Part shown: in pieces, positions 1-64,000 of the stretch | Numbering within the stretch: position 1 is the stretch's first letter | How the letters are laid out: every line of letters begins with the position of its first letter | Source: Ascidiella aspersa | Taxonomy: Eukaryota | Assembly (NCBI GenBank): GCA_963924565.1 | Contig: OZ004613.1 | Span: forward strand, 31,310,001 to 31,374,000 | DNA length: 64,000 bases | Reading direction: 5' to 3' | The notes under the pieces: model-generated | Seen by the model: only the letters and a program-made list of their open reading frames with translations | The model's database searches: none | What the model was told of the DNA's origin: nothing | Program-made: the position numbers and the translations under genes

Positions 1-1722
1 GGTGTGAACAGTCGATGTCGTTTCGTCGTGGCTGTCGCTATAGCAACTGTCGCTCGCCTGTATGACGTCATTTGGTTGATGACGCACCATGAGTGTGACG
101 TCAAACTCCTTGTTTGCGTTGTCATGCATGAACGAGGGCAGATAGTGCTGTGGAATGGACTGCGCATGCGTGTAACTAGTGGAGCGTGACTTCTTCACTT
201 GGATTCTCCAAACAACGACAAGAACCACACCCGCCACCACTAGGAGCGCTAGAACCCCGCCCATCACGTAAACCCACAACGGGAGCGATGACGTCACTAC
301 TTGCGAGTCTGACGTGGTCGTGACGACCGACAGCGTGGTGACGTCATCGCACTGCTCGATGCCGATCTTGTCGGGATGCTGGTATGACGTCACAATGCAA
401 ATTGCGTATCTCGTTTCCGGCGCGAGTCGCCCTATGTGCGTGGCGACACCTGGTGGCAGCGGGAGGATCGTGTAATCGACCATCCACATGGAGGCGGTAG
501 AGAGGCCGCTCTTGCTTGTGACGTCACAGCTCTGACACGACATCTCGCCGAACATGACGGAGAATGTGACGTAGGGAGGCTCTGACGCGGTGCTTGCGTC
601 ATACACGATTGTGACATCATTGGTTGTGACGTCACGCGTTTCGAACTTGTAAGCGGAGTGTGTGCACTGAAGCGCTTCGACGTCGATGTTGTAGAGTGTG
701 ACGTCACTGAAGGCGGGCGGTGACGCGCATCTGACGTTGTTACCGTTAGCGACGGTTGCCATGGTGAACCAGGACTTGAGGTAGATGAGGTTGCAATCGC
801 ATCTCCATGGATTGTCGTGGATGGAGACTGAGGAGGTCCTTGGGATGTTGGAGAAGGAATTCCTCTCGACACTCCTCAACAAGTTGGATGAGAGGTCAAG
901 GGTCAGCAGGTCGGGGAAGCCCCTCAGGGAGCCGTGCGGGGAATCCCCCAGCAAGCTGCTCTGAGCGAATATGAACTGGATCCTGTTGTTTGAGAGCAGT
1001 AGGTCGGTGATGTTGGTGGGGAGGTGAGGAGGGATGTTCTCGAGGAGGTTGTGGCTCACATCGAGGGTCCGGAGCTTGCGGAGACGCAACATCCCGTGGA
1101 TCGATCCAACCTTGAGTTGGTTGAAGCTTAGATCGAGAGTAACGAGGTCGGAATCCTCAGGGAACGAATCATCAGGGATGTTGCTGATCATGTTGTGCTC
1201 CAACCTCAAACTCTTCAGGTTGCCAGGGATACGACGCGGCAGTGACGTCAGGCGATTGTTGGAAAGGTCAAGGTGCTCAAGGTCACTCGCCAGCTCGAAT
1301 GACGTCTGGGAAATCCCCTCATCTGAGAGGTTATTGTCCTCCACGTGGAGTGCTTGGAGCCGATCCAACCCACGGAGCGCGTCCTTGCCAACGTACTTGA
1401 GGTTGTTGTTGCTAAGCGATATGTACGTCAGAGTGTTGGGCAGGTTTTTGGGGAATGACGTCAGGAGGTTGTCGTGCAGCTCGAGCCGCTCAAGCGTGAC
1501 GAGCTTGGCCAATCCGCGCTCGAGAGAAGGCGAGTTGGAAATCTTGTTCCCGTACAGTACAAGCACCCTCGTGTCGCTCGGTATCCAAAGCGGCAGGGTC
1601 GTGAGGTTCTTCTCCTGGCAGTAAACCCTCCCCGGGATGCAGCGGCACTCTCGCGGGCACCCCTGTGACGTCATAATCGATGCGAGCGCGACGGCGACGA
1701 ACAGAAGCAATTGTCGCGTCAT
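1..1722 (-). CDS. FLRT: FLRT-like leucine-rich repeat/FN3 transmembrane protein, paralog A (3' end runs off the window)
   Basis: Hand translation from ATG at 1722 is open for 574 codons to base 1; it is absent from the ORF track because no stop lies in the window. It reads MTRQLLLFVAVALASIMTSQG (signal), CPRECRC...VYC (LRRNT), LxxLxLxxN repeats, DNPWRCDC...RCASP...IDVEALQC (LRRCT), FN3 (LAPETRYAIC), TM LPLWVYVMGGVLALLVVAGVVLVVVW, and tail ...NKEFDVTLMVR. It is colinear with paralogs B and C. Confidence 0.93.
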   Translation of the reverse strand, partial: MTRQLLLFVAVALASIMTSQGCPRECRCIPGRVYCQEKNLTTLPLWIPSDTRVLVLYGNKISNSPSLERGLAKLVTLERLELHDNLLTSFPKNLPNTLTYISLSNNNLKYVGKDALRGLDRLQALHVEDNNLSDEGISQTSFELASDLEHLDLSNNRLTSLPRRIPGNLKSLRLEHNMISNIPDDSFPEDSDLVTLDLSFNQLKVGSIHGMLRLRKLRTLDVSHNLLENIPPHLPTNITDLLLSNNRIQFIFAQSSLLGDSPHGSLRGFPDLLTLDLSSNLLRSVERNSFSNIPRTSSVSIHDNPWRCDCNLIYLKSWFTMATVANGNNVRCASPPAFSDVTLYNIDVEALQCTHSAYKFETRDVTTNDVTIVYDASTASEPPYVTFSVMFGEMSCQSCDVTSKSGLSTASMWMVDYTILPLPPGVATHIGRLAPETRYAICIVTSYQHPDKIGIEQCDDVTTLSVVTTTSDSQVVTSSLPLWVYVMGGVLALLVVAGVVLVVVWRIQVKKSRSTSYTHAQSIPQHYLPSFMHDNANKEFDVTLMVRHQPNDVIQASDSCYSDSHDETTSTVHT

Positions 1723-1769
1723 GGCAACAATAGGTGTTTGTTTTTATTGTTTGTTGTGATAAATAATTT

Positions 1770-1800
1770 CTATAAAGGAGAGAGTAAATAGTTAAAGAAA
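1770..1800 (-). other. 3' splice (or trans-splice) acceptor just upstream of the FLRT-A start codon
   Basis: Minus strand reads tttctttaactatttactctctcctttatAG (AG at 1771-1770), 47 nt before the ATG. Confidence 0.65.
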
Positions 1801-4800
1801 ATAAATATTGGTTTTCCACTAAAGGACAAATTTGTTATGTTCTTACAAATTTAATTCATATTTTCTTTTCCTCTGGCCTTTCTAATCGTGATTTTGAAAC
1901 TTATATTAAAACTGAAATAAAAATAAAGCGACCAAGTATGCATCAGCTGATCAGATATTCCATAAGAGCAAATATATATTCATTTGTCTTGAAATTTGCG
2001 TTTTTAGCGTCACAACATTACAACATATATTCAGGATAAATTCTTAACTAAGTCTCATCCAGTAAGCGGATGAAACTGGTTTCGTTTTAAACTTCAGATG
2101 CTTTCAACATAAATCCGACAAAGACAATTCAGTGAACCGTGTCAAAACATATCTAACACCTTCTTTCCTGTACGTTTGAAATGAAAGAGAACTTGCGAAA
2201 GTAAAAGGAAACCACAGATGTCACTTAAAAACATGTTTTGAAAACACCACTTTGTTCAACTCCATAACATATGCGGAATGTGTTGCACCTTTAAAGTTTT
2301 TAAAAATTAAAGTGTTTTTTCTCAATAAATCAAAGAGTCATAGCTTGAGCACCGCTTCGAACAGGTGCGCTTCCCAAGCTATCAATAAATTTTAGAACTT
2401 TTATCGTCGGTATTAAGTGTTCTGTTGGAGGGCAAGATTCTGTTGTGAAACTCATACCTAGCTAAAATAAAGAGTTGTATATTTTGGGCAAACATCCAGG
2501 AGCCAAATATATAACGTATTTACATGATTAAGTTAAGTTAAAGCACTATCTTTTTTATCTTTCAAGTGTCAGATACTAACTTTTAAATTCTACCTGCAAT
2601 ATCGTTATCAGCCAACTACAAAATCAGTTTAGGTTGAAGCAACTAGCAAAGCACACAACTTTACAATTTCAACAGCAACCTAGTTTTTAAACCACAACTC
2701 CACTCGAGGCGCTTTACATCACAAAATACTCCGAAAAAACAGAGGCTAATTTCAACTATAAACAACAGTTTAAAGATCCTACACATACAACCAACCTAAT
2801 AAACAACCGGAATATTAAAAAGTGCTAATTGCATCACAACTTCTACCAAGAGTCACTTTAATTTTTAAAACCAACTATCCTAACCAGAACTTGCCTTTGT
2901 GCGGAAAGCAATACATGAACAATTAACAACTTTAAAAGCACGGTCCGATTTATAAAACATCAATATAACCAACCGCAATAATATAAAGCGCACATCTCAG
3001 CTAAACTAAATTGACTAATAGCACTTTCTCAGCCGCAAATCGCAGACAAGACTGGAAGCTTAAAGCCTTGATTGAGATTCCCAGGCGAGAAGCACGGAGC
3101 GACTATTAGAAGCTGCTGTGCTTATCGATTAATATCCACGTGTTTTTGACACCGATCTATAAAACCACGCAACGTTGAGAGGCAAGCAATGTACGAGCAT
3201 GTCAGCAGTTATTGAACCGCTCTTCTGTCTTTTAAACTAATGAATCTTCTCATGCGTCTCGTAAATTAAAAAGTTGAACAGACCAAAGATGCCCTTTTTA
3301 GAATTATTGTCATTTGCAAAAGGTGAAAGAGTTTATTTTTATATTGCTGTATTTGTCAGAGCTATTCAGCAAATCACCGTATTTTAGCCCAAAAAAATTA
3401 AATCAAATTTTAAAACGAATGGTCTATAATTCATTGCCGCCTAATATCACTAAATATATATCCTAATATAAAACATACACCCTTCCTAAAGCCATAAGGT
3501 GTATTGCGACAACTGTGTTTATTTCCCGAATTTCCCGTTAAAAAGCACCCGTAAATTTTACATTAACTTCATGGACTTTATTCAATAATAAGTCCCACTT
3601 CCGCAGTGTGAGGTTGTAATTTGCCGAGCTGCTCTCAACTGTGGAAACCTCAGCTTGTTCAATGAACCGAACAAGGTGTGATCTTACAACGAGCGCATGT
3701 GTGCTTTAGCATCTTGTGGTTTTAACACGATTCACAACTTGAAACTAGGGCGCTATGGGATTCTGTGTGACATTATTGCAACACATCCCAGTTGTTTACT
3801 AACTATAAGGTTTTTCAAACATTTTTGAGACTTTAATATTGTAAGAAACACCAAACGAAAGTTTATTTTAATGCATTAAAATGAACAACACAACAACAAT
3901 TTATTTACTTTTAGTTTCTCATAGTGCGATATCGGAGTCTGCTTGGATTGGCACCAAATTGAAATTCGGCTGTAATGTACTTAGTAGCAATAGGCCCACG
4001 CAATTACAATCCTATTATTACTGAACGAAATCTTATTATTACTATACAACAATTAATAAAAACACGATATGTAAGATTTAAACTGATGTCTTGCTTTATA
4101 AAATAAAAGCTAATTACACCCATTGTGTTAAACTATAGTGGTTTCATCTGGGGTTTCATGGAACAATTGTCAAAATATATATTTTTTGCAAAACTTCAGG
4201 CAATCTTTCACGAAACAAACACCAGTTGACAATCATTGCTCTACTTTATAGTACAAACAGAAGACTTTGAAAAATCTAAAACCTTACTCTTTTATGGTCA
4301 GAAAGTAGTTTTGCAAATTAATACGTCGTTCTACTCAGGACTTTCATACAATACGTCATTATATGTGCTTAACCTAAATTTAACAGTCTTTACACAAAGT
4401 TGTAATTCGTCGCCAATCCACGCTTATTTGTTGGTTTTGAGTGAGCGACCTACAAAGTAATTTACGAGAGTGAGTAACTTTCTAGCCTGACGTTTTTATG
4501 AGTAAGTTTGCGTACAAACTGCACGGAGATAAGAGCAACTTAACGCTTGAACGAGTTTCTTCACAAATTCGATCAAGAGACTGGTTTAGTCACGATGATG
4601 TTTTGACTGGACTCGAGTCCAAATAAGATCGCGCTAATAGCGAAATCACTTTATGACGTCACATTCAACATCGAACATTCTTGTTTTAGCGAGTTTTTGA
4701 TGAACTTTTTTTTCTTTTCATTTAAATCCAAGGCGGCAATTTAATCAAATTACAAATATAAACGCTTTTTTATTTTTTAAACTCCAAATTAGGGGCCACC

Positions 4801-7081
4801 TTCAAAAACAAGATGCTGCATGCAATAAGGTACTTACTAGTGCTACTGTGCCTAAGACAAGTTCTTTAAAAATTAGTTCCCAATTAAACGCTTATACGGT
4901 CAAGAAACCTTATTATCAGTCCTCGCCTAACTATTACATTAACCACATTCCAATCAGTCTAATTAAAAGCAATCTTTCCACTAAAAGAGCCGTGTCTCTT
5001 TTACCAGAATCCAGTAACTTCTAATTTAAGCGGAACTAAATATTTCGCACGAGGCCACTTCTAGTAAAGAAGATATTACGAGCCATTGGCTTGTTTTTAC
5101 CAACTACAAACCCCGGTCTACACGAAGCTAATAGTCCCATACCCCAGCATACGTTAAAACGCAAGCTCTGTTGCTGTATTCATAAGCTTGACTGCTTTTG
5201 CTGCTTTTAAACTACAGTTTTGCCGCCTTGTCCTGGTTTCCCAGGTTTTGAAAATAGGTCGTTTTTACTAAAAGCAAGGCGACGATTTAACTTTTCACAA
5301 AACAAGTAAAGTCGAAAGGTTATTTTGAATGGAATTAAGTAATTTTCGTGACATGCTTAATAACTTTTGAATTAACTGTTTAACAAGTTTTGTTTAAAAG
5401 GAAATAAGTTATACATGAACACACGACAAATAAGAGAACTTTTGCATTTCCGTCACAATTTGACTAAGTTTTGCAAAGAGTCAAACTGTTTAATTCCAAG
5501 ACATTATTTATGATCGACCATATTCTCTCAACTTCATTATATTGCGTTCGACTTGGCATTATTACCAAAACAAAGCCCATTGTCTGCTCACAGTGAGCCC
5601 TAATTCAAAGCACGCACAGAAACTGAACAGAGCTTTGCTGTTTTAGCGAGAGACAAAATAAACCTCTTAAAATTTAACGACCATTCCCGGCCCAACCATA
5701 ACCAACAGTAGCTGCCGTTTGGCCTATAGCGTGTGAGATTGAAGCATTTGGAACTGGTGGATTGTTTGGATAACTAGACCTAGGTGCAGTAGCGAAACTA
5801 TAAATCATAAAAAACGCCGTTCTTTCTTAAATGTGCTAAATGCTTTGGTTCATGCGGTAATTGCAAGGTATTTTATAAAAGCTTAAACGTTACGCCATTT
5901 TTATTTTTTAGCTTCTTCCTGTTTTGTCTTATCGACAGCCGCATTAAAAACAGCTCAATAGATTCACTAGTTTACTAATAACAACCACGATAAATAAATA
6001 TTCTCACATTAAAACACGTTTTTCGTTTCCTGTGTTCGCGTCTATAGGCTTGGGTTATTAAATAAATTCTGAAAGGCGCATCTATAAAATAACCTTTTAA
6101 AACACCGAATTTAAATGAAAAAATTACGCACCACCGCGTAAATGTCACCAGCAATTTATCATTTAAACACAAGACAACGGATGGTATTTAACATGTTAAA
6201 GCGCGTACAACGGTGGTTTCCAAGCAACATGTTTTCACCGCTGGTCACTTCTCCCATGTCTAGTTAAGGTTTGTCAGCAAGTTGTAATAACCTCAACCTC
6301 CCACAAAGTGACCCAACATTTTCAGACGATTATTCACCGCGGGATGAACCGTTGTGAACCAAACAAACCCCTAATTCCTACAAACTTTTACAAATATCTT
6401 CGTTGTTTTGAATTGAATTTATATTTAGGACCATAAAACGACCAAGGTGATTTTACGCATCACACAAGCACGGTATTACTGTGCGTTCCGTTTTGCGTAA
6501 TTCTAACAAACTTTAAGCAAACTAGGATTTTACAAATAAATCCGTAATTTCAAAACTTATATAAACTTTTAAACGCAGTAAAACACTCCAGAACGACTTT
6601 TACGTGATTTACTAACTTTTCCTGATGACCAGCTAAGGCAGACTTCATATATTTGTGCAATTATTTTACCGACTGTCTGTTCATGACCCTGACAAGTTCC
6701 ATTAACATCGAGCGAACAAAGTATTGCGCCACAATCGAGACGCTCGTTCACTTCGATCGATAAAAAACTCTTTACAATCGAGAGAAAGTGATGATTCGAA
6801 AAGTCACTTCAACTTTGAAGATTCCGACTCAACAAATCACAAAACTAAACGCGTTTGAAATAAAGAATTTAAACTGGAATCTCCACTAAATATCTAATCT
6901 CTACAACATCACATTTTCTAATTATAAAACTTTCTTCTGTCCACCCTTTGTGATGTAATGAATGGGCTTCTCGCGACCAGCAACTGTCGAGGCAGCTGAA
7001 GTCGACTGGCCCACTTCACCCTTCTCTGTATCGTCACACCGCGCGATTGTTATCGCCATAATAGCTCCTTTTTTCCCCCGC

Positions 7082-7093
7082 GCCGCCATTTTG
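7082..7093. promoter_or_regulatory. YY1-type motif within a CpG-rich island
   Basis: GCCGCCATTTTG matches the YY1 consensus. Related cores occur near 29770, 45142 and 49915. Motif match only. Confidence 0.3.
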
Positions 7094-10018
7094 CCGACTC
7101 TGTGCAAACATCGCGTGAAAAAACGCGGCGTTTAAGGCAGAGGCCTAATTGCTCGCACAATTTTACGCTCGTCTTAATATTGTCAGACGCCTGCCACACG
7201 GATAATACATCATACTGTGACGTCACAAATGCTTTGCGAACTCAGTTGCCATCCTATTTGTGACGTCATATGTATTTTGCTCGGAATTGTAGTTTTTTTC
7301 GCAAAAAATAAAAAACGCTCTGCAGAAATGCGTTCTACAAAAATCAAAGCACGAACTTTTGCTAAAACTTTATTAAAGCCAAAAACTTATTTTTGCTCAA
7401 ATGAAATTGCAACTGTTCAATAAGTTTGCACTGAACGTTTTTAAGTTGTTACTTTCAAACAAATGTAATTCAATTTATACAAAGCACAAACTTTGTTAGT
7501 TGTGTGTTGCACCAAATTAAATAATCATTGTCAATTTTAAAAGGCCGATTTTTTGTTTCCTATACCAGGAAACTTGTCCGTTTATCAACAGCTTTATAAA
7601 TGCATATGTTCAGCAACTTTGCAAGGAACATATTTCATGTAGTTTGGCGCCCAACCTATTGTGACGTCACAACAATTGCCTCAACTGCAATAATGCCCAT
7701 TTTTCGATCGGCCCGCTTATTGGATACCGGGATTTGTTCACTCAAGCGTGAAATACGACGAGGGTTCACGCAGCGCTCATTGGATATAACCACTCCCCGT
7801 TGAACAATGGGAAGCGGTTCGATTAAGTGTGACGTAATAATCACTTGCAGATGTCTCTGGTGTTGTGACGCAATAATGCAGGGACCGATTTCTCCAAGTG
7901 ATAACAATTATCTCTTGCACGTGCCGCCATTGTGATGTAACAGCTACGGCATTGTGACGTCACAGCGGCGTGGATTGAGTTTAAACAAACAGTTTGACGC
8001 GAGAATTTCAGCCGCGAATTATTGGATTTGTATCGCGGCGAATTAATGCGACTTTCCGGCTCAAAAGCGCGATTTATTTCCCAACAAATTTGCTTCTGCT
8101 GTTGGATGTTCAAGGCTTAATTTCACTTATGGGTCGTTTCCGTATTAACAAGATCAAAAGCACGTGATAGCGATGCATTATGAGGTCATAAAGCTTCCTG
8201 ATTAAAATATATGGCGTCTTAGGAATTATTCCCAAATGTATTGGTGATTGTTTGATGCGCTTCTTGGAATCTTGCGAATCGATAAACGCATTAATGTCGA
8301 TGCAATCATGCATTTAGGTCGAATGTTCGATTTTGTGGATGAATACATTAATCAACCACCTTGGGCTTCATCAATATTACAACATAATAATAGAAATGGT
8401 TCTTCTGGTGCAAACGAAATTATAAACCGACGTTTCGTCAGCAGATACCAGCTTAATCGAACAATTTTGCGTTTTAGGTTTGAACTGCCTTCGCAGGCAA
8501 CTTACCTACGGCGGTAAACAATATTCTATCATTTTTAAGTAAGTGATATGTGGTTAATCACAACTACCTGTTGCAACTGAAGTGTCACCCCTTAATTACC
8601 TTTAGAAGCAAAAATACCTGAGTCTATTGCATTAGCCCTCCATCACATTCTAACGTAAATGATCACAACTACTTACATTTGTTTGAAAATAATTTATTTG
8701 TGTAATTCAGAAAAATTAACTTTGTTTACACCAGAATATCAATTGCTATCTATTAATGATGTCTGGTGGTGGTAATTCCATCACTACACAATGTATAGCA
8801 AGATATCGGGGAATGTAGTCGCTTCTATGTCCATATGTTGTTATGTTTCGTAAAAGTTCTGGTAATATACTTGAATTCTATTCTAAAAATTCTGCGCCAA
8901 GAAATTTCGTATACGCAACTTAAAAAAAAAATTTACTCAAAAATTAAAAATAAAACCTTGGCAACGAAACAAGTTTCATTTTCGAAATTGCTTTATTCAA
9001 CGGTTTACCGGAGATTTCGTTTACCTTATATTGAACATTTTTATTGCGACCTTCCATGTGACAAACGCTTTTTCGTCCGGATCAATTTCATCGCGATTTC
9101 AGCTCCGCTGTAAGTGATTTGTCACGCCACAAAGGCGTGAAACGCTTCGATTATGCACAACAATTGATTGACAATCGAAAGTTGAGGGGCGTGCCACAAA
9201 TATGCCATTGTTTACGCACAATGGGGCGATGTCGACATAATCCAGATCGCGCGCAATACAAGAATATTTTCGAACAAGAATCGCGCCAACAATTGTGCAG
9301 GGATTATGACATCACAGTTAAATAAGCTGCTTGGTTTTAGAAGAGCATCCATTGTTAGAAAGCGTCGATATTTTAAACACGGCGATCTGAGCGACTTCTA
9401 AAGCGACAAGTTCAACTCGTTTCGACAAAACCAAGTTTCTGACGATGTTGACTTTAATTTGATTGAACGTGTGAAACAAATTGCGCTTTTCACAAAAATG
9501 TGGGAAATATTTGCACGCGCTACGATTTTGCCTTAAAGTCACGTTTTAAAAACAGTCGGCACTATATGTTGGTTTGGGAAACATTAGTGTTATTTTAAAG
9601 TAAATTAGTTACCTAGATCGTTTTCTAAATTTTCAACTGCCCTTTATAATACTATGTGCTTCCACAAAAAATCAGCGAATTTATCGGCCACAAGAGCCAG
9701 ACCTTATTAAAATTTAGGACAAGTAAACCTTAATTGCAATATAATACAAATAAATTTTACAATCTAAAAAAATGTTTAAAACCATTGGTATATGACAAGT
9801 TTAGCTAACAGTTCATACCAAAGCAGTTGCTTTCAATTGAACTCCGTGTTAGACAGAGTGCAAATATATTAAGCGCCTCAAACATTGTGTGAACTCCAAT
9901 CTTTTTTTGTCGAAGGTTGATTAACGTGTTTGTAATCCACTTGACAGCAACCTCCGATTCTGGCGCTGACTTATTCATGTCTCGCCTCCAACAAATACTC
10001 ACCTCACTTCAAACTGTC

Positions 10019-10050
10019 GGGGACTGGCGGGGTATTTGGGGAAAAGTGGG
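10019..10050 (+). other. Putative G-quadruplex motif
   Basis: GGGG-actggc-GGGG-tattt-GGGG-aaaagt-GGG. Confidence 0.5.
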
Positions 10051-11458
10051 TAAAAATATGGACGAAAAAATGGGCAAATTTGCCAAAAATGTGCTTTATA
10101 ATGCCATCTTTGTTGATTTCTAGTATTGCCTTTTTGTTAAAACCAATTTTTATTTAAATATCTTTATTTCAATAATCTAGCAATTTTGTGTAGTATTCTT
10201 AGGGAAGTGAAACAATATGTATGTAAGGAATATCCCGCAGAAAATAAAATGTAAAATTAAATGGATTCTTAGCTTTGAATCAGTTGAATATTTAGACTGT
10301 TTGTTGGAAAACAATTAAATACCACGAATAATATCCTAAAATAAACAAAAAATCTTAAAAAAAATCCATTTTTTTAACAGCTAAATTTTTATTTATTTAA
10401 AGATTTCACTTAATTTCAACTTAAAGACAATTTCTGACAAATAAATTAAAACAACTTTGCATACCGCCAGTTTAAATTACTAGGTCATTAGTTTACTGTT
10501 GAACATTCATGTTTAGTCAGACTACAACCTCGTCATACTTTCACCCAGCGTTGACAAATCATCCTAATATAGGCGCCTTAGGCTGATCTGGTGTAACCTT
10601 ACCCATCTGGCCTCCACACACCCTCACAACACGATTATTCACCAAAAACTCAACCTTATCATCGTGAAATACGAACCTTGACCTTCATGGAAAGTATGAT
10701 GTTGCCCAATTCACCATTTTTATCGGGAACCCACTTAAAATCACATTTGTCGTATCAGTAGCTAAAATATCACTTAACTCACTCGCTGAGCTTATTTCTA
10801 AAATAAATAAAAATTGTCCACTGTTAATTTCGTCAAAATAAGCATGAATAACAAATCAAGTTTTGAAAACTGATTTGGACGCAAATTATGCTAAAGCATT
10901 ATAGAATATTTAAAAGGAAGGCACAAGTAAATAAGACTAACTATTAACTTTATATATTTGCAGTTGGAGCGTCTTTATTTGACATTAAAACCCTTTTATC
11001 GATTGCTAATTATGCTGACTGCGGATTCTAACTTTTATTATTAATTTGTTAAATTTTAAAAACGAATTAGGACTCACTTGCGGCTTTAACTAGGGGCGTG
11101 ATTGTTTCCTAAAATTACTATAGAAAGCCGTAACAGCAGTAATTTGGTTAACCTTATACGACCAACGGTAAATCGCTTACCCATTTATAGTATAAAACCT
11201 TCCGAAAAGTCTTTCTAAAATAAGCGCGTTTCAAAGATATTTAACGTGTCCATTAAGTCAGACGATTGACAAATATGTGTTTAACGCAATAACTGAGATC
11301 TAGCCCTCACATTGATCAACGATAACATATTAAAGCACATTAAAAACCTAATAAAAGCACATTGAATCTCTTCGGAAAAGTTTACTAAACCATTCCAAGC
11401 CATGAATAAACTGATAATTTTGTATAAGAGACCACCAAGACACCACGAATACTACCAA

Positions 11459-11515
11459 CCCCTAATCCCCTCACCCACCCATGTTACCCCTACTTACCCC
11501 AACCCTACTTACCCC
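11459..11515 (-). other. Putative G-quadruplex motif (8 runs)
   Basis: Plus strand cccc-taat-cccc-tca-ccc-a-ccc-atgtta-cccc-tactta-cccc-aa-ccc-tactta-cccc. Confidence 0.55.
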
Positions 11516-14500
11516 TTCAATCCAACTTGTTTGCTTAAGCAGCTCCCGTCCCACATATTGGCAGTATGTCGCGTCACAATACTCTGCTTTGTAAACGTCA
11601 CAAAGCAAACGCGCGACACTGGGAGAGGTGCCTCGTGGTTTCCGCAGCAAATATTTGTGGAATATTGCTCATAAATATCGAACAAACGCTTTTTGTGGCG
11701 ACCCTCAAGGAACCTAAGGCGCTCACATCTGAGCAGATGCTAGTTATGGAGGTTTGAAGTCGAGCAAACAAACTGTAATTAACAAGAGTCCGGTGATAAG
11801 TTGTCAACAATAAGTCATAAGTGCAACTGTGGGGTATCTTCAGTTCAAACAAAACAAAGCACTTAAGCCTCGCATGTTTTAATGTTGACTCTCCAAACTA
11901 AATACCATGCTTGATTCGAACGCTTTACGCTTTTCCTAAAAATGAGCAACAAGATTCGGCGAAGTATTTAAGAATAGAAGTCAAAGGAACTAATAGACAC
12001 ACACATATGTTTACAACTGTGAAAGCTGCTTTTTGACCAACGATTACAACTTACACATCATTAGTAGACCATCACAGTTGTTTTAAAAGCAGCTATGTGT
12101 TATTTTCGCGGCGCAATAAATTAGGTCTATCAAATGCTTTACGCTTTTAATTTAAAAAAAATGTCAAAAATAGGAATTAAACAAAAAAACAGCGACCACT
12201 TTCCTTTGTTTTGGCGAGGTCAGGGTTGTTGACCCCAAGAACCCTTCTTTTTACCCCCTGGAAAGTACCAAACGAACCCCAGCATTCCCAGCCTCTTAAT
12301 TGGATCCCACTTTCCGCGTTAAACGTGCTTTGATTGTTCACGACGCGGTTCCTTTGTTCTCGGCGCTTCTGCTTTGTGACGTAACACCGCGCTCTCGGCA
12401 AAGTTCGTCTTTCCACGCTCAACTGACAAACGCTAAACCCGGGCTTCGCGCGCTCTCCTCGGACCCTGATTCATTGTGAGTTTGCATATCAATTATGCAG
12501 ACAATGCAACTCGAAATCTCGACCATTATTACGTCACACTCGTCGGTTGTTTCGCTTAATCCTTGTTCCAACAAATCGCGGAATCGCGCGATCGCATCTA
12601 TGAAGAGAAAGTCGCCCAATTTGTGTCTGGAACATTATGCTTGTGTCGTAATAATGCTTTCATCGCCTACGCTTGTTACGTCACAAGCGATGAAATGAGT
12701 TAAAATGAGTCAGGTCGTGTTTTGGGAAAATTAATTAACTTTCGTCAAAAAAATCGTAAAGTCATTAAAAATTACCGACTTACAAGGCCCTGTGTCATGC
12801 CTCATTGCGCAAGCAACAGACCAGTGTGACGTCACAAACATGCCGAAGCAGCGAAGCGTGACATTCGGTTCCTTCCGACGGCATGAACCGGTGTGAGCGT
12901 AGCGGCTTGTTTTGTAAACTTCTGTGATTAGTTTTGTAAACGTCGAGGCGCCATTGTTGCGTCAGAAGGGCCATTGATGGTGGATTGTTGGTGATTGTTA
13001 CGTGTTGAGTCGCACAGGGATTCTCTGATCAGTCACTTGTTGGGTTGCGTTTGATGTGGATTCAGGTTTCTTGGGATAATGCTAATCTAGCAAAGTTCCC
13101 GCCCCCTTCAATATATCGCTTGCACCTGTACAACTCACACAATAAGAAGCTTTTGTGGATTGCGTGTTTACTTCCAACCCCTGGGATACTTAATCTATCC
13201 GGTTGGTGGCCAAATAAACTATTCGAATCCTTGTGGTCAATTTACTAAAGGGATGAATACCGTTGGCGTTTTACTATTTCATTATAAACCCTCTAATGCC
13301 TGTAATCTTCCTTATCTATAAGCATGGAACACATACCAGCAATACTAGCGCAATATTTTTAAGCAAATACAAGACAAAATTATTTATCATACGCAAACAA
13401 GTATTATGGAATACTTTGAAACCAACAAAATTGCGTAAAATGCTGCTTTTTCAAACAACTATATAATATTTGACCTAACACATATACACAACTTAAAAAC
13501 TAAACATAAACCCTACAACCTTCCCCTTTTCAAACTATGTCTTTTTTTAAAACTTTCTTACATTTACAAATAACGTCATTTGAATAATTTACAAACAAAT
13601 AGCAATCAGTTTAAACTTGTGATGTCAAACACTCGTATAACGACCTCCAATAATTTTGGACTTGTGAAAATATTTCATCTCCCATCTACGAAACCACACA
13701 AACATGCGGAAACCTTGTTCAATAAAGTTCGTTGCTTGTAAACGTGCTGCTCATGTGATACCGAGGGTATTCAAGTCTTTATTTAGTTTTCTCAGTCACT
13801 TCCATATTTGTAGGGACCAACTCAGGGTTGGTGACATACGGTCCGCATGTTTTCCAAATGTGCCAATGTTATGTTTTATTGGTAAAGGGTCACAAAAAAA
13901 CAAACCCGTGCCAAGCTGTAGTTTGCAAATACTCCCGGAATTGTAAACTTTACTGTTCGGTGTTTTTTGCTGATCCGATTGCCATGCCGTTCTCCATCAT
14001 TGTCCAAAATGGTCTTTGGAAAATTTGGGTCAATTGGTTCGATTAAACTAAATATAGGTTGAAAGTGTTTTATTAATGTTGTAGGAACATAATTTGGCTG
14101 GTTTTTATTCAAATTAAAGCCAAACAGTGATTTTTTTGCAATGCTATCTTTACAGTATTTTTGCTTTTAGAAGTATTAGCGTATGACGTGCAATTGTGCA
14201 GTTTATTCTTCTGCAAAACTCGTTTAGTTTTTAATAAGTCTTAAAAAGCAATGCAACGTGATGTTTTCCCCCGTAAACAACTTTAAACAATTCACGTTCA
14301 TGTAAAACCGTTTAAAAGCGGATAATCTCCTTATGGAGTCAAGCTCTTATATTTCTCGCACATTTTAAACCCAAACATCTGCATCCCGTCATTTTCACGT
14401 CATAAGCGCCACAGTAAACGTCACAATCGATCATAAGCTTACTAGGTTCGCAGGGTTGGGCGACTGTGGCTTAGAGCTATCACATGTCGGTAACTTTACA

Positions 14501-17500
14501 CTGGATCCATTTAACGAGGGCTCTGGTATTTTCGTGGCGGTTTGAACGCAGCTTTTGTGCTGATATCTGCTGCTGCTTTACCTTCTGCTGCTGCTGCTGT
14601 TTTTTATGAGATGGCGGTTGTTTTTGGGTGGCCCAATTTACGACTTAATAGTTTCGCTGGAAATTCGGATCTGAGCGGATTCGAAGTGAAGCAAATTGCT
14701 TTTGGTAAATAATCTCACGTTAAGTTGCTTTCATTAAAGAAACAAACGCTTTCCTGCATACATATTATCCAAAAACATTAAACTCCATTTTTTAGTAGTT
14801 TGACCTAATCTTAAATGTAGATTTTGTAAAATTGCTTGAAATTACTACGAAAATAGCCAAATAATAAAATTGCAACACCTCGATTATTCTATTTTTTTTT
14901 TAAATTCCCTTTATGTGCGTATTTTTTCCACACTCTAGATGCCTAAAAGCCGACTATTATATAAGTAAAAAATTGGCAAAATAGTCACAAATAATATTAC
15001 CATGATTAGTTTTTTTCATATATAGTTTCTTAATACGGGGCTGTGCATTAATTTAGATTCTTCACTTACGTGATTTAAATTATTTTTTTTAAATATGTAG
15101 TTGTGTGCTTGTTCGAACTTTACATTAGAAACCACAAACCCGGCAGTAGCCTTTTCATAATTATCTTGTTCGCTTAATTCCCAAGTCATTAGGTTTCTGA
15201 AACCTAACCCGAGTCGCCACGAAGCTCAAAAACTACTGAAGCAGCTACTTCCATCCCATAAACACTTGTGCAACTTGGTTAATGCTAGAAAGCTGTAAAT
15301 GCTTGCTTATATCATATAGTTTTTGCGCCTACATTAGGTAATAACGTAAATGTCATAAAATATGCAAACTGAATGTGTAAAAAAGGAACTTTTAATTTCT
15401 ACCACCTGATTTACGTGTTTACATTATTTTGTATTCGTATTTCAGAGACGGATGATGCCGTGATTGGCGAAATATATTTCTCTTTTATAAACTAGAACCT
15501 ATAGCGACTGATTTTGACTGAGACAAAAAAGTCTAAAGTATATTGTCATAAAATACTCTGACACTTTTTTATTTGATCAACTACCGAGATACAACCAAAT
15601 ATTAACATGAAGTTGCTTAAAATGGAGAAATGTGTTGTTAAAATATTCAGTTTGTCTCATGCAATTATTTCTGTGATATAAACATAATTTTTGTGGCAGT
15701 TCAACATTTTTAAGCTTTTGTTTGAAAGTTTTATTAGCATGTGTGTTCACCAAAACATCTTTTCAAGACAGAAAACACCCAGCAGCACTGAACATGATTT
15801 TTTTTATAGTAAATGCAGACACTAGTTCGTCAAACGCGCTCAAACACGGGTTTCAAAAAGTAACTTAACCTCCCCCTTTTACAAACACAATACTTAAGCA
15901 TGGGCAGGTTTAAAGACGAATAATTTTGTGGAGGTTAAATGATATAAAAGTGTTTTCTGTAAAATGTATCAATGGATTCCTTTACCTAAATTTCTACTGA
16001 AACAAGTAAAATAATGCACAAGCTGCAATAAGAAGTTGTATTTTTTTCAAGACTAAACCACAAACAATTTTTCGGCGAATACTTGAAAAAAATTCTATGG
16101 ATGTTAAAAAATTTCTAAACCATGGAAGAGTCATTGTAAGAATGACAACCCAACAAATCACAAAAAATGGATGGAGAGATGACAGTTTCCCAGTCCGAAC
16201 CACAAACCACATTTCTTAACTTTTTCTCACATAGAAGCTTCTCATTGTTGTTCGCTTCCAGACTCCTTTGTCCATCGCGTCGGCCCACAAGTAACCCGAC
16301 CCCCCGAACCCCATTTACGGCGCAACCGAACACCCCCCGCTCCCCAACGTTCCACCAAAAGCGCGCGCGACTCTGTTTGTTGCCAAACCGCGGCCGACAA
16401 TGGCGGCGTGTGACGTCACAATGCAAAAGCGCGACCCTAACACGGAGGGGCGGGCTGCTTCGATTTGGAGTAAACCGATTTGCTGTTAATCGCCTGTTGT
16501 GAGTAAACTATGGCCGATTATTGCGTCACAATTGCGTGGAAGCTGCTAAAAGTTGCTGGAAGTTTGTGTGAAATGATATTTACAAAAACAAACAATTATT
16601 TTATCACTTCGATCGTTATTTTAAACGACGTTGTATAGATTTTTAATCGCTTTATGTAAACGATATGTGTTCTGTCATCGTTGGTCAGTACGAATTAGGG
16701 ATTGCCAGATCACGGATAAAGATACGTGTATTTTAAAGTGATAGGTTGGCTTCTCATTGTTCTCTTTATGTGCATTACACCGTTTACGACTTTTACAAAC
16801 CAATAGTTTTGTCCTACGTTAAAACAAAAGCTTCCTTGTAGTTAAATTGTTAGTTGTTTTTCAAACCCAATGTAAAGGAATTTCCCCATTTTAAACAAAA
16901 TGCAAAAATTCTTAAAATAGTGCTATTTGCTGCCTCCCACAACATTCCCAACCTTCGCCCAGTTATAAAACTTAATTCAGACTTCTACTTGCGTACTGTG
17001 TAAACCGCTAAGACGTCAGATGGCGCAATGCATCAAATTTACGACCTAAATTAGTTGGGAGAAAGATTTAATGTTCGACGTTTCGCTGCAAATATCGCCA
17101 TTAAATGCCAAACAAAATATTCAATTTAAACTTTAATTATAATCTGTCAGTTCTTGGGTAAACAGGAGTTTGACAACTGGTTATGGGTTGGACTCTTACT
17201 TAGTTTCAATCAAACTGAGTGTTTAATGAATGATGTACGGATTATTCTGAGTAAAGTTTAACAAACTGATGTTATGTTTGCCACAAAGGCCGTGTTCCGC
17301 CCTATTAAAGCACCAATCCCTCATAACCTTAAACAGGGGCGAATCGTTACTCTTAAAACCCGAAGTCCCTGTGTAAACCTTACCCTACTACCACTTTATT
17401 CCACCGTTATCTGAATATCCAAGGTTGTGTTTCGGCAACTTAAAGAAGTGTGTTAATGATAACATTGCATTTATTGTAAAGTATATTAGCGTTAATGACG

Positions 17501-20500
17501 CAAATGTTTAGCATTTTTTCCTTTAAACTTAGGGGGGCTCAGCAACCTTTATTTATCCCGGAACACCACCCCTAAGTTTTCGCGCCACCCGCTTTACAAT
17601 CCCAAGCGCAAAGTCAAATCCGCTCAACACGTGGTTCCCACTTTGACCTTGACATTATAATTCGACCTTGAAGAATGGCGCAAAGCCACTAAAGCGTGAC
17701 CTCGTGTGAACGCCCTTAAACCTTGCACCATTCGTGATATAATGTGGCAATTAGAACAAACCAGTCTATTTCGTCATAAAGGCCAACGCGCGGTTGACGT
17801 CACATTCAACAAGCCGTGACGTCACGCCCGAATAGTAGTGCCAATTAAGTCAACCGTGACCGCAAGTCGGAATGATTATAGAGCGAGTTATCTCTTTCCG
17901 TGAAGTTTTTAACTGAGTGGAAACCTGCTCTCGTGCGACATCTAGTAATACATTTGCTGCCCAAATAAGGCGAATTAGGAACTTGCGTGTTAAAGCCTAT
18001 TTTGGAAGCTGCTTTCCAATAATATTTTACGACATTAGGATTTAAATAAACTATTCATGTTTGTTTAAGAAACCATTTTTCCATCTTACCATTTGAACTT
18101 ACCTAATTGCAATTTTCATTAAAACTAATGTTTCACAAAAAGCAATTTTATTTTACAAGCAAACTTTTTAACAGGGCTTTTAATTTGCACGACTTACAGT
18201 TCATGACAATTTCTACCGCTCTCCTTCGAAAATTAGACTATTAATAGCTTTAAACAAAATCCAATAAATGTACCCTTTTAACTTTTTCAACAACATCGAT
18301 ATAACTTTTAAACGTAAGTTCAAAAGATATGACTTTTAATTTACCTCTTTCCAGCTACCTTCTAATTTAACCACAGTTGGTTGCCATTTATTTTCCGCTA
18401 GATGATGCTGCGGAGCATGTTTCGTTCGATGCGTAATCGGATTCGTCACAATTAATTATTACGCCACAATGGCACATCTCGTTATGATGTCATAAACCAT
18501 GGTGGAATACTTATGTCGTCGTTAACCGACTATGCATATGCCGGTTAACAACTGGGTGGTAATAAATGCATTGGAATGTGAAATTGAGTTTAAGTTTTTA
18601 TTGCCTGAAGTGAGTTTACTAAAAGGTCAGAAAAGTTCGGTTTCGGGGGAAATTGGAGCAAAATAAATTCGATTTCTTCTCGATCGATTTATGTCACTGT
18701 CATGAACCTTTTCATAAAGGTTGGAGAGTTGTTCCTCGTCGTTTATTACTTTGACCTTAATAATAACGAACTTTACTTTTTGAAATATTTTATTTAAAGC
18801 ACAAAGTTATATTACAAAAAAAAATATGACACAAATAAAATACTTCTGATTGAGCTTCAAGAAAATAAATATTTATTTTAATTATACTTTTTTAAGTTTG
18901 CGCAAAAAATAGCACAAATAGAATTAGAATATACTTTGGTGCAATGGCTGGAGATTGTAGTTGGACGCTGTAAGAATGTGAAAGCCCATACAGAAGTAGG
19001 TAACATATGTTAAAAATGACTTAAGAGATATTGCAAACGTTGAAAAAGCAAACTACTTCTATATGCGCTTTTATATTCTTACTACGAATTCGAATATATT
19101 TTATTAAATTGAATTTCGTTGTGGCTCTACAACCCAGGATCCCGTCGAAAATTCGCTTCCTGTGTTCTGTTCACAATCGACTAAACCAACTCTTCCGTCC
19201 ACCAGCGATGGTTGATTTTGGCGGAACATCAGCAAACCTTCCAACAATGACTTCCACAGTCCCAGGGCTGCTTGAAATAACAGCAGGTCGGATCCCACAG
19301 AAATCAAGAAGCTCACAAAACCTGGAAGCTAGAATTCCAATTTAAACTGCTGGGAAAGTTGAACTAAAGAACCCACATCCTCAACTTTCAGCTTTTTGGG
19401 GTCAGCTTTCGAGATTTCTTTACAACTGGGGTTGATTTGTCAAAGGGCTTATGGAAGTATTGAATTTTAATCAAGTAAAGTTTAAATAAAATTGTTCATC
19501 TTAGGAAGACATGCTCATAAAATTGTTTTTTAAATCTGAGATATAACATTATAAAAAACTAAAAAATATATTTTAAAAACTCATGAATTGTTGTTTCTAA
19601 TGGCTTAAATCACGAAAAATAAAATTGCAGTAAATTATTTAACACAAGCTACATTTCATTATTGTTTTAAATGTAAAACAACCAAACCTTATGAACCACC
19701 TTTATTGTTTTTAAAGACAACAAAGGCAATAACGGTTAAAATGAGTTTATGATAAAAACACGAAAATCAATTAACACCCTTTGTTATTGATTCTAGAATG
19801 ACTCTTTTTAAATCGCGTTCACACTTTCTTCGTCGTTATGTCGGTTAAATATTCCGTAGAACACAACAATCCAATATTCCGGGTTTCCGGCGAAAAAACA
19901 CGTTTAAATATTCGACTCTGTGACGTAACAGAGGGGTCGCGGAGTGAGCTTCGGTAAACAATGGCTTAGACAATGGAGCGCGATGAAACGCGCGCGACAA
20001 GCAGACGTGACTGGCAGCAACTTGCAATTCGAGAATATCGCGATTAATTGTTACGTCACGTTCCACAAATATTGAAGCAGGTTTTAAAGGAAACCGACCA
20101 ATGAGAATCAGACGCTGCTGGTTCTAGAACGAGATAAGGAACGAATCAATTATTGCGTCATAATCATGTTGCAAGTCACGTGATGTGTGCTCATGTCTTG
20201 TTAAATCGCGAGAAGTTGTTTGTTACATCACAAATCATGTTTACAATCCATTAGCCCACCCAGTCAACGAACCTTAGGCTAATGTTTAAGCAGACTTTCT
20301 TATCGTGGATTCTGATTCGCTCGCTTTTCAAATTAACAGAAAATAAATCACCGTATAAGTTCTGTCTAACTTTTTGTGATACAGGTGCCTTGATTATTTT
20401 ATCTTTTGGTCACATTCTGATATAAACTGCTGCTTTTTAGGAATATATCCGCGCAAATTACCAAATAAATGACGTTTTCTAACAATAATTTGCATAAAAT

Positions 20501-23500
20501 ATCGTCGTTTAGAATTTAGAATTATTGAAGCGTTTCTAAAAAATATTTATGTGTACGTAAAAAGGCGTGTGTCTTTATTCAAATTTAGCCTAGGTTGTTG
20601 AACAACAGCAGGTTTCATCCATTGTCGGCCTTTTCTAAAAGGTGTTGTTCCGTCACACCCGGTATTGTTTCGTCACAGATAACATTTTTCCAGATGTTTG
20701 ATTCAATCAAGAGCGAAGCAATTCAGTGTGTCGGTTTAATCCTTCCGCAAAGTTCTAAACGCGCAAGTACTTTGCCATGAAAGGAATTCGCTGCGCCGTG
20801 AAATCGATTTTTTTTTCAGTTTCAATTTCTCAGGTAATTTTATTGCGCGGTCATGCGTGACGCGATCTGACGTTGCGGCTCAATCAACCAATGAGCGCTC
20901 GCCACGCTTCGTTGCGCATAAAGGGGTAAGATTGAATTAAGTTGATCCTCGTTCCACAAAGGTGCTGATTTGGGGCTTTTGTGGGGCCGGGGCTGCCAAT
21001 CTAACCCCTATTACCCCCCATTACCTGAGGTTTATTACATAGTTGCGCTAGGCCCCACGTATAATGACATTTTATCAATATCCTGCCCAACCTAGATAAA
21101 TGATTTTAAGATGGAACGCATTAGAATGAATATTTGATGAACTGTTGTGCAATATTTCGCGTATTTTAGCAAAATATAAACACGTGTGTCGACCATAAAA
21201 ATACTATTTTTAAATGATATGAGTTTTCTTTTTAGAAAGCAATTCGTGTCCGATGTATTTGTCGAACCCTTTTGATTTTAACAAAACATTTACACAAAAC
21301 TGTTTCTTGTGTTTAAGTAAATATATTCTTACTATTAATTGCTACAATCACATCTATGACGTGACAATGACTACTGTTTTATTTAGAACGTTCAAACAAT
21401 GCCACCAGATAAGGTTTGAATATAAAGTGTGTTCTTTCATCATAGAGGGTTAAAATCTTCCATTATATTTCGATAACCTTGTCGGAATTTTTCGCCCTTT
21501 AAAACCAAATCAATTTTTTCCGCGGCTGTCTGCGCGATATTCATCCGCGGATTCGATGCCACCGCGAAGATGCTCATCATTAAAACGAAGTCGAACAAGA
21601 CGCGCAAGCTAAACCACAATACTCTCTGTTGCGTAACAATGGATTGCAGCAATTTGAACGACCTAACTAGCCCTTTGACTAAAAAACGTAAAAAAACTAT
21701 AATCAGCAAACGATGATTCGCTCTTCTGGCGAAAACGAAATAATTTGCGGTTTTATCTGTTGGATGTTTCTGGTGGAGAAAATTCTATTTACACGCAGGA
21801 AATCTACGGCTTTTTATTGCAACATATGTTGTGTACTGGAATGTAGCCCTTTGTTGTATTAAAAACGATTATTACAAAATCGCAAGGTTTGTAGAAAGTG
21901 TGCCACAATAATTCTGAAAAATATTCCCTTTTTAACATGAGGTTTTTATTGAAACTTGGAGTTTACCGTTTGTAATGAAGGTAATATTTGTGAGTGGGTG
22001 TAATAACTGCGATGTCAATCATACGTAGAAGTGCTACTGGATGTTCCACGCACGCTTACATGCTTACACACATATACACCTGAACAAGTGTGCCTCATTA
22101 CATACTTGCACCACCCACTAACCACTTGTTCCTTCCACACATTACACACTTTGACGTAATTTAAATGACGTAAGCTAAAAGCACCCTCGAAAAATCTGCA
22201 CTGAACTTCATATATGGCGAAGTAAATGTGTAGAATATCGCCTTACCCTTAATGTAAATGACGACAATGACTTCTAATTAAAGAAAATACACTTAAATCA
22301 AAATCAGATTTAAAAAATAAAAAAATATGTATGGCCACAAAATAAGACAAGATCGTTCTCTTAAAGCATTCATTTCATTGGCGACTTGTCAAAATAACGT
22401 TACAATCGTTTTTTATACGCTATGAATCCAGGTTGATTTGTTTTGTTTTACTTCGGCAACTTTTAGAGAACTTACAACGCCGCTTTTGGTCAATCTAGTT
22501 TTAAAAAGTGGTAAAATATTGCATTTTTGGCAATTTTTAAGTATTTAGATAGGCAACCATTACTTTATAACTCTCTTCTGTGCGTAGAAAGCTTAAATTA
22601 CGCGAACATATGAACTACAAACTCGCCATTAATTCCTTCACAACCTAATTTGGACGCGCGCCCTTCACACTACCCACTGTTTACGTAGCACCACGCACCG
22701 CAAAACTTCCCACTTAGCATTTACATACAATTAAAAAACTTAACACACCAAAAAAATTAAAGTTTAAACAAATCCCTTTGCTTTCAGGTGCTTCCCCGAA
22801 CCAGCGAGGAACGCTTAACTAATGTCGCGAGGAATTTGTCGAAGTTTTCGTTTCCAGACAACCTTATGTGGGCGTTTGCCATGCTTGATTGAAATGTCTG
22901 AAGCTTTCTCACCAAGCGAGCAAAGTTCCCAACAGTGTGAGCTCCGTACCACTCGCTACCCGCCCCGCGCTAATGAAATCTTCTAATACAAAGTGACAGC
23001 TGACCATTTGAGCTTGTCTGTGTCGCTATTTGTTCGATAAACTAATACTGGAATATTAATTTCCAATTCCCAAGGGTGAAATGAACCTGTTGTGCGTTCA
23101 AACCTGCTTTAGCCACTCTAGTGCAATGCTTTTTAAATTTAACCTTTGAATATATATTTTTACTTCGCGTGGGCCAGTGTCGGCATGAAATCGTTAAGAT
23201 ATGACGTCATGGCGTTAAAAAACAAGTGGCCTTAACTAGCTGTGTCTTCGGTTGAATTTCCAAGTTTAGAAACCTGCTCTCTTATACTTTACCTTGTGTA
23301 CTATTATACTAGATATTTTTGTGGATTGTAAACGTTTTTGTTGTATTTAGTAAGGTTGCTGATAAAATCGATTATTATGGTTTCAGTATATTTATTCAAA
23401 TTATTAGGAAAAATAATATTAAGTTACGTTTACCATTTGGCGCAAACCAAGATAGCGCTGTTTCAAACATCGCCCCATTGCTTCACTTCGACCCGTGGTT

Positions 23501-26500
23501 TAAATGCGTTTGCCTTAAAAGCTGTTCACTTTTATGCAAGTAGGTTTAAAGTGCATTGCACCCAAACTTTCATCAACTGTCAATTTCTCTGAAACGCTTC
23601 AATTCAGCTTCCAAATAAAAGCGCCGTGTTTAGAAAGAAAATAAATATTTCGCCCAAACAGCATTAATATTTTATGCGCGTATAAAATTGCCAACTGCGC
23701 GGACCTTGCAATGAAGGTTGCTGGTGCAAGTTTGCCTTCAAATGCGGCGGTGAAAGTACAACCGCTATTCGGCGAATATGCTTCACTTGCTGAAACTCAA
23801 AACTACCAACTTGCAGTTTTTATCAAATGAATGATGGATGTTGGTCTGGTAATCTGCTTAGTTCGATATTACTTTGCTTGCTGTGGACTTGACAGCTTTG
23901 CAAAGATTGATTTAGGTGAGATAGCGCTGTGTGTAAGTTGCAGCAAATTGTGGTCGGCTAATTGCAAAGTGTTGATTCCAATCTTGGGCTTGTTGTAGTG
24001 AACCGAGTGAGCTGATATTTGTTGTACTTTTAGCGGGATTAGCTTTTGTTTGAGAAGAACCTCGCGCCAAGTTTGGTGAGACGAGCTGAACTTGCTGTTT
24101 GTTGTTGAGGTTAAGGGAAGCGAAATAAGATCAAAGCAGGTGAAGTTTAGCGTGACCTGTGTGTGATCTTTCAAGCAACTCCACTAACACAACTGACACA
24201 TTAGCAAATATGGGCCTAAGGACATTATAAGAGACGTATTTATAAATATAATAAAGTTAAGTTAAGGTTGTTGGATTCAAAAGAAATACAAATGTTTGAA
24301 AGATCTAAAACAACTTTATTTAAATAGCAGAATACTATAGTTACGCCAAAACGGCATACTACTTCAGCAGAAATGATGAAGTCATTTTTGCGAAACTATA
24401 TTATTCTGCTCATATTAAATAAAGTTGTTTTAGATCATTTTCAAACCTTTGTGGCTATTTGTATTTTACGATACTGTTAAAGATAACAACCAGCAGTGTT
24501 GGAACAGGCTTAGAATCAAATATAAACAAACAAAAATGTTTAACCAACTTAATATTGTTGGCATTTGAGGTGCGAGAATTGTGGCAAGATTGTTTTTACA
24601 TTTCTTGTTAATTATTGATGTGACCTTGAGGTCTTGGCTCGACCATTCCGTGAATTGGAAAAGCTGATGTGACAATATCTAGAAGCATCTGATGGGGGTG
24701 AGCCGGTTGCACTTAAACAACCTGTTTATTTGCTGGTGGAGAGAAAGTAGCGGTAGTTTGTTGTTGGAATACTTAGGCTGGGGTTGGTAATTAGGATTAG
24801 TCAAACTGCAGGAAGGAATAGCTCAGTAAAGGCACTTTGTTGGTCTTTTGTTAATTTCAAGGCAGGCGTATTTAGAATGAATGCCTTGTAAATTATTCGC
24901 TAGAACAATGGTTTAAGGTCGTATTTAGGCGTAGAATAAATTGAGGTTTAAGTATATTTTTTTAGGGTTTTGAGAACAAATTTGTAATATTGATGGCTGG
25001 AAGGTTGTAGGGGAATATATATTAAAAAACGACATTGGTTATACTTTGTATTTCAATTCCGCTCAACCCGTATTTCAACGTTTATTGACAGCCATTGGTA
25101 AAGAGTATAAGCACTCGCTACATATTTCCAAAATAGTTGGAATATTATTATTAGAAGTATTTAAACTAGATCTTATTATAAAACTTAAGCGTTTTATAAA
25201 TACATTATATTACTTACGCTAAAAAATATATGTAGAAGGCGCCTAATGTCTTTACAATACCGAAAACTATTCCATTTGCAGTACGCATTAAAACCGTTCT
25301 AAATGCAACTAAATTTAGCCAATTCAAACGCTCTTTCATCTCCCATCCCAGCTGTATGCGCGACAGATTTATACTTTCATGTTTACACACACTCGAATGC
25401 AGAGCGCAGTGAAAGGCTGACCGCTGGTCACTCTCTGCGTATTTACTCTCCCTGGCATTTCACCGTCTCGCAGTTTGACCGATCTGCAAATCTTCCCGTT
25501 CCACAACTTGTCTCACACTTCTAATTCGCGTTAAGCACCAAAACACAACCGCCAACCACACAATGCTGTTATTAGACAGAAACTTTAGGTTTGAAAACGT
25601 CTGCTGACCCCAGTTTTATGCTAAGAAACATAAAATATGTTTTAAACAAAGTATAAATCTGGCAACTATGTGTCATGTGAGTGTTTTTGGTTTAGCAGAA
25701 TTTTAGTTATGCCATTTTAATACCACAAACCATATTACGTGAAAGGTGGGTCTTATTTAAACCTATTGATTAGTCTTGCAAATAAGTTTCCATTTTCAAA
25801 CTTATTTAAAACTTAACAGTCCTAAATTATGTCTATGGTTTTTTCACATCTGTTTGCAATTTCATAAATATATGAGCAATAATACGCGGTATACCGACGT
25901 AACATTAAAAAAGAATCAATAATTTATTATTTAAAATGAATCACTATTTTAATATTTTTAACTTTGTTACACCAAAATATCTTCAGGGCATTTTATTAGC
26001 ATCGGTGCTTGTCTACTTATAGAGCATTCGATATATTCCCGGTCGCAATGAGATTTTAACTCTGCTATTTTCGTTCGTCCCAACATTTAATCGATGATCG
26101 TCCATTTGTATTCTGTTCGTCACCTTAGATACGTTGTGACGTCATAAAGCCTATTGATCGACGCTTCTTTTAATCTGTTTGGGGGATTACAGCAACATTT
26201 GAAGTTGGGGGAGGTTTTTGGGGGGTATTAAAAGATTATTTAGAAACTTCAAACCTCTCCAACTCATGGTTGGTATTATGACGTGTTAAGTGCATTACTG
26301 CACATCTACTTATGACGTAATAATATTTCCTTCGGCAATTTGTTTCAAGTTCTTGCGCAAACTTACAAATTCTTTCATGTTCAAAAGTGATTGTCTAGAC
26401 TCCAAATCCATTGTTTCCCAACAATCTGTTACTTGAAACAACTCGATTGTTACATCACAACCTTCCTGGCACCTGCACCGAGAGACAATGGACAATTGCT

Positions 26501-27669
26501 TTTATCGATTCGATTCCATTGTCATTGTGACGTCGTAATTAGACGTCGCGCGCTGCAGCTTTGAACAGAAGGCCGCGATATGTTTGTCCTCTGTAGCGCG
26601 ATGTCAGCAAGAAAAAGCGTTTAAGCAACAAAATGCATTGTTACCTGACAAACTAAGACAAACGACAGCGAAGTTAAGTGGAATCAATTCTCGAATGCAT
26701 TTTATAAAGAGTGAATGTGTAGTGTGACGTAACAAAGTAGACGTCGAGCGTCGGCTTTTACTCGGTCGGGAAATTTTCGTCCCATTTTTTGTGCGATTGT
26801 TTGCATTGTGGAAAGGTGATACGTCACAGAGAAAAGCGCGCGCGCGAGAAAAAAGCGAAAAGTGCGGGGGGATTGTCTCAGGCTTTTAGCTCCTGTCATC
26901 GATTCTAGCTCCAGTGCTGAGTGAAGCAGCGGTAGATGGTCGAGTATTAACCTCACAAGCTTAGCAAGATACTTCGATGTTTGTCGAGAGTTTATTCCAT
27001 TGTTAGAGAACAATGCTTTATATCCGTTATCGCTGCAGGTCGATGCAGAACGCGATCCGAGGATTTGTTGGGTTTGATTTCCCAGCAGGCTCAGGTCACG
27101 TGTGCATGTTGATTCTGACACCTTTGTCCGTCAACAATCGATATTGTGATGTGACGCTTTTACGCGATCGCACTTGTTCAGTGGTTTATGAGTTGCAGGT
27201 AATCATGTTCAGGTTAGATCTGTTTTGTTCAGTTCATGAGATGTTTGTTGTGGCTTATGAAAGCGATTTTACATTGTAACCATTGCTTTAACCCTTGTGG
27301 TAAAATATAAGTAGAATTGTCAGTTTAAGGTGAATGCCTGGTATTCAACATTTTTCCACTAATATTTTAACGAGGAAAACATCGTTTAATTGATAAATAT
27401 TATTTGTCGTTCTTTTTTACAGGTTACGTGGAGAATTATTATAAAGATTTTCTCAGTTTGTATTCTATTATGTTTAGAAAAACATAAATCACTGTTTCGG
27501 TTGTTCGATTATTTTGGCGAGAGAAAAACGTTGTTGTCAGACTTAAATATTGCAACAGTTGGGCTGTTAAACAGGAACTTAGCTGCAAAGTGAAAAGGGA
27601 GGACTTATAATAACTTTACCAGTTGGTAAACCCTAGCATTGACATCGACTTACTAGCTCACAGGAACAT

Positions 27670-27703
27670 TTTATCTTATCTTATATTTTTGATTTATCTA
27701 CAG
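27670..27703 (+). other. 3' splice (or trans-splice) acceptor upstream of the FLRT-B start codon
   Basis: ttatcttatatttttgatttatctacAG, with AG at 27702-27703, 6 nt before the ATG at 27710. Confidence 0.7.
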
Positions 27704-27709
27704 ACGACA

Positions 27710-29563
27710 ATGCATAGCTTACCACAAATACTACTGCTCTTGCTTGTGACGTCATACGTCCATTGTTGTCCACAAAGGTGTCGTTGTGACGTCAGAAGAA
27801 AGGTTGTTTATTGCCACGAGCGCGATTTGCAGTTCGTTCCGCATGGAATACCACGTGACACAATCGAACTTCGTCTCCAAGGCAACAAGATCGTCGACAG
27901 TCCTCTGACATTGCAGAACCTACGTCATCTCACGCAGTTACGTAGACTCGATCTCCATAGAAACAAGCTGACGTCATTCCCCAAGCACCTTCCTTCGAGT
28001 TTGGAACAAATCGACCTGAACTCGAACCAGATCAAGTTCATCTCCCACGAATCACTACAAACAATGAGAAACCTTCGAGAACTCATTGTCGACAATAATT
28101 ACGTCACAAACGAGGGATTGTCTTTTCGCGCGTTCCAGAACCTCACTTCGTTGGTCACTTTATCGATGAATGGGAACCTTATGACGTCACTACCGGCCAA
28201 CCTACCCTCCAGCCTACGTCACATTTTCATGAAGAAGAATCGAATTGACGTCATAGGTAGTGGCGTCACGCGTAGTTTAGGCGGTTTGGTGACTCTTGAC
28301 CTTTCCGAGAACCTCCTGGGATCAAAGGTCAACAGCGGCGACTTTTTCTGGCTGAGCGAGCTGAAGTCACTCAACCTTATCGGCAACATGTTACGTCACG
28401 TGCCTAGCAACCTGCCTAGCAACCTACGTCAGCTGGAATTGGCGCGAAACGAGATAAAGTACGTCGCAATCGGCGAACTTAATCCGGGTCTGCACGTTCT
28501 CGATCTCTCGTCGAACAAACTTGAGAGCATTGAGGAAGGGGTGTTCGACGCCCTGCCCCTGCTGGTCCGGATATCGTTGCATGACAACCCCTGGAGATGC
28601 GATTGTTACCTCACTTACCTCAAACAATGGCTAACAATCACCCTCCCCCTCGTCACAAGCGAAAGCAACGTCAGATGCGCCACCCCCCAAGTCTTCCGTG
28701 ACGTCACAATTCGGAGCATCGACATCGAAGCACTGCGGTGTGACGTCATAGAAAGTTCTTCGATTGTGGTTGAAAACGTCACAAGCAGCTCTGTCCACGT
28801 CACATTCGAAGGATCGCGAGTTTCCGACCCGAGTTACTTGGATTACTTCATCTTCTACGGAATTCTCGAATGCCGCAATTGTTCCACCCTTGATACGTCA
28901 CAATCGGCATTGGCGCTTATTGCAGCAAGGAGTGACGTCATGATCGCGTCATCACTCGAGATCGAGGAGCTGGCGGCCGACACCGATTACGTCATATGTG
29001 CGCGTACGTCATACCAGCGCATTGTTGACGTCACACTAAAGTCTTGCATCATAGTGCGCACGGAGCCGGTTGTGCTGATGTCGGTTTCTGGGGGGGCAAG
29101 GTCACCCCTCCCAACCTGGGCCATTGTCGGCATCAGCGCCCTGTTGTTCGGGGTTGCCATAGTAACCACGCTTCTCGCGTTGTGGAGGTTTTACACAAAC
29201 AAGCACAAGTTACGTCACAGACGGTATTGTTCCCACTTCTCGCGCGCGTCCATTGTTAGCAGATCGATGGAGAATATTCACCAAGTTCACATCAAACAAT
29301 ACAAGGGCAGTGACGTCAAACGTTCCATTAGCACAACGACGCTCGACGCAAGAAACGAGTTTGACGTCACAATCCTCGTGCGCGGTCAAGAATTCGTGAC
29401 GTCACCACCTTCGCTCGACAGCGCGGTGACGTCAACGAACAATACAGACGTTTTCACGAACTCGCTGCACAGGCAGCATTATGACGTAACAACGGACAAC
29501 GAGCGCTTGTCTTGGTATAGTTCCAACTTAACCGACCTCGATGACACCGGAGTCTACGTTTAA
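27710..29563 (+). CDS. FLRT: FLRT-like leucine-rich repeat/FN3 transmembrane protein, paralog B (617 aa, single coding exon)
   Basis: ORF 27623-29563 trimmed to the Met that begins a signal peptide (MHSLPQILLLLLVTSYVHC). It has CPQRCRC..VYC LRRNT, about 10 LRRs with FLRT-like P-x-x-L-P spacing, DNPWRCDC LRRCT, FN3 (LAADTDYVIC), TM (WAIVGISALLFGVAIVTTLLALW) and a tail ending DDTGVYV. Confidence 0.95.
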   Translation: MHSLPQILLLLLVTSYVHCCPQRCRCDVRRKVVYCHERDLQFVPHGIPRDTIELRLQGNKIVDSPLTLQNLRHLTQLRRLDLHRNKLTSFPKHLPSSLEQIDLNSNQIKFISHESLQTMRNLRELIVDNNYVTNEGLSFRAFQNLTSLVTLSMNGNLMTSLPANLPSSLRHIFMKKNRIDVIGSGVTRSLGGLVTLDLSENLLGSKVNSGDFFWLSELKSLNLIGNMLRHVPSNLPSNLRQLELARNEIKYVAIGELNPGLHVLDLSSNKLESIEEGVFDALPLLVRISLHDNPWRCDCYLTYLKQWLTITLPLVTSESNVRCATPQVFRDVTIRSIDIEALRCDVIESSSIVVENVTSSSVHVTFEGSRVSDPSYLDYFIFYGILECRNCSTLDTSQSALALIAARSDVMIASSLEIEELAADTDYVICARTSYQRIVDVTLKSCIIVRTEPVVLMSVSGGARSPLPTWAIVGISALLFGVAIVTTLLALWRFYTNKHKLRHRRYCSHFSRASIVSRSMENIHQVHIKQYKGSDVKRSISTTTLDARNEFDVTILVRGQEFVTSPPSLDSAVTSTNNTDVFTNSLHRQHYDVTTDNERLSWYSSNLTDLDDTGVYV

Positions 29564-31020
29564 AGTTTTTTACTTTTTTATAAGTTTTTATTTCTTGCCA
29601 CGATTTGAATTTCACTTCCAAGCACTTTATTTAATTGAATCCATTAGAAACGTGTTATTTCGATACCAATGTTTAAAATATTCGCCTAAACGTGAAATTT
29701 CAGCGAATGTTTGAAGTGAAATTCAAAGTTATCGTTTCATCTTTTTTATCGCGTGTTATTTTTATTGCGCCGCCATTTTCGCGTCTCTATTATTTCGTCA
29801 CAGGAGCCAATTTCCATGTCCCCTGCGCGTGTTTATTTATGTGCGTGCCACGATTAAAGTGCGGAAAGTAAAAGTTGTTTTCATGTTTGGACAAATTGCC
29901 GCCCTCAGCCAGCCCTCACAACGGTTCAGCCGCCTGCACCAGCAATTAACCCCTCAACATGCCCTCGGTACGAGTGAATCGTCCTTATCACCACTATGTC
30001 GTCACAAACGGCGTGTTCTAATGTCTGGGGGGTTTATCGGGGGGGATTAACTTGTCGTGCGCCCTACAAGACCCAGGAGGTACGGATTAAGCGCGATGCT
30101 AGCCAGGGACGAACGCGAGATACCGGTTGTGATGTCACAATCAATCAATTGTCACCTCACAAGCGCTTGTCCGTCAATCGCTTCGCACAATCCCATCGAC
30201 ATATGTCGCGCGGTTGTAATTATGACGAAACAGTTAAGAGAGTATTCGCGAAATCTCGAATCCGGTAATTGTCGCGATTGAACCGCGCTCTCGATGGGAT
30301 TATTATGTCACAAAGGTGACGTTCTAAAACTCCTGAGAAGCCGCGTTGGTGTGTTCACACCGGTTGGCGCGTGTAAGAAGATTAAGTTTGTGCTCGAGAG
30401 GATTTAATTAAAACTTTTTGTTGTGGTTTGAAGCGAGAATTTGAATCGAGCAATAATCTTTGATGAGAAGCACATTTCAAGTAACTTCGCTGCCAAGTCC
30501 TTGTTTAGGCTTCTTTGTAATCCGTGTTATTCGCGGATTAATTCGTTTTCAGTTGAACCTCAACCACGAAGGAAATGTAGGCGATTGTAGAACTAATTGC
30601 TCTTGGATTAGTAAATAAACAACATTAAGTCGACCACATTGGCGCCATTATATAAACTAGCGTGTTTTAAGGTTGGACAACGACCCACATTTTTGACATA
30701 AACTGCTTTTAAACCTCTGCGTAAAGACGTATTGTTTGAAACAAGAGTAGGCTCCACACATACTTGCGTTTTACGACTGATAATAAAATTTCTCGAGCAC
30801 AAAGTTTAAAAGCAGATCACTTGTAATTAAGTTGCTGTTGAATGAAAATAAATCTTATTAACGAAATTGCACGCTGAATACCAAAGCGCAAAGGCAATAA
30901 TTTTTGTGAATTATCTAAAATAGCTTCACATTTACCATCATTGCACATTAAACTGACTTTACATCAAGTAATGTAAGTCCTTTCGGGGCGTTCAGTTTAA
31001 AAACAAATCACCAACAGGAC

Positions 31021-31225
31021 TTGAGTAAAAAAACGTTCTTTTGATACAAATCACATCCTGTTGTGCGGATTAAAAAACAAACGATTTGTTAGCATATGAA
31101 GTGATTAGGCAAAAAACATTTAAAAAGAATTGAGTAAAAAAACATTATTTTGAATAAATCATGTGCTGTTGTGGATTTTAAAAACTAACGATTCTAGATG
31201 CACATGAAGTGATTAGGAAAAAACA
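31021..31225. repeat. Diverged tandem duplication, about 109-bp period
   Basis: ttgagtaaaaaaac...atgaagtgattagg occurs at about 31021-31118 and 31130-31225. Confidence 0.8.
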
Positions 31226-33458
31226 ATAGACACAGGATTAATGTGGTTAGGACAGCAATGCTTGTTATAACCTATTTTAACCGAATACAGTAGTTGCATG
31301 GAATGCACAGGAGAAACAACCAAGCCTCTATAAATCCCTGAATAGCTTGAGTAGCCTGAATGTGGTGAACAGCTTGAAGGTCGTGAATAGCGTGGTAGAA
31401 ATCGATTCGGCCATGCTTGCCAACCCTTCACCCATCACTGGTCATCAACAGGCCGCCTTATGTGGCCGTTTAAAGTGGGCCGGAACCGTTATTTAAGATC
31501 TTTCAAATGTCTTTACAGGTGTATAGTTAACTACAGCGTGTTGATTGTTGTGCTCATTTAACGTGGCCAGTTGCAAGTCTACACGGCCCCTTTTTAACTT
31601 ATTTTGTGCTTTTTTGCAAGATTCTTTGGTGAATAGGGGCCGGCCATTTTTGCACGGCCTTATTAACTGGCCACAACATGAATGAGGTTTGGATTCAAAA
31701 CCAAGAATCGATCATGTTATGCTTTTAAGTAACCACCAAACCTAAAGGTAAAACCTTGTTTTGAGGAGTTAAAAGCAAATGTCCGGGGCTTGTAATTTGA
31801 GCAGCTTCAAGCCAACTTACTTGATATCATTTCGATCTTTTTAAAAAGTTAACTATCATGCTTTTAGTATGAAAATAAAGAACCACCAAACAAAAAACAA
31901 ACATTTTTCATTTTTGTGTGACAAAATTATTTTCACGAAGTTCTTTTTTAAAGCAGTGGTGTTAACACCGCGAAATTCAAGTCTTTTTATCTGTAAATGA
32001 AAAAAACGCTTTAAATTATCTCACTAAAGGCACACAAATTCACGTTTTTTAAAAACTATATTTTGTAAAAGTGAGGTACATCCAAGAACTCAGTGCTTAT
32101 TGTTTGACAAATGAGCCGGTATTTTATCTCAACTAGTTGACCACGGACAGTAGGACAACAGGAATCTTGCATTTAGCCCCGGGGCTAGCTTACAATATCG
32201 CGGTTAACCAAATATTGTTGCTGGCTTGTTTATACAGGAGCGTGGTTGCTTCCTGCAAATCTACCGTGCTAATGCAACAACAACAAGACATTATTGAGAT
32301 ATTTAAACAACATGTGGCCTGTACGGTCTCTGCTTTCGGTTCATGTTTTATTCAAGTTTTAAGACCAATGCCCTTGCGGTTTTTGTGCTTTTTTTTTCAG
32401 GACATATTCTTTAAAAACAAATAACGAATTTTAGACTTTGTTAAAAAGATAAACGATTGTTTAAATAAGAAACCGTTTACCGAAATTTAATTTCACTATA
32501 TTGCAATAAAAACTGATTTTTTGTCATCTAGAAGAGAACATTTTAAAAATGGCATCGTTTATAATCCCTATGTGCAATGTACGAATATAGCGAACTTTAT
32601 ATTATTTTGTCATGTTCAAATTATCTAACAAAATAAATGAAAGCATTACAAAATACATTGCTTGGCCGTTAGCTGATGGGAATGTTAATAGTTTTTGTGC
32701 TTGAGATTAAATCTTGCATTGATTTCAGAGCAATCACTCGGAAGCTATATAAATAATAAAACCCACAATTACCCTGAAAATCAATAAAAGATTGGATCTC
32801 ATGCAGAGAAAAACACTTGTAGGCTATAACTCCAGCCTTAAAACAACAAGCTTAGTGTAATTTAATGTTTGCTTAACATCGTTTATCACATTCGCAAACA
32901 ATTAATTCCCACGATTGAAATGAAACGATGGGAATAATGTAATCCCTGTGAGCATGATTTTTAATCAATTCAAATAACAATCTAGTAGGAAAAGTAAAAC
33001 GTGTTTCACACTTAGTTATATACGTTTACGCAAAATGTTATGCGATGCTTAACTTAAGGCTGGGACGAAAAATGATAAGATCCTTGAATTCACTCCAGCT
33101 TTTAAATCGCTAGCATCTATTAAGGAAATCGATGCGACCTTGAAATGCAATCGTTACACCTCGTAATTCAACGTCGGAATACGATTTTATTTCGCCTTTT
33201 AAAAGTGATATTTCCGAATGAAATATGTTAGATAAGGACTATAAAGCGGCTAATGCATTTTAAACCATGATTTATTGTAATTTTCCGATTTTCACCTTAA
33301 TTTCCATATCCAGACCACTAGAATGCGGAATTAATTGCCATGTCCAGACCACCACGGTGCGGTTAACTTGATACTGACCATGGCGCCTTAATTCGGTGGA
33401 ACGACCACCCAGGAACATATTTATGTGCAGGAATGTTGTAAGGGGAGAAGCATTATAC

Positions 33459-33765
33459 CAGTGTTTTACAACCCATGGGCCGCCACCTAAAACTATGGCC
33501 GCTTGATTTGGTTGAGTCGCCGATTGAAGTGTAGTTCACATGACTAGGTTTATTGAGATCGGTTCTGAGCAATAATTTTCCATCTACTTGACAAATTACC
33601 GAAGAAATACGAAGTCATGGCTCATATTTAGTTAATTACAATTTGTTAATGCTAATGTTTTTACTGTGTTGTGTTCACATTAAGCTTATAAGAGGGCACT
33701 GGATCGCCAAAGCTTCACTGTTGTATTTCCGCTTAATATTCGTGTTGCCGCGATAAAAGGCACTG
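33459..33765. mobile_element. Degenerate hAT-like MITE, family 1 copy
   Basis: CAGTG...CACTG ends with degenerate 8-bp flanks cattatac/cattttat. Internal blocks (acccatggg, ttgatttg..gtcgccga, ggttctgagcaa, tgttcac.ttaagctt, tcgccaaagct) are shared with 45704-46009. Confidence 0.6.
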
Positions 33766-34480
33766 CATTTTATGGTTTCAAAGCACTGCTTAATGCTTAT
33801 GTGTCCGACATTTCAAGCTTTGTCAAGGATTTAATGCATCGTAAAACAACAATTAAATGTCGTGAAGCTAAAACAGCAGAAATAAAAAAATAAACAAACC
33901 ATAAAAATATATTGCACTGTTTCCTTGCAATGGCTTCAGCCAAATTTATCAAAAATAAAAAATATATAACACTTTTAAAATTATTTTAAGCATTATGTTA
34001 AGACATTTTAAACTGTGCTACAAAGTTTAGACTTGTTACGACACAATCGATTTCATCTCGACCTTAATTATGTAGGTTAATGATGTAATAAAAGTGTTTG
34101 TTAACCCAAAAAGTCCCATAAATCAATCGATAAATACAAAACACTTCACGTGGTAAATAATTACGACCCACGAAATTAAACATACGATGCACACAATAGC
34201 GATCGTTATGATAGCGTATTCCGTATGTTACGTCATAATGTAATCCACAATTGACACCATTTTAAATTTTGCAATCCGCGAAGGGTTGCATTAACAGATT
34301 ACAAGCATTATGAATCACAATTCAAGTATTATCTCTGACAATCGTCATTATGACAACTGGAATAGAAGTCGAACAAAAATGTCTCGATTGTTATCTCACA
34401 AATGCCATTGTTACGTTATTGAAAGGTATATGAAACTCTTTAGAATTGTGATTGCGACGTCACAATTAAGTTAAAAAATG

Positions 34481-37400
34481 TCACGTGCCACAACACTGAT
34501 TGCTTTCTTGCGTCATGGATGGTCCAATAGAGGCTTGCGCCTCTTCTTTCTGATGTAACAATTGCTGCATGTGAACAACTTTTATGCAAAGATCCAGGAA
34601 AACGTCATTTACACCTGAAATGTGAAGTTTCAAGCAAAGTCCATTTGTCAGTTTCTTATCGTGTTCGGAACACTTTATAACAAAAGTAGTCTTTTGGAAA
34701 AATTTGTTTAATATTAACCACATTTTTGTTTTATTGACGTCACAATGCTCTTTACGTCAACAATGCCCTTGCATCGGGCGCCGGAAGCTCGAAGTGGTAT
34801 CAGTGAAATGCGTGGCTACCAGCTTTAGGCATTTGTGTTGAAATGAATAAGTAATAAACCTACGCTTTAGCCTGGTGTTTACGCTACAGAGTAAAGAGGT
34901 ATATTTTCCGCTTTTACTTGTGCTGTGGTTTTTATAAATACGGAACATGTTGAGAAATTTATGTTGGACACAATTTGTTTTTATTTATGTTGGACACAAT
35001 TTGTGTTTATACTTTTCTGTCTTTCCTGGAATTTAGAAATAACCAACAAATATGTCTTTTTTGAAAGATAGCAAATTTTAAATCGCTTTAAATTCAACTT
35101 TGAAACTCTATTTTATTTAGTTTTAAATTATTTTTGACTAGCTATATATATTGCACATTTAACATATGTATATATAGATATATAGATATAATTTTATGTG
35201 GCCATTAAAAGTTAAATTTGACTAGTTTTCCGACCACGCTCATTTCTGACGCTATAGATGTGCAAAAATAATTATTTCTGCAAAACCCTGATTTATTACG
35301 TCACTAGTAATGACGTAGTTTTCACCGTGGCTTGAGAGAGCTGATACTTCCCTGAAGTGAGCTCCGACCGAATCAGCGAAGTCGTTCGCTTCTTGCTTCT
35401 CAACTTGCCTCTCAACCACTGGAACGTCCGTCTTGTTCCCAACCACGAACAATACTACAACAAACAACATTATGACGTAACAAGCCTTGTGGAACCGACC
35501 CATTGTTGCTCAACTTACTGATGTTTTCTTCGACGTTATTTTGCAATTCTGAAAAGTAACAAAACAATGTTTGGATTTCATTTTTAACCAAATATTTTTA
35601 ACTTGTGCGAATCAAAGCCTAAATAAAAATGTTACAATTTTTCAAACAAATTAAATTTAAAAATATTTTAGTTTGAATGTATCATCAAATTGGTAAAATA
35701 AAATCGATTTATAAAATTATTGACATTATTAAAATTAGTTAAACTTTTATTAAAAATTCGTAAAACCATTTATCGGGTTACAAAGTTTACCTAAAATACT
35801 ACGTAACAATGCTCTCACCCGAAGCCCATTCTTTCAACGCGACGAAACTGTCCTTGCTTGTGACGTCATAAACGAGTAGCGCGGCCGCCGAGTTGCGATA
35901 ATACATGGGCATCTGTGGGACGCGCGAGCATTCATTATTAATCGACGCTCAATAATTGATTGTATTCCCTTTATGACGAGACAATTGAATCGCGAAATCG
36001 CGATAAAAGTCAAAAAAAAACTCGCGTGCCAAACATTTTTCTATGTTGGTATTGCACATGCAACTAGGGCTCCGGAGTCGTGACAAGAACTGGAAGTGTG
36101 TGCAACCGTTTAGTTGTAATAGTAATGTTAATGATGTGATAGTGATGTAATGGTTGAACTTTCTTAAGGTGTTATAACGTGCGCGTTAAATCATCAAAAA
36201 CGTAAAATATATTTTTTACGAAGAAAATCAATATTACCCCCAGGGTATGAGAAAAACCGAGCATTAAGCAAAGGTGTAAAAAAAATGCAGCTTAAATGTC
36301 AAACTATTGCGAAGAATATTTTAAATACCTAACAATTACCAGGAAACGAGTTCCTTTAATCTATTTCACATTTTATAGCATCAACAGAATCGCGGAAACG
36401 AGTTGAAACTTCACACAAGAAAAAAAGGCGCGAATCGACGAGGAAAGTGCTCGTCACGCTCGACTGGCGTTTGCGTGTCACGTGGTTCGGGTTGCACGTG
36501 GAACCAAATCGCGTCGAGTTTTCCCACAAACAATCGGCGCCGCGACCCTTCCGCGCGCGGCTCTTGTTACGTCACACAGCAGGTCGGCCGTGTCGGGTTG
36601 CGCGGCGCGAGAGCCGGTGCATTATTACGTCACACAATACATGGCGGGCAGTTTCACCCAGGGGCTAGGTTCGCTTTGTTGTGGGGTTTTTGGGGTATCG
36701 AAGTGATCCCTTAAATTTCACCCACTTGCTATTTTTACCCAACTTTTAAAACGTTGATAGGCCGCAAATTCACAGCCTTTTTTTCACAGTCGGTATCTTT
36801 TGTTTTTCCACAACTCTTTTTCGCGATTCTGACAATTTGATTATTGACGTATTATTGGCCTCACCCCTTATTGACAATTAATAAAGGTATATAGAACCAA
36901 ATTATTTGTTTAAAAAAAAACAATTCTGGCACAATATGTTTTTTAAACTTAACATTACGCCTCATGCATATATTTATTTTATATTTAGAAATGTACCAGC
37001 AACGTATCAGGTATTAATAAGGATTATACATTATTACGTCACAAGAATACGAGTTGTTATTATATCACAAACCCACCAGCGATCTGAACCTTTCTTGACC
37101 AGCGGTATCCCAGATCTGTAAAGTGACGTCATGGTCGCCGATCTCTCTGGATAAAGAACATTTTATGACGTAGCAATCATCCTGACTTAAAAATATACTA
37201 AATTTCAAAAGTAAACAAAACATTGAAATGTGATTTAACAGGTGGTTTTATATTGTACATTTAGGCCAGTGAACTGTTTCAGCTTGAGGCAAACAAATTA
37301 ACACAAAGCAAGTCATCATTTAAAAAACATAACATTAGCAGTTGTGCAACGAATTGTGTACATTAAAGTCTCACATGCTTGCATTTTTATTTTTAAAACG

Positions 37401-40400
37401 ATAAATTTGTTTTGTAAAATCCCCAAAAAATTAACAAAAAATCGCGGCGAACTACAGAATCTTTTACAGCACACAGTTGTGGAACGACTGATTTAGGTGA
37501 TTCCCCGTATTGTCAAACTTTGTGGTTTTAGCAAGAAACAGATTTTAATAATTAACAGTTTGTTTGAATGTTGTTGTGAAGCGTGTTCCAAGTTCGGTCT
37601 GACCTTGCTGCAATGAGAGGCTCGCATGAAATATTGATAACTGCAAGCAAACCTATGCTTTATTGCCGCACACCTAACAATGGCAAAATATTAAGAAAAT
37701 GGACGAAATTTGAAGATTTATTAATATCTTGAATATTTATCAGGCGAAAACTGTTGAAAAATAAATTGTATCGGTTGAAATTTAACTTTTGTACAACTGT
37801 GCTTCATTAGATCAAAGTACAAAAAAAAACATGGCAAAGTTTTTTATAAAATAAAAATATATACTTCATAAGATTACAATTATTTGTTATTATTAAAAAA
37901 TTCTTCAAGATTTTAGACATTATTAAAATACACATATTTTAGACATATCTGCCTTAAGGTTCGATATTTTAAAAATGAACATCACATGGGTGGCAAAACT
38001 ATTCAGTTTGTAATTAGTCCTAGTTTGGTTATTTGTGGTAGTTCACTACAATGCTAAATCACAGTGTTTAAACCAGGTTTATACAGGGTTATAAAAAGCA
38101 ATACTGTATCTTTAAAAGCAATACTGTATCTTTAAAAGCAACAATAACCTCTGTATTAATTTAGATGTTATTTTTCAGCTAAATGAGCAACAAAAACATT
38201 TCAAAAGCCGTAGTTTAAACACCAGATAATATAAAACAGTGGTTGCCAATATTTTAAGTACGAACCAAATTTATTTATTTTTTAAATAAATTGTCTGGTA
38301 AACTGATGTGTGATTTACTGAATAAGTTCCATTTAATATTTGTAGACCTCTATTGATTTCGCAAATTATCGCGCGTATTGCATGTGTAAATAATTAACAT
38401 ATCCGGTACAACAACATTAATCCTTAAAACTACATTTAGGTATTGAACCTTATGAACAATGCTGGGTATTTCATCCAGCGATGCGATATTTAAGTCGATG
38501 TTGGGACGAACTTAACTGGAAAGAAAAGCTCGTTTTTTTGGCAGATTTAAATCTTAGGCGAGCTATTGCTAGGAAACCACTGCCATGAAACTTTAAAGTT
38601 CACAAAAAAATCGAATTTCACGTCGCGGTTTTTGCTAAAAACCAAATGAAATTCTATCTATGACGTAACAGAACACCAAACACGTGACCACCCAGCTGCG
38701 ATTCGGTTTCGCGTTCGAGAATCCATTGTTGATGGGACAAGTGCAGTTGTTACGTCACAGTATGGTGCTTGCAGCTCACGCGTTTATGCCGATTCAACAT
38801 GTGAGCAAATATTCGGGGGCGTTTGAAGTATTTGCGGAATACTTGGATCGGAGAAAGATCGCGCTTTCCCATTGTGACGTCATATTTCAACATAATATAT
38901 CATCGTTCCAAACCCTTTGTAAAGTTCGACAGTTCACTCATAAAATTGGAAAAAGAAAAACACCAATCTTATAAACGAAAGTATACGGACATATTTGCTA
39001 ATAAAGATTCAAATGTACTATGCATTTCATAAAAAGCATTAGAAAACATTCTTACACATATATGGTGTGTTAACCGACAACATGGACTATTGTTAATAGA
39101 GCATTTATACTTAAACAATTGCAAAGTTACTTTTACTAAAATGCTTAGTTTTGTTTAATAAACACGCATTTTTCAGAAAATGTCATTTTTCGTCTTATTC
39201 TGACTTGGTCATTCATATTCAAGCAAAACCAAATAATCTGTGCGTTAGTGCGCTATTGCGAACTTGTGTTATCAAGCTTTATTATCTCAAACAACAGGTG
39301 CACAAGCGAGACTAACGACTGTTTTTACAAGGACCTTGTTTATGGGAACTCGCAGGTTGCAGCCTAAAGTTAGAGTCAAGGTTAATGTCCTTATAGGCTC
39401 CATGGCTGACAATTCTCGGCATAAATGGCGTCGTCTATAAACAAGGCTAATTCTAATAAAAAAACATATAAAATATTTACCGTTTAAAATCAAAATGTGA
39501 ATCGCTCAATATCGCAATCGTTTTTAGTTTGAAGCTTTAAAAAAGGAAATTTTTTTTTCAGAGCGAAAAACAATCTATCCCGCCATTTGTACATAACTTT
39601 TACCAAAGATAATAAGCGATTGTTTGGTAACAATATCCGCAATAATCTTTATCGATTTATGCTTATACGGTTCCAACAAACGCGCATTCCCGAGTGTTAC
39701 GTCATAGCGCGAGTCATTGTTGACGGCGACGTGTTGGGTTTGGGGGGATTAAGTGGGATTAAGGTGGGTTCCCAATCAGTCTGGGGCTCAATTAACCCAC
39801 ACAACGGTAGGGGATTCCCCGGTGAATAATTATGTCAATAAAGAGAGAAGGTTTTTGACCGGTTCTAGAGAAGCCATTGTTTTATAACAATACAGAACTC
39901 TTTCGCAAGTTAAACTGCCCCAATGCTGTTATAATATGATTTTAATTATCTTTTCTTTGTGGACTTTGATATTCTTAGTACGTCTAACTAAAACCGCCAA
40001 CCATTATGTTCCTTTTTTTACTTTGTATATGTCTTTGACTATGAAAACTTGTTGATATCCTTATAACAAAAGTAGGGTTTTACATCAATTTTTTGTGCTT
40101 GAATATCAAACAAGTTCAACCAACTAGCTTTATATTACAGAATGTTGCGAAAATAATATTTTTTTTATAAGAAAGTTCAAACATTTTCTATTCGTGAATT
40201 ATTTATGTTGCGTTCATAGGGTTGTTAAGTTTAATGAGTAATATTATGTGGTGACATTGAACTTTAGATTAAAACTTATTGATGTCAAATTGTTCCAAAA
40301 TGAATCCAAATATAAAAAACTTCCGAAAAAAATGTGTCCAAAAATTTTTTTCCGGTTACATAATTTTTATGGCATTAAAACAAAAAATTGTCTTAAGCGA

Positions 40401-42897
40401 ATAAAACATCGCTTCTGGATTTCACCAGATCACATCCTATTTACATTTGGAAGTTTTGCGAAAGTAAACTTTAGTTGAATCACTCCGGACAGAAGGATTA
40501 GGCTTGTTCTAACTAACATTGTCTCGCTGTCACTGCGTCACAATCGCGCACTATTTCGTCACAGAGCGACGCCGGAGCTAGACCGAGCATGACATCTTTG
40601 TTTTCACAGCTCGAGATGCCAGGTTGCAAGCGAGTAAAGTTTAACGGAAGAATTCAGTAAAACCAGCTAATGCTGCCCCTGGAGGCTTGAGAAAGAGATT
40701 CTTGAGGTTTGAGAGAATAGAGGTTTTATTTTCCTTATCACTGAGGATTATTTGAGGCTAGGAAGCTATTTTGCAGGACAAACAGATTTTAACGGGTAAA
40801 ACTCGCATTTTAATAAACTTTTTCAGAATAATAAAACACTATATTCGATAAAATCGTCATTTCTCTGTTTACAAGCGTTTTGGCAATACCTCATGACGTC
40901 ATCAGTTTCAAAATATTTAAGCGATAATAAAAGCAAAAAAACGTTAAAAAAGCTAAAAGTTTCAGAATAGTTTAGGTAGCAATGTAATCTATCATTTGTT
41001 GAAAGTATTCTACCGTCAATTGTGGTTTGTGTCTAGTTAGCCTAGATGTGTAATTTCGACAAGTATGCCTTTTGTGTCCAAATGGTGTTACTTATAAATA
41101 CATGACGCAAATAACGCATGAAATTTCATCGGGTTTCAAGAAAAGTGAAACATCATCTACGTTCGGTTTTCAGATTTGGTGTAAATCACCAATCTATCGC
41201 AATAACGTTAAAAAGTATTTCAAAGCATTTCTGCCATATTAAAGCACACATTGCGTCAAAAAACTAAATCCAAAAGGTTTCCAGAAATTAAAAAAATGTG
41301 AATTATTACCTGTTTATCAAATTAACCATGAAACACGATAACTAATAATGGCATGATGCTAAAAAATGTGCATTCAGGTCTAGAGTATTTAGGTACAATC
41401 TATATCAGCCTTATTGCTTTAATATCAAGTGGATTGTATTTGTTTAACTTATCGGAAGTCTATGTCGTCACAGTTGAGATTGTGATCTAATAAGTGTCTT
41501 TATTGCGGCAATAATAGGAAAGCGCGGGATCCGATTTCAACAAATTTAGATCCGAGATAATGCTTACTTAATCCCCGCACTACCACAATGCCGCTTTGAT
41601 ACGTCACAAAGCTTGCTTGCCTATTAAATTTTATTTTTTGAATATTATTTTTTTAATTAAAGCATGACATGGCCATCTTGCAATCTAAAGTTTATAGCAA
41701 ACTCCTAAAGCTTGCTACTTGTCATGCTTAGTATTTTTAAAGACTGTCTCTGTATTTAAGTTCAACGTGGACTCCTCCAGAAAACCTTTTATCCAACACG
41801 TAAAAACATTTTCCAAATGGCTTATTGATTATTTGTGGCTTCTATCAATAGTTAAAAGCCAAGTTGGCTGAGAGATATTAAACTTCATTTAACCTGCAAT
41901 AATGAAGTTCACATGGGTCATAACAAACTCTAAAAGGGGTTTCATTTGATTCGGTAAAGAGAATATACTTGCAGTTCTTATTAAATAGGTTCATTACTGT
42001 TCAGTTAAAATGAAAACCCACGGAAGCAGATGTTTATCAACTTGTAGCGACCCCGTGACAACTTGTATCAAGCGCCGGCAGCTTTTAACACGGACTGAAT
42101 CAATAAAGTCTCTCGCTGGAAACTTGTCGTCGCTTCGAGTTGGCAGCGAGCTTATGGAAGTTCATTATTACATCATAAGCGTTCCAAGCTAAACTAGACG
42201 CTCCCCTGAGCAAAATGTCCCCCTGGGGCCAGTTTTGCCCCCCCAAGGATCGAAATTACCCCCCGGAGATTTGAATTGAAACTCACTGTGTGATTTGAAA
42301 ATGCGAAACGCCGATGGTTGAAGTCACGTGATGATCGAACATCTTTGTGACGTAACGATTGACTAGTGACGTTTTTCCGACACCTGCAAAGCAAACAGGT
42401 CAAATGTGAACTTGATTATTACAAAAATAACGACAAAACTGACTTGCATTAACGGTATAAGTAACTGAGCGTAATTATAAATCTAGAAAATAGTTACATT
42501 TGGAAACTTTGACAAATAAATGCAAGCTATTTTTGAAATAAACAACTTTCGCCGATTTGCACAAAACGAAGAATTTTAATTTGTTAAAACCCGGTGCTTT
42601 TCCGCCCTACCAGTCTCAGTTACATTGTTACGTCACAAAACCTACTGTTACCTGATATTGTAGCGCTTCTTGCGCGATCTGGGAACTTTTTGCCCCGGTT
42701 TTGTGCAACTAATCACGATTGTGCGATAATTATATTGTTTCTTAATTATAGTGGAGAATTACAAACCGACAACTCGTCGAAATCCCGCTGTCCGGCTTAA
42801 ATTTAATCCCTATTATGACATCACAATTCGCGTCGCGCGCTTTCCTACCTTGGTTGCCGATCACCAAAACTTTGGCAGTCGCTCTTTTTTGCGCCAT
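34481..42897 (-). CDS. Rab-family small GTPase of the Rab5/Rab22/Rab31 group (RabX1-like), 200 aa, 7 coding exons
   Basis: complement join(42849-42897, 42287-42383, 37077-37146, 35819-35912, 35519-35548, 35326-35454, 34481-34614). All introns are GT-AG, phases match and the total is 603 nt. Protein: MAQKRATAKVLVIGNQGVGKTSLVNRYVTKMFDHHVTSTIGVSHFQITQEIGDHDVTLQIWDTAGQERFRSLMPMYYRNSAAALLVYDVTSKDSFVALKEWASELQNNVEENIILFVVGNKTDVPVVERQVEKQEANDFADSVGAHFREVSALSSHGVNDVFLDLCIKVVHMQQLLHQKEEAQASIGPSMTQESNQCCGT. G1-G5 boxes and a C-terminal CCxx prenylation motif are present. Confidence 0.93.
34957..35004. repeat. Short direct repeat in Rab intron 6
   Basis: atttatgttggacacaatttgt occurs twice. Confidence 0.8.
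38094..38141. repeat. 20-bp tandem repeat in Rab intron 2
   Basis: (aaaagcaatactgtatcttt)x2 plus aaaagcaa. Confidence 0.85.
39736..39768 (+). other. Putative G-quadruplex motif containing two GGATTA sites
   Basis: GGG-ttt-GGGGGG-attaagt-GGG-attaaggt-GGG. Confidence 0.45.
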
Positions 42898-43955
42898 TGC
42901 AGCAGAAACTTCGATTGTTCCGTCACAACTGCCAATATGCTCAGTTGGCACGAAGTGCTTTGTTACGTCAATAATTAACCGATCGCTCTCTGTGTTCGGA
43001 GGGCGATTCTTCATTGTGACGTCACAGTGCAAATTGTGCCGGAGCGCGATGTTGGTTTGTTGAGGGATTAAGTGTGGCTGTGATATTTAATTTGAATAAT
43101 TGTAGGATAGTGATCGGTTGAGTTAGTCGCCAACGCATTTAATGTTGAACCTACGTACATGGTTCGTTGTGTAATGGCTTCAAATAGATTGTGTCTGAGC
43201 AGAAATATTAAATAACCTGTAAATTTTATATTTCCTGTGTTTTTACATTTGATCTGCTTTTACGTTTGTATTTGTAGAGCACCGTTAAGTGCGATAATAT
43301 AACGTACCAGATAACACATTGGTGCTAAGTTCTTGGTGGTGTAAGGGTCATATGGCATAATTCGCAACTTTTAAAGGCTGTAATTGTAAACGTTTACCAG
43401 CATATACATAAATTGAGAATTCAGACCAAAATGATTTTAAGTTGTATGTGTGGAATATATATACCAACATCCATACAAATTAATTTGAACTGCGAACGTT
43501 TTAACTCAAATTGACATATTGGTGGTATATTAGAATGGTGAAACAGAATAAATATTGTCTCATTCGCGAAAAAGCCTTTTAGTAAATCTGTTAGCAAATG
43601 TGTACATCAACAAATCATTAAAACACAAAAAAACAAATTTAAAAACTTTTAACAAAATCTGTAACATTGTTCAAACATTTCGAATAAATCTTTATCCAAT
43701 GAATTACAGATACGTTATAAACAAATAGTTAGTGGACATTGTGGAAAATCACAAACATACGATTGTTCCAGGTTGTTTGAAGTCGTCAGTTTAACAAGGG
43801 ATTGTTTTAAGCATAAGTTGTTGTTCGCGTGTAGTTTGTTTTACCGGGAGGTTGTGCTTTGAAGTTTAAGAGTGATTGGAATTTACTCCCTGGAAATAAG
43901 AGCCGTGTTAACTAAAAACACACGGTGTGGATAGACAGGGGTGTGGTTTACACGA

Positions 43956-43985
43956 GGGAGGGGTAAATGGGGTTTAGAAGGGGGG
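43956..43985 (+). other. Putative G-quadruplex motif in the Rab/FLRT-C divergent intergenic region
   Basis: GGG-a-GGGG-taaat-GGGG-tttagaa-GGGGGG. Confidence 0.5.
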
Positions 43986-45703
43986 TTGAAACCCTTTTAT
44001 GGGGGTAAGTAGACTCCTACCTGTACGCATAATGCACTAAACTACATAGCTGCACCTAACCTGTGTTAAAATTGATATTAGTGTTCTCAAGGGTATATTT
44101 ATAACTAAGTATTTTGTAAGTTGATATTTATATTACTTTACTTATGCCAGGAATGTCACTGTTACATTTTGTGTCCATTAGATAATTTACCTTGACCAAT
44201 CTAGTTTAGTGCAAAAATTATAAAGAGTTGTTCGGTTTCAATACATTGAAGTGGAATATACTTTCCGTAGTAGGTTTACTCGAGGTGTTTTTACGAACTG
44301 TGATATATTTGTTTAAAAATCCAACTACGTTTTCATTCACACTTGTTTAACGCGTTGCAGAAGTTTTAATTAGATCGTCACGTTAAAATATTATCAGCAA
44401 TAAAACCAGCACCTTGGAAATAAAACAAAAGTTCATATATTTGTTACGAGATATTTTTTTTTCAACGATAACTAACTTTTACCTTCAACCTGTTTATGTA
44501 TATTGTGTTTTAATTAAATTGTTACGTTTTATCCCAACTAGCAATAAAACCAGCACCTCGGGCATCAAGCGCGACCGTAGTTGGATTTCCTCGTGTTCTT
44601 ACAAACACGGCGAGAATATTTGATCAGTCAACAGAAAGTTAAGGTTCGTAGCGACAGTTGTAAGTACCAAGGAAGAAAGTGTTTGAGAAGGTAACGGTTC
44701 GTAAATACGAGAAAGCGACGAAGTAATCGCGGTTTGGCCTTTACCACCAACAACTGAAGTTACCTGCGACATAAAAAAACAAAAGTTGAGCAGATTGAAA
44801 TGATGTAAGAGGCTTTGAGTGATTGGCAGATGCGTGATTAGCTAAAGTAACTGCGCGAGAAGCATTCGCTGCGTGGAGCTGAGAGGGAAAAAAGATCGCG
44901 TCGGTGAAATATCTGCCTCAACTTCGCTCAATTTGTCTGCCGCATAAGCTGATGTGTGTGTGGGTTGGTGGGCTGGTGGTGCTTAGTTTTATTGCTTCTC
45001 GCGTCTTGATTGTTTGCGCGATCGTAAATCCACTTTTAAGAACTTGTGTTTTGCGCGGTTTGTTGTTTGTGCTGATTGTTCGGTTTGTTTACGTCACAAA
45101 TTGACGCGCGATCGAAAATCGATTGGATTTGACAGTTGAGGCAAAATGGCGATTCCAGGTATAATTGTTATTTAGGCAGTTTATTGTTCAGAATCACATA
45201 TTTATTAATTTGAGTATTTTCTTAAAACAAGCGAGTTAGAGTGTTTAAGTAAAATATCGTAGTTTAATGTAATAACAGGTACTCAAGGTTTGGTCAGAAA
45301 TGCTCTTTTTTGGTTCCGCTTAGTTGTATTTTTTATCAACTCGGTTTTTATATTCAGAAGTTGTAATGTTTATTGAATAAGTTAAATTTTCAAAAGTGAA
45401 ATTTCGAAACTCTTAAAACATAGTTTTTTACTTATTTTAGCTAAACATGTGTGGCTAGAAACTTGTACCTAATAATGATGTCGTATTGTTAGCAACATAT
45501 GAACTTTATCAAAGTTTTATGGATTATGAGCGTTTAAAGAAAGTACCAGTTAGTTTCGAGCGCTTTCGTTTGATTTCACTTCGATACAATTCCCGAATCT
45601 TTAAGCGGTGTCAAATTTCACCTCAGGGAAACAAATCGATTCCGCGGGACTTTAGTGCTCCAAACCCCGCCGAGCAACTTGGCGATTTGTGGCGCCTTTA
45701 TGC

Positions 45704-46009
45704 CAGTGTTTCTCACCCATGGGTCGCAACCAATAACTGGGTGGCCGTTTGATTTGTTTGGTCGCCGACTACATTAATTAATTAATTAAAATAGTTCAAT
45801 TTATTAAGATTGGTTCTGAGCAACATATCTCTAAAATTTACGAGGATTGCGAAAGCATTATGAAGACATGCCCCATATTTGCTGCTATCTTAGGACTTAT
45901 TTGTTCACTTTAAGCTTGAAACAAGTTCGATAGGATAATTAGGTCGCCAAAGCTGTTAAACTTACACTTAGTATTTAGGCCGCCACAAAAAAAGGTTGTC
46001 AAAACACTT
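45704..46009. mobile_element. Degenerate hAT-like MITE, family 1 copy, abutting the FLRT-C acceptor
   Basis: Starts cagtgtttctcaccc and ends ggttgtcaaaacactt (imperfect TIR). Internal similarity to 33459-33765. Confidence 0.6.
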
Positions 46010-46023
46010 ATTTATTTCAACAG
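46010..46023 (+). other. 3' splice (or trans-splice) acceptor upstream of the FLRT-C start codon
   Basis: atttatttcaacAG, with AG at 46022-46023, 18 nt before the ATG at 46042. Confidence 0.7.
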
Positions 46024-46041
46024 ATCAACAAAAAAACAAAA

Positions 46042-49000
46042 ATGAAGCTAACAAAAGTAGGGACTCTATCTGTGCTGACGCTGCTCGTGACGTCATTAGC
46101 AGTGACGCAATCGCTGCAGGACTGTCCGCGCAAATGCAGATGCGACGAGCGACACCGTACGGTCTACTGCCAGGAGCAGCAACTACCAGTTGTCCCCTAC
46201 GGTGTACCCCCCAACACCAGGGTGCTGCACATGCAGGATAATGACGTCATAAACGGACCTATTGTCGACGAGAACCTGTCACAATTGACGCGATTGGAGA
46301 AGTTGAACATGTACGGCAACCAGCTGACAGCTGTACCAGCAGGTCTCCCAGCATCTCTCGAGTTTGTGTCGCTCAGGAACAACAGGATCAGGTTCATCGG
46401 GAAGAATTCACTCCAGGGATTAACTTCGCTCGCTGAGATCTACTTGGACTCAAATAACATCACAAACCTTGGTCTTTCAAGCCTTGCGTTCAGCGACACT
46501 CACAACCTGCAAGTACTCGTGCTCACTGACAACCTACTCACCTCGCTACCCGAAGGACTTCCGAGTAGTTTGCGAGTTCTCAGACTAGACTCGAACCTCA
46601 TCCAAAGCATCTCCAAGTCGTCCCTCCTCCATCTCAACAAACTCTCACTCCTCGATCTTTCATACAACAAGATCAACCAGGACTTCATCGCTAGAGGCGC
46701 TATGCTGCCCCTCACATCTCTGACGTCACTAGCGCTTGACGTCAACCAGCTCACCGAAATACCCCCCCAACTTCCCCCCTCGCTCAACGAACTCACGATG
46801 TCACGAAACAACATCCGCTACATCTACAGCAGTGATGACGTAGACGATAATGACGTCATGGTTGGAAGTTTGAGCTCGTTGCATCAACTGATGACGTTGG
46901 ATCTGTCGATGAACTCGTTACGTAGCGTCCAAACTGCGTCATTCGCCAACCTACGTCACCTAGCAACGGCCAGCTTCCATGGCAACGCGTGGGTGTGCGA
47001 TTGTCATCTCGATTATTTCAAACAATGGCTCATTGTCACCAGCTCTGTGCTTAGCAGCGAACATGACGTCACATGCCAAGCTCCACCGAGGTTTAGTGAC
47101 GTCACACTTAACAGCATCGACGTCGAAGCGCTAAAGTGCGGTCAACAAAGCCTACAATTGACCAGTGTGACGTCACAAAGCGTGGTTGTTACGTGGAAGC
47201 ACGAAGAATCGAACCCCCCTTACATAGAGAAGCGTCTCTTGTATGGACCCCTCACCTGCCAGAACTGCTCCCTCGACCCTCGTGACGTCATCAGTGACGT
47301 CACCGACCTCGTGGACCAGTACAGTCTACTGGATGTGACGTCACAAGTGCTTAACAATCCCGAAAACGCTGAGATCGAGATCGACCGATTAGTCGCCGGG
47401 ACGCGATACTTGGTCTGTTATTACGTCACAGAGCAAAAGATCGCGGACATCGACATGAACCAGTGTGTGTATGCCTCGACCAATCAGCTTCCTCCGTCCA
47501 GTCCCCCCGCTCACGTGACGCAACAGACCACGTGGCCCCCGCTCTGGATTATCCTCGTTTGTTGCATCACAGTACTCGTCGTCTTCATTTGCATAATCGC
47601 AGTCGTCATATTACGTCAGCGGCGATCACTCAAGCATGGCCACAAGAGGAGCCCAGGAGCGCGTGGGAACCGTGACGACTTTTACTTCCCGGAAGCTTAT
47701 ATTCCGGGTTACACGTACGCCCCAGCGCCCCCCAGTGGCAGCTTCGGCACCAACTTGAGCGAGCGGACTTACATGGAATGCGGGGAGGCCGACGCGTCAC
47801 TAGAGTTTGACGTCATGATCAAGCCTAGCGACGTGACGACACCTAAACACGTGATGACGTCACGGTACGAGGACGTCACGATCGAAAGGTGGGTTGATTT
47901 TGCGAAGAACATAATGTTTCCGGTAAATTTTAAGTTGGTTAAACTGCGGCCATTTTAAAATAAAGATATTCGATTTTATTTTCAAAATTTCTCTTTAAAA
48001 ACATTTTTGATCTTTGCTCACTAAAAAGAAATGGAGTGAAACGCAAAAAACGAGGTTTAGAGAACTTTGTATAGAACTCAATTACATAATTAATCAATAT
48101 TCATGCAAAAGTAACTCACAAATCAAATCTAGACAATAACCATTGCCAAATTTGGTTCCACCCTTTGAACAATATTCCTTATTTTGCGTCACACCCAAAC
48201 ATCGATAGTAAAGGTTAAACTCCCTGTCTAGCACATTTAGGTAAAATTCCTAAAAGTTGGGTCAAAGTACTTGAAAATCAAATTCCGGTCAAAATTACGC
48301 GAAAGTGCTTGAACTAAATATGATCGAATTATGCAAACCCTTACTTAATTGCGATGAACCGCAGTAAAATCGCAGCAAAACAACCCACCCAGCCTACATT
48401 ATATGCTTCTATGGTCAAATCTCCAAGTGTAAGTTCAAGTGCTCGCCCACTCTCAGTATCTGCTGTAATTTCCTCCTTTCCACAAACCAGTGCTCGCCAT
48501 AATTGACGCCTTCACCTAATTGTGATTTTAGGCGCCGAAGCCAAACCCGTACACTACAGTGTACAGACTTGCTAGTTGCTGTACATACGCAGTTTTAAGG
48601 TTTTTCCTGTAATTGGCCCAGAGTAATGTTTTGCAATGGCGCCTGTTAAATTTTATGGCCAATTTTTTTATTTAAATGTTTCTACGATGCTGTAAAAACT
48701 TTTTACAGTTTTAAATTAGAAAGTAAAATTGTCGTTTCAATTTTGTTTTATATTTATTTTCCCTAAAAAGCTGTCAGTAAACTTACTTTGTCAATATATT
48801 TATTTTGAACAACTCCAAATTAAGGAAATTTGGCAAACGTTTAATAACCACACTATTTCTATGTCCGATTGAATTGTTTTACATCTATTTATCTTACAAT
48901 AATAGAACCCCAATATAATTCATTGCGAATGTTCTAAATCAATGTTTCAAAGTGTGTGAAAAGTAAATCACCTTATAGGAATAAAATTAAAACGTTAAAG

Positions 49001-50093
49001 GAAAAAGAATTTTACAAACGAGAGACTAAAGTGCCAACGACCAATTAGGTTCTTGGTTTATTTTTTTGCTGAAGGCAGTAGGCTTTTTAACTGTTGAACA
49101 CCAGCATTTTACAAGTCGAAAAAAGTTGACAGAATGTCGCATACAACCTTTGTTTGATTCGATTTTCTATATATCCAACAATAATAAAACCCTAACCCAA
49201 TTTCACCAAAGTTATATATTTTTGCGTATAGTCATAATACAGAGCAATGCCGTGCTGGGTTGTCAGTAGACTTACCTCCAGCGAAGCCATAAAAGCTTTA
49301 AAAGCGACGTAATTTGAAACCAAAGCGCACATTTTTCGCGGCCAGTCAGGAAAGCTATTAAACCTAATAAATCTTCGCTGCATTTCTTTCTGCTTTTCCA
49401 TCACAACCGGGCTTTGTTGATTATGAAGGTTACCTCGCTGTAACACGAGTTTTAATAAGGCTTAATCAAATACTCACTTCTATTTGAGCAAGGTTCAATT
49501 ACATAATGACACTACATAGAGTGCATAACCTGCTCAAAACAGCAAATAAAAACTTCGAGTCATAAATCAAGAATTACAATTTTCGCAAAACATCAAAACG
49601 CCTGTTTAAAATTTCTTTTCAATTCTATTTGACATAAAATTCAAAATTCGTGAAAAACAGACAAAAGTGTCAAATCCAGTCAACTGTAAATAACAACAAT
49701 AGGTTTATGATTATTGTTTCTAATAGACACCTTGATATAAACCAACGTTTACATAAATTGTTCTAAATAAAATATATATATTTTTTTGATTTAGTAAGAA
49801 TATCAAAGCCCATGCAGAAGTATGTATCATTTTAAACGTTTCAAATAACTTTTTATTCGTTTTCAACATGTTTTGATTTAAATATTAGAATTCGTTTTCC
49901 CGCCTAAATCCCGAGCCGCCATTTTCTAAACCTTTCCATTTTAAATTCCAGCAATCCCCGATTAAGCTCCAACCCAACTCCGTCAACCAATCACAACGCC
50001 ACAATCGCATCACGTGACGACCCCTATCTAGATGACGACACGTCAGCGACAATGACGTCACGACTACGTCATGAAACCGGGATTTTTGTCTGA
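46042..50093 (+). CDS. FLRT: FLRT-like leucine-rich repeat/FN3 transmembrane protein, paralog C (662 aa, 2 coding exons)
   Basis: join(46042-47888, 49952-50093). Exon 1 carries signal, CPRKCRC LRRNT, LRRs, GNAWVCDC LRRCT, FN3 and TM. Donor AG/GTGGGT at 47889 and acceptor ttccattttaaattccAG at 49951 are phase-2 compatible. Splicing gives ...IESNPRLSSNPTPSTNHNATIASRDDPYLDDDTSATMTSRLRHETGIFV*, which matches the paralog B end DDTGVYV*. Confidence 0.92.
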
Positions 50094-50182
50094 ACTTTGT
50101 TGCTTTTTTTAGCGGAGCCGGTCTCCTTTTTAAGTTCACTTTATACTTTGTAGCGTCCTGTGAAAAATATTAAACTCTATAG

Positions 50183-50454
50183 GAGTGGTTCTTGATCTAA
50201 TTAAGGGTAATTACTACCAAAGCGGGGTAATTGATTTTTTTTTGGGGGTGGGGTGTTGGGAGGTGCAGTGATATAAAATTATATATATATGAACGCTAAA
50301 AAGCAAAATGTCCTATCTAGCCTTCCAAATATTAAATTGGTCATTCTAGTTTTGTATAACTTTTATAAAGTCATAAATTTACAGTTTTAAATAGGGGCAA
50401 CTAAAATACATTATGTTGTATTTCATGGTAAATTTAAAAGGTTGAGAACCACTG
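50183..50454. mobile_element. hAT(Charlie)-like MITE in the FLRT-C 3' UTR
   Basis: Termini gagtggttcttga ... ttgagaaccactg with 8-bp flanks ctctatag (50175-82) and ctctagag (50455-62), a 7/8 match. Confidence 0.7.
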
Positions 50455-50834
50455 CTCTAGAGCGAACGAACATAGTTGGGGGCGTATTGCAGTGGGGACG
50501 CGTGGAAATAACGTTTCCTTGGTTTTAAAGCTATTTTATGCTTTCTGTATTTTTAACTTGTGGCGTTACAACACGTGGGTATTTGCGTTACGTCACACAA
50601 TAATATCATTTATAAAGCGTTTCTGAATGTTCCCTTTACCCATGTACGTTTTAAAGTTGATATCCGGAAGGGCTTTTCAGGATTGCATTTTACCTGTCAC
50701 TAAAAGTCAACCTTTAACCCCATGTGTTTTACATTCAGCAAAACGCCACCAACTGTGTTCAACTTGTTTTGTGCTTTTTAGTTTTTGTTTGAAGCTTCCT
50801 TGTATTTCGCCTCGCGTCTAGTTCCTATGCATTT

Positions 50835-50840
50835 AATAAA
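50835..50840 (+). terminator. Probable polyadenylation signal of FLRT-C
   Basis: AATAAA followed by a GT/T-rich tract (gctttgttgtttt), about 740 nt after the stop. Confidence 0.45.
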
Positions 50841-51443
50841 AGCTTTGTTGTTTTAAGCTACGATCGGTTTTATTGAGGGAAGTAATTACTTTGTGCAGAT
50901 CCAAACTTGCCCGCCCAACAACCTGATGTGCCTTTGTGACCGAATAGAGGCTAAAACTTAAACGACGCCGCTCGGGGAAAGTATTTGCTGTCAATCATTA
51001 AAACGCAATTATTAAATTTGAAGTCGATGGATTAGCAATAACGTGATGTTTACATTTCATTCGATTCACAAAAGCTTTTCGAATATTTCGAACCTCCACT
51101 TGATATTAACTTCACGCAGTGTTACGACACAATGCCCCAAGGCTACGTCACAAAGGCATCCCGCGACCAACTTTCGGGTTAATCGAGAATTCGTTTCACT
51201 TTTATCAGATTGATTGTTTCGTCACACCTTTTACTGTGACGTAACAATGATAAATATAAGGGAGGCAAAAGTGGAAAATCGATTAAAATATCCAGGTGCA
51301 TGTGACGTCATAAAGGTTGCTTCTCGCGACTCGGCTGCGTTCACTGATGCATGACGAGTGGGGATATTGTGACATCACGGTTGACTGCTGTGACGAAACA
51401 AACAAATGTTTAATGAAATTCGAGTCGGCGGTAATTGTTGTTG

Positions 51444-51480
51444 GTCACGTGACTTAATAGCGGGTAATTAGCCAATCAGA
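51444..51480. promoter_or_regulatory. Promoter-like module: perfect GTCACGTGAC E-box plus CCAAT box
   Basis: GTCACGTGAC at 51444-51453 and gCCAATcag at about 51472, inside a CpG island about 1.3 kb upstream of the NOSTRIN-like ATG. Confidence 0.35.
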
Positions 51481-52117
51481 AGGCCGCAATGTTATCAGCC
51501 TCTTAATTGTAAGTCGTGCCTTCCTGCAATTATGACATGATATAAGTAATTATTACGTCACCTAGGGCCACTGTGTCGCCAACAAGCCAAAATCATTACC
51601 GCGCAGTTTCTCATATTTGACTTTGTTGGTGGGATTTTGTTTCGCGAGGTTTTGAACATCAGAGATGAATGGAACGTCAGGAAAGCAGGGCAACCGAAGC
51701 GCGTCGATGCGTGACCTTGTTCCGCTTCGGTGCACTTCTGTCACAAAGTTAATAAAAAGTTGTTTTTGAAAGGAACTTCCTGAAACAACATTAAAAGACA
51801 GCAGTTCGGTTTCAATACAGTACGAGAGTTTGATGGAGTTACAGCGCACTCTAGCGATTGTTGTGGCAGTATGTGGGTTTATCCGCCAGATGGCGGTAGA
51901 TTTAGTAGTTCCAAGTTTATGAGAACTATTTAGCCTGGACTTACAGCAGCAAAAAGTATATAACAAAATGCAGATTAACAAATTTGTAAAGTCAAGTTAT
52001 TCTCAGTCCCTAATTTACCAGTTCGAATCTATGGCAAGTATTTATGATGATTCTTCGGTTACCATTTCCTAACATAAACTGAAGCCACAGAGAAGGTTTG
52101 GTCTTGTCAGAAAACCA

Positions 52118-52320
52118 GGCGCTGGTCTAGAATCCTACCACAACGAAACACCTTTTGGGTTAGGGTGCGGGTTAGCGTTTGGGTAAAGGTGGGTCAAGTA
52201 TTATTATTAAATAAAGAATATAATAATACTTGACCCACCCACACCCAAACGCTAACCCGCAACCTAACTCAAATTTTGTGCGTTGATTTTAGAACTGTGG
52301 TAGGATTCTAGACCAGCGCC
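52118..52320. mobile_element. Young palindromic MITE, 203 bp, with perfect 25-bp TIR and perfect 8-bp TSD
   Basis: TIR ggcgctggtctagaatcctaccaca / tgtggtaggattctagaccagcgcc; TSD GAAAACCA at 52110-52117 and 52321-52328. The inner arms also pair. Confidence 0.92.
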
Positions 52321-52784
52321 GAAAACCAACCCTTATACATGTGTGTGTCAGACAAATTTTTGATTCCGTCACCGAATAAAAACTTTTCTGTAGTTATTTG
52401 TTACTGTTTGTTATTGAAAAGTAATTTAGAATTTTAAACCACTGTCTTACAAAATTTGTCCACCTGACTGCGGTACATTGCCTAAAACTTAAAACAACTT
52501 TCTGATTGCTACACAATAAACTTAACAAGTTAAAAGGCAAAAAAAAACAAATAAAAAGCTGGTTTGCCAAAATATTTACGCCAATTTTCACCACGCAAAC
52601 GTAAAAAGTTTCTGCCCACGCATAACCTTGCCGCGTGGGATAGTTTACTTTCTTCTCGTGCGTTTTGTTTACTCTCTCACATGTATCAACTTCATTTTGA
52701 GCAAAAAGTTTCAAGTTTTTAAGTTTTCTTTCGTTTCTGTGATGTTTTTGCCATTAAAGAGACTCTAAAAGGATTATATTAACA

Positions 52785-55700
52785 ATGACGCATTTCAGGC
52801 ACACTTTCATGGTACGTTAGTTATATTTATTGTTTTGTTTTTATATTATTAAATCATCAATGTACTTTAAATCACTGATAAGCGTATGTACTGTACCCAA
52901 GCCAGCCGGTCATATTGCCAATAGGCACTTCCTGCGGTTATTTACCCGGCTAAAAGGACCCTCATTTCTCAATGTGGAAAACTTTGCATTAATGAAATCC
53001 CATTGTTTTTTGTAACTCTAAAGTTTAACTTGTAATAAACTACTTGGTTAAAAATCAGCAGAAAGCATTGCGATTTGAGTTATACTGAAGAAGTTCAATA
53101 TTAAATAGTTTCCCGAAAATGTTGAATCCCAGTTACAATTAAGCTCTTAATCTAATATTCACAATTCCATGAATGCAGATTTGTTGCTAAACTGCTTTAT
53201 AAAATTGTCTGGTTGGTAAACAACCATTAATATTTTGGAGAACCAGCCTCAATCATATCCCACATATTTTCTCATCTAAATATCAGTATTTCTAATCAGA
53301 TTACTAAAACATAATGTAAACTTTTTTTGTTAATTTACCAACTTAAAAAAAGCACACTCAACTTTTTACCAGCAGCCTTCCTATTATTTCAATATTTCTT
53401 TCACAAAAAAAACTTGTTTCTCACAATTTTAAAGGTTTTATTTTCTCTCTGTGTAACCCATCAATCACTAATATACATACATTTAAACAACTTTTCTTAA
53501 TTATTGCTATACATTAGGGCAATGCTGGTTTTGAAGATATGAAGAGATATGCTCGACAAGGAACAGATTTTGGACGAGAAATTGTTAATGTTCTCAATGA
53601 AAGGTGAACTTGTAATTTTATTTTGTAAAGAAACTGTTTTTTGTAAATTATATTTTACCTAACCTTTTGAACTTAAATTAAATGCTGGTTAATATTTATG
53701 TAGAGCGATTCAACATTTTTGAAAGGTTTCATGTTTTCTCTTATTTTTGAAAATAACTTTAGAAAAAAAATACTTGAATTTTCATCTAGGTGTGTTTTTA
53801 TTCTAAGATCATAGTTGGCGTAAGTCAAGGTTAAAATTGGTGCGAACTGGCTAATGTCGCCTAACCTTTATATTTATAATGTTGTATTTTTTGTTGATTT
53901 AAAACAACTCCATGATGTGTTATACATGGGAGACAGTTGTCTCAAATTGTTGTAAATTTTTTTAAATACTTCATAATGTGTCCACCATTGCTTAAATATG
54001 TGCTATAATTATCTAGTGAATGGGCAAAGAAAGAGAGGTGTTGTAATGTCTAAAGTCAATGGCCTAACTTAAGTGCACTTAAGTCACTGTTTCCAAATAT
54101 AGTCGTTTGGATGACAGACTTCACTTGACCTTTTTGGATTAAAATTAGTGTTTTCTTTTAAAATTGTTTTTCAATTTTTTGTTATAAAATTGAGCTATTT
54201 ATTTTTTGGATGTTAAACTGTTAGATTGCCACATGTTGTTACTTTCTTATTTTTGATTTGACTTAATGCTTGTTTTATTTCAATATCAGTAATTTGACTT
54301 TGACTGGGACATAACTTGTTTTTTTTTAAAGACTCGACTTGGACTTAAAATATTTCAAAATGACTTGTTTAAAACACTTACTAAAAGTATGTAAGCATAA
54401 TCAACAATCTTACTAAAAATAAAGTTGTTCTTTGAATTTCTGTGTTTTATTTATATTTTTCCTTCAAGTAAAATTTAAACCTTAAAGTACCACCTTTGGG
54501 TTTTTATCACGTGTCCTATTTACTCTGTGAGTGAAAAATCCTTCTTTCCGCTTGGATGAACACATTATCAAAACAAGTGGATTAATTCTGGAATGCCATT
54601 GTATTGTCTCCTATTGTTGACACAAAACCATTCTCACACCGCACAAAGATCAAGTTACATTGACAATATTTGAATGTGCCTGATAAATTATTATTTTAAT
54701 AAACAATATTTGGTTTAGAATAATATTTATTCTTCTTTATTTAAAAAAATAAAAATGTTATCCAAAAATTAATTGAAATTGTCAAAGGCATTATATCACT
54801 TACACTTTTCGGCTTTAGCAGCCGAAAAGCCACGGTTAAACAATGATTGTATTGAACATTTTTTTAGTGAAATGACAGTGTTTTGTATTGCAAATCATGC
54901 AGCAAGTTTTAAAACATTACATACTACTGCAAAATATTAAAATAAAGCAATTTCGAATCATTCAACCTATTACACAAATGCATCATGCTTATATATGTAT
55001 ATACAAAATCCTACCCAACATTTTGTGTTCAGTAGCTCATGTTTAACGTTTGTTGGCATTTTCAAGTGCAATGATCCATGATGATATTCTAACATATATA
55101 CTCAGAATGTTAACTGGGTTTACATTTTGTGGTTTTGTTGCTTGCTGAGCCCAACACATCCAGTGAAAAACATTCTCATAATTATAATTTAAATTACAGA
55201 ACGTCATTAGTTCAGGTAAACTCTGTATGGTTTTACTGTCTATGGCTGAAACCTATTAATATAATTTGCCTATACTAAACCTAAAAAGTTTGATATTGGC
55301 CATAAACACTGTGCAATGTTGCAAAATTAAGTTTTTCTTATTTTAGTTACATTTAGAAGATTCCTGAATGCATTATTTATGTGTATATATGAAATCCTAA
55401 TCAAGCCTTTGGGTTAAGTAGATTATGTTTAATTTTTGCTGGAAAAAGTGCAGAGATTCATAATATTCCAACAGTCAGACATTGCTCTTGTAGCATTATC
55501 CACTCAGAATGTTGACTGGGTTCACATTTTGTGGTTTTGTTGCTTGCAGAGCCCAGCTCGAGCAGTATTATGCAAAAGCACTTCGGCGCTTGGGCCAACG
55601 AATTACGGCGGCTGCTGCAAACGTGATCGGCTCCCCGCTCAGTCAAGCGTGGAAGACGGTCGGAGTTGAGACGGAAAAAGAATCGGAAGCGCACAGGTTT

Positions 55701-58700
55701 AACCTTATTTGCTTATTTATATTTTTATAACAAATCTACTATTTAGTAGTTTATTTTTGTGATTAATAGAAAATATTTATTTATTTTTATGTTTTTATGG
55801 TAAATCATTATATACTTGTTTAAATGTTTATTTTTGTGATTGATATAAAGTTTTTAGAATTTAGATTGTATCGAAAAAGCAAAATTTAATCAAAATAAAT
55901 ATTATTATGATAAAATGGCAATTTTCATGATATATTTTATTATTCATCGTTTTCATTATGTTGTTTATGTATTGTGCTGTGTTTATTTTCAGTTTGTTTT
56001 ATTTTTCAAAATCATTGATTTTAGTTTCTTTTTAAATTTTTATTTGTGTGATTTTGCTTGGCAGAGATTTTGGTTTAAATTTAATCGAGGAATGCGTCAA
56101 ACCACTTTCGACGATCACAGAAGGACAACTTAAGCCAAGAAGAAGGGTAATTCTATGATTTATACTGCACATTAGGTTTATTTATTTTGTTTCCCCTCCT
56201 GTAGATTAATTTATTTTTTTATTTTGTTTTATTTTTTACTCATCATATTAGTTTCTAGTTTAAAAAATGAGGTTAATTATGTTATGATTTAAATTACATT
56301 TTAAGTTTCTTTATTTCATTTTACATGCTGTCCATTAAAATATTTTTTCCTATTATTTCATTTTTAAAACTATAAATGTTTACTTGTTTCAAAAAGGAGG
56401 GTAAATTGTCAGAGTTATTGTGATTAACACAAAATTCTACTTTAAGTGTCTATATTGAATTGAAATATTTTTTGTTTATTGTTGATTTCAATTGATTTGC
56501 TTTCATTTTTAAACTTGAAAATGTAAAAACCGAAACTGAAAAAAAAATGTTTTTTTTAATGTTCTTTAGAGCTTTTAGTTTATTACTTGCTCCACAAAAC
56601 CAGTTGTGTTGTAAAACCACAAAGTAGGACTAAATTGGGAAAACTCAATGCCTTTTATTTGCTGGGATTTGAACAGTCCTTAAATCTTCTTGACAAATGC
56701 CTATTTTTACATGAACAACCTTCTTAAACCCTTTTTAGACACACAGGAATAAGGTTTTTTAGAGCTAGTATTTTCCATGTCTCAAATAACACTGAATCTA
56801 ATTTTCTTTCGAAATATCATTTCTAATTTTTTAGCAATTTGTGCTTATGTTAGTAATTTATTTCAATTTAAAGGTAAAAATGTTAAATTTATATCAGAAA
56901 TAACATTACCATCTTATAAAAACAACAGATTGTATTGTTTAAAAGTTTTATTCTTAGTTAAAAAAATAATTTTTATAAATAAATTAAAGACAAAATCCAT
57001 GATGTAAAATTCTATGTTTATTGTCAGTATTAAGGTCAGTATATAAGAGAGTTGTGTCATGTGAAATGAAAGCAAGATGGTATATTTGCTTAGTATTTTG
57101 TCAGAGCTTGTCTAACACATCTTTTATTTGCAGATGGAACAGAACGTAGAGACGACTGGAAAATTATGGAACGATCGAAACGCCGAACACACCAAAGTAG
57201 GTCGATCTATATCGAGTTACGCGACTCACATCTTTGTAATGATCACAAAACCTCTGCCAGTTTGAATTGTAGTTATAATTAAACTTACTCCTGAATTATT
57301 TACAGTTTGTGAAAATCATTATAAAGTAGTAGACCATACTACTAATGATTGACCGATATCCTTTTCTCAATAACAGATTTTTTATTTAAATTACATTCAG
57401 TTTATCTACCTATTCAATTATACAACTCTTATTTTACATATTAACTTGATGTTAAACACAGTAAACCAAAACACTGTGTTAAATCAGTCAGAAAAATCAA
57501 GGTAAAAATTTGGAAGTTAAAAAAATAGGATTTTTTATTATTTTAAGGTAACTCTACATAATATTTTCACAGTAAATAATATATTGTACCAAATTATTAA
57601 TTATTAGTCTGTCTCTACATTCTACCCATATTTTAGCCTGGAAGAAAAAAGTAATTGGGGATGATTTATTACAAAAACCTTTAATATCAATTGCCTTAGT
57701 GTACTATTTCAAAGTAAAGCTTAGTAATTAATTATAAGTTTTCAAGTTTTCATATAAAAAAGTTAAAAAAAAACAAAACAATTATAAACAAAATATTTGT
57801 CTTAAATGCCATGCTAGATTTTTGTTCCACCGCCATTATACAAAAAAATGTCAGTATAAAAAAATTTACCTTTTTACAAAACTAATCTTGTAACCCTTAG
57901 ATAATTTATCCATGTACTTCAATATAGCGAGGTACCCAGTAAGGAAAGCAATCTTATTCCAGATCTAATTCCCTAGGATTATATCTGAACACCTAAACAC
58001 TAGAAAGCTTTGTTAAGCTTGGTTGTATTTAGTTCCCATTGATCAATGTAGTAACCACAGAGTGTACATTGTATCTATTTGAATTGCCCAAAGTTCTGTG
58101 TTGTGGCATGTGATGCAGTGGAAACCAGTTACAAATATCTGCCAGTTTGTCATACACTGGTTCCCAAACAATTACGGCTTGTGATGCTTTAATAAATAAT
58201 GTAAATTTGCGAAGCACTTTTACATAGTGTCAATACAGCTAAAACTTGTAATCTTCCTTATTAGCTATGTAATAAATAGCATTGTTCAATAAAGTCTGGC
58301 ATACTTTATTATTGTACAAATAGTTAATTTCTAAAATTGCCAAAGTGTCAAGGCGGCACACTTGGGAATCACACACAGTTGACATAAAGTTTAGACAAAC
58401 ATGCAGCAAATTTTTCTTTCTAGATAAAGAGGCGGCTGCATACTTGTACAAGGGAAAATGAAACGCTAATCGACCAAATTAATGGACCGCGACCAAAAAC
58501 TGAGCGCGACCAACAGAAGGTATTAGTTAAGTTAAGCTGATTGCAGACATTCCTGGCATTTCTTCATGCAATCAAAGTTGTTGCTTCACTTGGCGATTTT
58601 TGCTTGTATTTGACTTATTGCATTGATAGAAAGAATTAATTGTTTTCCTACCTTTAGTAATTCTGAGCATTGAATATACTCAACTCCATATTTGGAATGT

Positions 58701-61700
58701 AATTAGTTTGCAATCAGGGGATATTCTATAATTATTATTATAAACAAATATGACAAAATAGACGTGGGGTGCATGAAACACTATTAAACTGTCTTCAATC
58801 GCAAAAAGACAGTGTAGGAAGGACTTAAAAATTGTAATTAAGTAACTATTTTTAAATAAGTTGACCTGACTTTTTTAGTCCTTTGAACAAGCAACTCTGG
58901 TTAAAATGAATCATTTGTTTTTATTTAGCATTTTTTTAAAATTGGGTTATTTATCCTAGTCATTCTTGCACGATGAACAATTTTATTATAAGGACTTAAT
59001 TTGAAGTTGACTTGCTTTAATTATGACTTGACTAGACTTGGACTTGCTGCAAGTGATTTTAGAAATTAACTTAACTGTGACTTGAGTTATTTAAAAATTA
59101 TTTATTTACAAAACTGTAAAAATTCCTTAAATACTTTTAATCAATGCAAAACCAGAACTATTTTATTAGTGCAAAGTCCAAGTTATTTCAAACCTTCAGG
59201 GTTTATGTCCTAATATAAAGTAAAGTATTAAGTGTGCTTTTTTATTGCAAAGTTTAAATATAGCCGTCTAATTTGAGCTAGGCTTATCATAGAAATCATA
59301 GCATAACAAGTTAAAATATCAAAATATTTAGATAAAAATGCAAATTATTTTCAGTCTAAATACACATTTAATTTCAATTTTTTTTTATAAATGTAGTTAA
59401 TTCCTGTTTGGAAGTTTGAACAAGTTTGAATTACAATTTAAATTTTTGGCCAGCTTAAACTTAAATATTACATTTAAAAGTCAAATCACTTGCACTAATC
59501 CTGATCAAGTCAACTGATTTTAGTTAGTCTTAGCCCCCATGAAGGCTCCCAGGGTTCTATAATATTTGTGCCGTTATCGTTGGTCAGTCTGACTTTAGAA
59601 GGGCTTGATGACAGAACACACACTGTGTATATGTATGTTTCAGTTGCACTTTGAAAAAGGTAAAAAATCAGAATATGCATGTTGATGAACGTTTCAACAT
59701 TCAAACAAAAAACATAACATTTACTTTCAGTTGTTGATGAAACAGCAGAAAAGTGAGGACTCTATGCAACGAGCCGACCTCGATTATTACAACTCACTCA
59801 TCCAACTCGAGAAAAGTCGTCAAGATTGGGAGGTGGCGAGCTACGACTGCTGCGACGCCGTCGAGGTAAACATAGAAATCATACTTTAAATATCTAGGCA
59901 CATTACAGCTGTGAAAAATCTGTCTTGCTCTTCATTACTCAAAGGTAATAAAATTATTTTAGGAATAGTTCTGTTCTAGTACACCTTAAAATGGTTTTGA
60001 TACTTTCTTTAGTTCATGTCGATTACAATTCCATGGTAAACAAAGTTAAGTTAATGTAGCAACAAGTTTAAGTTAAAGCAAAGTTAACGCGTGAATATTA
60101 AAAAAAAGTTAACGCGTGAATATTTGTGAAAGTAGAAAAAAAATTGTTGCGGCTGTCGGTTAGCTATGGGCTTTTACTGTAAACTAGCCACAAGGTAATA
60201 CAAGTGTAGCTGTAAAAAGATAACAGTTGTATTTATTTTATGTGTTGATGTAATGTGCAATTAAAAAGTATTTTTTCTTGCTCCTAACCTTTCTTCCTCA
60301 CATTTGTGTAGCTGTAAAAAGATAACAGCAGCACAGTTGTATCTTGTATCATAAACAAGCCTTATCTCTGTTAAGTGTTGATGTAATGATAATATTGAGA
60401 ACTCTTAGGATTCCTTGTTCTACTGTGATTCCTCAACATCCATGTTTACTTGTAGGATATGGAAGACTCACGCTTAAGGAATTTGTGTCACACCATCCAA
60501 AAATACACCGACCTACTCTATGAAATCCCCTCCAAACTTAAAACAGTTGGTTTTATTTATAACTTTTTATTCATATTTATGTAAAATTTCTAACTATGGC
60601 CATTTAAAAATAATTGACCTATTTAAAATAAATATTGTTATTTCTAAAAGGGTCTACTTTTATTTAAAATACATCAGTTTCTATTTTTAAAAAGGGCAGG
60701 GGTTTTATTAACAGTTCTGTGTGCTAAAATTTGAAATGTTGTGCATCCTGAGTTGGCTTGCTGAGTTGGCTTGCTGAGTTGAACTGTGCAGTAAATGAAT
60801 GCCCTGAAGCAAATCTGTTGCAACCTTATAATATAAATATTTCAATTAAGCCGTGACAGGTAATTTATGCACACAATTAGGCCGGTTGTGTTTATGATGC
60901 ACAGATCAATCAAACTGTTCCTTCTAAAAATAGCAACAATAGACCAGTAATGTATTTATAAAGTTAATCCAAATCAATGTAAGTTATATTACTTATGTTC
61001 CTTGGGATTCCTAAATATTTATTACAGTTTATGTACATTCTTTATATTCTTATGGCAGACTTGTAAAGTAATTGATGAAGTTACTGAAAAACTTTCTCCA
61101 CAAAAAGAAATCCTTGTTGTGAGCGACAAAATGAAGGGAGTTCCGTACACGTCGGAACAACTTCTCTGCGATTATTATGTGAGTTAAACTTTCTTGGGTA
61201 TGTGTGTTTTTACTTTTTGTGTTCTTGTTTTACAAATTACATGTAGAACCAAGCAAAACCTAATGCTTGATAATGATGATCATATTAAATGCTTTAATAA
61301 AGTAGGTGACTAATAAAACCCTATTCCACTAAACTTAAATTAAATAAAGCATAATTTCCGTAAAAGGTTTTAATGAAAAAACAATCATATTTGGTGCTTT
61401 AACAAGTACAGCTGGACCCAACTAGTTGTGTTAAATATCATTAATAAAAATTGTAATATATGTGTGATACCATGGGAGTTTAAAATTGACTTTCTAAAAA
61501 TTTTTATGTTTTTCAATTGGGACAGGTACAACAACAAAATACAACAACAAAGTGTTTTATTAATTCATAATTAATTTACATCTAGGAGGAGAACTTTAGT
61601 TGTCAGATGAGCATCGATCGTCGAAAGCGATCCGTCAACAAACTCCTGGAGCGTTTCATCCACCAATGCCAGAAGGAGCGAACGCACAGGGATGGAATGA

Positions 61701-63241
61701 GGAGACTGGAACTTGCTTCACAGAACGGGGATGTTCAACAACAAGCTGATATCGCCAACCGGTTGCTACAAGTAAGTGTGTCAGGGTTGTAGCTACGTCT
61801 GATTTTTGCATTGATACTGGCACGTTTTTAATAGCTGTTAACCTTTTGTATATGGTGACCGTATGTTCCAGTGTTGTAATGATTTAAGTGCGCTTAAGTC
61901 ATTGTTTTTAAATGAATTGACTTAACTTAAGTCTTTCAGACAAATGACTTTTTATTATTAAACATTTTTATAAAATAGGTTTATTTTTATTAAGTTGTGT
62001 ACATAAAAATATTAGCTTACCATATATTTCGCGTTTTTGTTATTTTTTGGATGAGTTATTGCCCATTAACGGTCGAGTTTGCAACATGCAGTTGTTTAAC
62101 TTTAATTTTCATGACAAGGCCTTGACTTATTATCGACTTCCATAAATTATGACATGACTATTTATTCTAAATGCTTGTTTACAACGCTGGTATATACACT
62201 TATATAAGTCATAGAAAACAGTTACTTTATGTAAACGAGCTATAGCGCCAATGCACATTCCTATTAAGGTTAACTACATCAAGGTTAGTTTAAACATAAC
62301 CACGTTATCAATGAAATGTGTGGCCTTTTTTATGCAACGCTGTCTTTGAAAACAAAAGCAGTTTTATTAGTTAAAATACCCAAACATGATAAATTGTTTA
62401 ATGGTGAAAATAACGGCCCAAATAGACACAAAAAGCGACATGCTTTATTGTTCAAACGTTTCAGCAAATGCTCATGCCATCATCAGTGAAACGTTTGAAT
62501 AATAAAGCATGTCGCTTTTTATGTCTATTTTGGCCATTATTTTCACCATTAAACTTATGAACAGATCCGTATATAGTGTTCCAATGATAAATTGTGTTTT
62601 GCGATTTTTGGGTAAATCTGTTGTTTCTTTGAACAACATCATATGTATACTTTTGAATAGTTCTTTAAGATGGTTAACCCAATTAAATCGTTTGTATCTT
62701 AAAATTTATTCCCTAATTTTTATGCTAAAAAACAAAAATATCACCTTTTAAAATATTTAGTGTTTAAGTAAAGCAACACTCTGTAATTTGTTTTAAACAA
62801 AAATCTTCTTTTCACAGCTTAGTAGTTTTAATTTGAAACTAGCATCACAGCAAGTTACTTGTGCTATAAACAAAGTATTTATAATTATTCTAAAAAATGG
62901 TCATTTGCTAAATAAATTGTTTTTGCGTGTAAATAATTGTTTTTGCGTGTAAATAATCGAGTGTTTTCTAAAGTTATATTTTTGACAACTAGTTATTCTT
63001 ACCTGTGACTAAACATCACAAGTGGCTGGTCGTATGTTGATAATGCGATAAATTTTATGTCAAAGTCCACAACCTGTGTACCCCTGTGTTGTAACCGAGC
63101 AATTATTAACAGACCAACGCCATGTTGACATTGCTTGACGTCGTACGGTACAAGCTCAACTGTACCTTAGCGTCACTAGATGGCAGCACACTGCCACATC
63201 ACCCGCTTGCAAACAACATCGAGAACCACACGGATCGGCAG
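52785..63241 (+). CDS. NOSTRIN: NOSTRIN-like F-BAR/HR1 protein, first 11 coding exons (SH3 exons expected beyond the window)
   Basis: join(52785-52811, 53518-53603, 55550-55696, 56065-56146, 57134-57196, 58424-58519, 59731-59865, 60456-60545, 61059-61178, 61586-61771, 63113-63241). All introns are GT-AG and in phase, giving 387 codons: MTHFRHTFMGNAGFEDMKRYARQGTDFGREIVNVLNERAQLEQYYAKALRRLG (FCH)...ADLDYY..RQDWE...EQLLCDYYEENFSCQMSIDRRK...RYKLNCTLASLDGSTLPHHP. This is colinear with recalled NOSTRIN motifs (EFLLTDYFEED, YKLSSMLAELE..PSHP). Confidence 0.88.
54036..54379. mobile_element. GACTT-rich hAT-like MITE, family 2 copy (NOSTRIN intron 2)
   Basis: gtgttgtaat...ttaagtgcacttaagtca...gactcgacttggactt...ttgtttaaaacact; homologous to 61869-62189. 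Confidence 0.6.
55100..55555 (+). repeat. Local duplication of the NOSTRIN exon-3 acceptor region
   Basis: 55100-55153 matches 55502-55555 at 51/54 nt. Weaker similarity extends upstream (about 54977-55100 vs 55366-55480). Confidence 0.9.
58810..59116. mobile_element. GACTT-rich hAT-like MITE, family 2 copy (more decayed)
   Basis: cagtgt...ttacaaaactg ends with a dense gacttgactagacttggactt tract like the other copies. Confidence 0.45.
60080..60124. repeat. Short direct repeat
   Basis: aaagttaacgcgtgaatatt occurs twice. Confidence 0.8.
60204..60388. repeat. Diverged direct duplication in NOSTRIN intron 7
   Basis: gtgtagctgtaaaaagataacag...acagttgtat...gtgttgatgtaatg is repeated about 100-130 bp apart. 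Confidence 0.75.
61869..62189. mobile_element. GACTT-rich hAT-like MITE, family 2 copy
   Basis: TIR cagtgttgtaa / ttacaacgctg with 8-bp flanks gtatgttc / gtatatac (6/8). Confidence 0.7.
62396..62554. repeat. Long inverted repeat (68-bp arms, 23-nt loop)
   Basis: 62396-62463 vs the reverse complement of 62487-62554 match at 64/68. Confidence 0.92.
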
Positions 63242-63371
63242 GTAAGAGCATTTTTTAGATTTTATTTTTCAATTTCTTATTCCCACGTTCTCAAACAAGA
63301 TTTCTTCTAAATGTTTTTTTGTGTCAAGTGGAAAAACGCAGGCTGCCAAAGTTTTTTCATTTTTTTTCATA

Positions 63372-63399
63372 CGCTTGTAAACAACATCGAGAACCACAC
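63372..63399 (+). repeat. Intronic copy of the end of NOSTRIN exon 11
   Basis: cgcttgtaaacaacatcgagaaccacac vs exonic 63204-63231 cgcttgcaaacaacatcgagaaccacac (27/28). Confidence 0.9.
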
Positions 63400-64000
63400 A
63401 ACCCTAACCTGTCGGTCTGACAGGTGCCGCGACACAATAGTTATCAAATCTTTCTGGTAACGTACCGCTTGTCAGTGTTGTAATAAAGTACTGCGCTGTC
63501 TCTCAAATGTGCTTTGCTACGACCTTTTGCGTTATGTCAAAATTCAAGGGAGTCTTACGTTAATTTCGTCAAGTTAATTGCGGTAATAAAAAGCTTACAG
63601 GTGTAAGAAGTGCTTAGTGAGCCGGAACGGCGTATCGGTGGACTAACTTTTACCCCAGTACAAATAATGTACTTTTTTCCAGGCCATTCCACTAATTCCT
63701 TGAATGTAGTTAAATTACGATTTCAGTCGCTTATTTGCGCGCGACATGGAACGAAGTTCCCAATAATCAGGATTACGTTTTTGAGAGGTCTCGTTATGAC
63801 GTAACTTTGAATTTTCCATCGTTTTAATAGAAATTTACTTTCGCCTCTGATTCCGTGGCGAATGCATAAAATTTTATTGTTACGTGAAGTTACTGCGCTA
63901 ATTGATAATACCGGAACCAAACCTTCAATTACTACAAATCTGTTACCCAGGGCATAATGCACTCAATACTTCGGCTAAGACCCGGGGAAGCGGACGAGAG

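Follow-up and report, generated by a model that had tools for sequence, protein, structure and literature searches.

A tandem trio of FLRT-type receptor genes in an ascidian is an old cluster that probably encodes latrophilin ligands

The 64,000-nucleotide stretch of Ascidiella aspersa DNA analysed here (the window; C7:31310001-31374000, some 0.35 Mb short of the end of the 31.7 Mb contig C7) contains three diverged FLRT-type genes, A, B and C, which form an old ascidian cluster that probably arose from a single FLRT gene of the tunicate–vertebrate ancestor, independently of vertebrate FLRT1-3, and whose products would act as adhesion ligands of latrophilin. Vertebrate FLRT, latrophilin and Unc5 proteins guide neuron migration and synapse formation, and a tunicate trio that appears to have kept the latrophilin contact, with the Unc5 anchor absent, offers a direct way to order the FLRT interactions in evolution.

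A six-frame scan of the window reveals three long open reading frames, A on the minus strand and B and C on the plus strand, all intact, as expected from a first-pass annotation that had placed three LRR-FN3-TM genes within about 50 kb. The FLRT-A coding exon (1..1722, minus, ATG at 1722) runs past base 1 of the window by 126 bases, which would explain why one gene had been described as invisible to the ORF track; it encodes 615 aa ending SSGMMV, with the signal peptide, LRRNT, LRRs, LRRCT, FN3, TM and tail in one coding exon. FLRT-B (27710..29563, plus) is also a single coding exon, of 617 aa ending DTGVYV. In FLRT-C, the first coding exon (46042..47888, plus) carries the entire ectodomain, the TM and most of the tail, and a phase-2, GT-AG intron (47889-49951) separates it from a second (49952..50093, plus), placed by its GT/AG signals and frame, which supplies the tail end and the stop after ETGIFV for a total of 662 aa; its last base, 50093, coincides with the end coordinate given at first pass. 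This second exon has a homologous counterpart in a second ascidian (L048), ending DTGIFV. Splice acceptors are predicted at 1770..1790 (minus) for A, 27683..27703 (plus) for B and 46003..46023 (plus) for C, with the AG 47, 6 and 18 nt before the respective ATG. The proposal that ectodomain and TM share one exon stands for A, B and C, the tail of C extending into a second exon; the acceptors 6-47 nt upstream are predictions. Vertebrate FLRT ectodomains are likewise encoded in one exon. Database models, including P0006 and P0087, read through a stop or into the C intron, masking the conserved tail end.

One stranded RNA run carrying the same species label showed no FLRT junctions at B and C, with a sense-strand depth of at most 1.2 on C and 0.4 on B. 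Read piles at 15444-15535 and 49792-49869 were rejected as exons; the reads mostly continue into unlike sequence and point to repeats. A short dispersed repeat at 49792-49869 (in the C intron), 19007-19084 and 39967-40012 draws many RNA reads from elsewhere.

A search of the genome with B gave 33 matches, three of them at E<1e-84 and all three in the window, the next best being 8e-16, and no fourth FLRT copy was found within 174 kb around the cluster. The only strong FLRT matches of the genome all lie in the window. The tandem origin first suggested for the trio holds, and so does the FLRT-type identity. In a PDB sequence search, each of the three proteins has FLRT2 or FLRT3 ectodomains as its seven best matches (E 1e-43 to 1e-49), the next family following at 1e-26 to 1e-34. 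The LRR domain in a predicted model of A (pLDDT 86) matches the FLRT2/3 fold with a TM score of 0.87-0.92 of the target, and the second domain, modelled alone (pLDDT 90), matches an FN3 fold (TM about 0.5, E 4e-4); the Pfam fn3 profile falls below cut-off in B and C and is absent in A. The model has helices at 2-19 and 482-512 and places FN3 directly after LRRCT, and a signal peptide, a single TM and a short tail are also evident in the sequences of all three. Pfam detected no Ig domain in A, B or C, unlike LRRN, LRFN and LINGO with their LRR-Ig-FN3 arrangement. An ESM Atlas search with B returned FLRT3, FLRT1 and FLRT2 as its first three clusters, other LRR families scoring nearly as high. 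Vertebrate FLRT1 and FLRT3 are nested in MACROD introns; none of the 40 Macro-domain matches in this genome (a lower bound from an exon-wise search) lies on C7, so there is no sign of such nesting for the trio.

In vertebrate FLRTs the concave LRR face, with R186 and D188, serves for binding both to the OLF domain of latrophilin and to other FLRTs, D141 pairs with R292 of latrophilin, and Unc5 attaches at a lateral site whose anchor is H170 (PMC4210639, PMC4396693 and PMC4838878). At the D141/R186/D188 positions A has E/R/E, B has D/F/K and C has D/R/D. Among 36 tunicate-type rows of the alignment (11 named or from the window, 25 assigned to tunicates by the tree alone), D141 is retained in 32, R186 in 22 and D188 in 12; all eight A-type rows keep R186, which is lost in the window's B and in Phallusia B. 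The aromatic concave patch has largely diverged, Y94 being replaced by D in 22 of the 36, H115 by S or D and F165 by V, T or S; Y48 is retained in most tunicate-type rows. H170 (H165 in FLRT3) is found in none of the 36 tunicate-type rows and in all ten FLRT2 rows; it marks a functional site, and belonging to the family by descent does not depend on it.

C2 carries two genes of latrophilin type, each with lectin, OLF and GPS domains, at 26.83-26.85 Mb (L012-L013) and 32.73-32.76 Mb (L015-L017). One of them keeps R292 and R294, with A in the R324 position; in the other, N occupies the R292 position. An OLF-bearing latrophilin is reported for Ciona, consistent with the two genes here (PMC6422961). 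The trio likely binds latrophilin. GPS-motif matches number 146 in the genome, many in tandem and with long open frames, which suggests a large expansion of adhesion-GPCR or PKD-like genes. A genome search for UNC5 gave three ZU5 matches, ZO-1-like and ankyrin-like by inspection, and no UPA domain; this search says nothing either way, since one for GAIN likewise came up empty in a genome that does contain GPS genes. With the histidine absent, the trio likely lacks the Unc5-binding site of vertebrate FLRTs. The adhesion or guidance code envisaged for the cluster at first pass is plausible for latrophilin and doubtful for Unc5.

In the mechanism that we propose, the concave LRR face would, as in vertebrates, make contacts between cells, both with the OLF domain of latrophilin and with other FLRT molecules. 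The concave arginine is retained in A and C and lost from B of this lineage, so that partner or affinity would vary among the paralogs. An Unc5 repulsion arm is probably absent or works by a different chemistry, and signalling by the tail would depend on motifs confined to tunicates, among them its C-terminal G-x-aromatic/hydrophobic-V end. It is unlikely that the paralogs instead left latrophilin behind for homophilic adhesion or for other partners, such as an unknown ligand or, by way of FN3, the FGF receptor. Such a departure would fit the diverged concave aromatics, the absence of R186 and D188 from B and the loss of R292 from the second latrophilin, and vertebrate FLRTs do bind themselves and FGFR as well (binding partners in PMC4838878). 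It fits poorly with the retention of D141 and Y48 in most rows and with the existence of an OLF latrophilin that has R292 and R294. Also against it is a role of FLRT and latrophilin in Ciona neural tube closure, reportedly described by Smith et al. in 2021 in work that may also treat the paralogs.

Outside the binding face, the tunicate-type proteins have features of their own. A CxxC motif in FN3 is present in 31 of the 36 tunicate-type rows and the tail motif [DN][AG]xxE[FY] in 33, compared with none of ten FLRT2 rows in either case. The CxxC loop is inserted in FN3 (residues 396-399 of A) and accompanied by a very short LRR-FN3 linker. Tail ends similar to those of A, B and C are found in Ciona A and B, in Clavelina B and C (the latter ending ETGSYV) and in all three genes of the second ascidian, while Ciona C and Phallusia A deviate; the G-x-aromatic/hydrophobic-V end presumably resembles a class II PDZ ligand. 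Homology of the tunicate EFDV to a block in the FLRT2 tail was rejected, since 383-506 of 2000 shuffles scored equally high.

All trees contain FLRT2 as their only vertebrate FLRT. Neither FLRT1 nor FLRT3 was among the 94 region-search matches, in which the vertebrate proteins were FLRT2 except for one unrelated fish protein; two word-index searches, with B and with the alignment as query, returned no vertebrate FLRT, and a 50%-cluster search covered the best 150 of 129,351 matches, with amphioxus beyond its reach. A quick 50-row tree placed the tunicate-type rows on one side against FLRT2 and outgroups with support 96, and a careful 17-row tree recovered tunicate monophyly against FLRT2 weakly, at 50/95; one quick tree pulled LRRC32 into the tunicate clade. 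An origin independent of vertebrate FLRT1-3, as the first-pass annotation had it, is favoured by the best tree, but AU tests do not reject FLRT2 placed with A, B or C (p 0.23, 0.31 and 0.08).

These tests leave room for a quite improbable history in which the triplication predates the tunicate–vertebrate split and vertebrates kept one copy, which 2R then multiplied, and lost two. The depth of the A/B/C split, at 34-38% pairwise protein identity, would agree with it; the best trees keep the tunicates together, A, B and C share the FN3 CxxC and two motifs of the tail that set them apart from FLRT2, and Oikopleura yielded one FLRT match only. A separate origin within tunicates remains our favoured reading; it draws further support from the near-equal scores of each paralog against FLRT2 and FLRT3, from the CxxC and tail motif that FLRT2 does not have, and from the 2R paralogon that carries FLRT1-3 (PMC3560075).

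One-to-one orthology of A, B and C with FLRT1, FLRT2 and FLRT3, which the first pass had named as the opposing outcome, is contradicted by the best tree, in which FLRT2 alone represents the vertebrates and the alternatives are not rejected, and we regard it as very improbable. It has in its favour the match of three genes to three and the database names FLRT1-like, FLRT2-like and FLRT3-like. Each paralog, however, scores nearly the same against FLRT2 and FLRT3 (152.0/150.2, 170.5/169.8 and 162.9/162.4 bits), which argues against such a correspondence, and one and the same Ciona gene is labelled FLRT3-like and then FLRT2-like in databases. The vertebrate copies, moreover, lie on a 2R paralogon, in an analysis of FLRT1-3 rooted on two C. 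savignyi genes (PMC3560075).

The best named database matches of A, B and C are from Phallusia, at 56-62%. Named orthologs were found in Phallusia (A and B), Ciona intestinalis (A, B and C), C. savignyi (fragments of A and C) and Clavelina (B and C). A careful tree of 21 rows, drawn from single-stretch database matches with near-duplicates and most FLRT2 rows left out, resolves the three paralogs as clades (A 94/98, B 97/99, C 95/99), with one fast-evolving pair unplaced. A clade of the window's A, B and C only is rejected at p 1e-7, and with Phallusia added at p 5e-53. The order B-Rab-C also recurs: in the second ascidian, known from metagenome contigs, the minus strand carries Rab exons 7.5 kb past B and 5.3 kb short of C, the same position and strand as in the window. 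Indirect signs of linkage elsewhere are the consecutive accessions of Clavelina C and B and seven ENA contig sizes that are each common to two or three paralogs. These comparisons establish the trio as an old cluster common to ascidians, so that 'lineage-specific', as the expansion was described at first pass, applies to ascidians or tunicates and not to the species or family, for which the tree tests and the Ciona, Phallusia and Clavelina orthologs reject such an expansion. That the copies duplicated recently within the species, or are an artefact of assembly, is suggested by proximity alone; it is refuted by the 34-38% identity, with DNA similarity between copies in short stretches only, by both tree tests and by the gene order in another species, and retains a negligible probability.

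The three genes share the four peptide signatures by which the first-pass annotation had linked them, but the DVT part of one stems from TGACGTCA palindromes that are dense in these exons. Where F[SR]DVT has its D, 32 of the 43 other family members in the alignment have G. The coding sequences of A, B and C contain 13, 13 and 14 of these palindromes (CRE), about 7 per kb, spanning 63-1666, 27747-29427 and 46088-47855 in the FLRT coding exons. Counts are 18 for the remaining 58 kb of the window, 47 for 20 samples of 10 kb taken along C7 and 4 for 17 other long ORFs. The density in the FLRT exons is 20-30 times the surrounding rate. Half-sites number 49, 61 and 59 compared with 13, 17 and 19 in synonymous shuffles, none of 1000 reaching the observed value. 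Five of 33 distinct sites are common to paralogs, including both DVT signatures. Close TGACGTCA pairs occur 1533 times genome-wide, compared with once for a reversed control; regions L008 and L009 are rich in the palindrome (13 and 12 per 10 kb), and of the first 50 pairs listed 16 lie in the first 0.38 Mb of C1, a hint of enrichment at chromosome ends. The trait is weaker in the second ascidian, at 3 per CDS. The density of TGACGTCA is a genome-wide trait that shapes codons and peptides (DVT, xTS), and it inflates the apparent strength of some peptide matches between the paralogs. Literature searches turned up no account of this palindrome density.

Between B and C lies a spliced Rab22/31-like GTPase gene (34481..42897, minus) of 7 coding exons (42897-42849, 42383-42287, 37146-37077, 35912-35819, 35548-35519, 35454-35326 and 34614-34481) and 200 aa, three of whose six junctions were seen in one stranded RNA run (8, 7 and 4 reads). 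The best PDB matches of exon 4 are Rab31 and Rab22A, and we take the gene to be of this type from that one 31-residue exon and from its motifs. The reported interleaving of FLRT genes with a Rab stands as this position between two genes, and the Rab is likely a passenger kept between B and C. A second Rab (Ras family, Pfam), which we take from its motifs to be Rab8/10-like, lies 1.8 kb beyond the stop of A on the same strand as A (L001:6500-8120, minus), so the FLRT genes are flanked by two Rabs. Convergent with it is an ORF with an Adaptin N-terminal domain (L001:128-856, plus), an AP-complex subunit. Two tandem NACHT/NLR-like genes (L007:2345-3589 and L010:1342-3165, plus) lie 22-33 kb beyond the window end, the first broken by a stop ahead of the next open stretch, and a signal-peptide ORF with no Pfam match (L008:1746-2120, minus) resembles, we presume, the start of a natriuretic peptide receptor.

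The FLRT family, the annotated Ciona, Phallusia and Clavelina proteins and a linked pair tabulated in 2012 (PMC3560075, tabulated data) were already known. Searches of open full texts on FLRT in Ciona, in ascidians or tunicates or in connection with the neural tube, and on bugeye (including portions of PMC11203038 and PMC10605842; subscription papers lie outside this scope), turned up no description of the trio, its tails or the missing histidine; the absence of H170, the retention of D141, the two OLF-bearing latrophilins and the tunicate-only tail motifs were not found in print. Tentatively, the cluster could provide a code of three FLRT ligands and two latrophilin receptors, with paralog-specific concave faces, PDZ-type tail anchors and no Unc5 arm. 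If so, it would represent the pre-vertebrate state of FLRT signalling, and Unc5 repulsion would have been added in vertebrates, a step that could be traced to a single histidine. Each FLRT gene can be knocked out in ascidian embryos. Experiments on Ciona 'FLRT' concern one of three paralogs, and the database names FLRT1-like, FLRT2-like and FLRT3-like should not be equated with orthology.

The Ciona intestinalis orthologs are XP_002119226 (A), XP_002127547 / LOC100183310 (B) and XP_002120213 (C), with 49%, 44% and 42% identity; each is recorded on a contig of 5,437,517, an indirect sign of linkage, and Ciona B keeps R186, unlike the window's B. In C. savignyi, Ocampo Daza et al. (2012; PMC3560075, supplement 8) list an FLRT pair on reftig_183, 44 kb apart, as outgroup. 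In the window the starts of A and C are 44.3 kb apart, and the two fragments identified from C. savignyi belong to the A and C types; two genes are tabulated there compared with three here, and the cluster is not discussed in those sections of the paper. The effector loop of the window's Rab diverges from those of Rab22 and Rab31. Like vertebrate FLRT2 and FLRT3 (5ftt, 4v2c, 5cmn, 6jbu), the three proteins have LRRNT, about ten LRRs, LRRCT, one FN3, a TM and a short tail, with an LRR fold that matches at a TM score of about 0.9 and with D141 and mostly R186 retained. Unlike them, they have an LRR-FN3 linker of a few residues rather than about 60, their genes lie within 50 kb rather than on paralogous chromosomes, and C has a second coding exon. 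Compared with FLRT2 in particular, the window's FLRTs carry a CxxC insert in FN3 and are without H170, and the tail motifs of A, B and C match those of FLRT2 no better than chance.

Follow-up and report, generated by a model that had tools for sequence, protein, structure and literature searches.

The palindromic octamer TGACGTCA, the core of the CRE/ATF site at which bZIP transcription factors normally dock, is packed into the coding sequences of three neighbouring FLRT genes of the ascidian Ascidiella aspersa so densely that it fixes codon choice and has changed amino acids, a situation that is very unusual for an animal and for which any cause can at present only be inferred. The stretch of DNA analysed here, referred to as the window, comprises 64,000 nucleotides (GCA_963924565.1, contig OZ004613.1, positions 31,310,001 to 31,374,000) and ends 349 kb from the end of its chromosome (C7). 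Within it the exact word occurs 56 times, whereas 100 dinucleotide-preserving shuffles gave a mean of 0.74 and a maximum of 4, and none of the 100 reached 56. The word occurs 11 times in FLRT-A (minus strand, 1722..1, its C-terminal end running off the window start), 13 times in FLRT-B (27710-29563, plus strand) and 13 times in FLRT-C (46042-47958, plus strand). The observation made in a preliminary description of this sequence therefore holds, although the count of 14 given there for FLRT-C was too high by one. The related TTACGTCA/TGACGTAA variants (the T-variant) occur 35 times in the window against 2.6 expected, including 5 in the FLRT-B coding sequence and 2 in that of FLRT-C. The sequence itself is not an assembly artefact: three DNA runs (X11 raw reads, X1 and X2 contigs) cover positions 25001-31000, and none of 9 differences in the FLRT-B coding sequence, from the 40 examined of 111 in all, lies inside a perfect 8-mer. 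Four reads of an RNA run (X12) lie on the FLRT-B coding sequence.

It is clear that the enrichment is not a by-product of codon usage. In 2000 amino-acid-preserving codon shuffles per gene, which would have refuted the preliminary description on its own terms had they reproduced the counts, the mean counts were 0.66 for FLRT-A (maximum 5), 1.21 for FLRT-B (maximum 6) and 1.15 for FLRT-C (maximum 7), or 3.0 for the three genes together against 37 observed, and no shuffle reached the observed count. Permutations of codon order gave 0.08-0.09 per gene, and uniform synonymous codons likewise failed to reproduce the counts. GC3 of FLRT-A is 0.74. Both stop-free frames are used, 15 sites being read as xTG-ACG-TCA and 22 as xxT-GAC-GTC-Axx, giving the peptides [L/M/V]-T-S and D-V-[I/K/M/N/R/S/T] as previously described. 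Of 25 GAC-GTC pairs, 22 carry the out-of-codon T...A flanks, and 15 of 19 ACG-TCA pairs are preceded by TG, which also excludes an effect of codon pairs or tRNAs. The landscape is all-or-none, in that one-off neighbours of the word in the coding sequences are not enriched (13 against 17.0 expected, 7 of the 13 being the T-variant).

The effect extends to the proteins. Peptides that permit the motif number 14, 17 and 20 in FLRT-A, -B and -C against about 2 expected, a 7-9-fold excess, while FLRT relatives from other species (the six closest, P0001-P0006) have 1-6. The motif fills 11 of 14, 13 of 17 and 13 of 20 of these permissive positions, or 37 of 51 (73%), regardless of protein region. The 37 sites fall in 31 alignment columns, of which 27 are private to one paralog, two are shared by A and B, and two are shared by all three; four columns are family-conserved LTS or EFDV peptides. 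Of the 37 sites, 28 are lineage-specific and were gained by substitution, mostly at variable positions. FLRT-C is sister to P0001 in the tree, yet only 2 of its 13 sites have a permissive peptide in P0001, and one Gly/Ala/Arg-to-Asp change arose in parallel in paralogs that split before the species did. Only 4 of 26 motif-core residues of FLRT-C sit in columns invariant among its four closest relatives, against 174 such columns among the other residues, so that the word overrides amino-acid choice mainly where the protein is variable. Because 34 of 37 sites align without internal gaps, and 32 of 37 align to at least 4 of 6 ungapped relatives, footprints of transposon insertion or excision were rejected as their source.

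The word is more fully described as a 14-bp dyad, TTR-T[G/T]ACGTCA-YAA, with the perfect form TTR-TGACGTCA-YAA, in which the symmetric flanks extend 3 bp on each side of the core and no further; this lack of wider conservation also rules out a hidden repeat family in the window. Given CGTCA, the other half-site is TGA in 56 sites, TTA in 35, TTG in 12 and CTA in 10, with all other triplets at baseline, while TTACGTAA occurs 0 times against 2.2 expected. A general correction of quasi-palindromes was rejected, as no other palindrome is among the top over-represented 8-mers.

The unit affected is a chromatin-scale domain rather than single genes. Positions 1..52000, together with about 1 kb to the left of the window, form a stretch of roughly 53 kb that is not CpG-depleted (CpG o/e 0.87-1.39 in every 2-kb bin) and that holds 90 of the window's 91 intact sites (56 perfect and 35 T-variant). 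The 19 kb further left have a CpG o/e mostly of 0.4-0.9 and 0 perfect sites. On the right the domain is bounded by the CpG-depleted NOSTRIN gene body (52001..62000, plus strand; CpG o/e 0.54-0.71, 0 intact sites), in which F-BAR-like exon frames lie at 55494-55727, 59689-59886 and 61586-61789. There is no perfect site anywhere in 51311-64000, and hence none in the NOSTRIN exons at about 55-64 kb, in agreement with the preliminary description, although these lie beyond the 1-50093 to which it assigned its finding. The idea that methylation erased the motif from NOSTRIN was rejected, as the 4 deaminated-type words there lack the dyad flanks and are not relics, while about 12 flank-bearing relics lie in the domain that is not CpG-depleted. 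The same description placed the palindrome in two Rab exons; of two Rab coding exons on the minus strand (35255..35948, with approximate limits taken from open frames only), the one at about 35802-35948 carries a single perfect site (35861), whereas that at about 35255-35509 carries two TTACGTCA-type variants (35296 and 35473) and not the perfect word. The word and its variant, with the same dyad flanks, also occur in about eight non-coding GC-richer islands without long ORFs, one at 6925..8116 with 4 perfect sites and 1 variant, and the others at about 12.3-12.9, 16.3-17.9, 26.1-26.9, 36.4-36.7, 38.6-39.0, 42.2-43.1 and 50.0-51.6 kb. Non-coding site density rises from 0.12/kb below 30% GC to 2.1/kb at 45% GC or more, compared with 8.0 intact sites/kb in coding sequence, and the five 1-kb flanks of the coding sequences hold 0 perfect sites.

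Across the genome the octamer is about 8-fold over-represented (45,059 against 5,750 for the reversed word, or about 1 per 6.8 kb), and the perfect 14-mer occurs 240 times against 2. The T-variant 14-mer occurs 469+409 times against 10+4 for the control, but 19 of 20 copies examined, from chromosome centres, lie in 5 repeat families, one of them with TATATA 3 bp away, and part of the genome-wide count of the octamer may likewise be carried by repeats. Generic AT-rich non-coding DNA holds the word at about 9 times expectation (23 against about 2.9 in 240 kb). In a 200-kb genome sample all 14 perfect sites lie in the 142 one-kb bins with CpG o/e of 0.8 or more, and none in the other 58. Only 4 of 50 perfect 14-mers lie in the central thirds of two chromosomes (C1 and C2), and sites are about 3 times denser 1 Mb from chromosome ends, with 16 in 40 kb of distal sample against 27 in 200 kb of interior sample. 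Not every gene in DNA of this kind, nor every developmental gene, carries the word: the 972-aa DNMT1 exon has 0 of 3 permissive sites filled, five of six homeobox exons have none, a mucin-like frame of 3333 aa has 0 of 129, and it is absent from transposon ORFs.

The interpretation offered in the preliminary description, that a DNA-level code overrides amino-acid choice in a subset of genes, is partly supported. What the analysis establishes is that a lineage-specific force acting on DNA sequence, and not on codons or peptides, fixes the dyad wherever a GC-richer segment of a domain that is not CpG-depleted, and is presumably unmethylated in the germline, can be brought to it by point substitutions, and that in the FLRT-Rab domain it has created most of the positions it fills by replacing amino acids at weakly constrained sites. 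None of the mechanisms suggested there, namely chromatin marking, methylation protection or mutational drive, was shown, and nothing shows that the motif is a code. The further suggestion that this may be a known ascidian trait was not supported, as literature searches, which did not extend to the supplementary tables of tunicate genome papers, found no description of it, and FLRT relatives from other species lack the peptide signature. That the word is read by a dimeric ATF/CREB-type bZIP protein is inferred from sequence logic alone, from the family's core, dyad flanks and graded half-site tolerance (TGAC > TTAC > TTGC/CTAC), which resembles that of CRE/PAR and CRE/C-EBP hybrid sites; the genome has 12 bZIP_1 matches, with no expansion of the family. 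One plausible but unproven explanation, preferred here only tentatively, is that weak selection, effective in a very large population, favours dense homotypic occupancy of this methylation-sensitive site across particular unmethylated domains. In this view coding sequence would be the most durable substrate in a fast-turning-over genome, and near-neutral codons and residues would be recruited until the permissive positions are nearly saturated. The avoidance of invariant columns is consistent with a weak force, the confinement to DNA that is not CpG-depleted with a methylation-sensitive site, and the TATA-adjacent repeat copies might reflect use as a promoter-type element. However, 11-13 CRE sites inside one coding exon have no known function, and a pure enhancer model predicts neither the roughly fourfold higher density in coding sequence than in GC-matched non-coding islands nor the empty flanks. 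Other exons inferred to be unmethylated lack the motif, which leaves the target set unexplained.

A repair- or conversion-based drive, in which a sequence-specific step in mismatch repair or meiotic gene conversion favours the palindrome allele in heteroduplex, is a possible though less favoured alternative. The word would then spread without benefit to the host, fastest in recombining, unmethylated distal chromatin, with selection on the protein only slowing it at constrained residues. The all-or-none landscape, the filling of permissive sites regardless of protein region, the parallel replacements in paralogs, the enrichment in generic non-coding DNA, the regional pattern across four genes of two families plus intergenic islands, and the distal bias suit such a drive, the last two at least as well as they suit selection, although the distal enrichment could merely follow gene density or methylation. 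No machinery was found in the two profile searches made: C5-methyltransferase (PF00145) matches are DNMT1 on C2 and one two-exon gene on another contig (C8), and the only Vsr (PF03852) match lies on a bacterial contig (C53). A methyl-C-directed repair bias is unlikely in a domain inferred to be unmethylated, the graded half-site tolerance looks like transcription-factor binding rather than enzyme recognition, and transcription-factor sites that open chromatin are expected to be under-transmitted at hotspots, not over-transmitted. If this doubtful reading were nonetheless correct, an animal genome would carry its own highly iterated palindrome, a selfish DNA word that rewrites coding sequence and proteins and the first eukaryotic counterpart of HIP1 and uptake sequences.

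A function in RNA, through pairing of the self-complementary word in mature mRNA or binding of an RNA-binding protein, is very unlikely. Density is highest in coding exons, and the FLRT-B segment 28600-29563 folds with z = -2.47 against 20 shuffles using stems between motif copies, but this excess follows trivially from having repeated palindromes. The favoured variant breaks pairing (U opposite C) whereas the wobble-compatible TGACGTTA/TAACGTCA occurs once, the 1-kb stretches downstream of the FLRT-B and FLRT-C stop codons hold 0 intact sites, the word is common in non-coding DNA and occurs in repeat families, in one of them next to TATA, and dyad-symmetric flanks are what a dimeric DNA-binding protein needs. 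An origin in codon usage, codon-pair preference or selection on peptides such as LRR LTS or N-x-T/S sequons can draw on the family-conserved columns and on the preference for GAC, GTC and ACG outside the motifs as well, but it is refuted by the shuffles and the fixed out-of-codon flanks, and the peptide signature is lacking in relatives while the word is enriched in non-coding DNA.

If a short DNA word can be fixed in animal coding sequence against protein-level preference, then part of the fast protein evolution of this lineage is driven by DNA-level forces and not by protein function, which would affect tests of selection (dN/dS, convergent substitutions) and ortholog alignment in this clade. 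It also offers a natural system for asking how dense transcription-factor sites, DNA methylation boundaries and recombination interact, whether motif-directed drive exists in animals, and how far the degeneracy of the genetic code can carry a second message.

HIP1 (GCGATCGC), the highly iterated palindrome of cyanobacteria, is likewise an 8-bp GC-containing palindrome far above chance across a genome, lying inside coding sequence with non-randomly placed one-letter deviations, and is proposed to be created and kept by a DNA-level process rather than by protein needs, a model of the drive kind (Elhai, 2015, PMC4390886). The present word differs in that it occurs in an animal with meiosis and chromatin, is a classic bZIP site, is confined to particular domains inferred to be unmethylated rather than spread genome-wide, reaches 1 per 150 bp in the FLRT coding sequences, and has no word-specific methyltransferase or Vsr-type nuclease among the matches on the animal's own contigs. 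The DNA uptake sequences (USS/DUS) of Haemophilus and Neisseria also accumulate in coding regions and bias the encoded peptides, preferentially where the protein tolerates it (Findlay and Redfield, 2009, PMC2817400), but that drive works through uptake of DNA by competent bacteria, a route that does not exist here, and uptake sequences are not palindromes read by a dimeric transcription factor. In animals, CRE/ATF sites share the core word TGACGTCA, and exonic transcription-factor sites ('duons') constrain codon choice slightly, but those that are known are sparse and do not visibly reshape proteins, whereas here there are 11-13 exact palindromes per 1.8-kb exon, most permissive positions are filled, and amino acids have been replaced. 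The M26/CRE meiotic hotspot of fission yeast, bound by Atf1-Pcr1, is also an ATF/CREB-type word inside coding sequence that acts on the DNA in the germline, but hotspot-activating words are expected to be eroded by conversion and not to accumulate.

It is clear that the exact word TGACGTCA is far more frequent in this region than its composition would predict, with 56 occurrences in the 64-kb window against a mean of 0.74 and a maximum of 4 in 100 dinucleotide-preserving shuffles. Eleven copies lie in FLRT-A (minus strand, 1722..1), the end of which runs off the window, thirteen in FLRT-B (27710-29563) and thirteen in FLRT-C (46042-47958). The observation made in the preliminary description, that this palindrome is written many times over into the FLRT coding exons, is borne out, although its count of 14 for FLRT-C is one too many. 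Fifteen of the coding sites are read as xTG-ACG-TCA and 22 as xxT-GAC-GTC-Axx, whereas the third frame would be a stop. Three DNA runs (X11, X1 and X2) cover 25001-31000 and confirm the sequence. In the same interval, at 30303-30310, a decayed copy of the motif is polymorphic at its second letter, where the reference has T and all reads of X11 and the contigs of X1 and X2 have G (30304 T>G), the same G/T axis that separates the perfect word from its favored variant.

The condition named in advance as one that would overturn this observation, that codon shuffles preserving the protein reproduce the counts, does not hold. Shuffling synonymous codons within each gene, which retains both the protein and the codon usage of that gene, gives 0.66, 1.21 and 1.15 sites for FLRT-A, FLRT-B and FLRT-C, with maxima of 5, 6 and 7 in 2000 shuffles each, against 11, 13 and 13 observed, and permuting codon order gives only 0.08-0.09 sites per gene. 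Of 51 peptide positions that could hold the word ([L/M/V]-T-S, or x-D-V-[I/K/M/N/R/S/T] with x ending in T), 37 do so. Of 32 Asp-Val pairs, 25 are GAC-GTC, and 22 of those 25 have T before and A after, while of 31 Thr-Ser pairs, 19 are ACG-TCA, and 15 of those 19 follow TG. The unit under pressure is therefore the 8-mer across codon borders, and not codons, codon pairs or peptides. Words one letter away are not enriched, with 13 observed against 17.0 in shuffles, and 7 of these 13 are one particular variant.

The consequences extend to the encoded proteins. Permissive peptides number 14, 17 and 20 in the three FLRTs, against about 2.1 when residue order is shuffled, with maxima of 8-10 in 2000, whereas the six closest relatives found elsewhere (P0001-P0006, 31-48% identical) have 5, 6, 3, 5, 4 and 1, and two fish FLRT2 proteins have 1 and 2. 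The 37 sites occupy 31 alignment columns, 27 of which are private to one paralog. Thirty-four sites align without internal gaps and 32 align to at least four ungapped relatives, and the word therefore arose by substitution rather than insertion. At 28 of the 37 sites at least one core residue is not shared by half of the relatives. In the phylogenetic tree FLRT-C is sister to P0001 (support 97/96) inside a clade with P0002-P0004, while FLRT-A and FLRT-B fall outside it. The Asp in F-[S/R]-D-V-T is present in all three paralogs, where the relatives have Gly, Arg or Ala, and was therefore gained at least twice. The force is nevertheless not overwhelming, as only 4 of the 26 core residues of FLRT-C lie in columns invariant among its four closest relatives, against 174 such columns among the remaining residues.

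The flanks of the word reveal a 14-bp dyad, TTR-TGACGTCA-YAA, with no information further out. Only one single-letter variant is strongly enriched, TTACGTCA/TGACGTAA, with 35 occurrences against 2.6 and with the same flanks, followed by TGACGCAA (12 against 1.4) and CTACGTCA (10 against 0.7). The double variant TTACGTAA occurs 0 times against 2.2, and the AP-1 heptamer TGACTCA once against 8.1 expected. One perfect half-site combined with a graded second half-site is the logic of a dimeric bZIP protein and matches the ATF/Jun-type consensus, although the assignment to such a protein is inferred from sequence alone. All of the top over-represented 8-mers of the window derive from this word. A Sox-like word, CCATTGTT/AACAATGG, occurs 19 times in the window against 3.9 expected.

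Ninety of the 91 intact sites (perfect plus T-variant) lie in 1-52 kb, where CpG o/e is 0.87-1.39 in every 2-kb bin. The predicted NOSTRIN body at 52-62 kb has CpG o/e of 0.54-0.71, no intact site and no flank-bearing deaminated relic, and the 19 kb to the left of the window is likewise CpG-depleted and without a perfect site. The unit is therefore a stretch of about 53 kb that is not CpG-depleted, holding three FLRT genes, a Rab gene with 1 perfect and 2 variant sites in two exons predicted from open frames, and about eight GC-richer non-coding islands. Just left of the window, in CpG-depleted DNA, lies a second Rab-type exon on the minus strand (…VYDITNEKSF…; C7:31,307,310-31,307,687, positions 17310-17687 of a joined 20-kb segment), which has Asp-Ile-Thr where the Rab of the window has the motif-bearing Asp-Val-Thr. 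Within the 53-kb domain, non-coding density rises from 0.12/kb below 30% GC to 2.1/kb at 45% GC or more, while coding sequence has 8.0 intact sites/kb and the five 1-kb flanks of the coding sequences have 0 perfect and 2 variant sites. The genome has DNMT1, and CpG depletion is read here, by inference, as germline methylation.

Across the 308.6-Mb genome the 8-mer occurs 45,059 times, against 5,750 for the reversed word, and the palindromic 14-mer 240 times against 2. In 200 kb sampled at 5, 10, 15 and 20 Mb of five chromosomes there are 14 perfect and 13 variant sites, and all 14 perfect sites lie in the 142 one-kb bins with CpG o/e of 0.8 or more, in surroundings of ordinary GC and mostly not in long open frames. 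The word is nevertheless lacking from several coding sequences examined. The 972-residue DNMT1 exon, with CpG o/e of 0.94, has 0 of 3 permissive sites filled; this single 2.9-kb exon (positions 1407-4325 of C2:20,077,501-20,083,500) encodes the CXXC, BAH and catalytic parts of the protein. Five of six homeobox exons and three transposon-like ORFs also lack the word, as does a CpG-poor mucin-like frame with 129 permissive sites, a single open frame of 3333 residues, consisting of Thr/Ser/Gly/Val-rich repeats and with CpG o/e of 0.51, which runs through all 10 kb of C2:15,000,001-15,010,000.

The distribution along chromosomes is also uneven. The window ends 349 kb from the end of chromosome C7, and of 50 listed perfect 14-mers on chromosomes C1 and C2, 4 lie in the central thirds, where 16.7 would be expected. 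Four 10-kb samples taken about 1 Mb from chromosome ends hold 16 sites, against 27 in the 200 kb of interior sample. Near the start of C1 (71092-71862) the motif recurs at a strict 70-bp spacing, so that a tandem repeat carries it. The T-variant 14-mer is commoner (469+409 against 10+4) and richer in the center of C1, and nineteen of 20 central copies retrieved (C1:18.0-22.5 Mb) sit in five repeat families, as judged by eye. At least five different repeat families there each carry the exact 14-mer TTGTTACGTCACAA, and in the largest, with 8 of the 20 copies, a TATATA box lies 3 bp from it, an arrangement like that of a CRE-TATA core promoter. Mobile elements carry the site too.

What the analysis establishes is the excess of the word, its action as DNA across codon borders, its gain by substitution and its restriction in this region to DNA that is not CpG-depleted, whereas the reading of the site by a bZIP protein, the methylation state of the domain and the force that fixes the word are inferred. 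The interpretation in the preliminary description, of a DNA-level code that overrides amino-acid choice in a subset of genes, is accordingly supported only in part. The explanation preferred here, tentatively, is that a bZIP-read site is fixed by weak selection for dense occupancy. A repair or conversion drive of the HIP1 kind is somewhat less favored but possible, and the all-or-none landscape, the regional pattern and the distal position all speak for it. Against such a drive, no word-specific methyltransferase was found in searches of the assembly for C5-methyltransferases, and the only Vsr match lies on C53, a small contig of 89,847 bases that is bacterial, with McrB/McrC-like restriction genes, the Vsr nuclease, a NUDIX hydrolase, GreA and carbamoyl-phosphate synthase arranged back to back at 43-49% GC (C53:76001-84000), and that derives from either a symbiont or a contaminant. 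A role at the RNA level is unlikely, since the favored variant breaks pairing, the stretches downstream of the FLRT-B and FLRT-C stops have no sites, and the modest folding excess (z = -2.47) follows trivially from repeated palindromes. A by-product of coding is very improbable, and some weight must be reserved for an explanation not yet conceived.

Full-text literature searches found no description of such a trait in a eukaryote. The closest analogues are bacterial, namely HIP1 (Elhai, 2015) and the uptake sequences (Findlay and Redfield, 2009).

What the first reader, a model, noticed from the sequence alone, without database searches (positions are those of the whole stretch)
7000..51560. 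Recurring non-coding CpG/CRE islands with polar C-rich left and G-rich right flanks
Seen: every 1-4 kb the AT-rich background breaks into islands of roughly 100-800 bp rich in CGCG, ACAAT/ATTGT and variants of an extended palindrome ATTGTGACGTCACAAT. Examples are about 7200-8000, 11560, 12320-12960, 16360-16540, 19900-20230, 20850, 26100-27170, 29760-30310, 36430-36640, 38650-38890, 39660, 42600-43050 and 51100-51560. Many have C-run tracts on their left (11459, about 12230, 16284) or G-run tracts on their right (20971, 26181, 30024, 36661, 39736), so G-richness points outward on both sides regardless of gene strand. The tracts often contain GGATTA. Inference: a repeated chromatin module (enhancer, nucleosome boundary, or replication origin with G4-prone flank) that is not a TE family, since islands do not align end to end.
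Basis: partly seen in the sequence, partly recalled or inferred. Interest (0 to 1): 0.7.

Follow-up and report, generated by a model that had tools for sequence, protein, structure and literature searches.

The report
Sea-squirt CRE-studded regulatory islands
In this sea-squirt genome the CpG-rich islands are single-copy stretches that are likely ordinary gene switches, and their C-left/G-right edge bias is real but weak; the stranger result is that the eight-letter word they carry, TGACGTCA, is also written into protein-coding exons by codon choice and is about three times denser near chromosome ends.

Summary
The window comes from a phlebobranch ascidian and holds three intronless FLRT-like genes and a spliced Rab-family gene. 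The islands are real and single-copy, not a repeat family. They are CpG-rich and carry CRE-type words, like the GC-rich open-chromatin clusters described in Phallusia and Ciona; one is the Rab promoter region.

The C-left/G-right polarity replicates in three held-out genome samples (+0.06 to +0.11, against +0.23 in the window). It is confined to ±100 bp of island edges, is shared by any GC-rich patch and does not depend on CRE. Runs on both sides are rare (1 of 17 islands), and the GGATTA orientation does not generalise. The direction is opposite to the OGRE origin signature.

37 of 56 TGACGTCA sites lie inside three coding exons (13, 13 and 11, against about 1 after synonymous shuffling). In a test stated beforehand, the word was 3.3-fold denser near chromosome ends, with flat GC and CpG.

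Best reading: a cluster of bZIP-bound, unmethylated regulatory elements, with weak selection for the site spreading into exons. A recombination-linked origin is not excluded.

The parts
1..1722 (-). FLRT-like LRR-transmembrane gene A, single coding exon running off the window's left end; 11 TGACGTCA
   Evidence: 60% identical to a Phallusia FLRT2-like protein
6972..7301 (.). CpG/CRE island (2 TGACGTCA), C-rich left edge
7648..8172 (.). CpG/CRE island (2 TGACGTCA)
8965..9558 (.).
11432..11528 (-). C-tract (G4 motif on the minus strand, G4Hunter -2.1) left of the small island at about 11547-11762
12215..13049 (.). CpG/CRE island, single-copy in the genome, edge skew -0.25/+0.13
16196..16536 (.). 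CpG/CRE island with C-tract 16272-16371 and a GC-box-like word; single-copy
17621..17987 (.).
19761..20180 (.). CpG island with hybrid TGACGTAA sites, little polarity
20671..21026 (.). CpG island with a G-tract at 20971 followed by a C-tract (no net polarity)
26100..26236 (.). small CRE cluster (26137) with a G-tract and GGATTA to its right
26444..27170 (.). large island upstream of gene B, likely its promoter region
   Evidence: low-depth contig 27006-27212 in run X3; role inferred
27710..29563 (+). FLRT-like gene B, single coding exon; 13 TGACGTCA
   Evidence: covered at depth 80 in run X3
29760..30310 (.). island just past the end of the high X3 coverage of gene B, with an internal C-rich to G-rich switch at about 29970-30020; single-copy
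35325..35454 (-). Rab-family gene, exon 6 (its 3' boundary is approximate; RNA coverage continues to about 33200)
35519..35548 (-). Rab exon 5
   Evidence: RNA joints
35819..35912 (-). Rab exon 4, holds a TGACGTCA
36310..36764 (.). intronic CpG/CRE island with a G-tract at 36661
37075..37146 (-). Rab exon 3, holds a TGACGTCA
38612..38905 (.). intronic CRE island, no polarity
39564..39772 (.). intronic island with a G-tract and two GGATTA to its right
42287..42383 (-). Rab exon 2
42664..43067 (.). island holding the predicted Rab exon 1 (42897-42849, minus strand) and its promoter; faces gene C, so possibly bidirectional
   Evidence: sequence; exon 1 is not RNA-confirmed; low-depth X3 contigs at 42931-45770
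46042..47958 (+). FLRT-like gene C, long coding ORF; 13 TGACGTCA
49858..50277 (.).
51100..51560 (.). CRE island

Best explanation
The islands are single-copy, CpG-rich stretches studded with TGACGTCA-type words, and they are likely unmethylated promoters and enhancers bound by a CREB/ATF-type bZIP protein in a cluster around three signalling-receptor genes. The same word is built into neighbouring coding exons by synonymous codon choice (shown), likely because many weakly beneficial bZIP sites keep the whole domain open or unmethylated (inferred). A population-scaled advantage 4Ne·s of about 4 would give a 70-fold excess at mutation-selection balance (textbook model, my arithmetic). The excess near chromosome ends (shown) would follow if recombination is higher there and makes weak selection more effective (inferred; no recombination map). 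The C-left/G-right skew is a short edge footprint shared by all GC-rich patches (shown). It is most likely left by short outward transcription or the bordering nucleosomes, with a small share from splice donors (inferred), and is not a purpose-built G4 module.
For: Single-copy, with no terminal inverted repeats. The window is about 5% repeat against 29-37% in genome samples. CRE-rich islands are 1.8 per 10 kb against 0.29 in held-out loci. The variant spectrum looks like a protein recognition rule: in unique genome sequence TGACGTCA is x18.7, hybrid TTACGTCA x4.1, TGATGTCA x2.0, but TTACGTAA x1.0 and TGACTCA x0.8; flanks follow RTGACGTCAY. One island holds the Rab first exon. Twelve bZIP matches exist in the genome. 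In coding exons 37 of 52 compatible peptides realise the exact octamer. Elsewhere 9 of 22 do so in CpG-retaining ORFs against 0 of 7 in CpG-depleted ORFs. Sites turn over: 10 of 24 have a compatible peptide in the Phallusia orthologue. Literature: Phallusia and Ciona ATAC peaks are short, GC-rich and cluster near regulatory and signalling genes (10.1101/371005); TRTGACGTCA was the one significant MEME motif in Ciona notochord enhancers (PMC11001920); CRE mutation impairs muscle reporters (review PMC6589888); constitutively accessible elements at one locus held CREB sites (PMC6952182).
Against: No ATAC, methylation or binding data for this genome were available, so open, unmethylated and bZIP-bound are all inferred. 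In PMC11001920 the CREB-like site was dispensable in two enhancers and mostly lay outside minimal elements. RNA run X7 (6% read) showed only repeat-like, partly fitting reads in 7001-27000 and none in most island bins, so outward transcription is not seen. CRE words also sit in dispersed repeat families (listings). Selection is not shown: 10 coding variants in gene B missed all 13 sites, but only 0.6 hits were expected (my arithmetic). Ciona is reported to lack CpG-island promoters (PMC3333190; PMC4691747), so 'CpG island' is only descriptive here.
Confidence: 0.6

Rival explanations
1. The word is tied to meiotic recombination: a bZIP dimer on TGACGT marks break sites, as Atf1-Pcr1 does at the fission-yeast M26 site (recalled), or conversion favours the bound allele. 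The motif then accumulates regardless of coding status, most at chromosome ends, and repair leaves the edge skew.
For: TGACGTCA in unique DNA is 4.38 per 10 kb at 100-250 kb from ends (26 loci) against 1.31 beyond 2.1 Mb (80 loci), p 5e-4, predicted before fetching. GC and CpG are flat along the same axis. G/C runs are also denser at ends (32 against 18 per 10 kb) and point outward 84:41 there. Coding exons are invaded in both possible frames.
Against: No recombination map was available. A site that starts breaks in cis should be lost by conversion, not gained (established hotspot paradox, recalled). Flat GC argues against plain GC-biased conversion. Polarity against distance to the end is not significant (rho -0.11, p 0.09), and the 1.1-2.1 Mb bin is the poorest (0.21 per 10 kb), so the gradient is not smooth.
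Confidence: 0.17
2. Neutral sink: protein binding in the germ line shields the site from mutation or methylation-deamination, so sites that arise by chance persist, with no fitness effect.
For: The motif is found in CpG-retaining ORFs and absent from CpG-depleted ones. Reporter mutations are often silent in Ciona. Site positions turn over.
Against: It needs a 20- to 70-fold lower loss rate. Compatible peptides themselves are 7- to 9-fold in excess in genes B and C, so amino acids are affected. It does not explain the chromosome-end excess.
Confidence: 0.12
3. The islands are replication origins with G4-prone flanks (one of the first reader's options).
For: Four strict G4 matches at three tracts in 64 kb against 25 in 1.58 Mb. 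Human CpG islands show bidirectional asymmetries attributed to origins (PMC2817419 abstract). Initiation just outside an island, 3' of its G-tract, would still fit.
Against: The skew vanishes beyond 100 bp from the edge (+0.085 at ±100 bp, +0.005 at 100-300 bp, about 0 out to 3 kb). OGRE origins are G-rich left and C-rich right on the Watson strand (PMC4665008), the reverse of this. Two of the three strict G4 tracts have no called island beside them.
Confidence: 0.07
4. The islands are decayed MITE or transposon copies, and the C/G tracts are their inverted ends.
For: Some repeat families elsewhere carry CRE-like words next to G or C runs.
Against: No island has a homologue in the sample or, for three tested, in the genome. 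End-to-end complementarity is within or barely above the shuffle range (maximum 14 against 12).
Confidence: 0.03

Closest known systems
[quoted passage not shown]
   Same: Short GC-rich non-coding elements clustered beside signalling genes in a close relative (Phallusia); 73% of 49 tested there had regulatory activity.
   Different: Defined by ATAC peaks (5 or more in 10 kb), which I could not test; sequence-called islands here are about 2.8 per 10 kb. Its main text has no hit for 'motif', 'CREB' or 'palindrom'.
CRE-like motif TRTGACGTCA of Ciona enhancers and muscle promoters (PMC11001920, PMC6589888; passages read)
   Same: Same word, repeated within ascidian regulatory regions, with context-dependent necessity.
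   Different: Treated there as a non-coding, tissue-linked site; here it is the top 8-mer of the genome sample (45,059 copies genome-wide against 5,750 for the control word), sits in coding exons and rises toward chromosome ends.
GC-skewed unmethylated CpG-island promoters of vertebrates (PMC3787257; passages read)
   Same: G excess on the non-template strand downstream of the start gives the same C-left/G-right sign for outward transcription.
   Different: There the islands are 0.7-1.25 kb and tied to R-loops; here the skew is 0.06-0.2 over ±100 bp, at any GC-rich patch, with no transcription shown.
OGRE/G4 replication origins (PMC4665008; passages read)
   Same: Oriented G-rich tracts beside putative open DNA, usually on one side only.
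   Different: Opposite orientation relative to the centre.
HIP1 highly iterated palindrome of cyanobacteria (recalled; also named in earlier scan notes)
   Same: A palindromic octamer over-represented inside coding sequence through codon choice, with site turnover.
   Different: Bacterial and linked to methyltransferases (recalled); here the word matches a eukaryotic bZIP site, tolerates half-site swaps and is confined to CpG-retaining regions.

Membership tests
Ascidian CORE / open-chromatin cis-regulatory elements | Accessible chromatin (5 or more ATAC peaks within 10 kb) | not testable with these tools
   No run labelled ATAC among the 11 listed
Ascidian CORE / open-chromatin cis-regulatory elements | Short non-coding elements richer in GC than background | tested here: met
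   GC 0.42-0.61 in 12 of 13 named islands against 0.365
Ascidian CORE / open-chromatin cis-regulatory elements | Clustered beside regulatory or signalling genes | tested here: met
   Three FLRT-like receptors and a Rab; CRE-rich islands 1.8 against 0.29 per 10 kb
Ascidian CORE / open-chromatin cis-regulatory elements | Sequence conservation within the genus | tested here: inconclusive
   Run X5 (organism B) gave short, about 97% identical, low-depth pieces, too close to test; X2 pieces show 0.8-3.4% differences but are too coarse
Ascidian CORE / open-chromatin cis-regulatory elements | Reporter activity | not testable with these tools
   Bench test
CREB/ATF-bound CRE | RTGACGTCAY consensus with a bZIP-like half-site tolerance | tested here: met
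CREB/ATF-bound CRE | Bound by a bZIP protein in vivo | not testable with these tools
   Only presence of bZIP genes shown (12 matches)
Vertebrate-type CpG island (GC 0.5 or more over 200 bp or more; definition recalled) | GC content and length | tested here: not met
   Only 2 of 13 named islands reach GC 0.50 over 200 bp or more
OGRE/G4 replication origin | G-rich left and C-rich right of the centre on the Watson strand | tested here: not met
   Opposite sign in window, neighbours and three held-out sets
OGRE/G4 replication origin | Nascent-strand enrichment | not testable with these tools
   No such data
Transposon / MITE family | Multiple homologous copies | tested here: not met
Transposon / MITE family | Terminal inverted repeats | tested here: not met
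M26-type recombination hotspot | Motif-dependent meiotic breaks or crossovers | not testable with these tools
   Only the chromosome-end excess is shown; the M26 link is recalled

The most novel reading that the evidence does not exclude
Ascidians use one bZIP word, TGACGTCA, as a genome-wide chromatin or recombination mark rather than as a tissue-specific switch. It would stand in for vertebrate CpG islands or PRDM9, is strong enough to rewrite codons and amino acids in unmethylated genes, accumulates toward chromosome ends, and leaves a C-to-G strand flip at the edges of the domains it marks.
Probability: 0.2. Interest if true: 0.8.

Novelty: new variant of a known kind. Interest (0 to 1): 0.45.

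Why it matters
The islands themselves are what ascidian enhancers are expected to look like. Two by-products could matter. First, Yokomori et al. (PMC4691747) ask what substitutes for CpG islands in ascidian promoters; a 45,000-copy bZIP word that tracks CpG-retaining DNA is a concrete, testable candidate. Second, a DNA word realised in 37 of 52 possible places inside three coding exons, and denser near chromosome ends without any GC change, gives a direct handle on how non-protein constraints or recombination reshape animal proteins. Both can be tested with existing Ciona and Phallusia ATAC, methylation, SELEX and polymorphism data.

Tried and rejected
An early guess that the genome was a beetle was dropped after the protein search. 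My recollection that Suzuki et al. 2013 reported CRE in unmethylated Ciona genes was wrong: no such passage in the main text.

A loose island caller (9 CpG per 150 bp) gave no excess over simulation (42 against 55) and was replaced.

Whole-genome pattern counts of G5 or C5 next to the motif point both ways. At 15-45 bp, C5 exceeds G5 (986/1350 against 605/885), which is against the polarity. At 50-110 bp, G5 exceeds C5 (309/751 against 171/253), but one repeat family dominates that listing. Neither count is repeat-masked, so I give them little weight.

An exon artefact explains only part of the skew: splice-donor words are oriented at edges, and masking them lowers held-out skew from 0.078 to 0.064. 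The 10 held-out islands with no donor-like word showed +0.005±0.070, too few to tell.

CRE dependence of the skew was rejected (113 islands without the hexamer +0.085; 27 with two or more +0.074). In the first held-out set the CRE-rich subset alone was not significant (8 of 13).

Helical phasing of CRE pairs is nominal at a fixed 10.4 bp (p 0.01-0.05 in 9 of 15 tests) but mostly lost after scanning periods.

No Rfam match. No listed holder of the stretch was on record as RNA. Earlier scan notes held nothing on this motif in this genome.
Full report
Setting. The window is G000:C7:31,310,001-31,374,000, 350-410 kb from the end of one of nine chromosome-size contigs of a 308.6 Mb genome. Its long ORFs encode LRR-transmembrane proteins whose best named hits are Phallusia mammillata (56% and 60%) and Ciona FLRT2-like proteins, so the organism is a phlebobranch ascidian. 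There are three such genes: A (1-1722, minus), B (27710-29563) and C (46042-47958). RNA reads reveal a fourth gene: joints at 35454/35519, 35548/35819 and 37146/42287 on the minus strand join exons that match Pfam Ras (3 of 4 exons tested).

The islands are real. CpG counts per 200 bp have variance/mean 2.56 against at most 1.12 in 20 simulations. A strict caller finds 18 islands against a mean of 4.9. The 13 named islands have about six times the CRE half-site density and twice the CpG and ACAAT density of the remaining non-coding DNA. They are not a repeat family: mutual matches are 16-39 bp, there are none to 1.58 Mb of other loci, the ends do not pair, and three islands searched genome-wide are single-copy. 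The window is about 5% repeat against 29-37% in genome samples (masking is by self-comparison of the sample, so it is a lower bound).

The motif. TGACGTCA occurs 56 times in the window (0.83 expected) and 45,059 times in the genome against 5,750 for the reversed control. It is the top 8-mer in 98 spread loci, with consensus RTGACGTCAY. In unique sequence, of the 12 one-off variants only the hybrid TTACGTCA (x4.1) and, weakly, CGACGTCA (x2.6) and TGATGTCA (x2.0) are raised; TTACGTAA and TGACTCA are not. That pattern resembles a CREB/ATF-type bZIP rule (recalled), and the genome has 12 bZIP matches. The word is known from Ciona regulatory DNA. It was the single significant motif among notochord enhancers, though mostly outside minimal elements (PMC11001920, passages). 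It is needed in two muscle promoters (review PMC6589888, one passage). CREB sites were noted in constitutively accessible elements at one locus (PMC6952182, passages). Ciona CREs lack a start-site bias (PMC1796609, passages).

Polarity test. I called islands with strand-symmetric words only, dropped those with 20% or more repeat or longer than 1.3 kb, and compared GC skew at right and left edges (±100 bp). Window +0.230 (17 of 20); 200 kb of neighbours +0.167 (19 of 25); first held-out set +0.062 (90 of 138, p 9e-5); second +0.107 (32 of 45); simulated sequences about 0. A third set from chromosome ends gave +0.103 (32 of 52, p 0.01). Four results limit it. The effect is the same for GpC-rich and merely GC-rich patches (155 of 225; 64 of 89). 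It is no stronger with CRE. It is gone 100-300 bp out and stays absent to 3 kb. The two sides are independent (Fisher p 0.55), with runs of four on both sides in 1 of 17 window and 14 of 169 held-out islands. Splice donors contribute a little (0.078 to 0.064 after masking). GGATTA, an Otx-type site known from Ciona enhancers (PMC2855326, abstract and outline), points outward 9:0 here but 21:25 elsewhere. Unmasked whole-genome run counts disagree with each other and are swayed by repeats. The sign matches outward transcription at vertebrate CpG promoters (PMC3787257, passages) and is opposite to OGRE origins (PMC4665008, passages).

37 of the 56 sites lie in genes A, B and C (11, 13, 13). Shuffling synonymous codons within each gene gives 0.7-1.2 (maximum 5-6 in 1,000 shuffles); 37 of 52 compatible tripeptides use the exact octamer, in both possible frames, and such tripeptides are 7- to 9-fold in excess in B and C. 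Among 52 non-repeat ORFs of 180 codons or more in other loci (26 repeat-rich ORFs set aside), realisation was 0 of 7 at CpG o/e below 0.7, 1 of 7 at 0.7-0.95 and 9 of 22 above, concentrated in 5 of 28 ORFs; repeat ORFs had 4 of 14. In Ciona, unmethylated genes are the less broadly expressed ones (PMC3827831, abstract and one passage). Only 10 of 24 sites in A and B have a compatible peptide at the same column in the Phallusia orthologues, yet those proteins keep an excess (12 against 2.4; 7 against 2.0), so density rather than position seems to be kept.

After noticing dense sites at the start of C1, I wrote down the prediction and fetched 36 loci at 100 and about 250 kb from all 18 ends. In the 26 with more than 3 kb unique sequence, TGACGTCA is 4.38 per 10 kb against 1.31 in 80 interior loci (p 5e-4). 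GC (0.35-0.36) and CpG (2.8-3.5 per 100 bp) are flat. The profile is uneven, with the 1.1-2.1 Mb bin lowest, and gene class was not controlled.

Mechanism. Shown: single-copy CpG- and CRE-rich islands; one at a gene start; a short edge skew common to GC-rich patches; codon-level installation of the motif; an excess at ends. Inferred: open, unmethylated chromatin, by analogy with Phallusia and Ciona ATAC peaks, which are short, GC-rich and clustered near signalling genes (10.1101/371005, abstract, passages and section 14); bZIP binding; weak selection for many sites, more effective where recombination is higher; and outward transcription or border nucleosomes as the source of the skew. RNA run X7 gave no support for outward transcripts at the depth read. 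The recombination-linked and neutral-sink rivals remain open; origin and transposon readings fit poorly.

Novelty. Islands and motif are of known kinds. Nine answered literature searches (one search was for origin papers) turned up no account of exonic CRE packing, a chromosome-end excess or edge skew in ascidians. Most subscription papers are not searched. Kusakabe 2004, Brown 2007 and Khoueiry 2010 were seen only as citations in reviews. I read no supplements; those of PMC11001920 and 10.1101/371005 may bear on this. Other papers seen as passages: PMC10931586, PMC10030826, PMC4691747, PMC3333190, PMC3580780; PMC2817419 as abstract only. M26, HIP1, the hotspot paradox and the mutation-selection formula are recalled.

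Verdict. Observation partly confirmed; interpretation partly supported; a new variant of a known kind; interest 0.45, carried by the exonic and chromosome-end behaviour of the motif rather than by the flanks.

Noticed in passing
window 33200-42897, minus strand: A spliced Rab-family GTPase gene with no long ORF lies between FLRT-like B and C, head to head with C; three introns are confirmed by RNA reads, and even its small exons carry TGACGTCA (2 in 472 nt).
   Followed up: yes
window 1-1722, 27710-29563, 46042-47958: Three intronless FLRT-like paralogues within 48 kb, with GC3 0.61-0.74 in a 36% GC genome. The C-terminus of gene C may continue in another exon (a donor-like site near 47890).
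   Followed up: partly
G000:C1:1-164000 and other chromosome ends: The first 164 kb of C1 hold 100 TGACGTCA (6.1 per 10 kb against 1.46 genome-wide); 17 TGTGACGTCACA lie in the first 0.3 Mb against 33 in the next 7.35 Mb.
   Followed up: yes
window 52117-52325: A short inverted-repeat element with about 50 matches in the 1.24 Mb sample; G-rich left arm and C-rich right arm, the opposite polarity to the islands; MITE-like.
   Followed up: no
G000:C1, many places: A dispersed repeat family of about 120 bp, with a hybrid TGACGTAA site at one end and a G-run at the other, makes up roughly half of that listing; transposons may spread these sites.
   Followed up: no
window 52400-63000: A CpG-depleted, AT-rich block with no TGACGTCA, consistent with a methylated gene body next to the CRE-rich domain; the boundary is sharp.
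   Followed up: no
window 42215-42267: A run-rich tract that is G-rich on the Rab sense strand just downstream of the exon 2 donor; possibly intronic G-runs that aid splicing.
   Followed up: no
coding exons and genome sample: A weak hint that neighbouring CRE-like sites prefer multiples of about 10.4 bp (nominal p 0.01-0.05).
   Followed up: partly
L030, L081, L034: 10-kb loci with GC 0.45-0.56 and very high CGCG counts; L030 and L081 are repeat-masked and may be rDNA or satellite.
   Followed up: no
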